A program made the position numbers and the translations under genes. A model generated the notes under the pieces. That model saw nothing but the letters and a program-made list of their open reading frames with translations. It was not told the origin of the DNA and did no database searches. Shown one piece after another: positions 1-34,531 of a stretch of 34,531 nt of DNA (within the stretch, counting starts at the first letter, position 1; each line of letters opens with the position of its first letter). The stretch spans positions 1-34,531 of the IMG/VR virus record IMGVR_UViG_3300006055_000002; one strand, 5' to 3'. Source of the DNA: a virus (taxonomy: Duplodnaviria; Caudoviricetes).

Positions 1-125
1 CTCCTGGTTCTGGTGATTGTGTAGTTCAGCGACTCACATTCTCCCAGGACAGGAGGGCTTTTACGCGGACGCGCGCACCGCCGAATCAGAGGCGGGATGA
101 ATTTTCGAGGCTAACGCCACGTCCT

Positions 126-890
126 ATGGAGGAGGCTGTGCTCGTGACGTTGGGGTTCATCGGTGCTCAAGGGTCTGAGTTCATGGTTGTCGAGGTGCTC
201 GACCCTCTTGAGGACGGGAGTGGCTGGATGGGCGCCCTGAGTAATGTCCCCGACTTTCTTCCAATGGAATCCGGCGACCTGGTGACGTTTGGACACAGAC
301 ACATTCTCGAAGTTCACTATTCCGACAATCGCTGTCGGCTGTGGACTGGCGAGACGAATGACGACGGCCACGGCCTCCTCGAACTGGACGATGGTGAGAC
401 CGTGCTCGCTGCTGAGTGGGCTCTCCTCAACACGGAAGGTGGTCAGGAGAAGATACCCGGGTGGGTGGTGTACTGGAACTGCGCCCGTCCGGCCTGCATT
501 CGACCATCGCATCTTGAGCAGGTGCCACCCGAAGAGGTTGGACTACGTGATGCGGCCCTGAAGGCTCGCATGCTGAAGGCTGCCGAAGATGTTGTCCTGG
601 TCGACGGCGAGTTCATGCAATCCACCCACGACAAGTTCTGGATGCCCGACCTCGATGACCGTGAGAACTTGCCCATCGGTGAGTCAGTAAAGCTCATCTT
701 CACGGACGGTCACGCTGCTGAGCGCATGTGGGTCAGGGTGGCCGCCAAGGGAGAGGACAACTCCTATCACGGGGTCCTCATGAACACCCCGGTGCATCTT
801 CCTCTGGAACCCGGTAGTCCGGTTCACTTCGAGGCGAAGAACGTCATCGAGATCCACTGTGAGGTCGACTGCCGTGAGGGGGTGGCGTGA
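126..890 (+). CDS. Protein with two DUF2314/YegJ-like repeats flanking a degenerate HNH-like domain
   Basis: N-terminal 'SEFMVVEV..WMGALSNVPDFLPMESGDLVTF..HILEVH' resembles C-terminal 'AERMWVRV..YHGVLMNTPVHLPLEPGSPVHF..NVIEIH'. The middle 'CRLWTG..DGHG..NCARPACIRPSHLEQV' resembles phage HNH proteins. Confidence 0.55.
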   Translation: MEEAVLVTLGFIGAQGSEFMVVEVLDPLEDGSGWMGALSNVPDFLPMESGDLVTFGHRHILEVHYSDNRCRLWTGETNDDGHGLLELDDGETVLAAEWALLNTEGGQEKIPGWVVYWNCARPACIRPSHLEQVPPEEVGLRDAALKARMLKAAEDVVLVDGEFMQSTHDKFWMPDLDDRENLPIGESVKLIFTDGHAAERMWVRVAAKGEDNSYHGVLMNTPVHLPLEPGSPVHFEAKNVIEIHCEVDCREGVA

Positions 891-1108
891 TGTCGATGAC
901 GGCCCGAAAGCGACGAACACTGCTTCCGTTTCTGGAGGCTGCCGAGTACTTGGGCATCACCGAGCGGAAGCTACGCAGACTTCGAGTCAACCAGCGGATC
1001 AACTGTTACAAAATCGAACGGACGCTCCATTTCGACACCGACGATCTTGATGACTACTTGGACCAGTGCTTCGAGCCAGCTCGGGTGGCGGGGGAGTGGG
1101 CAACATGA
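887..1108 (+). CDS. Excisionase-like HTH (Xis/HTH_17 family)
   Basis: 73 aa with 'EAAEYLGITERKLRRL..RINCYKI..LHFDTDDLDDYL'; its stop overlaps the integrase start (ATGA). Confidence 0.8.
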   Translation: MMSMTARKRRTLLPFLEAAEYLGITERKLRRLRVNQRINCYKIERTLHFDTDDLDDYLDQCFEPARVAGEWAT

Positions 1109-2571
1109 GTAGAGGATCGATCGAAAAGCAGCCAAGCGGCTCGTACCGTGCTCGTTGGAGGACGCCCGAAGGCGGTGAAAGGTCTAAGAACTTTCCAAGG
1201 AAGCGGGAAGCTGAGGCCCAACTGACATTCATTGACAACGCCAAGCGCACGGGTTCCTACATCGACAAGGCGGCGGGGCAGGTGCGATTCAAGGTCTACG
1301 CCGAACAGTGGCGTGAAATGCAGGTGCATCGGCAATCCACGGCTGCGCAAGTCGAGACAAATCTACGCCGCCACGTGTACCCGAGGATCGGGATGAAGCC
1401 CATGGGATCGATTCGGGCAAGCGACATTCAGGCTCTGGTCAAGAGTCTCGTCACACCTGACGAGAATGGCGGGTGCCTGGCCCCGACAACCATCGAGGTC
1501 ATTTACAACTGGATAGCTGCAATCTTTAAGGCCGCCGTTGTAGATCGAGTCGTTCACTCAAGCCCGTGCATCAAGATTCGCCTGCCAGAAGTCCACCGCA
1601 TGCCCGTCAAGCCCATGTCAATCGAAATGGTGGAGAGCATCGTCGAAGCGGTACCTGATCCCTACAAGGCGCTCGTTCTGCTCGGAGCGGGAACTGGGGT
1701 CCGGATCTCAGAGGCTCTCGGGATAACACTTGACCGAGTCGATTTCCTCCATCGTGAGGTGACTATCGATCGGCAGTTAGTTGGCACTCAAGACGGCGAA
1801 CCAGCCTTTGGTCCCGTGAAGGATCGCAGAAATCGACCGAGGACGATTCCTCTGCCCGATGTTGTTCTCGTAGCTCTCAGTGAACACTTGAGCCGTTGGC
1901 CGACATCGCCTGGCGGCCTGGTGTTCCGCAACAAACAGGGCCAACCGATCCGGCGAACCACATTTTCTGATATTTGGCGCAAAGCGGTTGGACCCTTGGG
2001 GATCCAAACTGGCAAGGGGTTTCACGAGCTTCGGCATCTCTATGCCTCCCTGCTGATCGCCAGTGGGGCATCCGTCAAGGTCGTTCAAGAACGCCTCGGT
2101 CACAGCACGTCACAGATGACGCTGGATACTTATGCGCACTTGTGGCCGGATTCAGATGACACGACCCGGGGTGCTGTCGATGCGATGTTCGAGGGAACAT
2201 CCTGTGTCAGATCTGTGTCAGACATGGGTGGTGCTGGGGTAAATCCCCTAGTCACAGGCGTAGTGACGGTGAGCCGGCCTGTAGGCGGGATTCAGGCGAA
2301 CCGGCGCCATGATCGGCCCAGGCACGACTGGACTGGACTGACCTGCACTTCTCCACGCCCGGACGCTCCCGACGCTGAGAACGGCATGAGAACATGGGAC
2401 ACGATTGGGACATCCCGCCCGTCAGAGCAGCCTCGCCTTGTGGGCGGCAAACTCGTCGTCGGTGAGTGCTCCGGAGCGGTGCAGCTCGGCCAATTTGGCG
2501 ATCTCATCTGCCGCGCTGGGCGCCACGCCGGCCGCAGCTCGGCCATCGAGGATCGGGATCCCATGAGCTAG
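1105..2571 (+). CDS. int: Tyrosine integrase; recombinase-like sequence ends near 2200 but the ORF reads through the att region
   Basis: Arm-binding-type N-terminus 'GSYRARWR'. Catalytic residues R (GTGVRISE), HxxR (FHELRH), H (LGH) and Y (TYAHL). ATG at 1105 is coupled to xis. Confidence 0.93.
   Translation: MSRGSIEKQPSGSYRARWRTPEGGERSKNFPRKREAEAQLTFIDNAKRTGSYIDKAAGQVRFKVYAEQWREMQVHRQSTAAQVETNLRRHVYPRIGMKPMGSIRASDIQALVKSLVTPDENGGCLAPTTIEVIYNWIAAIFKAAVVDRVVHSSPCIKIRLPEVHRMPVKPMSIEMVESIVEAVPDPYKALVLLGAGTGVRISEALGITLDRVDFLHREVTIDRQLVGTQDGEPAFGPVKDRRNRPRTIPLPDVVLVALSEHLSRWPTSPGGLVFRNKQGQPIRRTTFSDIWRKAVGPLGIQTGKGFHELRHLYASLLIASGASVKVVQERLGHSTSQMTLDTYAHLWPDSDDTTRGAVDAMFEGTSCVRSVSDMGGAGVNPLVTGVVTVSRPVGGIQANRRHDRPRHDWTGLTCTSPRPDAPDAENGMRTWDTIGTSRPSEQPRLVGGKLVVGECSGAVQLGQFGDLICRAGRHAGRSSAIEDRDPMS
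2202..2222. repeat. Putative integrase arm-type sites, CTGTGTCAGA x2
   Basis: Direct repeats at 2202-2211 and 2213-2222 with 11-bp period, next to the integrase core. Confidence 0.6.
2267..2293 (-). other. rnpB: att core: 3'-terminal fragment of the RNase P RNA gene
   Basis: Minus strand reads GAATCCCGCCTACAGGCCGGCTCACCG. This matches the type A RNase P RNA 3' end (P4 3' strand plus P1) as I recall it for actinobacteria, GAAUCCGGCUUACAGGCCAACUC. The rest of rnpB is absent. Confidence 0.7.
2376..2412. repeat. Putative arm-type/Xis sites at the prophage end: TGAGAAC x2 and TGGGACA x2
   Basis: Pairs at 2376/2387 and 2395/2406, each with 11-bp period. Confidence 0.5.
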
Positions 2572-2922
2572 AAGGTACGGCTGCACCACTGGTTGCACCT
2601 TCGATGCCGGCCTATCGCCGACCCGATAGAACGACGCGCCTCCCGACTTCAGGAAGACCGTCACCGGGCATTTCGTCGATGACGACTTCGTCGCGAATCC
2701 CAGGACTCCCAGCGTCATCACATCGAGCACCCGGGACCTGCCCACTGTCTCGGAATCGAACGAGATTCCAGCGACGTCTTCCAGCGGGACAAAGCCCCGC
2801 CACGACTTCATCACCCGGACCCCGATTCCTCGATCGTTGAAGCACAGGCGCCCAGCCGACCACTTCCCCTTCCCGGTCGGGCCCCCGAGGAAGACGGCAT
2901 TGCGGATCTCGACCCTGCTCAT
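2422..2922 (-). CDS. SHOCT-domain protein, in a position typical of lysogeny-expressed genes
   Basis: C-terminal 'ADEIAKLAELHRSGALTDDEFAAHKARLL'; ATG at 2922 with AGGA upstream. Confidence 0.75.
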   Translation of the reverse strand: MSRVEIRNAVFLGGPTGKGKWSAGRLCFNDRGIGVRVMKSWRGFVPLEDVAGISFDSETVGRSRVLDVMTLGVLGFATKSSSTKCPVTVFLKSGGASFYRVGDRPASKVQPVVQPYLLAHGIPILDGRAAAGVAPSAADEIAKLAELHRSGALTDDEFAAHKARLL

Positions 2923-3204
2923 TGGAGATTCCTGAGAATCAGCGCCGGCTCGCACCCCGTCTGGCGACGACGACGACAATTCGCTTGACGCACTGGGTGG
3001 TGGCGTGGGCATGATGCGTGAGCACTCCCGGGGGAGGGGGTCACAGCCCCTCCGTAGGGTGCGAAAGACAGATTGGGGACACGGTGGATGCAGTAGTGGA
3101 GTCGGCCGAAGAGGCGGAATACGAGGAGCCGGAGACGAGGATCCTCCGGATTGCAAAGGACGGCCTCGACGACCTACACCGGGTCTCGGCTGCGCTGACT
3201 TCGA

Positions 3205-3552
3205 TCATCGCTCTCCTGGAGACCGAGCCTTGAGCGCCTCGATCTCGAGCCGGAGTCGGACGTTCTCTTCCTGACATTCCTCTAACCGAACTCGGAGCGT
3301 TGCCGGCCGAACGAGCTTTGTGGCCGACCAGGCCCCGTCGACCGTTTCCCGGTCAACCCCGCAATAGGCGGCGATCATGTCCCAGTGCTCGGGCCCGGGG
3401 CGCCTCTCGGCCGCCAGCCATTTCTGGACGCCTCCCTGGGTCATCCCGAACTCGCGTGCGAGAGCGTCTTGATTCATTCCCTTTCGGCTCATTGCCGTAC
3501 CCAGTAGGAGGGGAATGTCCATGACCGCCGAGTGTGCGTCATCCCTGCTCAC
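3205..3552 (-). CDS. CI-like immunity repressor (XRE HTH plus coiled-coil tail)
   Basis: 'MNQDALAREFGMTQGGVQKWLAAERRP'; divergent from Cro. Likely leaderless GTG at 3552; alternative start ATG at 3522. Confidence 0.8.
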   Translation of the reverse strand: MSRDDAHSAVMDIPLLLGTAMSRKGMNQDALAREFGMTQGGVQKWLAAERRPGPEHWDMIAAYCGVDRETVDGAWSATKLVRPATLRVRLEECQEENVRLRLEIEALKARSPGER

Positions 3553-3631
3553 GTGGCACATCCTAAACAATCCATTCCGGATTGTAGTTACCCCCTTGTA
3601 ATCCGGGATGGGGTAATACATACTGTGGGCC
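3553..3631. promoter_or_regulatory. Divergent promoters and operators of the lysis/lysogeny switch
   Basis: Plus strand: TTGTAA (3596-3601), 17 bp, CATACT (3619-3624). Minus strand: TAGGAT (3565-3560). Palindrome ACAATCC-N5-GGATTGT at 3567-3585 and TTACCCC/GGGGTAA at 3588-3616. Confidence 0.7.
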
Positions 3632-3934
3632 ATGGAGACGGCCAACACCATCGGTTCAGATGGCACACCCCGGTACTCCGATGACCCGTCTGCCGAACGC
3701 AAGTCGCTTTCCGAGATGGCGAGGCTGGCTGGAGAACTGATCCGTCGCAGACGCGTGGCGCTGGCTATGACCCAGGAGCAGCTCGCCGAAGCCGTCGGCG
3801 TCACTCAGGGAGCAGTCCAGAAGTGGGAGACGGGGCACCGACTGCCGAGAGACTTCTACCGGCTGCGCCTCGCCGAGGTTCTCCAGCGAGACGTGATCGA
3901 ACTGTTCCCGTGGGCCAATCGAGGAGCAGCGTGA
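3632..3934 (+). CDS. Cro-like XRE HTH regulator
   Basis: 'MTQEQLAEAVGVTQGAVQKWETGHRLP'. Confidence 0.85.
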   Translation: METANTIGSDGTPRYSDDPSAERKSLSEMARLAGELIRRRRVALAMTQEQLAEAVGVTQGAVQKWETGHRLPRDFYRLRLAEVLQRDVIELFPWANRGAA

Positions 3935-4374
3935 CCCTCCCCACGCTCTACAAGCTCTCCACCGCGGCGAATGCCCTCGGCCCGGATGGTCCCAGTGAGC
4001 GCACGCTTCGTCGAGAGGTCGCCGCCGGCCGGCTCGTCGCCAAGCGTTTCGGCCGCTGCCTCCGAGTCTCCGATGTCGAGTTGACCCGCTGGGCCCTCGA
4101 CACCGGTTCACCAATCGACCCGAGTCCGTCGAGCGGTCCCGCCACCGCTCCGGACTCGGGCGAATCCTCCCGCTCCACGGCCCAGCTGCGAGCCATCGAC
4201 TCGCCACAAGCTGCCGACCACTCCGGGGTCAATACCGGACCCGGCAGCCAAGGGAGCGGGACAGGCACTGCCGACGGGCCAGCGAGCGGGGACGACACTC
4301 CCTCTGCTGCCCTGTCACCGCGGGGCGCGCAGCCCGTCGGTAGTGCATCTTCGACCGAACTGAGGAGTGCCTGA
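3931..4374 (+). CDS. Excisionase-like HTH with low-complexity tail
   Basis: GTG at 3931 overlaps the Cro stop; 'SERTLRREVAAGRLVAKRFGRCLRVSDVELTRW'. Confidence 0.7.
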   Translation: MTLPTLYKLSTAANALGPDGPSERTLRREVAAGRLVAKRFGRCLRVSDVELTRWALDTGSPIDPSPSSGPATAPDSGESSRSTAQLRAIDSPQAADHSGVNTGPGSQGSGTGTADGPASGDDTPSAALSPRGAQPVGSASSTELRSA

Positions 4375-4658
4375 TGCGCAGCAGCAAGCCATTGACCGTG
4401 GGCCAGAACCCGTCGGCATTCGCGATCCACCGGGGCCCGGCGCACACGCACCGCTCCGTGCTCCGGCTCGCAAACGATGTTGTGACCCTCGAGGGTGACC
4501 TTGAGTCCAGGCGCAAGGCCGTCCGGGTGCTGGCTGACTCGGTCGGGCTCGCCACCTTCGACCCGCTCGACGAGGCCTTCGGCCCGATGCCGGGCCCCGA
4601 CCACGACCAGGTGCGTGACCGCGTTGAGTCGATGGCCGCAGAGGCCACCACAACCTGA
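4374..4658 (+). CDS. Hypothetical phage protein
   Basis: TGATG coupling; GAGGAG RBS. Confidence 0.6.
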   Translation: MRSSKPLTVGQNPSAFAIHRGPAHTHRSVLRLANDVVTLEGDLESRRKAVRVLADSVGLATFDPLDEAFGPMPGPDHDQVRDRVESMAAEATTT

Positions 4659-4696
4659 TCTTGCAGTACCCGGAGGGGCAAACGTCCGGGGCCGAT

Positions 4697-4711
4697 GATT
4701 CGGCCGGAATC
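4697..4711. promoter_or_regulatory. 15-bp palindrome copy 1 (GATTCGGCCGGAATC)
   Basis: Intergenic, just before an AGGAGG RBS. Confidence 0.75.
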
Positions 4712-4724
4712 AGCAGGAGGAACA

Positions 4725-5072
4725 GTGCAGACAGCCACTCAGGGTGTCGTGAGGATTGACAGCAGGCTGCCGGCCACGGAGCGCGCTAAGCGCAACTGGG
4801 GCGGTCAGACGCCGCCCAACCGGCTCGCTCGTCGCCGGCAGCATCGCCGGACCCGGATCGCCGAAGCCCAGCTCGTCGGGACGCTCGGCATGGCCCTCCT
4901 CTTCGCCCTCTGGCCCTCCTATTGGGCCGTCCTCCTGGTGGTCCTCGGCTATGTCGTGCCGGCCCTGGCCGGGGCGTGGCTCGACACCTACCGCCCGATC
5001 GGTCGGCCGCGGGACCCGGGGCGCCTCGCACTCGCTATCGCACTGCAACTCGATCCCCAGGAGACCAAGTGA
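4725..5072 (+). CDS. Small membrane protein
   Basis: AGGAGG then GTG at 4725; two hydrophobic segments. Confidence 0.6.
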   Translation: MQTATQGVVRIDSRLPATERAKRNWGGQTPPNRLARRRQHRRTRIAEAQLVGTLGMALLFALWPSYWAVLLVVLGYVVPALAGAWLDTYRPIGRPRDPGRLALAIALQLDPQETK

Positions 5073-5602
5073 CGGCACTCATGGACGCATCCCGACAGAG
5101 CGACGGCCGATACGCCAGGGGAACGCCGACCGAGGAGCGTCTCTTTGGCCGGACCGAGCGGCTCGTCTCGGGCTGCCTGGTCTGGACTGGCAGATCCAAC
5201 TCGGATGGCTATGGGCTGCTTTCTGTCGACGGGGGGACCATGAAGGTCCATCGGCTGGCCTGGGAACTGCGTCACGGCCCGATCCCCGTCGGACTTGGCG
5301 TTCTTCATACCTACGACAACCCGCCGTGTGTTGAGGATTCGCACCACTTCCTCGGCACGAATCACGACAACGTGCTTGACCGTCAGCGGAAGGGTCGGAG
5401 CAAGAACCTCTTCGCTTCGGGTGCCGATCACCCGGCAACCAAACGGGCGGGAGAGAGGCACTGGCTGGCCAAGTTGTCCGACGCCGACGTGCAGCGCATG
5501 CGCGAGATGCGCTCCGGCGGCACCCGGCTCATCGACATCGCCGCCGAATTCAACGTGCATCACGCAACCGTCAGCCGAATCTGCAGAGGAGAGTGGAGAT
5601 GA
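5069..5602 (+). CDS. HNH endonuclease with C-terminal HTH
   Basis: 'CLVWTG..DGYG..VHRLAWE..GPIP..VLHTYDNPPCV..HHFLGTNHDN' plus 'IAAEFNVHHATVSRI'. Confidence 0.85.
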   Translation: MTALMDASRQSDGRYARGTPTEERLFGRTERLVSGCLVWTGRSNSDGYGLLSVDGGTMKVHRLAWELRHGPIPVGLGVLHTYDNPPCVEDSHHFLGTNHDNVLDRQRKGRSKNLFASGADHPATKRAGERHWLAKLSDADVQRMREMRSGGTRLIDIAAEFNVHHATVSRICRGEWR

Positions 5603-6447
5603 CCATCATCGAGGAGAGGCTCGCCGAGCTCGAGGGGATCACCCTCAAGTCGGGCGCGCACCAGTTCAAGCCGGGAGCGCCAATCACGGAGCAGGAGTTC
5701 TGCGTGATGGAAGCGTGTGCGTTCGTGGCCGGTGAGAAGTGGTCCGACCACCCGAAGTGCGCCTCGCATGTGATCGGTGCCTTCATGCGTCGGTGGAACG
5801 ACGACACCGACGACGAGGGCCGCGAGGCCCTGAAGGCGTACATCCCTCGACTCGTCGGCTCGGCCGCATCGAAGGAGGTCGAGGACAAGCGAGGGTGGAT
5901 GGCCGCCGATTGGCTCGTCCACACGCACCTTCCGCTCTGGCTGCGCCTCGCCGGCCTGGAGGACCAGGCCGACCGATGCGAAGCCCTCCCGGAGATCACA
6001 AGCGGGGCGGTCTGGCGGGCCCAGCGCGACGACGTCTGGGACGTGCGGGAGAAGGCCTGGGCCAAATACAACACCCGGTACGAGCGCATCCGTGAGGCCG
6101 TCCGGGCCAAGGTCAAGGAAGAGCTCGAGAAGCGGGGACTGCCCGAAGCCGCCGTAGCCGCCGGAGCCGCCGGAGCCGCCGTAGCCGCCGGAGCCGCCGT
6201 AGCCGCCGGAGCCGCCGAAGCCGCCGAAGCCGCCGTAGCCGTCGGAGCCGCCGAAGCCGCCGGAGCCGCCGGAGCCGCCGACTGGCGACCCGGCTCGGCC
6301 AACTACTGGAAGGTGCGGGACGCCGTCCGGGCCAGTCTGAAGGCCACCTTCAAGACCGCCCTCGAGGAGAAGGTCGGGCCCGAGCTGGCCAGCTCCAAGG
6401 CCTCGGCCCTCGACCTGCTCGACCGCATGCTGGCGGTGACGGCATGA
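5599..6447 (+). CDS. Phage protein with Ala-rich tandem repeat
   Basis: 'CVMEACAFVAGEKWSDHPKC..RRWND'; coupled to both neighbours. Confidence 0.8.
   Translation: MTIIEERLAELEGITLKSGAHQFKPGAPITEQEFCVMEACAFVAGEKWSDHPKCASHVIGAFMRRWNDDTDDEGREALKAYIPRLVGSAASKEVEDKRGWMAADWLVHTHLPLWLRLAGLEDQADRCEALPEITSGAVWRAQRDDVWDVREKAWAKYNTRYERIREAVRAKVKEELEKRGLPEAAVAAGAAGAAVAAGAAVAAGAAEAAEAAVAVGAAEAAGAAGAADWRPGSANYWKVRDAVRASLKATFKTALEEKVGPELASSKASALDLLDRMLAVTA
6145..6279 (+). repeat. 15 x 9-bp tandem repeat G(A/G/T)AGCCGCC
   Basis: Encodes (E/V/G)AA x15; one unit reads GTAGCCGTC. Confidence 0.95.
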
Positions 6448-8297
6448 CCGACGCAATCACCCTCCTGCCGGCCGACCCCCGGCTACTCGACCCGGCCGCG
6501 GACAATCCCCGCTCCGACCTCGGCGACCTCGAAGGCCTCGCCGCGTCGATCCTCGAGAAGGGCATCCAGCAGCCGATCATCGTGACGCCTGGCGTCGAGC
6601 CCGGACGATTCACCATCGTCATGGGTCACAGGCGCGCCGCCGCAGCGGTGCTCGCCGGCCTCACCGAGGTCCAGGTCATCGTCCAGGCCGTCGCAGACGA
6701 CGCCGACCGCCAGGAGCTGATGCTGATCGAGAACCTCCAGAGGGAGGATCTCTCGACGCTGGACACCGCCCGCGGCTTCAAGGCGCTCGCCGACGGAGGC
6801 CTCACCCAACGGGAGATCGCCACGAAAGTCGGCGTGAGCCAGTCGATGGTCAGCAAGCACCTCTCGCTCCTGAAGCTCCCCGAGCCCGTGGTCGAGCTCG
6901 TCGCAGCTGGGGAGCTGTCCCAGGAGGATGCCGTCACGCTGGCCGGACTGCCGGCCGGAGCACGGGACGACATCGCCGCCGATGTCGAGAACGAGGCCAG
7001 CTCCGGGCATCCCCTGTCCGGAATCGAAGTAGCTCGAGCCATCGCCCACGCCAAGCACGAGGCGGAACAGCACGCCGCCTTCGAGGCAGAAGTCGCCGAA
7101 CTGAGGGCCGCTGGCGTCACCTTCGTCGATATCGACAATGTCAAGCCCAACTACGCCCCGGTTGGCCCCGTCATTCTCGGAGCGATGTATTGGGTGAAGC
7201 CGAGGCAGCATCTGGACGCGCCGTGCCGCGTCGTCGCCATTCGGGATGGCCGGATTGTCGTCGAGGCCTGCAACGAACCGAAGGACCACCCCAAGCCCGT
7301 CGACAAGCCCGAGCCGAGTAGAGGGCCACGGTCGAAAAAGGAGTCATCGGAGGCGGCGGCCAGGCGAGAGTCGATCGAGCGGTTCCGCGTCGATCTCTCC
7401 GAGGCCAACGAGCGACGCAAGGCGTGGCTCGCCACCGTGGAAGGCGATTCCGCCGGAATCAGCCGGGCGACCCTGGAGCTGATGTTCCTGCTCGACGAAA
7501 ACAGCCCGCTCGATCTCCCCGAACTCTGCGAACGCCTCGATGTTCCGTTCGGCGATCCGAGCCAGGACGGTGCGGCCGAATGCACCGCGATCCTCGCAGC
7601 GCACCTCGACGAGACGTCAGCCCGTCGAGCGACCTTCGTCGCTCTCGCGCTGGCAGTCGGCGAGATGTTCGATCAGACCGGCACTCGTTCGAACCGGTTC
7701 GAAGCCGATGCCTACGACGCTGAGAGAGGGACCGTCTATCTCGAGGCACTCGCAGAACTGGGCTATGCGCCGACTTGGATCGAGGCCAAGTACCTCAATC
7801 GGCCCTACGAGGAGCCTCAGATGCCGGGCACTTCGTCCCCGGCAACTGAGGAAGGAGCCTCAGATGCCGAAGCACTGACCGCTCCGGTGTCGATGACCGG
7901 TGATCTGCCGGCCGATCCGACTGACGACGAAGACGAAACCGTCATCGTGGTCGAAGAGTCAGAGTTCGGCCCGGGCCCGGATCCCGTAGAGAACGGCCTC
8001 AGGCGCCTCGCCGAGCTGAATGCGGAGGACGAGGACCAGACGGTCATGCTCGACGCGGGCACCGAGGCTCCGGCCGGTGCCGATTTCTCGACCTCAGATG
8101 AGGGGACGAAACCGGTACCCCACCGGTCCGAGCCTGCGATGCCCGCGCTCCCCCTGGACGTCGCCATCGACGAGAAGAAGGGGAAGTTCTACACCCGTTG
8201 CACCGAGTGCGGGGAGATCGGCTTCAACACCAAGCTCGACACTGCCCAGATGCGCCGAAAAGAGCACCTCCGGTCGGCCCACGGGAGGGCCGCATGA
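6444..8297 (+). CDS. parB: ParB/Spo0J/KorB-family protein with long acidic C-terminus and terminal C2H2-like Zn motif
   Basis: 'NPR..LAASILEKGIQQPIIV..GHRR', 'LIENLQREDL', HTH 'TQREIATKVGVSQSMVSKHL'; ends 'CTEC..HLRSAH'. Confidence 0.88.
   Translation: MTDAITLLPADPRLLDPAADNPRSDLGDLEGLAASILEKGIQQPIIVTPGVEPGRFTIVMGHRRAAAAVLAGLTEVQVIVQAVADDADRQELMLIENLQREDLSTLDTARGFKALADGGLTQREIATKVGVSQSMVSKHLSLLKLPEPVVELVAAGELSQEDAVTLAGLPAGARDDIAADVENEASSGHPLSGIEVARAIAHAKHEAEQHAAFEAEVAELRAAGVTFVDIDNVKPNYAPVGPVILGAMYWVKPRQHLDAPCRVVAIRDGRIVVEACNEPKDHPKPVDKPEPSRGPRSKKESSEAAARRESIERFRVDLSEANERRKAWLATVEGDSAGISRATLELMFLLDENSPLDLPELCERLDVPFGDPSQDGAAECTAILAAHLDETSARRATFVALALAVGEMFDQTGTRSNRFEADAYDAERGTVYLEALAELGYAPTWIEAKYLNRPYEEPQMPGTSSPATEEGASDAEALTAPVSMTGDLPADPTDDEDETVIVVEESEFGPGPDPVENGLRRLAELNAEDEDQTVMLDAGTEAPAGADFSTSDEGTKPVPHRSEPAMPALPLDVAIDEKKGKFYTRCTECGEIGFNTKLDTAQMRRKEHLRSAHGRAA
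7446..7460. promoter_or_regulatory. 15-bp palindrome copy 2 (GATTCCGCCGGAATC)
   Basis: Inside parB; read in frame as DSAGI. Confidence 0.7.
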
Positions 8298-8875
8298 CCG
8301 AGCTGAAGATTCCCCACGTCATGGAGACCTCCGACGGCGGCGACGTCGTCTGCGACGGCCACCTCGATCCTCAGCCCTTCATCCGAGCACTGCTCGCCTG
8401 CGGGGTCTTTGGGGGGTGGATCAGCGACTCGGGAAGCTTCGACCTCTGGGCCCTCCTGGCCAACGTCGAGCACCGCTGGTGGCTTCCGGATCCGGCCAAC
8501 GATGAGATCGGGACCTTCTGCGAGCCGGATACCGAAGGCGCCCAGGCCATCACCATCATCCCCGACTACCTCCAACATGCAAAGCCCGACGACGGCGCCG
8601 AAATGATCCGAGCCGAACGCAGACGGCAGATGGACGTCGAGGGGTACACGGCCGAGCACGACGCGGAGCACGACCTTGGCGAGCTGACGGCCGCCGCCAT
8701 TTGCTACCTGCTCCAGGTCCTCTGGCAGGTGAGCCAGGGCGAACTGGAGATCTCGACGACCCAGTTCTGGCCATGGGAGCTCGAGTCCTGGAAGCCCAGC
8801 GGCGACGTCGAACGAAATCTCGTCAGAGCCGGTGCCCTCATCTGCGCCGACATCGATCGCAGGGAGGCATCATGA
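8294..8875 (+). CDS. Conserved phage early protein of unknown function
   Basis: C-terminal 'ERRRQ..EGYTAEHD..GELTAAAICY..WPW..WKP..RNLVRAGALI.A.IDR', a domain common in phages. Confidence 0.75.
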   Translation: MTELKIPHVMETSDGGDVVCDGHLDPQPFIRALLACGVFGGWISDSGSFDLWALLANVEHRWWLPDPANDEIGTFCEPDTEGAQAITIIPDYLQHAKPDDGAEMIRAERRRQMDVEGYTAEHDAEHDLGELTAAAICYLLQVLWQVSQGELEISTTQFWPWELESWKPSGDVERNLVRAGALICADIDRREAS

Positions 8876-9659
8876 CCATCCACGCACCGCTGGGCGAACG
8901 CCTCCGGGAGAGGTTCCAAGAGGCCGAGATCCGACGTCAGCAGCATGTCGACGGCCTCGACCAGGCCGTCCAGGACATCGCCAACCTCCGGGCCCTCGAT
9001 CGACACCTGGTCGAGCAGGAGCTCCACGACGAGCTGCAGCTCGCAGATGTCGAGACGGTGGACCCTCCGCTCTTCGACGCCGGCCAGCGGGCCACCATCG
9101 CCGGCTTGATGGAACCGCCAAAGGGAGCCCTTTGCCCGGTCCACGGTTACGAGCATGGTGACTGCGGCGCCGGCCCAAAGCCCGACGCCCCGACACCCCC
9201 CCCGATTCCTCAGAGGCCGACGTGCCGGTCGCTGACGCCCCGCCGGCCGCCTCGCCTCCTCCAAAGAGTGCGACGGCCCGACGGTTCACTCCCGAGCAGA
9301 AGGCCGAAGCCGTGCGCCTGGCCGACGAGCTCGGCAGCGACTCCGAAGCCGCACGCCAGTCCGGCACGACATCGGTGTCGCTCAAGACCTGGCGCAAGTC
9401 CGGCACGACATCGGTGTCGCTCAAGACCTGGCGCAAGTCCGGCCACGGCAAGCGTCCGAAGTCGGTCAACGGCACAGCCGAGAACCGCGGCGCGAAGCGG
9501 GCCGATGCACACGAAGGCCCTCAGGTGAAGTGCCCGGTCTGCAACGCCAAGGTGCCGATCGTGGGTGAGCCCGGCGTCGAGTCCAGAGCCACGGCCATCC
9601 GGGAGCACTACAAGACGTCGCCCGACTGCCAGACGGCCCTCCGAGCGAGGCACGCGTGA
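8872..9659 (+). pseudogene. HTH/Zn-finger protein apparently frameshifted at a C8 tract (9196-9203)
   Basis: The frame from ATG 8872 loses coherence after the C8 run. The other frame continues 'DSSEADVPV..RRFTPEQKAEAVRLA..CPVC..H' to a stop coupled with the next gene. Confidence 0.6.
9358..9443 (+). repeat. Perfect 39-bp tandem duplication
   Basis: 9358-9396 equals 9397-9435; bounded by AGTCCGGC microhomology. Confidence 0.95.
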
Positions 9660-9748
9660 TCCTCGTCAAGATCATCCTGGCTATTCAGTGCGTCTGGGAC
9701 GTGGTGGTTGCTACCGTCCTCCTCCTCCTCGTGAAGGATCATCGATGA
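9656..9748 (+). CDS. 30-aa hydrophobic peptide (below the ORF-track cutoff)
   Basis: MILVKIILAIQCVWDVVVATVLLLLVKDHR; GTGA and ATGA overlaps on the two sides. Confidence 0.55.
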   Translation: MILVKIILAIQCVWDVVVATVLLLLVKDHR

Positions 9749-9897
9749 GGACTCTCCGGTCAGTCGAGGAGATCGCCGGAGGGGTGTGCATGGAGCACTC
9801 GAGCACCCTTCCCTGCCAGGAGTGCGACCAGTGGGCTGAGAAGAGCCGGAAGGCGCGCAGCCAGTCGCCGGCCACGAGCGGGGGAGCGACCCGGTGA
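9745..9897 (+). CDS. Small Cys/His protein
   Basis: Coupled start; 'CMEH..PCQEC'. Confidence 0.5.
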   Translation: MRTLRSVEEIAGGVCMEHSSTLPCQECDQWAEKSRKARSQSPATSGGATR

Positions 9898-10091
9898 AGC
9901 GCCAGGTGTGCGGCACATGCCGGCCGCCGGCAGATGGGACGCCCGAGCGCGAGACGATTGATCGGTTCAGGGACTTCCTCCGGACTGCCGGCCCACCGGT
10001 GCGCCCTGGTGATCCGTCCCGGTTGCGATCACCGGCTGAGCGGTACCGCGTCCGGTTCCTGGCGTGGCGCGTCGGGCAGGTGGCCCAGTGA
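9894..10091 (+). CDS. Hypothetical protein
   Basis: GTGA coupling; GGGGGAG RBS. Confidence 0.5.
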   Translation: MKRQVCGTCRPPADGTPERETIDRFRDFLRTAGPPVRPGDPSRLRSPAERYRVRFLAWRVGQVAQ

Positions 10092-10159
10092 TCCGTCGAT
10101 GGATCAGCCGCAAGCTCGACGAGTGGCTCGGCTGGGACGAGTGGCGGCTCCGGTCGTGA
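10088..10159 (+). CDS. 23-aa Trp-rich peptide
   Basis: MIRRWISRKLDEWLGWDEWRLRS; GTGA overlaps at both ends. Confidence 0.45.
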   Translation: MIRRWISRKLDEWLGWDEWRLRS

Positions 10160-10545
10160 AGCGCACCGAGCTGGCGAAGGTCTCGCCGAAGCGTCGCCGG
10201 GAGAACCGCGTCCGGTCGAGGCTGCTCAAGGCGCGCCGCGGCGACAATCCGATCTGCGAGGCCCGTCTCCCAGGATGCCGGGGGAGAGTCGACGACGGCC
10301 ACGAGATCAAGACCGCCGGCCGTGGCGGCTCCCGGGTCGACCTCTCGAACATCGCCGACCTCTGTCGCTGGTGCCACGACATCATCACCCGCAACTCGGC
10401 ATGGTCGGATCGGCACGGCTGGACGGTACCGAGCACGGCCACGCCCGGTGACATTGGGATCGCTCGCCAGATCCGATCTGTGTTCCGATGCACCGCCGGC
10501 TGCGCGATCGACCACCGCATAGAGGTCTCGGAGCTGGCCACGTGA
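10156..10545 (+). CDS. HNH-family nuclease
   Basis: 'MKRT..CEARLPGC..DGHE..RGG..SNIADLCRWCH'. Confidence 0.75.
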   Translation: MKRTELAKVSPKRRRENRVRSRLLKARRGDNPICEARLPGCRGRVDDGHEIKTAGRGGSRVDLSNIADLCRWCHDIITRNSAWSDRHGWTVPSTATPGDIGIARQIRSVFRCTAGCAIDHRIEVSELAT

Positions 10546-12497
10546 CTGCGACAATCCATCGCCTGGGCGCGACCGTCGACGCCATCGACCTGTTCTGCGG
10601 CTATGGGGGCAGCTCCCAGGGCATCCACGCCAGCGGCGCCACGGTGCGCCTGGCGGCCAATCACAGCCAGATGGCCATCGAATGCCACGCGGCCAACTAT
10701 CCCGACACGGAACACTGTCGGGCCGACCTGTCGAATCCCGACGAGGCCGACTACGTCGACGTCCAGGACCTCCCGCCGGCCCGGTTCCTATGGGCCTCTC
10801 CCTCGTGCAAGTTCCACTCCCAGGCCAACTCGAAGAAGATCTACGCCCGGGGCAACCACAGGGACCACTACGGCACCGAGTTCGACGACGTCGCCTACGC
10901 CAACTCCGAGCGGTCGAGGGTGACCATGCTCTGCCCGCTCCGGTACGCGGCCAAGCACCGTCCCGAGCTCGTCGTCATCGAGAACGTGGTCGAGTGCGCC
11001 AGGTGGGGTCCCGACCGTGACGGCTCGACCTTCCGCTGGTGGCTCGAGGAGTGGACGAAGCTCGGCTACGAGCATGAGACGCTGTTCCTGAACAGCCAGT
11101 TCTTCCCACCGTGCCCGCAGAGCCGCGACCGGATGTACGTCGTCTTCTGGCGTGCCGGCAACACCAAGCCGAATCTCGACTACCTCCCTGACGCCCTGTG
11201 CACGAGCGACCGGTGCCAGGGGTCGATGGTCGGCGCCGTCCAGACATGGAAGCCCAGGACGAAGGCGTGGCCGCTTCCTCGCTGGGGGAAGTACGAGGGC
11301 CAGTACACCTACAGCTGCCCGGACTGCACCGCCCGAGTGCATCCGGTCGCGTGGCCGGCCTACACAGCCATCGACTGGACGAATCTCGGCCCGAGGATGG
11401 ACGAGCGGTCCGAGCTCGGCATGGATCCGCTGGCGCCGACGACCATGGAGCGGATCCGCCGTGGGCTGACCAAGTTCCGGGGCGGCCCTCCGATCGTGAT
11501 CCCCGCCAAGAGCGTCTGGGGCACGGACCGACCGGTCACCTGGCCATTCGGCACGCAGACGAGCCAGCAGGACAAGGCGCTTGTCGGAGCGACGATCGAT
11601 GTTGCCCATACCCACAGCCCGACCCGGTACGCCTCGAATCGCTCTCGTGGGCTTCACGAAGCCCTGCACACTCTCACGAGCTCGGGGCCCGGCGCTGGGG
11701 TCGCCATCGAAGGGCGCCCGTTCATCGTCAAGAACAACGGGTCGATCGACGAGGCCGGATATCGGTCCCGACCGATATCCGAGCCGCTCGGTACGTTCGC
11801 CACCCATCCAACGCAGTCCCTCGTGACCGACGGCGTCTCCGTGGTCGGCGCCGGCAACACCTTCGAGCGGCCCGGCTCGACGTGCCGATCTCGACCGCTC
11901 GCCTTCCCACTTCCTACCCAGCACGCCACGGGTGCCTTCGGGTTCGCTCACACACCCCTGACGGTCAGCCTGAGGGGAACGTCGGAAGGTCATATCACCA
12001 GCTCGAGCGAGCCGGTGACCGAGTCACTCCGGACCGTCAGTGCCGAGGGCCTGCATCACGGCGTCGCATCGCCGGCCCTGTTCCAGAAGATCAATGGGGG
12101 AGCTGGGGACACGGCGTGGCACCACCTGGGCGAGCCGACCAACACGGTCACGGCCCGGGACACGCACGGCCTGATCGTGCTGCCGTGGATCGACCAGTGG
12201 CGCTCCGACCCCGCAGCCATTTCCGAGCAGCTGGCCACGGTGATGACCCATGCTCGGCACTCCCTGGCGTCGGTCGAGGTCGACTGCGAGCCCATCACCG
12301 ATGCTGACCTCGACCAGGTGCGCTTCCGGATGCTCGATCCGGATCCGGAGCTGCGTAGGGCGATGGCCTTCGGCGATGACTACATCCTCCTCGGCAACAA
12401 GAGCCAGATGACCAGCGGGCTCGGCAACGCCGTCACCCCTCCGGTAGCTGCGTGGATCACTGAGCGCTGTCTGGCGACCCTCGGAGGCAACTGCTGA
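10542..12497 (+). CDS. DNA (cytosine-5) methyltransferase
   Basis: Motif I DLFCGYGG, IV SPSC, VI ENV, VIII QSRDR, X GNAV. Confidence 0.93.
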   Translation: MTATIHRLGATVDAIDLFCGYGGSSQGIHASGATVRLAANHSQMAIECHAANYPDTEHCRADLSNPDEADYVDVQDLPPARFLWASPSCKFHSQANSKKIYARGNHRDHYGTEFDDVAYANSERSRVTMLCPLRYAAKHRPELVVIENVVECARWGPDRDGSTFRWWLEEWTKLGYEHETLFLNSQFFPPCPQSRDRMYVVFWRAGNTKPNLDYLPDALCTSDRCQGSMVGAVQTWKPRTKAWPLPRWGKYEGQYTYSCPDCTARVHPVAWPAYTAIDWTNLGPRMDERSELGMDPLAPTTMERIRRGLTKFRGGPPIVIPAKSVWGTDRPVTWPFGTQTSQQDKALVGATIDVAHTHSPTRYASNRSRGLHEALHTLTSSGPGAGVAIEGRPFIVKNNGSIDEAGYRSRPISEPLGTFATHPTQSLVTDGVSVVGAGNTFERPGSTCRSRPLAFPLPTQHATGAFGFAHTPLTVSLRGTSEGHITSSSEPVTESLRTVSAEGLHHGVASPALFQKINGGAGDTAWHHLGEPTNTVTARDTHGLIVLPWIDQWRSDPAAISEQLATVMTHARHSLASVEVDCEPITDADLDQVRFRMLDPDPELRRAMAFGDDYILLGNKSQMTSGLGNAVTPPVAAWITERCLATLGGNC

Positions 12498-12721
12498 TGG
12501 ACGAGCTCTGCATCCACGACCTGATGCCCGAGACCTGCACCATCTGTTTACACGGGGTCGAGGACAAGCCGGCCCTGACCATCGACGGCGAGTTCGAAGC
12601 CAAGTACGACGGCGACTGTCGAGGATGCTCGCTGGCCATCGTCCCTGGACAGCCCATTTATCTGCTCTCCAATGGGGCCTACGTGCATCGGGGGTGTGAG
12701 CCAGATGGAACATCCCGCTGA
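12497..12721 (+). CDS. Small Zn-binding protein
   Basis: 'CIH..CTIC..CRGC..HRGC'; TGATG coupling. Confidence 0.65.
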   Translation: MDELCIHDLMPETCTICLHGVEDKPALTIDGEFEAKYDGDCRGCSLAIVPGQPIYLLSNGAYVHRGCEPDGTSR

Positions 12722-12980
12722 CATCCGACACCGAGCATCGACGATCGAGGGCTTCAGCGACTACTTCTGCGAGTCATTCAGCCCTCACGTCCATTCTGAG
12801 GACCTCGATTGGCTCCGGCAGACGGTCACGGACCTGGCCGACGAGGTCGAGCGCCTGCGCCGGCCGCCGGCCTCGATCCCTTCGTGCGCCCTCCGTGGCA
12901 CATCAGGCGAGCGCGGCTCGTTCGTCATCTCCAGGGAGCAATGGGACGAGCTGCTGAGTGTGCCGAGGTCGACGTCGTGA
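12705..12980 (+). CDS. Hypothetical protein
   Basis: Fits the operon chain; stop overlaps the next GTG. Confidence 0.5.
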   Translation: MEHPADIRHRASTIEGFSDYFCESFSPHVHSEDLDWLRQTVTDLADEVERLRRPPASIPSCALRGTSGERGSFVISREQWDELLSVPRSTS

Positions 12981-13300
12981 CGGCCCTCCAGCTCATCCCG
13001 TTCCCGGATCCCCTGACAGCCTTCGACGACGTCGGATGTTGGGGAGCGCCCGTCGGGGCGATGTGGCCCTGCAAGCACGGGAAGCACCGGCTCGCCGACC
13101 GTCAGCCGTGTCTGATCGTCCGGATGCCTGAGGCGGCCGCGTGGTGGCACACCAATAGCGAGGCGACTGACCCTCCGCACGGTCTGTGGAACGTCAGCTG
13201 GCCACCGGGCCATCCCGAGCTACTGACGGTGACGCCGTCGATCAACATCGGGCCCGAGATCTGGCACGGCTTCATCACCGAAGGGCAGATGACGCCGTGA
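12977..13300 (+). CDS. DUF6527-like protein
   Basis: 'W....PELLTVTPSI..WHGFITEG'. Confidence 0.55.
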   Translation: MTALQLIPFPDPLTAFDDVGCWGAPVGAMWPCKHGKHRLADRQPCLIVRMPEAAAWWHTNSEATDPPHGLWNVSWPPGHPELLTVTPSINIGPEIWHGFITEGQMTP

Positions 13301-13518
13301 GCGCCTACGTGATCCATGCCTGCTGTCCGGTCTGCAGACCGGGGACCCAGCTCGAGCCAGTAGTCGAGGGGAAGTCCTGCACGACCTTCAGTTGCGCAGT
13401 AGGGGAGTGTCCTCGATGCAATCGCCGGTTCGAGATCATGTGCTTCCTCCGTCCTGCCGGCGACGCTGGTGCCTCGGACCGACATCGGCGTTCCCGTCGA
13501 TCGAGGGCCGCAGCATGA
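13297..13518 (+). CDS. Small Zn-ribbon protein
   Basis: CPVC and CPRC; coupled. Confidence 0.55.
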   Translation: MSAYVIHACCPVCRPGTQLEPVVEGKSCTTFSCAVGECPRCNRRFEIMCFLRPAGDAGASDRHRRSRRSRAAA

Positions 13519-13754
13519 CCGAGTCCACCGTCCGACCGACCGTCTGGATCACGGAGAGCTTCCGCGACGGCGAACCACGGTTCGGCTGGAAGTGCTCGGG
13601 ATGCGATGTCGAGCGAGTTGGAATCAAGCACCGTCAAATGGCCCACGAGGACGGCGCTGCCCACCGATGCGCTGAGTCGACACCGGCCGTGATCACCGGC
13701 AAGGGACTTGATTCGGCCGGAATCAGCGAGACAGGAGCTGCGCCATGTGCATGA
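13515..13754 (+). CDS. Small Zn-binding protein
   Basis: 'WKCSGC..HRC'; ATGA coupling. Confidence 0.55.
   Translation: MTESTVRPTVWITESFRDGEPRFGWKCSGCDVERVGIKHRQMAHEDGAAHRCAESTPAVITGKGLDSAGISETGAAPCA
13710..13724. promoter_or_regulatory. 15-bp palindrome copy 3 (GATTCGGCCGGAATC)
   Basis: TGATTCGGCCGGAATCAGC is identical to copy 1 and again lies just before an AGGAG RBS. Confidence 0.75.
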
Positions 13755-14170
13755 TCGACTACTCCGACAGCAACGGACTCTGGCTTGACCCGCCGCACGA
13801 AGTCACCGCTCGCAAAGAGCACCGCTGCCAGAACTGCCGCCGCACCATCGCCAAGGGTGAGCGGTACTGGTACGGCAAATGGCTGGACAACGATGGCGGC
13901 TGCATCATGACGATCAAGCACTGCTCCCTGTGCCTCATTGCCGCCGGCTGGCTGGACAAGGTGTGCAACGGGCACCTGTGGGGCGACGACGCCATTCTGA
14001 GCGACCTGGCCGAACACTGGAATGAGGAGCCAGCGTTCCAGTGCCGGTCCTTCGCCCATCTGCTGGCTGGCATGCGATCCGGATGGGCCGGCAAGACGCC
14101 GGCCCAGGTCGCCAGCCTCACCCGGTATGCCACGGCCCACGCTGAGCGCCAGCTGGCGGCCGTCAGTTGA
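13745..14170 (+). CDS. Zn-binding phage protein
   Basis: 'ARKEHRCQNCRRTIAKGERY..HCSLC'; AGGAG RBS. Confidence 0.75.
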   Translation: MCMIDYSDSNGLWLDPPHEVTARKEHRCQNCRRTIAKGERYWYGKWLDNDGGCIMTIKHCSLCLIAAGWLDKVCNGHLWGDDAILSDLAEHWNEEPAFQCRSFAHLLAGMRSGWAGKTPAQVASLTRYATAHAERQLAAVS

Positions 14171-14210
14171 CCCTTTTACCCGTACCTGCCCAACCCCTGG
14201 AGGAAACACC

Positions 14211-14504
14211 GTGAAGAGACTTCGCAAATGGCTGCATCGACATGCCCTGCCCAAGGTCGAAATGAAAGCTGGCATGGTCGTCGGCGATCGGTTCAAGTGC
14301 ACCGGTCCATTCTCGGCCCTTCCGTTCAATCCCTTCGAGCACCCGCAGTGGCAGCCGTCCCGGGTCAACTTCAACGGGCGCTGGATCGCCGTCCAGGCCA
14401 CGGAGCGCACCCACGAGGACTTCGGTTGGGAAGCCGTATCCGTCGAGGCACTGAATCGCGACGACGACGTCACGCCGGCCGTCGAAGTGCGGGGGCCTCG
14501 TTGA
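14211..14504 (+). CDS. Hypothetical protein
   Basis: GGAGG RBS before GTG 14211. Confidence 0.55.
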   Translation: MKRLRKWLHRHALPKVEMKAGMVVGDRFKCTGPFSALPFNPFEHPQWQPSRVNFNGRWIAVQATERTHEDFGWEAVSVEALNRDDDVTPAVEVRGPR

Positions 14505-14779
14505 GGAGATCGAGAACCGACGGGCCCGAGTTCCCTGAGCCGCCATCCCTCGATGGCTTCGCGAAGGGCGACCTGGTCACGACCATCGACGATCCGAGGG
14601 TCTATCGGCTGACTGGACTTGTGGCCGAAGCCGTCCCGGGCAGCGGCCAGCTGCCCATGGTGCAAGTGACCGTTGCTGTGTCGAACATCGGCAACCTCTT
14701 CGACCTCCCGAAGTGGAAGTCTGTCATCTGCCTTCGGAAAGTGAGCCAGCTCGAACCGGCCACTGAGGCCTCGGCGTGA
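14501..14779 (+). CDS. Hypothetical protein
   Basis: TTGA and GTGA coupling. Confidence 0.45.
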   Translation: MRRSRTDGPEFPEPPSLDGFAKGDLVTTIDDPRVYRLTGLVAEAVPGSGQLPMVQVTVAVSNIGNLFDLPKWKSVICLRKVSQLEPATEASA

Positions 14780-15516
14780 CCATCTATCGGAAGAAGCCCG
14801 TAGAGGTCGAGGCGCGGCGGATCGGTGGGCCCGGAGCGGCGTGGCCAGCGATCCGCGAGTGGTGCGGCGGTCGGTCTCCCATCCGATCGGACAGTCCGTG
14901 CGCGATCATCATTGACACCCTCAAGGGGCCGATGTACGCCATGCCGGGCGATTGGATCATCAGGGAACCGTTCCCGACAGCCGACCGCCAGTTCTACCCC
15001 TGCAAGCCCGACATCTTCGAGGCGACCTACGAGCTGGCCGAGCGCCGCGTCCAGGACGGCACCGGTACCGATGCCCAGGTCGCCGAGCACTGGCGACTTC
15101 GAGCCCTGGCGGCCGAAGCCAAGCTCGAAGCGGAGGAACAGCCAGTCGGCTACATCGTCCTGACGCGCTCGATCGCGGGCCACTGGAAGGACGACTGGGA
15201 TGGCGAGGTCCACGAGTCCTACGACGTCGGCATGGTCGCTTTCCGTGAGTGCTCCGAAGCCCGATCGGAGTGCCTCCTGGCCGAGCTGCGACCAGTCGCT
15301 CAGCACGTAGTCGCCCACGACCCCGAACAGAAGCACGAGCTCGTCGGCGGCATCAAGACGACACCAAGCGCCGAGGGATGGGTCTCGTCCGTGCAATGCG
15401 CCTGCGGTGCAGGATTCGGTGGCTACGCCCAAACCCTCATTGAAGCGAATGAGGCGGCTCTAGCGACCCTGCAGGTCCATGCCCGTATTCAGGGACAGCC
15501 GGAGGTGCCCGAGTGA
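14776..15516 (+). CDS. Phage protein with conserved N-terminal 'RKKPV..GDWII..YPCKPDIFE.TY' domain
   Basis: Recognisable widespread phage domain fused to extra C-terminal segments. Confidence 0.75.
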   Translation: MTIYRKKPVEVEARRIGGPGAAWPAIREWCGGRSPIRSDSPCAIIIDTLKGPMYAMPGDWIIREPFPTADRQFYPCKPDIFEATYELAERRVQDGTGTDAQVAEHWRLRALAAEAKLEAEEQPVGYIVLTRSIAGHWKDDWDGEVHESYDVGMVAFRECSEARSECLLAELRPVAQHVVAHDPEQKHELVGGIKTTPSAEGWVSSVQCACGAGFGGYAQTLIEANEAALATLQVHARIQGQPEVPE

Positions 15517-15917
15517 CCCACTCGACAATCGGCGCCCTGAAGGACATCTACATCATCGGCCAAGTGCTGACGGCGCTCTGGCTCTCCTGGCTGAGCGAAC
15601 GCCGGCCGGATCCGGATATTCACGGAGTGAGGCGCGTGGCGCTGATCCTCTGGCTGAGTCTCACCTGGCCAGCAACCGTGATCCCGACGGCCCTCGCTCC
15701 CGTCTGGCGCCGGCTGCGGCGACGTCGACGGCATCCGGACGAGGGCAAGACCGTCACCGGGCTCGGGATCCCACCCGGCCTGGTGATCACTTCAGTGACC
15801 CCTGGCGTGTCTTTCACGCTGTCGCCGGCCTCCGAACGACCGAGCTGGTGGAGCAGGCGCCCATGGCGGCGGCGCGGCTGGGCCAAGGGCTACGAAGAGA
15901 AGGGATTCACCGAGTGA
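15513..15917 (+). CDS. Small membrane protein
   Basis: Two hydrophobic segments; coupled at both ends. Confidence 0.55.
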   Translation: MTHSTIGALKDIYIIGQVLTALWLSWLSERRPDPDIHGVRRVALILWLSLTWPATVIPTALAPVWRRLRRRRRHPDEGKTVTGLGIPPGLVITSVTPGVSFTLSPASERPSWWSRRPWRRRGWAKGYEEKGFTE

Positions 15918-16837
15918 GCGTTGCAGCCACTACATGGGCCTGGGCCCGACCAAGCGGTGCTGGAGGGGTATGCGGCAACGACCGCCTGGTCCTGCTGGCG
16001 ATCGCCGATGCCGCTGACAAGGAAGGTAGGAACGCGTGGCCGGCCATCGACACCCTCGCGTCCATGGCCGGCCTGTCGAGGCGAACGGTGCAGCGTTCGA
16101 TCCGGTCGCTAGAGAAGCTCGGGATGCTGACCGTCGAGAAGCAAGCCGGCGGCGACAAGGAGATGCGAGACGACCAACGGCCGAACAGGTACACGCTGCC
16201 GGTGAAGGCGTATGACGGGGTGACAGAACGACACCCCGTTGAATCCGGGGAGGCTGTGGACAACGCCGACGACGGGACGACACTGCTGACACCCCGCGAC
16301 GGCGACGGGGTGTCACAGGGAACCCAACGGGGTGACAAATCAGGTCATAACGGGGTGACAGAGCTGTGTCACCCAAACAAAGACTTGAACCAAGACAGAA
16401 CAATTGCGCCGACCACGGTCGACGCCGTAGAGATTGCTTCGCTCAGAGACGCAGTCCTCGATGCCTGCGAGATCCCCGAGGACCGGATCACGCCGGCCGC
16501 AGCTGGCGTGATCAACCGGGCCATCAGCGAGCTCTGCCTCGTCGGTGCGACCGCCGACGAGGTGCCGAAGGCCGTCCAGAACTACCGCAAGCGGTTCCCG
16601 TCGGCCACGCTGACACCGCCTGCCCTGGCGAAGCACTGGGCTCAGCTCGGCGACGGCACCGCACTGGCCGTGCCGGCCCTGAGCGAGGCTCAACGGTTCG
16701 GGATCTCCCTGGGACGATCAGAGCCCGATCGTGTCGAAGCATCCGACGCCATCGAGACCCAGTTCGAAGACGCGTTCGATCGTGGCGAGGCCATGACCGC
16801 CTGGGAGCGCACTCGTCACCAGGAGGGTGCAGCGTGA
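15914..16837 (+). CDS. Replication initiator (winged HTH, HTH_36 / lambda O-like)
   Basis: 'LVLLAIADAA..AWPAIDTLASMAGLSRRTVQRSIRSLE..NRY'; contains iterons. Confidence 0.85.
   Translation: MSVAATTWAWARPSGAGGVCGNDRLVLLAIADAADKEGRNAWPAIDTLASMAGLSRRTVQRSIRSLEKLGMLTVEKQAGGDKEMRDDQRPNRYTLPVKAYDGVTERHPVESGEAVDNADDGTTLLTPRDGDGVSQGTQRGDKSGHNGVTELCHPNKDLNQDRTIAPTTVDAVEIASLRDAVLDACEIPEDRITPAAAGVINRAISELCLVGATADEVPKAVQNYRKRFPSATLTPPALAKHWAQLGDGTALAVPALSEAQRFGISLGRSEPDRVEASDAIETQFEDAFDRGEAMTAWERTRHQEGAA
16215..16405. repeat. Putative replication origin: ACGGGGTG(A/T)CA iterons plus A-rich tract
   Basis: Direct copies at 16215, 16305, 16327 and 16350; inverted partial copies near 16230, 16287 and 16367; then AAACAAAGACTTGAACCAAGACAGAACAATT. 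Confidence 0.8.
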
Positions 16838-17175
16838 GCGGCCTCGGACACTCCGGAAGAATGTGGCCACCTGCGGCGCCACCGACGGTTGACCACGAGC
16901 TCGTCGAGTCGCTCCGGCAGCATTCGATCGCCGAGCGGATTGTGCGCTTGCTGCGCCAGCCGTGGAGTCGTGGATTCATGGCACCAGAGAGCGAAGGCGC
17001 AGATGATCCCAGTGAGATCAGGAACGTCCTCGGCTTCGCGGCCCGGGTCGATTTCACCTACTGGCCGACCCATGACACCTTCGAGATCCACTGGCACACC
17101 GACGAGCAGGGCGAGACGCCTGCCAATGTATTGATGTCTGCACGGGTCGATCCTGACGCCGAGGGGGGAGCGTGA
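16834..17175 (+). CDS. Hypothetical protein
   Basis: GTGA coupling; GGAGG RBS. Confidence 0.5.
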   Translation: MSGLGHSGRMWPPAAPPTVDHELVESLRQHSIAERIVRLLRQPWSRGFMAPESEGADDPSEIRNVLGFAARVDFTYWPTHDTFEIHWHTDEQGETPANVLMSARVDPDAEGGA

Positions 17176-17438
17176 GCGACTACGTGTCGGGGTCGACCCA
17201 CATCGAGATCCACTGGCAGGAGCACATTCGACCTGGACACTTCACCTGGGTATGCCCGAAGTGCGGAGCGTCGAGTGTTTCGCAGCTGGGCGACGGTCCA
17301 GTGGGTGGCTGGAGCGCTCCGATCTGGGTGCTGACTGGCGACCGGGAGAACCCCACGCTGGAGCCGTCCCTCGGTTGCTTCAACTGCTACCCCGACGGCC
17401 ACTACTGGTGCATCGACGGGATTCTGACCGATGCCTGA
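17172..17438 (+). CDS. DUF6527-like Zn-binding protein
   Basis: 'CPKCG..WVLTGDRENPTLEPSL..C..GHYWCIDG'. Confidence 0.6.
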   Translation: MSDYVSGSTHIEIHWQEHIRPGHFTWVCPKCGASSVSQLGDGPVGGWSAPIWVLTGDRENPTLEPSLGCFNCYPDGHYWCIDGILTDA

Positions 17439-17664
17439 TCCCGTCGAGGAAGCCGAGCTCGTCCTGGCCGAAGCCGCCGTCGATATCAAGTTCCGAGCCG
17501 CCTTCGCCGCTCTGACGGAGCTCTATCGGGACGAGCGAGTCGAGGAGTACACGGCTGGTGGCGTCGAGGACCTAGCGATCGAGCTTGCTGCAGCCTTCGG
17601 CTTCTCGGTCGACCACATGGGGGAGCTGCACCCGACGCCGTCGTGCAGCGGAGGTGTCGACTGA
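17431..17664 (+). CDS. Hypothetical acidic protein
   Basis: Overlapping operon chain. Confidence 0.55.
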   Translation: MPDPVEEAELVLAEAAVDIKFRAAFAALTELYRDERVEEYTAGGVEDLAIELAAAFGFSVDHMGELHPTPSCSGGVD

Positions 17665-18107
17665 TGGCCGACCAGCTGATGGACGCCGACTACCTCGAGC
17701 TGATCCTCAACCTGGTCAGCTCCAAATGGGAGCGACCACTCGAGGACTTCGAACGGGACGAGTGGATCCGCTGGCTGAAGCCGTCGACGGCTGCGCCGGC
17801 CGATCCAAGGCTGGTGGTCGAAGCGATCGAGCTGGCGAAGACGTCACGCGCCCACAAGGACAAGCGCCCGACCGTCGCGATGTTTGCCGGCTACTACCAG
17901 CGGATCCTGAAGGCCCACCGGCCCAAACCAACCCCGATTGACCCCGAGCTCGTCGATGCAACGCCAGAGACGACGCAGACGGTCCTCGACGAATGCAGGG
18001 CCGTCCTGGCTGACGCCAGGGAGGTCAGGGAGAGCATCGACGTGGCGCGTTCGAAGCTGCTCCACGAGATGGCCCGGGCCGACATCAACCAAGGGACGCT
18101 GCTGTGA
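17664..18107 (+). CDS. Hypothetical protein, possibly helicase loader/inhibitor-like
   Basis: Lies downstream of the initiator; 'W..W..VVEAI..RPTVA' pattern; GGAGG RBS. Confidence 0.45.
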   Translation: MADQLMDADYLELILNLVSSKWERPLEDFERDEWIRWLKPSTAAPADPRLVVEAIELAKTSRAHKDKRPTVAMFAGYYQRILKAHRPKPTPIDPELVDATPETTQTVLDECRAVLADAREVRESIDVARSKLLHEMARADINQGTLL

Positions 18108-18310
18108 GCCGCATTGTGTACGACAGGATCTTCGTGAAGACACCCGTGGGCACCGACGTCCACGAGGACTCGTCCGTGACGCCTCGGAACGACGGCACGC
18201 TCAGGGTCGTTGATTCCGCCGGAATCGAACGTCGCGGCTACGCCCGCGGATGCTGGTTGCAGTGGACGACGCAAGGCGATGCCCATAACCGGCCGCCAGG
18301 GCGGCGCTGA
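18104..18310 (+). CDS. Hypothetical protein
   Basis: Coupled at both ends. Confidence 0.55.
   Translation: MSRIVYDRIFVKTPVGTDVHEDSSVTPRNDGTLRVVDSAGIERRGYARGCWLQWTTQGDAHNRPPGRR
18212..18226. promoter_or_regulatory. 15-bp palindrome copy 4 (GATTCCGCCGGAATC)
   Basis: Intragenic; in-frame DSAGI. Confidence 0.7.
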
Positions 18311-18441
18311 TGCCGGCCTACGTGCCGGCCAGGATCATGCGGGACTCGATCGCCCTGGGACTCGCCGCCTCCATGGGTGTGCTCTACCGGAATGGCCGGT
18401 ACCTGAAGCGGTACGAGCGGGAGGTGCTCTTGGCCGAATAG
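18310..18441 (+). CDS. 43-aa hypothetical peptide
   Basis: TGATG coupling. Confidence 0.35.
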   Translation: MPAYVPARIMRDSIALGLAASMGVLYRNGRYLKRYEREVLLAE

Positions 18442-18590
18442 CACCCGGACACCGACCCCCACGCGCACAGCTCTACGGCCGATGGCCAGCTCGTCCAGTC
18501 CTTCCCGGCTGACGGTGCGGAGTGTTCCTGCGAAGCGTGCGTCCAGCACCCAGAAGAGAGCCCATCCGGGCCGACCAAGGAGGACGCCAC

Positions 18591-19172
18591 GTGCGCAAAT
18601 ACCTGTTCTTAGCCGTATTCCCAATGACCGGAGCACTCGCCTTATGCCTCGCTACATCCTCGTCCCCGACGACCTCGAAGCCCGCATCCGCGAGACCGCT
18701 GGCTGGTCCGACGGTGTTTGGCCCGGCGACGTTCTCGCTCAAGTCCTCGCCCTCATCGACGCTTCCCATGCCTCTCAGCGGGCCCGTGCCGACCAGCACC
18801 ACGCCGACAACTACGCCCCCACCGACGACCACGACACTCGCCCCAGCGGCGGCTCCGGCCATCAGTTCACCGACAGTCCCGGTTTCGGGAACTTCCGATG
18901 ATGGGGTCACGCCTGAGCAGATGGCTGCATGGACGTGGGTCAACCACTGCGAGGAATCAGGGAACTGGTACGTCCGAGGATCGACCTACGCCGGGGGCCT
19001 CGGTTTCTCCCTCGCCAACTGGGCCCAGTTCAACACCTTCGGCTTCCCGGCCAGCGCGGCCGACGCCACGCCCGAGCAGCAAGTCCGGGTCGCTGTGGCC
19101 TTCGCCGTCCACTACTACGGCAACCCCGACTGGGCACCGGACCACTCCCCGACCTGCTCTGGTGGCTACTGA
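18591..19172 (+). CDS. Secreted Rpf-like (resuscitation-promoting factor family) transglycosylase
   Basis: Signal-peptide-like N-terminus, Pro/Thr linker, then 'W..VNHCEESGNW..YAGGLGF..NW..F..AADATPEQQVRVA..W'. Confidence 0.85.
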   Translation: MRKYLFLAVFPMTGALALCLATSSSPTTSKPASARPLAGPTVFGPATFSLKSSPSSTLPMPLSGPVPTSTTPTTTPPPTTTTLAPAAAPAISSPTVPVSGTSDDGVTPEQMAAWTWVNHCEESGNWYVRGSTYAGGLGFSLANWAQFNTFGFPASAADATPEQQVRVAVAFAVHYYGNPDWAPDHSPTCSGGY

Positions 19173-19276
19173 TGGCCTCTCCGGGCTCGTCATCCCTCTC
19201 CACCAGCACATCCAGCCCCGTGACGGCGACAAAGGCCTTCGTATGATCGCCGGCCGCAGTGACCAAGGAGACCCCC

Positions 19277-19570
19277 ATGGCTGAAAGCAACCCACTCGAC
19301 GAAGCTGCTGCCTTCCTGGCGACCGCGATCGGCTCAGATGAGGCGACTCTGCGCGGTCGCCTCGGGAATGACGGCTACGAGAAGTACAAGGCCGACGAGG
19401 CGCGTCTCACTGAGATCCGGATCCGAGACGCCGACGTCCACGTCGAACAGCACGCCGGATCGACCAGGTACATCAACGCCAAGGGCACCTTCTGGAAAGC
19501 GATGGCATTCGCCGTCTCCGTATCGGCCGTCACGGGCGTCGGATGGTCGATCTGGGAGTGGGTTAGATGA
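19277..19570 (+). CDS. Membrane-anchored hypothetical protein
   Basis: AAGGAG RBS; C-terminal hydrophobic helix. Confidence 0.6.
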   Translation: MAESNPLDEAAAFLATAIGSDEATLRGRLGNDGYEKYKADEARLTEIRIRDADVHVEQHAGSTRYINAKGTFWKAMAFAVSVSAVTGVGWSIWEWVR

Positions 19571-19851
19571 CCAACGAGCTCTACCGACGTCGATCGGTCG
19601 CCCTGCAGGAGTTCCTAGACGCCAACGCCGAGCTGTACAGCGTCGCCGAATCAGAAGACGTCGACATCGAAGGGCCGGAGATCATCACCGGCGCCATCCT
19701 GATCCTGCGCAGTCGGTATGCGGGCGGCGAAGGCGAGTTGTCGCTGTCGGTGAACGTTCCGTATGCGCTGGGCATCAGCGAAGAAATGGGGATGATCCAG
19801 CACCAGGCGATGAGACTTAGTGCACGGGTGCTTGACACTGGTGACGACTGA
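19567..19851 (+). CDS. Hypothetical protein
   Basis: ATGA coupling. Confidence 0.6.
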   Translation: MTNELYRRRSVALQEFLDANAELYSVAESEDVDIEGPEIITGAILILRSRYAGGEGELSLSVNVPYALGISEEMGMIQHQAMRLSARVLDTGDD

Positions 19852-19872
19852 CCAAATAACAGAGGAGACCGA

Positions 19873-21063
19873 ATGACCCCGATCAAAGTAGGAAACGTCC
19901 TGTCCTGGGGCAGCGATGTCGAGCAAGGAACCATCGACCAGGCAGCCATGGCCAGCCGGCTTCCGTTCGTCGAGGGGCACTTGGCCCTGATGCCCGACGC
20001 CCACATCGGCATGGGGGCAACGATCGGATCGGTGATCGCCACGAAGGGGGCCATCATCCCGAGTGCCATCGGCGTCGACATCGGGTGCGGAATGATCGCA
20101 GTGGAGACCGACCTCACCGCCGACGGGCTGCCTGACGACCTGGACCGGATGCTGGGCTACGTGGGGGCGGTCGTCCCGGCCGGAGTCGGGAAGGGCCATC
20201 AGCAGATCAACGAGTCGGCTACCGCCAAGATGCCGATCTTTCCGGAGACGTCAGATGCGTGGACGGCCAAGATCAAGGACAAGGCGTTCCACCAGTTCGG
20301 CAGCCTCGGTTCGGGGAACCACTTCGTTGAGGTCTGCCTGGACGAGCGCGACCGGGTGTGGGTAGTCCTGCACTCCGGCAGCCGTGGCCCGGGGAACCAG
20401 TTGGCCACTACCCACATCCAGCGGGCCAAGGGGCTGATGAAGGAACGGTTCATCGAGCTCGAGGATCCCGACTTGGCCTACCTCGTGGACGGGGAGCCGT
20501 CTTTCCAGGCGTACATCACGGACATGCTCTGGGCACAGGATTTCGCCCGAGCCAATCGTGACGCCATGATGGACGCCGTCCTGACCCAGTTGTGGGGCTA
20601 CGTCGGCACTTCCGAGCATGTCTCGGAGCATGGGGTCGGCAGAGAGGTCCAGCGGATCAACTGCCACCACAACTACACCGAACGCGAGCACCACCTCGGC
20701 CAGGACGTGTGGCTGACCCGCAAGGGTGCCATCCGAGCCCGGGTTGGTGACCTCGGAGTGATCCCTGGCTCGATGGGCACGAGCTCGTACATCGTGAGCG
20801 GTCTGGGAAACCCGGCGAGCTACAACTCGTGTTCCCACGGCGCCGGCCGGCGGATGTCCCGCAAGCGGGCCCGAGAGACACTGACCGTCGAATCGCTGAC
20901 CGAGGCCATGGGTGACCGGTCGTGGAACGCGGCCGACGCCAAGACCCTGTTGGATGAGCACCCCGACTCGTACAAGGACATCGACCAGGTGATGGCCGAC
21001 CAGCGGGATCTCGTCCGGGTCGAGCACACACTCCATCAGATCCTCAACTACAAGGGAACCTGA
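19873..21063 (+). CDS. rtcB: RtcB RNA 3'-phosphate/5'-OH ligase
   Basis: MPDAH, GVDIGCG, LGSGNHF, HSGSRG, HHNY, RKGA, IPGSMG, SHGAGR, DEHP..YKDI; all expected motifs present. Confidence 0.97.
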   Translation: MTPIKVGNVLSWGSDVEQGTIDQAAMASRLPFVEGHLALMPDAHIGMGATIGSVIATKGAIIPSAIGVDIGCGMIAVETDLTADGLPDDLDRMLGYVGAVVPAGVGKGHQQINESATAKMPIFPETSDAWTAKIKDKAFHQFGSLGSGNHFVEVCLDERDRVWVVLHSGSRGPGNQLATTHIQRAKGLMKERFIELEDPDLAYLVDGEPSFQAYITDMLWAQDFARANRDAMMDAVLTQLWGYVGTSEHVSEHGVGREVQRINCHHNYTEREHHLGQDVWLTRKGAIRARVGDLGVIPGSMGTSSYIVSGLGNPASYNSCSHGAGRRMSRKRARETLTVESLTEAMGDRSWNAADAKTLLDEHPDSYKDIDQVMADQRDLVRVEHTLHQILNYKGT

Positions 21064-21161
21064 TCCCCTGACAGCGCAACGCCGCCGGCTGGAACCGACG
21101 GCGAAGGCGAGGCATGCGGTGCACCTGAAGGATCCGCAGCCTATGAGAGGAACCGCTCCAC

Positions 21162-21743
21162 ATGGTGGATACTGCCCGGACATCTGACCGTGACATCGAG
21201 GACTGGCTTGCGGAGATCGAATCTCTGACGGCCTACGTGGGAGAACACTTCAAGGCTGCCCGAGCTAGGGCCCGACTCGCAATCCGTGACGGCTATCCAG
21301 CTCGCTCGATGCCGGAGTCATCCGTTGCTGGCGGCCGGATGAGCGATCCGACCGCTGACTTCGTGACATCGAAGGCTGGCGGCAAGATGGACGAGAACGA
21401 TCCTGACATGGCTGTCAGCGACGACGAGTGGCGTGAACAGGGCGACGTGATCCAGGCCAAGGTCTCGCAGATGATCCGGGAGCTCGAGGACGGCCGCAAC
21501 CGAATCCGTGGTGCAGCAGCGTCGCTGCGAGGAGCGTTGCCGCACGACAAGATCCCAGATCCGGTGATGGATCAGTGTCGGATCTGCTTCGTTGCCAAGA
21601 GCACCGTCACCAAGCATGGTGAGAAGCCGAAGCTCTTCATCAACGACAGGATGCTCTGTGCATCGTGCAGTCGACGTGAAGACCGAGCTGAGGCACGCCG
21701 ACAAGAATCGCAGGTCGTTGACTTGCGGAAGCGCGTCGGGTAG
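21162..21743 (+). CDS. Zn-finger protein in the late-regulator position
   Basis: CRIC and CASC; last early gene; its 3' end overlaps a promoter. Confidence 0.65.
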   Translation: MVDTARTSDRDIEDWLAEIESLTAYVGEHFKAARARARLAIRDGYPARSMPESSVAGGRMSDPTADFVTSKAGGKMDENDPDMAVSDDEWREQGDVIQAKVSQMIRELEDGRNRIRGAAASLRGALPHDKIPDPVMDQCRICFVAKSTVTKHGEKPKLFINDRMLCASCSRREDRAEARRQESQVVDLRKRVG

Positions 21744-21746
21744 TGT
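21718..21746 (+). promoter_or_regulatory. Sigma70/SigA-type promoter (putative late promoter)
   Basis: TTGACT, 17 bp, TAGTGT. Confidence 0.7.
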
Positions 21747-21758
21747 GCGTGCTAGTTG

Positions 21759-21791
21759 AGGGATCGTGTCGCTTGCGGCACGGTCCCTTTT
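21759..21791 (+). terminator. Intrinsic terminator
   Basis: GGGATCGTGTCG-CTTG-CGGCACGGTCCC followed by TTTT; 12-bp stem with 2 G-U pairs. Confidence 0.8.
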
Positions 21792-21811
21792 GCGTACCGA
21801 GGTGAGTGCCG

Positions 21812-22078
21812 ATGGTCGCTGGACGCGAGGCATCACCGAAGGACATAGCCAACACCGAGCGGCTGATGGCCTGGTGGACGACGGGCCCTGGCGCTGCTCG
21901 CATCCAGTGGTCGACACCTGGCGACTACGACCGATGCCTCGTTGAACTCGGACAGCACGTCGATCCGAAGATCCTTCACGGTCTCTGTTCCAACCTCCAC
22001 GTCCGAGCAACTGGCGCACGGCCAGGTCATGCACCTGCCGAGGTGGCAGCCAAGGCGGCGCACCACAGCGGCACGTGA
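21812..22078 (+). CDS. Conserved actinophage protein of unknown function
   Basis: 'ERLMAWW..G.GAARI.W.TPGDYDRC..LC.NLH..ATG..PG'; GAGGTG RBS. Confidence 0.7.
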   Translation: MVAGREASPKDIANTERLMAWWTTGPGAARIQWSTPGDYDRCLVELGQHVDPKILHGLCSNLHVRATGARPGHAPAEVAAKAAHHSGT

Positions 22079-22377
22079 GTTGGTCACAGCAACCGTCTGG
22101 TCGTAAGGCACGACTGCCTCGCAACTGGCCAGCGATCCGTCGTCGCATCCTGAAGCGTGATGGTGAGCAGTGCCAATGGATCGTCAACGCCTCGATCTGT
22201 GGGGCCCATGCCAATCAAGTCGATCACGTTCGTCATAGCGACGACCACAGGGACGAGAATCTTCAAGCACTCTGTGACTTCCATCACGCACGCAAATCAG
22301 CGCGTGAAGGCTCGGCAGCCAGGACGAAGAAGTTCAGCGCCAAGCGCCCGGTCCTGAAGCATCCTGGCTTGCGGTAG
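22075..22377 (+). CDS. Packaging-associated HNH endonuclease
   Basis: 'ILKRDG..C..C..VDH..DH..ENLQALCDFHH..KS..E..HPG'. Confidence 0.88.
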   Translation: MSWSQQPSGRKARLPRNWPAIRRRILKRDGEQCQWIVNASICGAHANQVDHVRHSDDHRDENLQALCDFHHARKSAREGSAARTKKFSAKRPVLKHPGLR

Positions 22378-22450
22378 GGGGGTGGCCCCCGGCCCGGGTC
22401 GCTGCGTACCCGGACCGTACTGGTGATCGCTCCGTGTACGGGTCTCCAGG
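22378..22450. other. Candidate cos/packaging region
   Basis: GGGGG..CCCCC hairpin and CCGTGTACGG between the packaging HNH and terminase; inferred from position. Confidence 0.4.
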
Positions 22451-22469
22451 AAGTGGATGGTGCGGCAGA

Positions 22470-22907
22470 ATGGTCTTTGACCTGGGGGTTTGTTGGGAGG
22501 ATCGCCTACTTTCCAAGATAGGGGACGACCCTTCCGGCGCCGGTTGCTGGCTCTGGCTTGCGAGCATTCGACCTGATGGATACGGGCAGATCTGGACGCC
22601 GATGGTCGACGGTCGCCGTCAGCTCCTTTCGGCGCATCGAGCGATGTACGAACTGCTGGTCGGGCCGATCCCTGAAGGCCTCGATCTCGACCATCTCTGT
22701 CGGGTGCGCCTATGCGTGAATCCGGACCACCTGGAGCCGGTCACGCGTCGGGAGAACATCCTTCGAGGCGAATGCCCGGCAGCCGTCCAGGCACGGCAAC
22801 AGCGGTGCAGAGCGGGGCACGAACTCGTTCCGTGCTTGTACGACGGAGACCGGATACGGCGATGCTGCCCGTGCCGGCACGTTCACCCGTCGGCGATCGC
22901 CGCATAG
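22470..22907 (+). CDS. HNH homing endonuclease
   Basis: 'CWLW..DGYG..AHRAMYE..GPIPEGLDLDHLCRVRLCVNPDHLEPVT..EN'. Confidence 0.88.
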   Translation: MVFDLGVCWEDRLLSKIGDDPSGAGCWLWLASIRPDGYGQIWTPMVDGRRQLLSAHRAMYELLVGPIPEGLDLDHLCRVRLCVNPDHLEPVTRRENILRGECPAAVQARQQRCRAGHELVPCLYDGDRIRRCCPCRHVHPSAIAA

Positions 22908-22908
22908 C

Positions 22909-22923
22909 GATTCCGCCGGAATC
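22909..22923. promoter_or_regulatory. 15-bp palindrome copy 5 (GATTCCGCCGGAATC)
   Basis: Intergenic, 6 nt upstream of the tRNA. Confidence 0.75.
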
Positions 22924-22929
22924 ACCCTG

Positions 22930-23002
22930 AGCGGGGTGGAGCAGTTGGTAGCTCGTCGGGTTCATAACCCGAAGGTCGTCGGTTCAAGTCCGACCCCCGC
23001 CA
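22930..23002 (+). tRNA. tRNA-fMet (CAT), initiator type; CCA not encoded
   Basis: Full cloverleaf; A1:C72 mismatch; anticodon arm TCGGG-TTCATAA-CCCGA with three G:C pairs; T arm GTCGG-TTCAAGT-CCGAC. Confidence 0.93.
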
Positions 23003-23050
23003 CTCATGGCCCGACACGGGCCGACGAATCCCGACACGGGAGGTAGCACC

Positions 23051-23503
23051 ATGGCCGGACGTGGCCCCGCACCGAAGGATCCGACTAAACGACGTCGACG
23101 CAATGTGCAGTCCGGCTCGAGCACCACGGTCTCGGCCGACGGGCGCCTGCGAGGGCCCCAGCTCCCCAGGGATGAAGCGCCGCTGACCGGCACTTGGCAT
23201 CCCCGGACTAAGGCCTGGTGGCTCAGCTGGCGGAAGTCTCCCCAGGCGAAGACGTTCGTTCCGACCGATTGGGACTTCCTGCTCGATACGGCCATGCAGC
23301 ATCACCTGATGTGGACCTTCGCCAAGGTCGACCTTGCCAACGAGATCCGGCTGCGGGTGGCCAAGTTCGGTGCCACGGTCGAGGACCGCATGCGCCTCAA
23401 GATGGAAGTCGAGGCGCCGGCCGCCAAGACCGTCGGCCAGCCGGGCGCCTCCGGGGGCAACGTCACCGACATCTCCTCAAGGCGCCAGCGCCTGGCCGGT
23501 TAG
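23051..23503 (+). CDS. terS: Terminase small subunit
   Basis: 'MAGRGPAPK..WHPRTKAWW..W..SPQA..EIRLRVAKFGAT.EDR.RL'; precedes terL. Confidence 0.88.
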   Translation: MAGRGPAPKDPTKRRRRNVQSGSSTTVSADGRLRGPQLPRDEAPLTGTWHPRTKAWWLSWRKSPQAKTFVPTDWDFLLDTAMQHHLMWTFAKVDLANEIRLRVAKFGATVEDRMRLKMEVEAPAAKTVGQPGASGGNVTDISSRRQRLAG

Positions 23504-23506
23504 CCC

Positions 23507-25177
23507 GTGCCGCGCCAACTGGTGCGGGCCGACGCTCACGACCGGGAGCGGTCCCTCGGCTGGCTGGCCACGGCCTGGATGGAGCACTTCCTGGTCCATG
23601 GGCCCGGTGCAGTCCAGGGCGAGCCCGTCGTCCATGGTGACGAGTACACCGGCTTCATCGTCGACTGCTACGCCCTAAGCACCACGGGACGCCTGCTCTA
23701 CGACTCGGCGTTCCTCAGTCGGCCCAAAGGCGCCGACAAGTCGGGTATCGCCGCCCGCTTCGCCTCATTCGAGGCATTGGGGCCCTGCCGATTCGCCGGC
23801 TTCGCCGAGGGTGGCGAGATCTACGAGGATCCCTGGGGACTCGGCTTCACCTACCGGTACGCCAAGGGCGAGCCGATAGGGAAGCCCGTCAAGGGCCCCG
23901 AGATCCGGTGCATGGCGACCGAAGAGGGCCAGACCGGCCTCATCTTCGACACGATCCTCTTCAACTTCACCGAAGGCCCGCTGGCCGAGGTTCCGGGCAT
24001 CGACGCCGGAATCACCCGGATCTACCTGCCTCACGGCGGCAAGATCATCCCGTCGACGGCCGCGTCGTCCTCCAAGGACGGAGGCCGAGAGACCTTCGTT
24101 GCCTTCGACGAAACCCACCTCTACAACACGCCCGAGCTGCGTCGGATGTACAAGACGGTCACTCGGAACCTCCGGAAGCGGAAGCGTGAGGGGACATGGT
24201 TCCTCGAGACGACCACCATGTTCGCCCCGGGCGAAGATTCGATCGCCGAGGCGACCTACCATCTCGCCGGCCTCATCGAGGAGAAGAAGACCAAGCGCCA
24301 GAAGGTGCTCAGCGACCACCGATGGGGTGAGTGCGCTGACCTGACGGACGAGGGTGCGCTGCGCCTGGCGGTCGAGGACGCATTCGGCGATGCCATGGCG
24401 TGGAACGACCTCGATGGCATCATCGACGAGTTCTACGACACCCGCACTGACCCGACCGACAGCCGCCGTTACTTCCTCAACGCTCCGACCGAGACGTCGA
24501 ACGCATGGCTCGCCGCCTACGAGTGGGAGGCACGCCAGGATCTGACCAAGATCGTCATCAGGACCGAGGCGGTCGTCCTGGGCTTCGACGGCTCCCGCAA
24601 GCGCAGCAGGGGAGTCACCGACGCCACGGCCCTAATTGGCTGCCGGGTGCGGGACGGCCACTTCTTCGAGATCGACGTTTGGGAGCAGCCGACCGGAGCG
24701 CTCGGCGAAGGGTGGGAAGTCCCCGTCGCAGCCGTGGATGCCACCGTACGGCAGGCGTTCAAGGACTACCGGGTGGTCGGCTTCTACGCCGACCCGGCCC
24801 GGTGGGAGACCAAGGTCGCCGAGTGGGAAGCCGCATTCGGTCCCCAGCTCAAGGTCAAGTGCTCCCGGGCCCACCCGATCCAGTTCTGGATGACCGGTGG
24901 TAACGCCAGCAGGGCATCTGGGGCGATCACGGACTTCCACAGTGCCATCGTCGACGGGGAGATGACTCACAACGGTGGGGGCGCATTCACCCGCCACGTC
25001 CTCAATGCCCGGAACAGTCCACGCCGGTTCGGCATGTCGATCGCCAAGGATCACCCAGACAGCGCCCGAAAGATCGATGCCGCTGTCGCAGGGGCCCTGG
25101 CCCACAGATGCCGACTCGATGCCGTGGCCGCCGGCATCGGCCGCCAGCACGTTGAGGCGGCACGTCGGATTCGATAG
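23507..25177 (+). CDS. terL: Terminase large subunit
   Basis: Walker A 'RPKGADKS', Walker B 'FDETH', nuclease 'GFDGS..D' and 'KIDAAVA'. Confidence 0.95.
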   Translation: MPRQLVRADAHDRERSLGWLATAWMEHFLVHGPGAVQGEPVVHGDEYTGFIVDCYALSTTGRLLYDSAFLSRPKGADKSGIAARFASFEALGPCRFAGFAEGGEIYEDPWGLGFTYRYAKGEPIGKPVKGPEIRCMATEEGQTGLIFDTILFNFTEGPLAEVPGIDAGITRIYLPHGGKIIPSTAASSSKDGGRETFVAFDETHLYNTPELRRMYKTVTRNLRKRKREGTWFLETTTMFAPGEDSIAEATYHLAGLIEEKKTKRQKVLSDHRWGECADLTDEGALRLAVEDAFGDAMAWNDLDGIIDEFYDTRTDPTDSRRYFLNAPTETSNAWLAAYEWEARQDLTKIVIRTEAVVLGFDGSRKRSRGVTDATALIGCRVRDGHFFEIDVWEQPTGALGEGWEVPVAAVDATVRQAFKDYRVVGFYADPARWETKVAEWEAAFGPQLKVKCSRAHPIQFWMTGGNASRASGAITDFHSAIVDGEMTHNGGGAFTRHVLNARNSPRRFGMSIAKDHPDSARKIDAAVAGALAHRCRLDAVAAGIGRQHVEAARRIR

Positions 25178-25188
25178 GAGGCCGGCGC

Positions 25189-26670
25189 ATGGCGATCGAC
25201 ACCACGCTGCCTCAATCGCCCGGGTGGTGGATGGGTCGGCTCACCAAGAAGATGATGATCCGCCAGAAGCGGCTGATGCTCCTCGAGCTGTACCTCCGGG
25301 GGAATCCTCCCATCGGTGCTGGCGCCGACCAGCTGCGGGAGACCTACCGGGCATTCCAGAACAAGGCACGGTCGAATTTCGCCGAGCTCATCGTCGAAGC
25401 GGTCCGTGAGCGGATGAACGTCCGGGGCTTCCGGACCTCAGCTGAATCCGAGGACATCGGCGACTCGGCTGCCTGGGACATCTGGAAGGCCAACGGGCTC
25501 GACATCGAGTCCATCGACGTGCACGAGTGGATGCTCGGTCTCGGTGACGCCTATGTGATCGTCGGCATGGACGGTGACCAGCCCCTGATCACGGGCGAGG
25601 ATCCCCGCCAGGTCGTCACCGAGCACGACCCCATGCGCCCCCAGAAGGTGGTGGCCGCGCTCAAGCTCTTCCACGACGACGTCAACGACTACGACCTCGC
25701 CTATCTGTACCTCCCGGGGAACGTCTACGTGGCTGGCAAGCCGCGCCGGGCGACCTCCCAGCAGACGACGGGCCCCCAGTTCAACGCCAACGCCTGGAGC
25801 TGGCTCAACGAGGACCTCCAGATCGTGGCCGAGACGGTGAATGCGGCCAGCGCCGACTTCAACGACATGGTCGCCCAGCCGTTGCCCTCTGGATTCGAGG
25901 ACATTGTCCCGGTCGTCCGGTTCGCCAACAAGCACGAGCGCGGCGAGTTCGAGGGCCACATGGACCTCCTCGACCGGATCAACCACATGATCCTCCAGCG
26001 CATGGTGATCGCCACCTTCCAGGCGTTCCGCCAGCGGGCGATCAAAGGCACGTTGCCCGACGTCGACGAGCAGGGCAACACGATCGACTACGAGAAGGTG
26101 TTCTCGGCCGACCCGGGCGCCCTGTGGCAGATCCCGGCCGCCGTCGAGATGTGGGAGTCCGGCATCGTCGACCTGAGCCCGATCCTCAACTCGGTCAAGG
26201 CCGATGTCGAGCACCTGGCCGCCGTCACACGGACGCCGATGCACTACCTGACGCCGGGGGAGTCCTCCCAGTCGGCCGAGGGCGCGGCTCTGGCCAAGGA
26301 AGGCCTGATCTTCAAGACGGTGGACCGGATCAGTCGGGCCAACGTGGGCTGGACCAACGTGATGCACCTCGCCTTCCTGTTCATGGGCGACGAGGAGCGC
26401 TCCAATCTCAGCTCACTCCAGCCGATCTGGGCACCGGCCCAGCGGTACAGCCTCACCGAGATGGCCAGCGCCGCGGCCCAGGCGGCCACCACGCTTCCCA
26501 CGGAGACAATCCAGGAGCTCGTCTGGCAGCTGAGCCCCGAGGAACTTGCCCGGGCGAAGACGCAGCGCCAGGCGGACGTGATCTTCCAGCAGCAGATGGC
26601 CGCACTGGTCCCCAAGGCCGCTCCGGCTCCGGCCCCGACCATCGTCGAGCCGCCAGCAGTGGAATCTTGA
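25189..26670 (+). CDS. Portal protein (SPP1 gp6-like)
   Basis: Position, size, and 'NFAELIVEA..ER', 'VPVVRF.N..GEFE', 'SAEG'. Confidence 0.92.
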   Translation: MAIDTTLPQSPGWWMGRLTKKMMIRQKRLMLLELYLRGNPPIGAGADQLRETYRAFQNKARSNFAELIVEAVRERMNVRGFRTSAESEDIGDSAAWDIWKANGLDIESIDVHEWMLGLGDAYVIVGMDGDQPLITGEDPRQVVTEHDPMRPQKVVAALKLFHDDVNDYDLAYLYLPGNVYVAGKPRRATSQQTTGPQFNANAWSWLNEDLQIVAETVNAASADFNDMVAQPLPSGFEDIVPVVRFANKHERGEFEGHMDLLDRINHMILQRMVIATFQAFRQRAIKGTLPDVDEQGNTIDYEKVFSADPGALWQIPAAVEMWESGIVDLSPILNSVKADVEHLAAVTRTPMHYLTPGESSQSAEGAALAKEGLIFKTVDRISRANVGWTNVMHLAFLFMGDEERSNLSSLQPIWAPAQRYSLTEMASAAAQAATTLPTETIQELVWQLSPEELARAKTQRQADVIFQQQMAALVPKAAPAPAPTIVEPPAVES

Positions 26671-26671
26671 C

Positions 26672-27478
26672 GTGAACCAGGCCGAGCTCGCCGCCATCGT
26701 GGACGCTCAGTCGCAGAGTCAGAATGCGCTCACGCAGATGGCCGTCAATGCCGCCGGCCAGAGTGCCCGGGACTTCACCGGTTGGTACGACAGCGCCCAG
26801 ATCGGACCGTGGGCCTCGCAGCTCGCCTCGCTCATCGAGTCCATTCAAGGCCAGACGGCAGCTTCGACCGACGCCTACCTCACCGAGGTCCTCGCCGGGC
26901 TGAAGGGCTCACCTGTCTCGCCATCGGGGACCATCGATGTCACGGGCCTTCGAAAGGGCGTGAGCCACACCGAGGTCTACGGCCGGGCGGCCGACACGTA
27001 CCGGTACGAGGTGTCGCAGGGCAAGTCCGAATCCGAGGCGCTCAAATCAGCGGTCAAGAGAGCCGAGGTGTTGGCCGAGACTGACGTGCAGCTGGCCCAG
27101 CGGGACCAGTCGCAGCGGTTCATGACCTCGAAGAAGGTCAACGGCTACCGCAGGATCATCCATCCGGAGTTGAGCAAGGGCGGCACGTGCGGCCTCTGCA
27201 TCGCCGCCTCCGACCGGATCTACGTCGCCTCGGACCTCATGCCGATCCACGCCCGCTGCGGATGCACAACTGCTCCGATTCTCGGTGCACAGGATCCTGG
27301 CCACGAGCTGAACCGATCCGATCTCAACGCTCTCTACGAGCAGGCCGGAGGGTCAACCTCCGCTGCCGACCTGAAGAAGGTGCGCTACACGGTGCACGAC
27401 AACGGCGAGATCGGCCCAGTCCTCGGCGTGGAAGGTCAGGCCTTCCGAGGCCCGGACGACCTGCCGCTCGCCGCCTGA
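26672..27478 (+). CDS. Head maturation / MuF-like minor head protein
   Basis: 'GYRRIIHPE..CGLCIAAS.R.Y..L.PIH.RC.C'. Confidence 0.8.
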   Translation: MNQAELAAIVDAQSQSQNALTQMAVNAAGQSARDFTGWYDSAQIGPWASQLASLIESIQGQTAASTDAYLTEVLAGLKGSPVSPSGTIDVTGLRKGVSHTEVYGRAADTYRYEVSQGKSESEALKSAVKRAEVLAETDVQLAQRDQSQRFMTSKKVNGYRRIIHPELSKGGTCGLCIAASDRIYVASDLMPIHARCGCTTAPILGAQDPGHELNRSDLNALYEQAGGSTSAADLKKVRYTVHDNGEIGPVLGVEGQAFRGPDDLPLAA

Positions 27479-27491
27479 TTCTGCCGGAATC
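27477..27491. promoter_or_regulatory. 15-bp palindrome copy 6 (GATTCTGCCGGAATC)
   Basis: Overlaps the TGA stop, upstream of the scaffold gene. Confidence 0.75.
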
Positions 27492-27546
27492 ACCGACATC
27501 CCGCCCCGCCAAGGGGAACCCGATCCCGACATGGGAGGAACCACCG

Positions 27547-28311
27547 ATGAATGCTGCACGCCCGCTTCTGCCTGCCCTGAAGGACGCCTGGACTGCCCAA
27601 GGGTGGGACCTGGCCGACCTCCGAGCATTCCGGATGGAAGAACCCACTCCTCCCGCTCCTCCCGCTCCGGGCCCGACGCCGCCGGCACCCGCTCCTCCCG
27701 CTCCCACGCCTCCGGCGCCCGGACCCACGCCGCCCACGCCTCCGGAACCGGCCGAGCGGGGATTCCCGGAAAACACTCCGCTCGAGCAGATGACCGTCGA
27801 GCAGCGCGAGGCCTACTGGAAGTTCCAGAGCCGCAAGCACGAGGGCCGCGCCAACGAGCGCAAGGACTACGACGACCTGAAGAAGAAGGCCGACGAGTAC
27901 GACGAGCTCCTGAAGTCCACCCGGACCGAACAGGAGAAAGCCGTCGAGGACGCGAAGAAGGAAGGCGCCGACGCAGCACGCTCCGAGGAGCAGGCGCGCA
28001 TCGCCCCCAAGCTCGTGGCCGCCGAGTTCCGCGCCGTCGTGGCCGGTCGGATGACCGCCGAGCAGCTCACGGCCGTCCTCGAGCCCCTCGATTCCACCAA
28101 GTTCCTCTCCGACACGGGCGAGGTCGACACCCAGAAGGTGGCCACCTTCGTCGCCAGCATCGTCCCTGCGGACGACGGCAAGGGCGGCAAGCCCGGCTTC
28201 CCCAACCTCGGCCAAGGCCGACGCACCACGGGCGGCACGCCCTCTGTAGGAACCGGCTCAGAGCGCTACGCCGAGCGCCACGCATCCCGCAACCGCACTC
28301 CGTCTACCTGA
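27547..28311 (+). CDS. Head scaffolding protein
   Basis: GGAGG RBS; Pro-rich N-terminus; 'YWK..SRKHE'; coiled coil. Confidence 0.85.
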   Translation: MNAARPLLPALKDAWTAQGWDLADLRAFRMEEPTPPAPPAPGPTPPAPAPPAPTPPAPGPTPPTPPEPAERGFPENTPLEQMTVEQREAYWKFQSRKHEGRANERKDYDDLKKKADEYDELLKSTRTEQEKAVEDAKKEGADAARSEEQARIAPKLVAAEFRAVVAGRMTAEQLTAVLEPLDSTKFLSDTGEVDTQKVATFVASIVPADDGKGGKPGFPNLGQGRRTTGGTPSVGTGSERYAERHASRNRTPST

Positions 28312-28327
28312 TCAAGGAGATCCACCC

Positions 28328-29044
28328 ATGAACCTCAGCCCCGTCGTCGAGCAGTTCGGCCAGGAAGACCAGCGCTGGTTGGCGTCGGCAGATGGCACCG
28401 ACTTCGCTCGGTCCCTCACCCTCGACGTCACCAAGTTCACGCCCAGCGTCCACTACCCGAACGGCTACCTGCCGTCGGGGATCCCGCTGGCCAAGATCAC
28501 GGCGTCCGGTCTCTTCGGGCCCTACACCCCCGACACCAACCAGGTCGAGTCGGCCACCGTCACGGGCGCGCCCACCGGTGGCACGTTCACCCTGACGTTC
28601 AGCGGCCAGACCACGGGAGCGATCGCCTTCAACGCCACAGCCGCCGCGGTGCAGACCGCCCTGGCTGCCCTGTCCAACATCGGCGCGGGCAACGTGGCCG
28701 TGACGGGCGCATCGGGCGGTCCGTACACCGTCACCTTCGTGGGTGCGATGTTCGCCTCCAGCGAGGCGACCATGACGGCCACCTCGTCGCTGACCGGTGG
28801 AACGACTCCTGGCGTGACCATCGCCGTGGTGACCGCTGGCGGTGCCGCGGGCGCCTCGAACGGCCTGCAGACCCTGGTCGGCTTCCTGTTCACGTCGACG
28901 AACGTGATCCAGCGGAACGGCTCGACGCCGGCCGTGGTCGAGGGCGCCATCCTCGACCGCTGCAAGGTCAACACAGCAAAGCTCCCGATCCCCGTGGACG
29001 CAGCCGGCAAGGCAGCGGTCGCTGGTCAGATCATCTTCATCTGA
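28328..29044 (+). CDS. Head decoration protein with an inserted Gly/Thr-rich domain
   Basis: 'GYLPSGIPLAKITASGLFGPY..[insert]..GFLF'; lies between scaffold and capsid genes. Confidence 0.75.
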   Translation: MNLSPVVEQFGQEDQRWLASADGTDFARSLTLDVTKFTPSVHYPNGYLPSGIPLAKITASGLFGPYTPDTNQVESATVTGAPTGGTFTLTFSGQTTGAIAFNATAAAVQTALAALSNIGAGNVAVTGASGGPYTVTFVGAMFASSEATMTATSSLTGGTTPGVTIAVVTAGGAAGASNGLQTLVGFLFTSTNVIQRNGSTPAVVEGAILDRCKVNTAKLPIPVDAAGKAAVAGQIIFI

Positions 29045-29100
29045 GCCGGCACGGCACAGCCTCCCCCGTCAACCGACTGATCGTCTGAGAGGACTCAACC

Positions 29101-30144
29101 ATGTACCTGGACTCCACCTACATCGAGCCGGCCCAGCTCACCGGATACGTCCGGGCAGCGCTGGCCGACTTCCAGATCAACCAGTTCCAGCTGGCCCAGT
29201 GGCTGCCGAACCGGAACGTCGACGACCTCGACTACCGCTTCCAGCAGGGCGGCGAGGGTCTGTCCGAGGCGGCCAACTTCCGGTCGTACGACACCGAGGC
29301 GCAGATCGGCAGCCGCCCCGGGATCACCAGGGTGACCGGCGAGCTGCCCCCCATCTCCCGCAAGCTCCGGTTGGGGGAGTACGACCGCCTCCGGCAGCGC
29401 CGGGAAGGCGGGGATCCGGACTCGATCGTCCTGGGCCTCGAGGGCGACGCGGAGCGCAACGTCCGCAGCATCGCTGCCCGGATCGAGCTGGCTCGTGGAG
29501 ACGCCCTGGTCAATGGGTCGATCACCCTCAACGAGAACGGCATCGTGGCCACCGTGGACTTCTCACGGCCCGCGGCGTGCTCCGTGACCCCGTCCATCGC
29601 CTGGTCCGACACCGTCAACGCGGTGCCGATCACGGATCTGACGGCCTGGAACGTGGCCTACCTGGCCATGAACGGGGAGCCCGTGGGCGCCTACGTGATC
29701 TCTACCCAGATGCTCACGTACCTGGCCCAGAACGCCTCCCTGCGGAACCTGGCCGCCACGGTGGTCGGTGCGCCGACGATGCTCTCCCGTGAGCACCTCC
29801 AGCAGACGCTGGCTGCGTTCGGCCTGCCGCCGTTCTTCGTCTACGACGCTCAGGTCAACGTCAACAGCGCGGCCACCCGGATCCTGCCGTCCAACAAGGT
29901 GCTGATGCTCCCGCCGGCCGTCGCCCCGGACGCCTGGGAGGACACGCAGCTCGGTGGCACCTTCTGGGGCACCACGGCCGAGGCCCTCGAGCCCGGCTAC
30001 GGCATCGAGCAGTCGGACCAGCCGGGCATCGTGGCTGGGGTCTACAACACCCAGGACCCCGTGGCCCTGTGGACCAAGGCCTCGGCCATCAGCCTGCCCG
30101 TGCTGGCCAACCCGAAGCTGGGCTGGGTCGCAACCGTCGCCTGA
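29101..30144 (+). CDS. Major capsid protein (lambda gpE-like)
   Basis: 347 aa; 'A.FRSYD.E..ELPPIS.K..LGEY.RL'; position. Confidence 0.92.
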   Translation: MYLDSTYIEPAQLTGYVRAALADFQINQFQLAQWLPNRNVDDLDYRFQQGGEGLSEAANFRSYDTEAQIGSRPGITRVTGELPPISRKLRLGEYDRLRQRREGGDPDSIVLGLEGDAERNVRSIAARIELARGDALVNGSITLNENGIVATVDFSRPAACSVTPSIAWSDTVNAVPITDLTAWNVAYLAMNGEPVGAYVISTQMLTYLAQNASLRNLAATVVGAPTMLSREHLQQTLAAFGLPPFFVYDAQVNVNSAATRILPSNKVLMLPPAVAPDAWEDTQLGGTFWGTTAEALEPGYGIEQSDQPGIVAGVYNTQDPVALWTKASAISLPVLANPKLGWVATVA

Positions 30145-30183
30145 TTCACGGCGGCGTCAGGCCGCTAAGGAAGGTAGGACCGC

Positions 30184-30582
30184 ATGCGTGTGTTGAGGTA
30201 CGACGTCCATCTGGACGAGCAAGTTCACAAGGCCGGCACGGCTGAGGCTGATCTGCCCCAGGGCGTCAAGATCCCCAATCCTGCGGCGTGGCACGAACCA
30301 GACGAGGAGCTGGCCGACGATTCCGCCGGAATCACCGAGGACATCCCGACAGGGGATCCCGGCGACAACGGAGATCCCGACGGCCAAGGCGGCGAAGACG
30401 GCTCGGAAGGCAACGAAGGACAGGCGCCCGCCACGGGCACCATCCCCAGCCGCTCCGGGCCCGGATCCGCTCGAGCAGCGTGGCTCTCCTACGCCGAGCT
30501 CCACGGCGTCGACGTCGACATCGACGCCAACCGCGAGGAGATCATCGCTGCGCTCGAGCGAGCCGGCGTTCCCACCGAGTAG
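30184..30582 (+). CDS. Acidic head-associated protein
   Basis: Follows the capsid gene; C-terminal helical module 'W..YA..GV..REEIIAAL'. Confidence 0.65.
   Translation: MRVLRYDVHLDEQVHKAGTAEADLPQGVKIPNPAAWHEPDEELADDSAGITEDIPTGDPGDNGDPDGQGGEDGSEGNEGQAPATGTIPSRSGPGSARAAWLSYAELHGVDVDIDANREEIIAALERAGVPTE
30319..30333. promoter_or_regulatory. 15-bp palindrome copy 7 (GATTCCGCCGGAATC)
   Basis: Intragenic; in-frame DSAGI. Confidence 0.7.
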
Positions 30583-30606
30583 CCCTCAGGGCACTGGAGT
30601 ACCGCC

Positions 30607-31104
30607 ATGGGAGCCACCTACGCAGGGATCCTCGATGTCCAGGAGATCTTCGGCCCGATCGCCACGAGCGACCAGCCGGAGGTGACCGGACTCCTCCGTA
30701 GGGCTTCGAACCTGATGCGAACCCACGCCTACGGCCTGGATGCTCGGATCCTCTCGGGGGAGACGGACGGCCAGGTCGTGACCGACATTTGCGTCGACAT
30801 GGTCATGCGCGTGCTCCGCAACTCGGACGGGGTGAAGCAAGAGACCATCGGCCCGTCGTCAGTCACCTACGACCCGACAGTGGCCGCGGGGCGACTGTTC
30901 CTCATGCCGGACGAGCTTCTCCAGCTCCAGCCCGTCAAGGCCGCCAGGGCCAGTGTGGGCACCATCCGGACCGTTCCGAATCTCGCACCCCGCCACACAT
31001 TCGTCGGCGAGGGGCCACCCTCCGCCTACGGACCCGGCTACGGCGGTGAGTTCGCTGACACCGAGGATTCAGACATCGTCGGGACCAGGACTCGGATCCT
31101 GTGA
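30607..31104 (+). CDS. Head-to-tail adaptor
   Basis: 'MVMRVLRN.DG..QETIGP.S..L.L..DE'. Confidence 0.8.
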   Translation: MGATYAGILDVQEIFGPIATSDQPEVTGLLRRASNLMRTHAYGLDARILSGETDGQVVTDICVDMVMRVLRNSDGVKQETIGPSSVTYDPTVAAGRLFLMPDELLQLQPVKAARASVGTIRTVPNLAPRHTFVGEGPPSAYGPGYGGEFADTEDSDIVGTRTRIL

Positions 31105-31427
31105 AGCGCCGGGGCAGCGAGACCGTCACGGTCACCCGCCGGGTCTCCGGGCTCCACGCTGATTCCACCGCCGGCACATCGTTCGACGTCGACGGTTGCT
31201 CGGTTCTCCCGGACACGGTCGACCTTGAGACGCAGAACTTCGAGCAGGACACCAGTGCCATCACGTTCACGGTGATCTTCCCGACCGGCACCGACGTCCG
31301 GCCGTCCGACATGGTCACCGTGCGAGGCGTCGTCTACGACGTCGAAGGCATCCCTGTGGTGCTTCGGTCGGCGATCACTGGCAACGATGCCGGCCTCCAA
31401 GTGAAGGTCGGCGCGATCACGGGGTGA
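31101..31427 (+). CDS. Head closure/stopper protein
   Basis: Position; 'D.V.VRG..Y.VEG.P'. Confidence 0.7.
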   Translation: MKRRGSETVTVTRRVSGLHADSTAGTSFDVDGCSVLPDTVDLETQNFEQDTSAITFTVIFPTGTDVRPSDMVTVRGVVYDVEGIPVVLRSAITGNDAGLQVKVGAITG

Positions 31428-31430
31428 GTC

Positions 31431-31766
31431 ATGGCCAGAACCCGATTCATTCCCGACAGCGCCGGGCTCCAGGAAGTGGCCGTCAGCGACGAGATGGCGG
31501 CCGCCATGCTTGCCGCTGCCGAAGAGGGCCGCACGGTCGCCGAGGGATTCGCCGCTGACTTCACGGTGACCGGCGAGTATGCCGAGCACTTCAACACCTT
31601 CACCCGCATCGTCCCGCTGATCACCTCGTTCGGCGGCCACGAGGTGGCCGCAGGGATCCTGGCCAACGATTCCGAGCACGCTGCTGCCGTCGAGTACGGC
31701 AATGCCCGGGACCGCAAGCCTCACTTCGTCCTGAGCCGGACGGCGGCGGCCCTCCATGCCGGCTGA
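31431..31766 (+). CDS. Neck / tail-completion protein (HK97 gp10-like)
   Basis: 'TGEY..HAAAVEYG..PH..L'. Confidence 0.7.
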   Translation: MARTRFIPDSAGLQEVAVSDEMAAAMLAAAEEGRTVAEGFAADFTVTGEYAEHFNTFTRIVPLITSFGGHEVAAGILANDSEHAAAVEYGNARDRKPHFVLSRTAAALHAG

Positions 31767-32169
31767 CCTGCCGCCGTTCCCCGCCATCGAGCTCCTACTG
31801 ATGGACCTGCTCGATGACCTCGGCACCGTCGATACCGCGACGCCGGACGACCTCGAGCAGCAGCTCCCGTTCATCCAGGTCAATCGGATTGGTGGCACGG
31901 ACAACGTCGTGACCGACACAACGCGGGTCGTCGTCAGCGCCTACGCCAGCGACTGGCCGACAGGAAACACCTTGGCCGAAACGATCCGCCAGCGGCTGAT
32001 CAGCGGGCCCCACGTCCTCAGCGGGGGCGTCCTCGATCAGGTGCGGACGGTCGTGTCGCCCCAGGAGCTTCCCCACAGCATCGCCGGATCCCGCAGTGCG
32101 ACGAAGGGCCACGCCAACGTGCGCCGCTTCGGTGCGACCTACTCGGCCGTCACTCGCCGCCCCTCCTGA
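31756..32169 (+). CDS. Tail terminator
   Basis: 'LPFIQVNRIGG.D'; position. Confidence 0.75.
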   Translation: MPADLPPFPAIELLLMDLLDDLGTVDTATPDDLEQQLPFIQVNRIGGTDNVVTDTTRVVVSAYASDWPTGNTLAETIRQRLISGPHVLSGGVLDQVRTVVSPQELPHSIAGSRSATKGHANVRRFGATYSAVTRRPS

Positions 32170-32229
32170 TCTTCCGCAGTTCCCCATCACCTACTGGGCG
32201 CGAGCCCGTGACCCTGAAGGAGCCTGACC

Positions 32230-33096
32230 ATGACCACCGCATTCGACGCGCTCCATAATTGGGACAACTCCAACATCCGCAAGGCGCTCAAGGGCTCGGT
32301 GTTCATCGCACCTGAGTCCGCAGCGCTCGTCACGGCGTCCATCCTCTTCGACGCGGCCACCGGCGACCTCAAGTCCCCGCTGCCCGCCGGATTCAAGGAC
32401 CTGGGCTACCTCGACGCCACGGGAGCGAAGTTGGGCCGGGCGGTGAAGACGACGGACACCACGTCGTGGCAGGACACCTCACCGACTCGTTCGGACGTCA
32501 CCTCGGACGTGACCACGCTGGTCATCAACCCTCAGGAGACCAACCAGGAGACGATCGCTCTCTACGAGGGGATCCCCATCGGCAGCATCACGCCCGGGGC
32601 GAACGGAGTCATCGAGGTCCAGCGGGCGTCGGTCTCGTCCCAGATCTACTACCGGGTGCTCGTGATCGGCGTCGACGAGCTCACCGAGGGCGAGTACGCC
32701 ATGGTGACCTTCTTCCCCCGGATGCTGGTGACGGCCTATGCCGACCAGATCTACGCAGCCGCCGACGACATCGTCTACGGCGTCACCCTCCAGGCCTACG
32801 TGGACTCGCAGGCTGGATTCGCCGTGGACAAGTTCTGGGGCGGTGCGGCCCAGCTGGCCCGACTCCCCCGTGAGGACTTCTCCCGAGTCGTGACCTGCAC
32901 CACATCCTCGACCGTCACGCCCACCGTCCTGGTGGCCACCGTCGGCACCTTCACCCCGGACGACGTCGACGCTCCGCTGCATGGCACCGGCATGGCGACC
33001 GGGGCGACCGTCCTGTCGTACACCGACCCGACCCACGTGGTGATGAGTGCGGCGGCCACGGCCAGCGGCACGGGAGTCGCCATCACCGTCGGGTGA
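32230..33096 (+). CDS. Major tail tube protein with C-terminal extension
   Basis: 'NIRKAL.GSVF.AP..LGYL...G..WQ..P.RSD..ETN'. Confidence 0.85.
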   Translation: MTTAFDALHNWDNSNIRKALKGSVFIAPESAALVTASILFDAATGDLKSPLPAGFKDLGYLDATGAKLGRAVKTTDTTSWQDTSPTRSDVTSDVTTLVINPQETNQETIALYEGIPIGSITPGANGVIEVQRASVSSQIYYRVLVIGVDELTEGEYAMVTFFPRMLVTAYADQIYAAADDIVYGVTLQAYVDSQAGFAVDKFWGGAAQLARLPREDFSRVVTCTTSSTVTPTVLVATVGTFTPDDVDAPLHGTGMATGATVLSYTDPTHVVMSAAATASGTGVAITVG

Positions 33097-33177
33097 CCAT
33101 TCCTCTGAGACGGAGGGCATGCCGGGCAGGTACGGCCCTCCGTCTCAAGGATCCACAACTGACAATGGAGGAGAACA

Positions 33178-33528
33178 TTGCCATCACCACGAAAGACCGC
33201 AGCGAGTTTCGATCTCGACGACTTCGAGCGGCCGGACAAAGCCGGACCGTTCTCGGTCACCCTCGGAGGCCGGGAGTACACGCTCGTCGACGTCACCGAG
33301 CTCGACTATCGGGAGCTGCTGGAGACCTACCAGTTCGCCGAGAGCGGTGACTTCGAACCAGCCATCCGGTGCATCCTGCCGGAAGAGGACCGGGACGAGT
33401 TCTTCGCGAACAAGATCCCCATCTACCTGTTCGAAGAACTCTTCGATCGGTACAACAAGCACCACGGGATCGATCCAAAAAAAGCCAACGCCTCGCCGCC
33501 CTCCTCGCGAGGTACGGGGCGGCGATAG
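33178..33528 (+). CDS. Tail assembly chaperone (G-like)
   Basis: TTG start after GGAGGAG; lies between tail tube and tape measure genes. Confidence 0.8.
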   Translation: MPSPRKTAASFDLDDFERPDKAGPFSVTLGGREYTLVDVTELDYRELLETYQFAESGDFEPAIRCILPEEDRDEFFANKIPIYLFEELFDRYNKHHGIDPKKANASPPSSRGTGRR

Positions 33529-33917
33529 AGGCGGACCTTGCATTCCGGGGTTGGGATGTCGGTGAGTTGTGGCGCCAGCGCAAATGGCGCCAGCTGCTCA
33601 ACCTGATCGACCACCTGCCCCGGGCCTCGTTCTACATCCAAGCCATCACCATGGACGAGGAGTATGCAGCGGCCGTCTCCGGTCAGCCCATAGATCGACC
33701 CAGGGCCTTGCTGTCGGACTACTCGCCCGAAGTGGAGCTCCTCGCTGCCGTGTTCGACCGGCTCGGTGAGCTGATCAACGTGCAGATCATGCGGGGTCAG
33801 GGGAAAGCCCAGAGCCTGGAGCCCTGGCCACGGCCCGTCACGGCCATGCAGGTCCTCGAGGACCGAAGCAAGCGGGACCAGCACCGACGACTGGTCGAGC
33901 GCATGGTGCCCAAGTAG
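33178..33917 (+). CDS. Tail assembly chaperone, -1 frameshift product (GT-like)
   Basis: Slippery A AAA AAA at 33477-33483; the -1 frame is open to 33917 ('YGAAIEADL..L..LIDHLP'). Confidence 0.8.
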
Positions 33918-33932
33918 CCCCCTGGAGGAGCC

Positions 33933-34531
33933 ATGGCCGACTATTCCATCGGCTCCGTCTTCATGCAGGTGGTCCCCTCCTTCCAGGGGATCGTGGGGAC
34001 GATCGAGGAAGAGGCGGCCAGGTGGGGTGAATCTGCGGGCGCATCCTTCTCGAAGACCTTCAAGACGACGGTCGAAGAGGAGACCAAGGACACCCCGATC
34101 GGTCCCTCCGATGAGGACTCCACCACGAAGGGCTCGAAGTCGGCGGGAGCTTTCGCTGACGGGTTCAAGGCTCGCCTCCAGGCGGCACTACGCGATCTCC
34201 CCGACGCCAAGATCGACGGGGACTCGACCGACGCCGATCGGAAGATCGCCGAGGTCCGGGCCGCGCTGCTCGAGCTGAGCCAGAAGACCATCGGCATCGA
34301 TATCTCTGATGCCGAGGCGCTGGCCAAGGTAGCCGAGCTCAAGGCCATCCTCACCGAGATCGGTGCGAGCAGTGAGTCGATCCGACTCCAGGTCGACACG
34401 GCGGCAGCCGCAGCCAAGCTCGGCGCGTTCGAGACACAGGCCTCGATCGAGGGTTCGAAGTCCGGCGGGTCGTTCTCGGATCAGTTCACGAGGCGGGTCG
34501 ACGCCGCGCTGAAGGCGCTGCCAGAGATCAC
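33933..34531 (+). CDS. Tape measure protein (5' part, truncated by the window)
   Basis: GGAGG RBS; 'MADYSIGSVFMQVVPSFQG'; Ala-rich helical sequence with internal repeat 'GSKS.G.F.D.F..R..AAL..LP'. Confidence 0.88.
   Translation, partial: MADYSIGSVFMQVVPSFQGIVGTIEEEAARWGESAGASFSKTFKTTVEEETKDTPIGPSDEDSTTKGSKSAGAFADGFKARLQAALRDLPDAKIDGDSTDADRKIAEVRAALLELSQKTIGIDISDAEALAKVAELKAILTEIGASSESIRLQVDTAAAAAKLGAFETQASIEGSKSGGSFSDQFTRRVDAALKALPEI

Follow-up and report, generated by a model that had tools for sequence, protein, structure and literature searches.

Comparison of sequences partly supported the assignment of seven dispersed palindromes in a temperate, soil-bacterium-type phage as the cognate sites of the orphan ParB encoded by the same phage. 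Because unrelated phages sharing only this ParB have matching, evenly spaced sites, which change with the predicted recognition helix, the palindromes are likely to be clamp loading sites. In the window (the whole stretch of 34,531 nt analysed here), exact matches to GATTCNGCCGGAATC were found at 4697, 7446, 13710, 18212, 22909, 27477 and 30319, all on the plus strand, with gaps of 2749, 6264, 4502, 4697, 4568 and 2842 bp. When up to two mismatches were allowed, the 14 strand-matches were the same seven sites, compared with a mean of 0.51 and a largest value of 3 in 100 shuffles. The first-pass annotation had described seven 15-bp palindromes; their number was reproduced by exact matching, but the motif was really 17 bp long, as a Y before and an R after it were present in 7/7 copies, giving YGATTC[C/G/T]-GCC-GGAATCR at a density of one palindrome per ∼4–6 kb. 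Motif position 6 was C in four copies, G in two and T in one, and the inner pair was broken in two copies. The centre was GCC in all seven, so the constant central C on the plus strand that had been claimed holds in the window; it is not general, since the other records contained 23 GCC and 22 GGC centres.

Features of the window (positions in nt)
Feature	Position	Strand	Remark
Excisionase-like gene	887..1108	+	
Tyrosine integrase	1105..2571	+	ORF continuing through attP
Intact attP	2202..2412		31-bp core 2263-2293 between paired arm-type repeats 2202/2213 and 2395/2406
cI-like repressor	3205..3522	-	
cro-like gene	3632..3934	+	head of early operon holding parB
Site 1	4696..4712		TGATTCG-GCC-GGAATCA; intergenic, 5' of RBS, early operon
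Solo ParB, 617 aa	6444..8297	+	profile and fold matches
Site 2	7445..7461		inside parB, residues D335-I339
Site 3	13709..13725		small early ORF end, directly before next RBS
Site 4	18211..18227		within small ORF 18104-18310
Site 5	22908..22924		between HNH gene stop and tRNA-Met
Site 6	27476..27492		over TGA stop of head maturation protease gene
Site 7	30318..30334		within head-tail connector gene

The placement of the copies agreed with the earlier description: three (sites 1, 5 and 6) were essentially intergenic, four (sites 2, 3, 4 and 7) lay in genes and read as DSAGI, one of them inside parB, and none was at the cI/cro switch. With a crude codon model, the coding frame was supported only for sites 2 and 7. 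The small ORFs holding sites 3 and 4 gave no family match, and the site 2 peptide was not conserved among 11 close ParB homologues. The 'left element' of the first-pass annotation is the phage's own xis-int-attP module. The attP core has the same sequence as the 3' end of an Acidimicrobiia RNase P RNA gene, and this gene is the predicted target; the core alone was not recognised by Rfam.

The GHRR (residues 61–64) and ENLQR (residues 96–100) motifs and the HTH previously noted in ParB were all verified. The protein matched PF02195 and TIGR00180 (123 bits), with the ParB-CTPase fold at about residues 15–100 and the HTH, including Q133/K138/H139, at about residues 120–145. G61, R63, R64, E96, N97 and R100 were invariant in 51 alignment rows. 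The closest folds were those of chromosomal ParB/Spo0J (Foldseek E of 3e-12 against 7bnk). This part is followed by a C-terminal region of ∼270 aa with an H-x-PC...C-x-P-x-x-H motif, an acidic linker and a C-terminal CxxC...H...H motif. The monomer model of residues 190–458 had a pLDDT of 91.5, and its search gave no BFVD match at E<=0.001, a best PDB match with Z of 5.2 and rmsd of 3.3 over 89 aligned residues, and atlas features below 0.9; the only sequence match of the C-terminal part was phrog_6218. The missing fold match is no demonstration of a new fold. The family comprised 150 clusters at >=354 bits, a size obtained with a profile which was meant for the C-terminal part and also took in the ParB domain. 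As claimed before, no ParA was found in the window by PF13614 search, and none was found in any of the 19 records, three of which were at least 90% complete; the window itself is a fragment. The LG[KR]GL ParA-binding motif was absent from all 18 loci, 20 homologues and 150 further family members searched.

By sequence comparison, the sites followed one ParB clade, and not phage lineage or host. When the motif was searched first, 6/6 multi-copy contigs carried this ParB (277–317 bits), which was also the only ORF family common to all eight records G000–G007 by BLAST; TerL was present in seven. When ParB was searched first, using a scoring alignment partly built from motif-bearing records, a site was found in 15 of 18 loci at >=300 bits and in 0 of 62 below. 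Among records outside the training alignment, sites were present in 8/10 with a close ParB, six of which held 3–10, and in none of 18 whole records with a weaker ParB. In a blind test of 128 new loci, both loci with Q/K/[RH] helix residues had a site, against 1 of the 126 others. Terminase relatives used as a control (79 terL-related loci, 1.06 Mb) had no site. The quick tree was weakly supported, and motif-less rows were interspersed with motif-bearing ones. In candidate host chromosomes the motif was nearly absent, with 8 perfect sites across the 151 Acidimicrobiales genomes searched; three of these sites were in one genome with two such ParB genes. The single host-genome sites were in mixed contexts (pilus genes, a sigma factor, a relaxase-like gene, an integrase) and may be chance. 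Across the family one copy was usually within parB: it was in the same column in 14 aligned parB genes, whereas the in-parB site of the window was elsewhere.

The palindrome also changed with the predicted recognition helix. With R in place of K138, contig G015:C32 had six GATGCC-N3-GGCATC sites spaced 5.2–6.4 kb apart, which were 6 of the 8 copies in its genome. ParBs with Q133/N138 went with 16-bp sites resembling those of Noc (G045, G047, L568 and L569), and the published R173Q code predicts Noc-like sites for such helices, as described in the available part of PMC7383237. Such a residue-to-base code would be testable by one point mutation. VarioGold (OP296522), a cultured temperate phage with a Variovorax host, had the same layout with a different palindrome, and its gp35 is predicted to load at 5756, 15561, 21002, 29452, 31899 and 37753.

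The sites were over-dispersed, i.e. there was no clustered centromere. All 18 records with at least three gaps were above the random median of evenness (Fisher p of 5e-14, median gap of 6.4 kb), the sum omitting G007, G030, G035 and G017:C444, which had fewer. Evenness in the window itself was modest, as 3.7% of 8-mers with 5–8 copies were equally even in an empirical control. Of the 90 sites in the family, at least 38 were mid-gene. That sites are read as DSxGI or IPxES on either strand and use the rare GAT and GGA codons indicates that selection acts on the DNA.

Several members of the clade had few sites or none. G007, G035 and G017:C444 had just 1–2, and G039 and G029 a single GATGCC-type site each. 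No site was found in G038 or G040, the latter having the same helix but being a 19.6-kb fragment. A variant lattice had been predicted for G008 and G041, which have W in the helix; it was absent, and each had one variant in-gene palindrome. De novo palindrome searches gave no lattice in G029, G038–G044, G048, G049, G053–G055, G057 and 40 kb of G014:C204, nor in three cultured phages (Opie and Nyceirae of Gordonia, Maja of Arthrobacter) that share the long ParB architecture and differ in the helix.

By analogy with characterised ParB proteins, it is very probable that ParB binds the sites. From the biochemistry of ParB, Noc, KorB and BisD, it would be expected to bind as a dimer, to close into a clamp in a CTP-dependent manner and to spread. 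We consider it reasonably probable that the clamp, once loaded at the sites, coats the whole phage chromosome, and not that of the host. The phage's own partner-less ParB would load at the seven palindromes, clamp the DNA with CTP and slide a few kb both ways, so that sites every 4–6 kb would leave the whole phage chromosome covered. Gene position suggests that ParB would be produced at an early lytic stage or following induction and would act on the genome in its free or excised form; in nine records, parB lay downstream of a cro-like gene in the same orientation. The copy within parB probably also limits parB expression. Least certain is the role of the C-terminal domain, through which the coat may mark and organise replicating phage DNA and shield it from host DNA surveillance.

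The same ParB and sites might instead serve long-range transcription control, with clamps sliding to promoters and, with a partner, repressing like KorB or activating like BisD. We regard this as rather unlikely, despite the precedents in PMC11790492 and PMC12409273 (as far as described in the parts available), the position of 3/7 window sites at gene junctions, the autoregulation suggested by the in-parB site, and an extra C-terminal domain that might serve for activation, as that of BisD does. Against it stand the absence of a site at the cI/cro switch, the mid-gene share of family sites and the lack of a partner gene common to the eight records; even tiling would not be needed, because BisD requires just two sites 2 kb apart. 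Promoter and terminator consensus scans gave chance-level matches, which did not discriminate. The assignment to the orphan ParB made in the first-pass annotation withstood two of the refutations named there, as the motif was not frequent in candidate host chromosomes and was lacking in terminase relatives, and it was strengthened by helix co-variation. Of the coating, silencing, organising or protecting functions proposed, KorB-like silencing was the weaker option; since parB is in the early lytic operon, silencing in lysogeny is unlikely, and even spacing is more in line with coverage of the whole genome than with control of promoters. It is improbable that the sites form a dispersed centromere at which ParB recruits host SMC or ParA and positions or segregates the excised circle before integration or in carrier growth. 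The Spo0J-like fold, 7-bp arms like parS/NBS half-sites and the free circle that a temperate phage passes through would fit, but ParA was missing from all 19 records and its binding motif from all family members searched, integrases were found in 15/19 records, and the sites were spread.

It is slightly less probable still that ParB only co-occurs with the sites and that they are read by another protein, such as CI, Cro, the methyltransferase of the phage, a regulator from the host or a small phage protein that escaped detection. Each arm contains GANTC and the core CCGG, some ParB carriers have no sites, and BLAST could miss a small binder that evolves fast and travels with parB. However, no other gene was shared by the eight records by BLAST, the methyltransferase of the window matched no other motif record, the near lack of the motif in host chromosomes speaks against a host regulator, and the site letters track the ParB helix residues. 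The CcrM/GANTC and methyltransferase readings were rejected, given the actinobacterial host and an enzyme that is not shared. An RNA hairpin, a directional recombination site or the side effect of a favoured peptide (DSAGI) would account for the uniform centre on the transcribed strand in 7/7 window copies and for the four identical peptides. Such origins are hardly credible and were largely refuted by mixed orientation in other records and the use of several frames and intergenic positions; the centre also varies (W-N-W in G036), two window copies break the inner pair, and Rfam found nothing at the sites.

The sources for the known systems are cited here for the parts available. KorB/OB of IncP plasmid RK2 has a similar ParB-CTPase fold (Foldseek 8qa9, E of 8e-10) and likewise one palindrome scattered over a mobile genome, with 12 sites according to a cited title (PMC11790492). 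KorB, however, has the ParA partner IncC and KorA and silences promoters (PMC11790492), whereas the phage has no ParA-family gene and no shared partner by BLAST, and differs in that it integrates, has parB in an early lytic position, is tiled evenly with sites and encodes a ParB whose C-terminal part is larger and unrelated. Noc of Firmicutes is also an orphan ParB paralogue without the ParA-binding motif, and shares with the phage ParB Q at 173, a basic or His residue at 179 and NBS-like arms (PMC7383237). In contrast to Noc/NBS, the phage site is 17 bp (7-3-7) and not 16 bp, K replaces the conserved N178 and E replaces R201 (specificity residues Q-H-K-E, not QKKR), TIGR04285 scored 110 against a cut-off of 315, the system is phage-borne, and no N-terminal membrane helix was evident by inspection. 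BisD/bisS of ICEclc resembles the phage system in that BisD, too, is a solo ParB, belongs to an integrating element and has an additional C-terminal domain, with odd-length palindromic sites inside genes and action on activation of the element; it has two sites 2 kb apart, 50-kb sliding and the partner BisC (PMC12409273), whereas the phages have 4–10 evenly spaced sites and no shared partner was found. HerB/YfjB of plasmid F is likewise long, solo and ParB-like, has novel C-terminal domains and is produced at an early stage after entry (bioRxiv 10.64898/2026.07.07.736705), and its model PRK13832 weakly matched the phage ParB (76 bits, cut-off 640). HerB is described there as lacking a consensus site and as binding the chromosome of the host, not the plasmid that encodes it, whereas the phage sites are on the phage and nearly absent in hosts. 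The 17-bp dyad repeat of Cluster O mycobacteriophages is likewise 7-3-7 with invariant arms and a variable centre, in and between genes and absent from the host, and a ParB-like domain gene is listed in those genomes (PMC4351075); there are 34 copies in 70 kb with different arms, and the available text of that paper names no binder and no link to ParB.

A literature search of main texts, mostly outside subscription journals, gave no report of a phage with evenly spaced ParB sites, and the available part of PMC12704722 lists prophage orphan ParBs as uncharacterised. Orthogonal ParB/site pairs would be useful as DNA-labelling tools. As VarioGold, with the same layout, is cultured, the question is testable now. 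Temperate phages commonly carry long 'ParB-like' genes, for which the usual annotation is nuclease or partition gene without known function; the present results give them a candidate DNA target and a predicted mode of action, and may also explain the Cluster O repeats. Tentatively, many tailed phages, including temperate ones, may possess a private, self-addressed chromatin made of a solo ParB-CTP clamp and an even lattice of its cognate sites, the two being related by a readable helix-to-site code. This chromatin would mark their DNA as 'self' every few kb during lytic growth, keep it organised and keep DNA-targeting defences of the host away from it, with neither a phage nucleus nor base modification.

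The first-pass annotation had described seven copies of a 15-bp palindrome in the window. All seven copies were recovered at their reported positions and the palindrome itself stood, but comparison of the flanks of the seven copies widened the site to 17 bp, YGATTC[C/G/T]-GCC-GGAATCR, with a 7-3-7 dyad. When up to two mismatches were allowed, the window yielded just these seven sites, whereas shuffled sequences gave 0.51 matches. The palindromes in the window are real. Sites 5–7 were confirmed by L222, a second, shorter assembly with 100% identity to part of the window; it stops at roughly the same point. The window sites were evenly spaced (CV 0.28, p 0.006), and an empirical 8-mer control placed this evenness at about 4%. 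All 18 records with at least three gaps exceeded the random median in evenness (Fisher p 5e-14), with a median gap of 6.4 kb; in this sum the site sets were chosen after the fact and four records with too few gaps were left out.

The motif had been tentatively assigned to the window ParB, and a link to the clade of this ParB held from both directions. A motif-only scan of viral contigs (27 of 64 parts covered) returned 121 stretches, 80 with flanks; most were single-site and compatible with chance, and six contigs carried at least two sites. Read whole, all six encoded a ParB of the window clade (277–317 bits), while they had no major capsid protein match in common with the window and terminase identity was at most 47%. 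ParB was the sole ORF family found in 8/8 of the records G000–G007; TerL was found in 7/8. In a protein-side search of 80 loci, a site was present in 15 of the 18 with ParB scoring at least 300 bits, eight of which were members of the scoring alignment, versus 0/62 below. Among ten whole records outside the alignment, eight had sites (2, 6, 3, 4, 5, 1, 10 and 4) and two had none; no sites were found in 18 weaker-ParB records. Stretches without a ParB match around relatives of the window terminase (79 loci, 1.06 Mb) also contained no site. The motif was scarce in candidate host chromosomes: 151 Acidimicrobiales genomes held just eight perfect sites, three of them in G017, which encodes two ParBs of the window type, and 18 genomes with ParB relatives held 11 relaxed sites. 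Because the motif is ParB-linked, scarce in genomes and absent near terminase relatives, it is neither a host motif nor a lineage trait.

Exceptions were found within the clade. G008 and G041 had a single variant palindrome in parB; the variant lattice (evenly spaced set) predicted for them was not found, and this prediction failed. One GATGCC-type site each was present in G029 and G039, and only one or two sites in G007, G035 and G017:C444. In cultured phages of Gordonia and Arthrobacter, whose ParB has the same long architecture but a different helix, no lattice was found. In a quick tree with weak support, motif-less rows were interspersed with motif-bearing ones.

Published work (PMC7383237) shows that Q173 reads an adenine of the Noc site (NBS) and that N178 touches DNA. 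In the alignment to Caulobacter ParB, window residues Q133, K138, H139, K144 and E161 corresponded to R173, N178, T179, A184 and G201, respectively. All GATTCC lattices were accompanied by Q/K/[RH] at helix positions 133/138/139. One contig of an Ilumatobacteraceae genome (G015:C32) encoded R at 138, and its six sites, 5.2–6.4 kb apart, carried T to G in both arms; they were 6/8 of such sites in the 4.1-Mb genome, and the last 5.8 kb of the contig contained host-type genes and no sites. ParBs with Q133/N138 paired with 16-bp NBS-like sites (G045, G047, L568, L569). A site-type peptide was found in 64/112 Q/K/[RH] proteins versus 1/14 others (126 family members parsed out of 150; p 4e-4 at the protein level, kinship uncorrected). 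More distant phage ParBs (G045, G046, G047, L568, L569, L571, L574) had their own dispersed palindromes, NBS-like, parS-like or TTTAC-N3-GTAAA, in 3–6 copies mostly 3–10 kb apart.

The CTP-binding motifs and HTH attributed to the window ParB were present, with GxxR and ENxxR intact. AlphaFold2/Foldseek grouped it with ParB, Noc and KorB. Residues 190–458 were modelled as a confident fold (pLDDT 91.5), for which fold comparison found no clear structural match. In nine records a cro-like gene lay upstream of parB in the same orientation (in two across the circular join), and parB therefore probably belongs to the early lytic genes.

The window (34.5 kb) is an incomplete stretch from the record of a temperate siphophage (CheckV 45%). 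It encodes xis, tyrosine integrase, cI, cro, ParB, C5 methyltransferase and replication initiator; further genes are those for RtcB and tRNA-Met, the terminase, and the head and tail, and it stops in the tape measure gene. What had been set apart as a left element is the phage's own integration module. The attP core matched, base for base, the 3′ end of the gene for RNase P RNA in an Acidimicrobiia genome (G383), and in G073 a 10-kb element, with an integrase 53% identical to that of the window, lay between rnpB and a copy of the rnpB end. From the RNase P core, the arm-type repeats and this element, attP is intact, and we infer that the host is probably a member of Acidimicrobiia. The att core of the motif phage G034 was similar. 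The integrase ORF continues through attP, so integration would alter its C-terminus. RtcB and the tRNA, which precede terminase, possibly counter host anticodon nucleases.

Coordinates of features in the window and in VarioGold
Feature	Position	Remarks
Palindromes	4697, 7446, 13710, 18212, 22909, 27477, 30319	
Integrase ORF	1105-2571	~130 codons beyond catalytic domain, across attP; overlaps 3′ end of SHOCT-domain gene on opposite strand
attP	2202-2412	paired arm-type repeats either side of core
attP core	2263-2293	31 bp
Long imperfect inverted repeat	3572-3611	between cI and cro; probable repressor operator region; ATTCCGG in common with ParB half-site, arrangement differs
ORF immediately upstream of parB	5593-6447	
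9-bp tandem repeat	6107-6307	Ala-rich, within this ORF
parB	6444-8297 (+)	617 aa
C5 cytosine methyltransferase	10488-12497	669 aa; early operon; absent from other motif records
L222 match	19371-34526	
RtcB RNA ligase	19873-21063	
tRNA-Met(CAT)	22930-23003	
VarioGold palindromes	5756, 15561, 21002, 29452, 31899, 37753	

The most likely reading, which we favour with moderate confidence, is that a predicted ParB clamp loads at the sites and coats the phage DNA during early lytic growth or once induction has occurred. Dimers of ParB would recognise the dyad, form a closed clamp with CTP and then slide; with a site per 4–6 kb, the nearest loading point would lie within about 3 kb of any part of the phage DNA, and the near absence of loading points in the host chromosome would make the coat specific to the phage. 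The uncharacterised C-terminal part of ParB would be the effector, and our best guess is that the coat organises replicating DNA and shields it from host surveillance. Long-range transcription control, as exerted by KorB or BisD, appears unlikely; the spacing of the most even lattices (CV 0.05–0.06, G046 and G015:C32) is hard to get from promoter positions. Positioning via host SMC or ParA is improbable: the absence of ParA from the window extended to all 19 records, 15 of which encode a tyrosine integrase, and the window ParB contained no ParA-binding motif.

That a different binder reads the sites is quite improbable. Two clade records (G038, G040) had no sites; among 128 new loci assessed blind, a site was found in 2/2 with Q/K/[RH] versus 1/126 others. 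An RNA or peptide by-product is the reading to which we give very little credence. In 14 aligned parB genes the site occupied one column past the HTH, mostly read as LDSGGIT; the window parB has lost the site there and, as the first-pass annotation had noticed, has one elsewhere within the gene, at codons D335–I339, a stretch not conserved in 11 close homologues. Because the sites fall in various frames, lie on both strands and are read with rare codons (GAT 20%, GGA 14%), selection at the sites appears to act on DNA.

On the features compared, the window system did not belong to ParABS, KorB or Noc; the most likely reading is that it works like KorB and its operator OB, Noc/NBS or BisD and its site bisS. 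The 7-3-7 build is shared by a repeat of Cluster O mycobacteriophages, whose genome has a ParB-like gene; the paper assigns the repeat no binder (PMC4351075). The literature search turned up no paper describing a lattice of ParB sites on a phage. The cultured temperate phage VarioGold (L466, OP296522) encodes a 771-aa solo ParB and carries six 16-bp palindromes of the GTGCAGA-YR-TCTGCAC type, one within parB (CV 0.36, p 0.018); the searched text of its paper contains no 'palindrom', 'repeat' or 'parS' (PMC9658991). The locus contributes a clade that is temperate and integrates, together with a residue-to-base code, a self-embedded site and, in VarioGold, a cultured test case.
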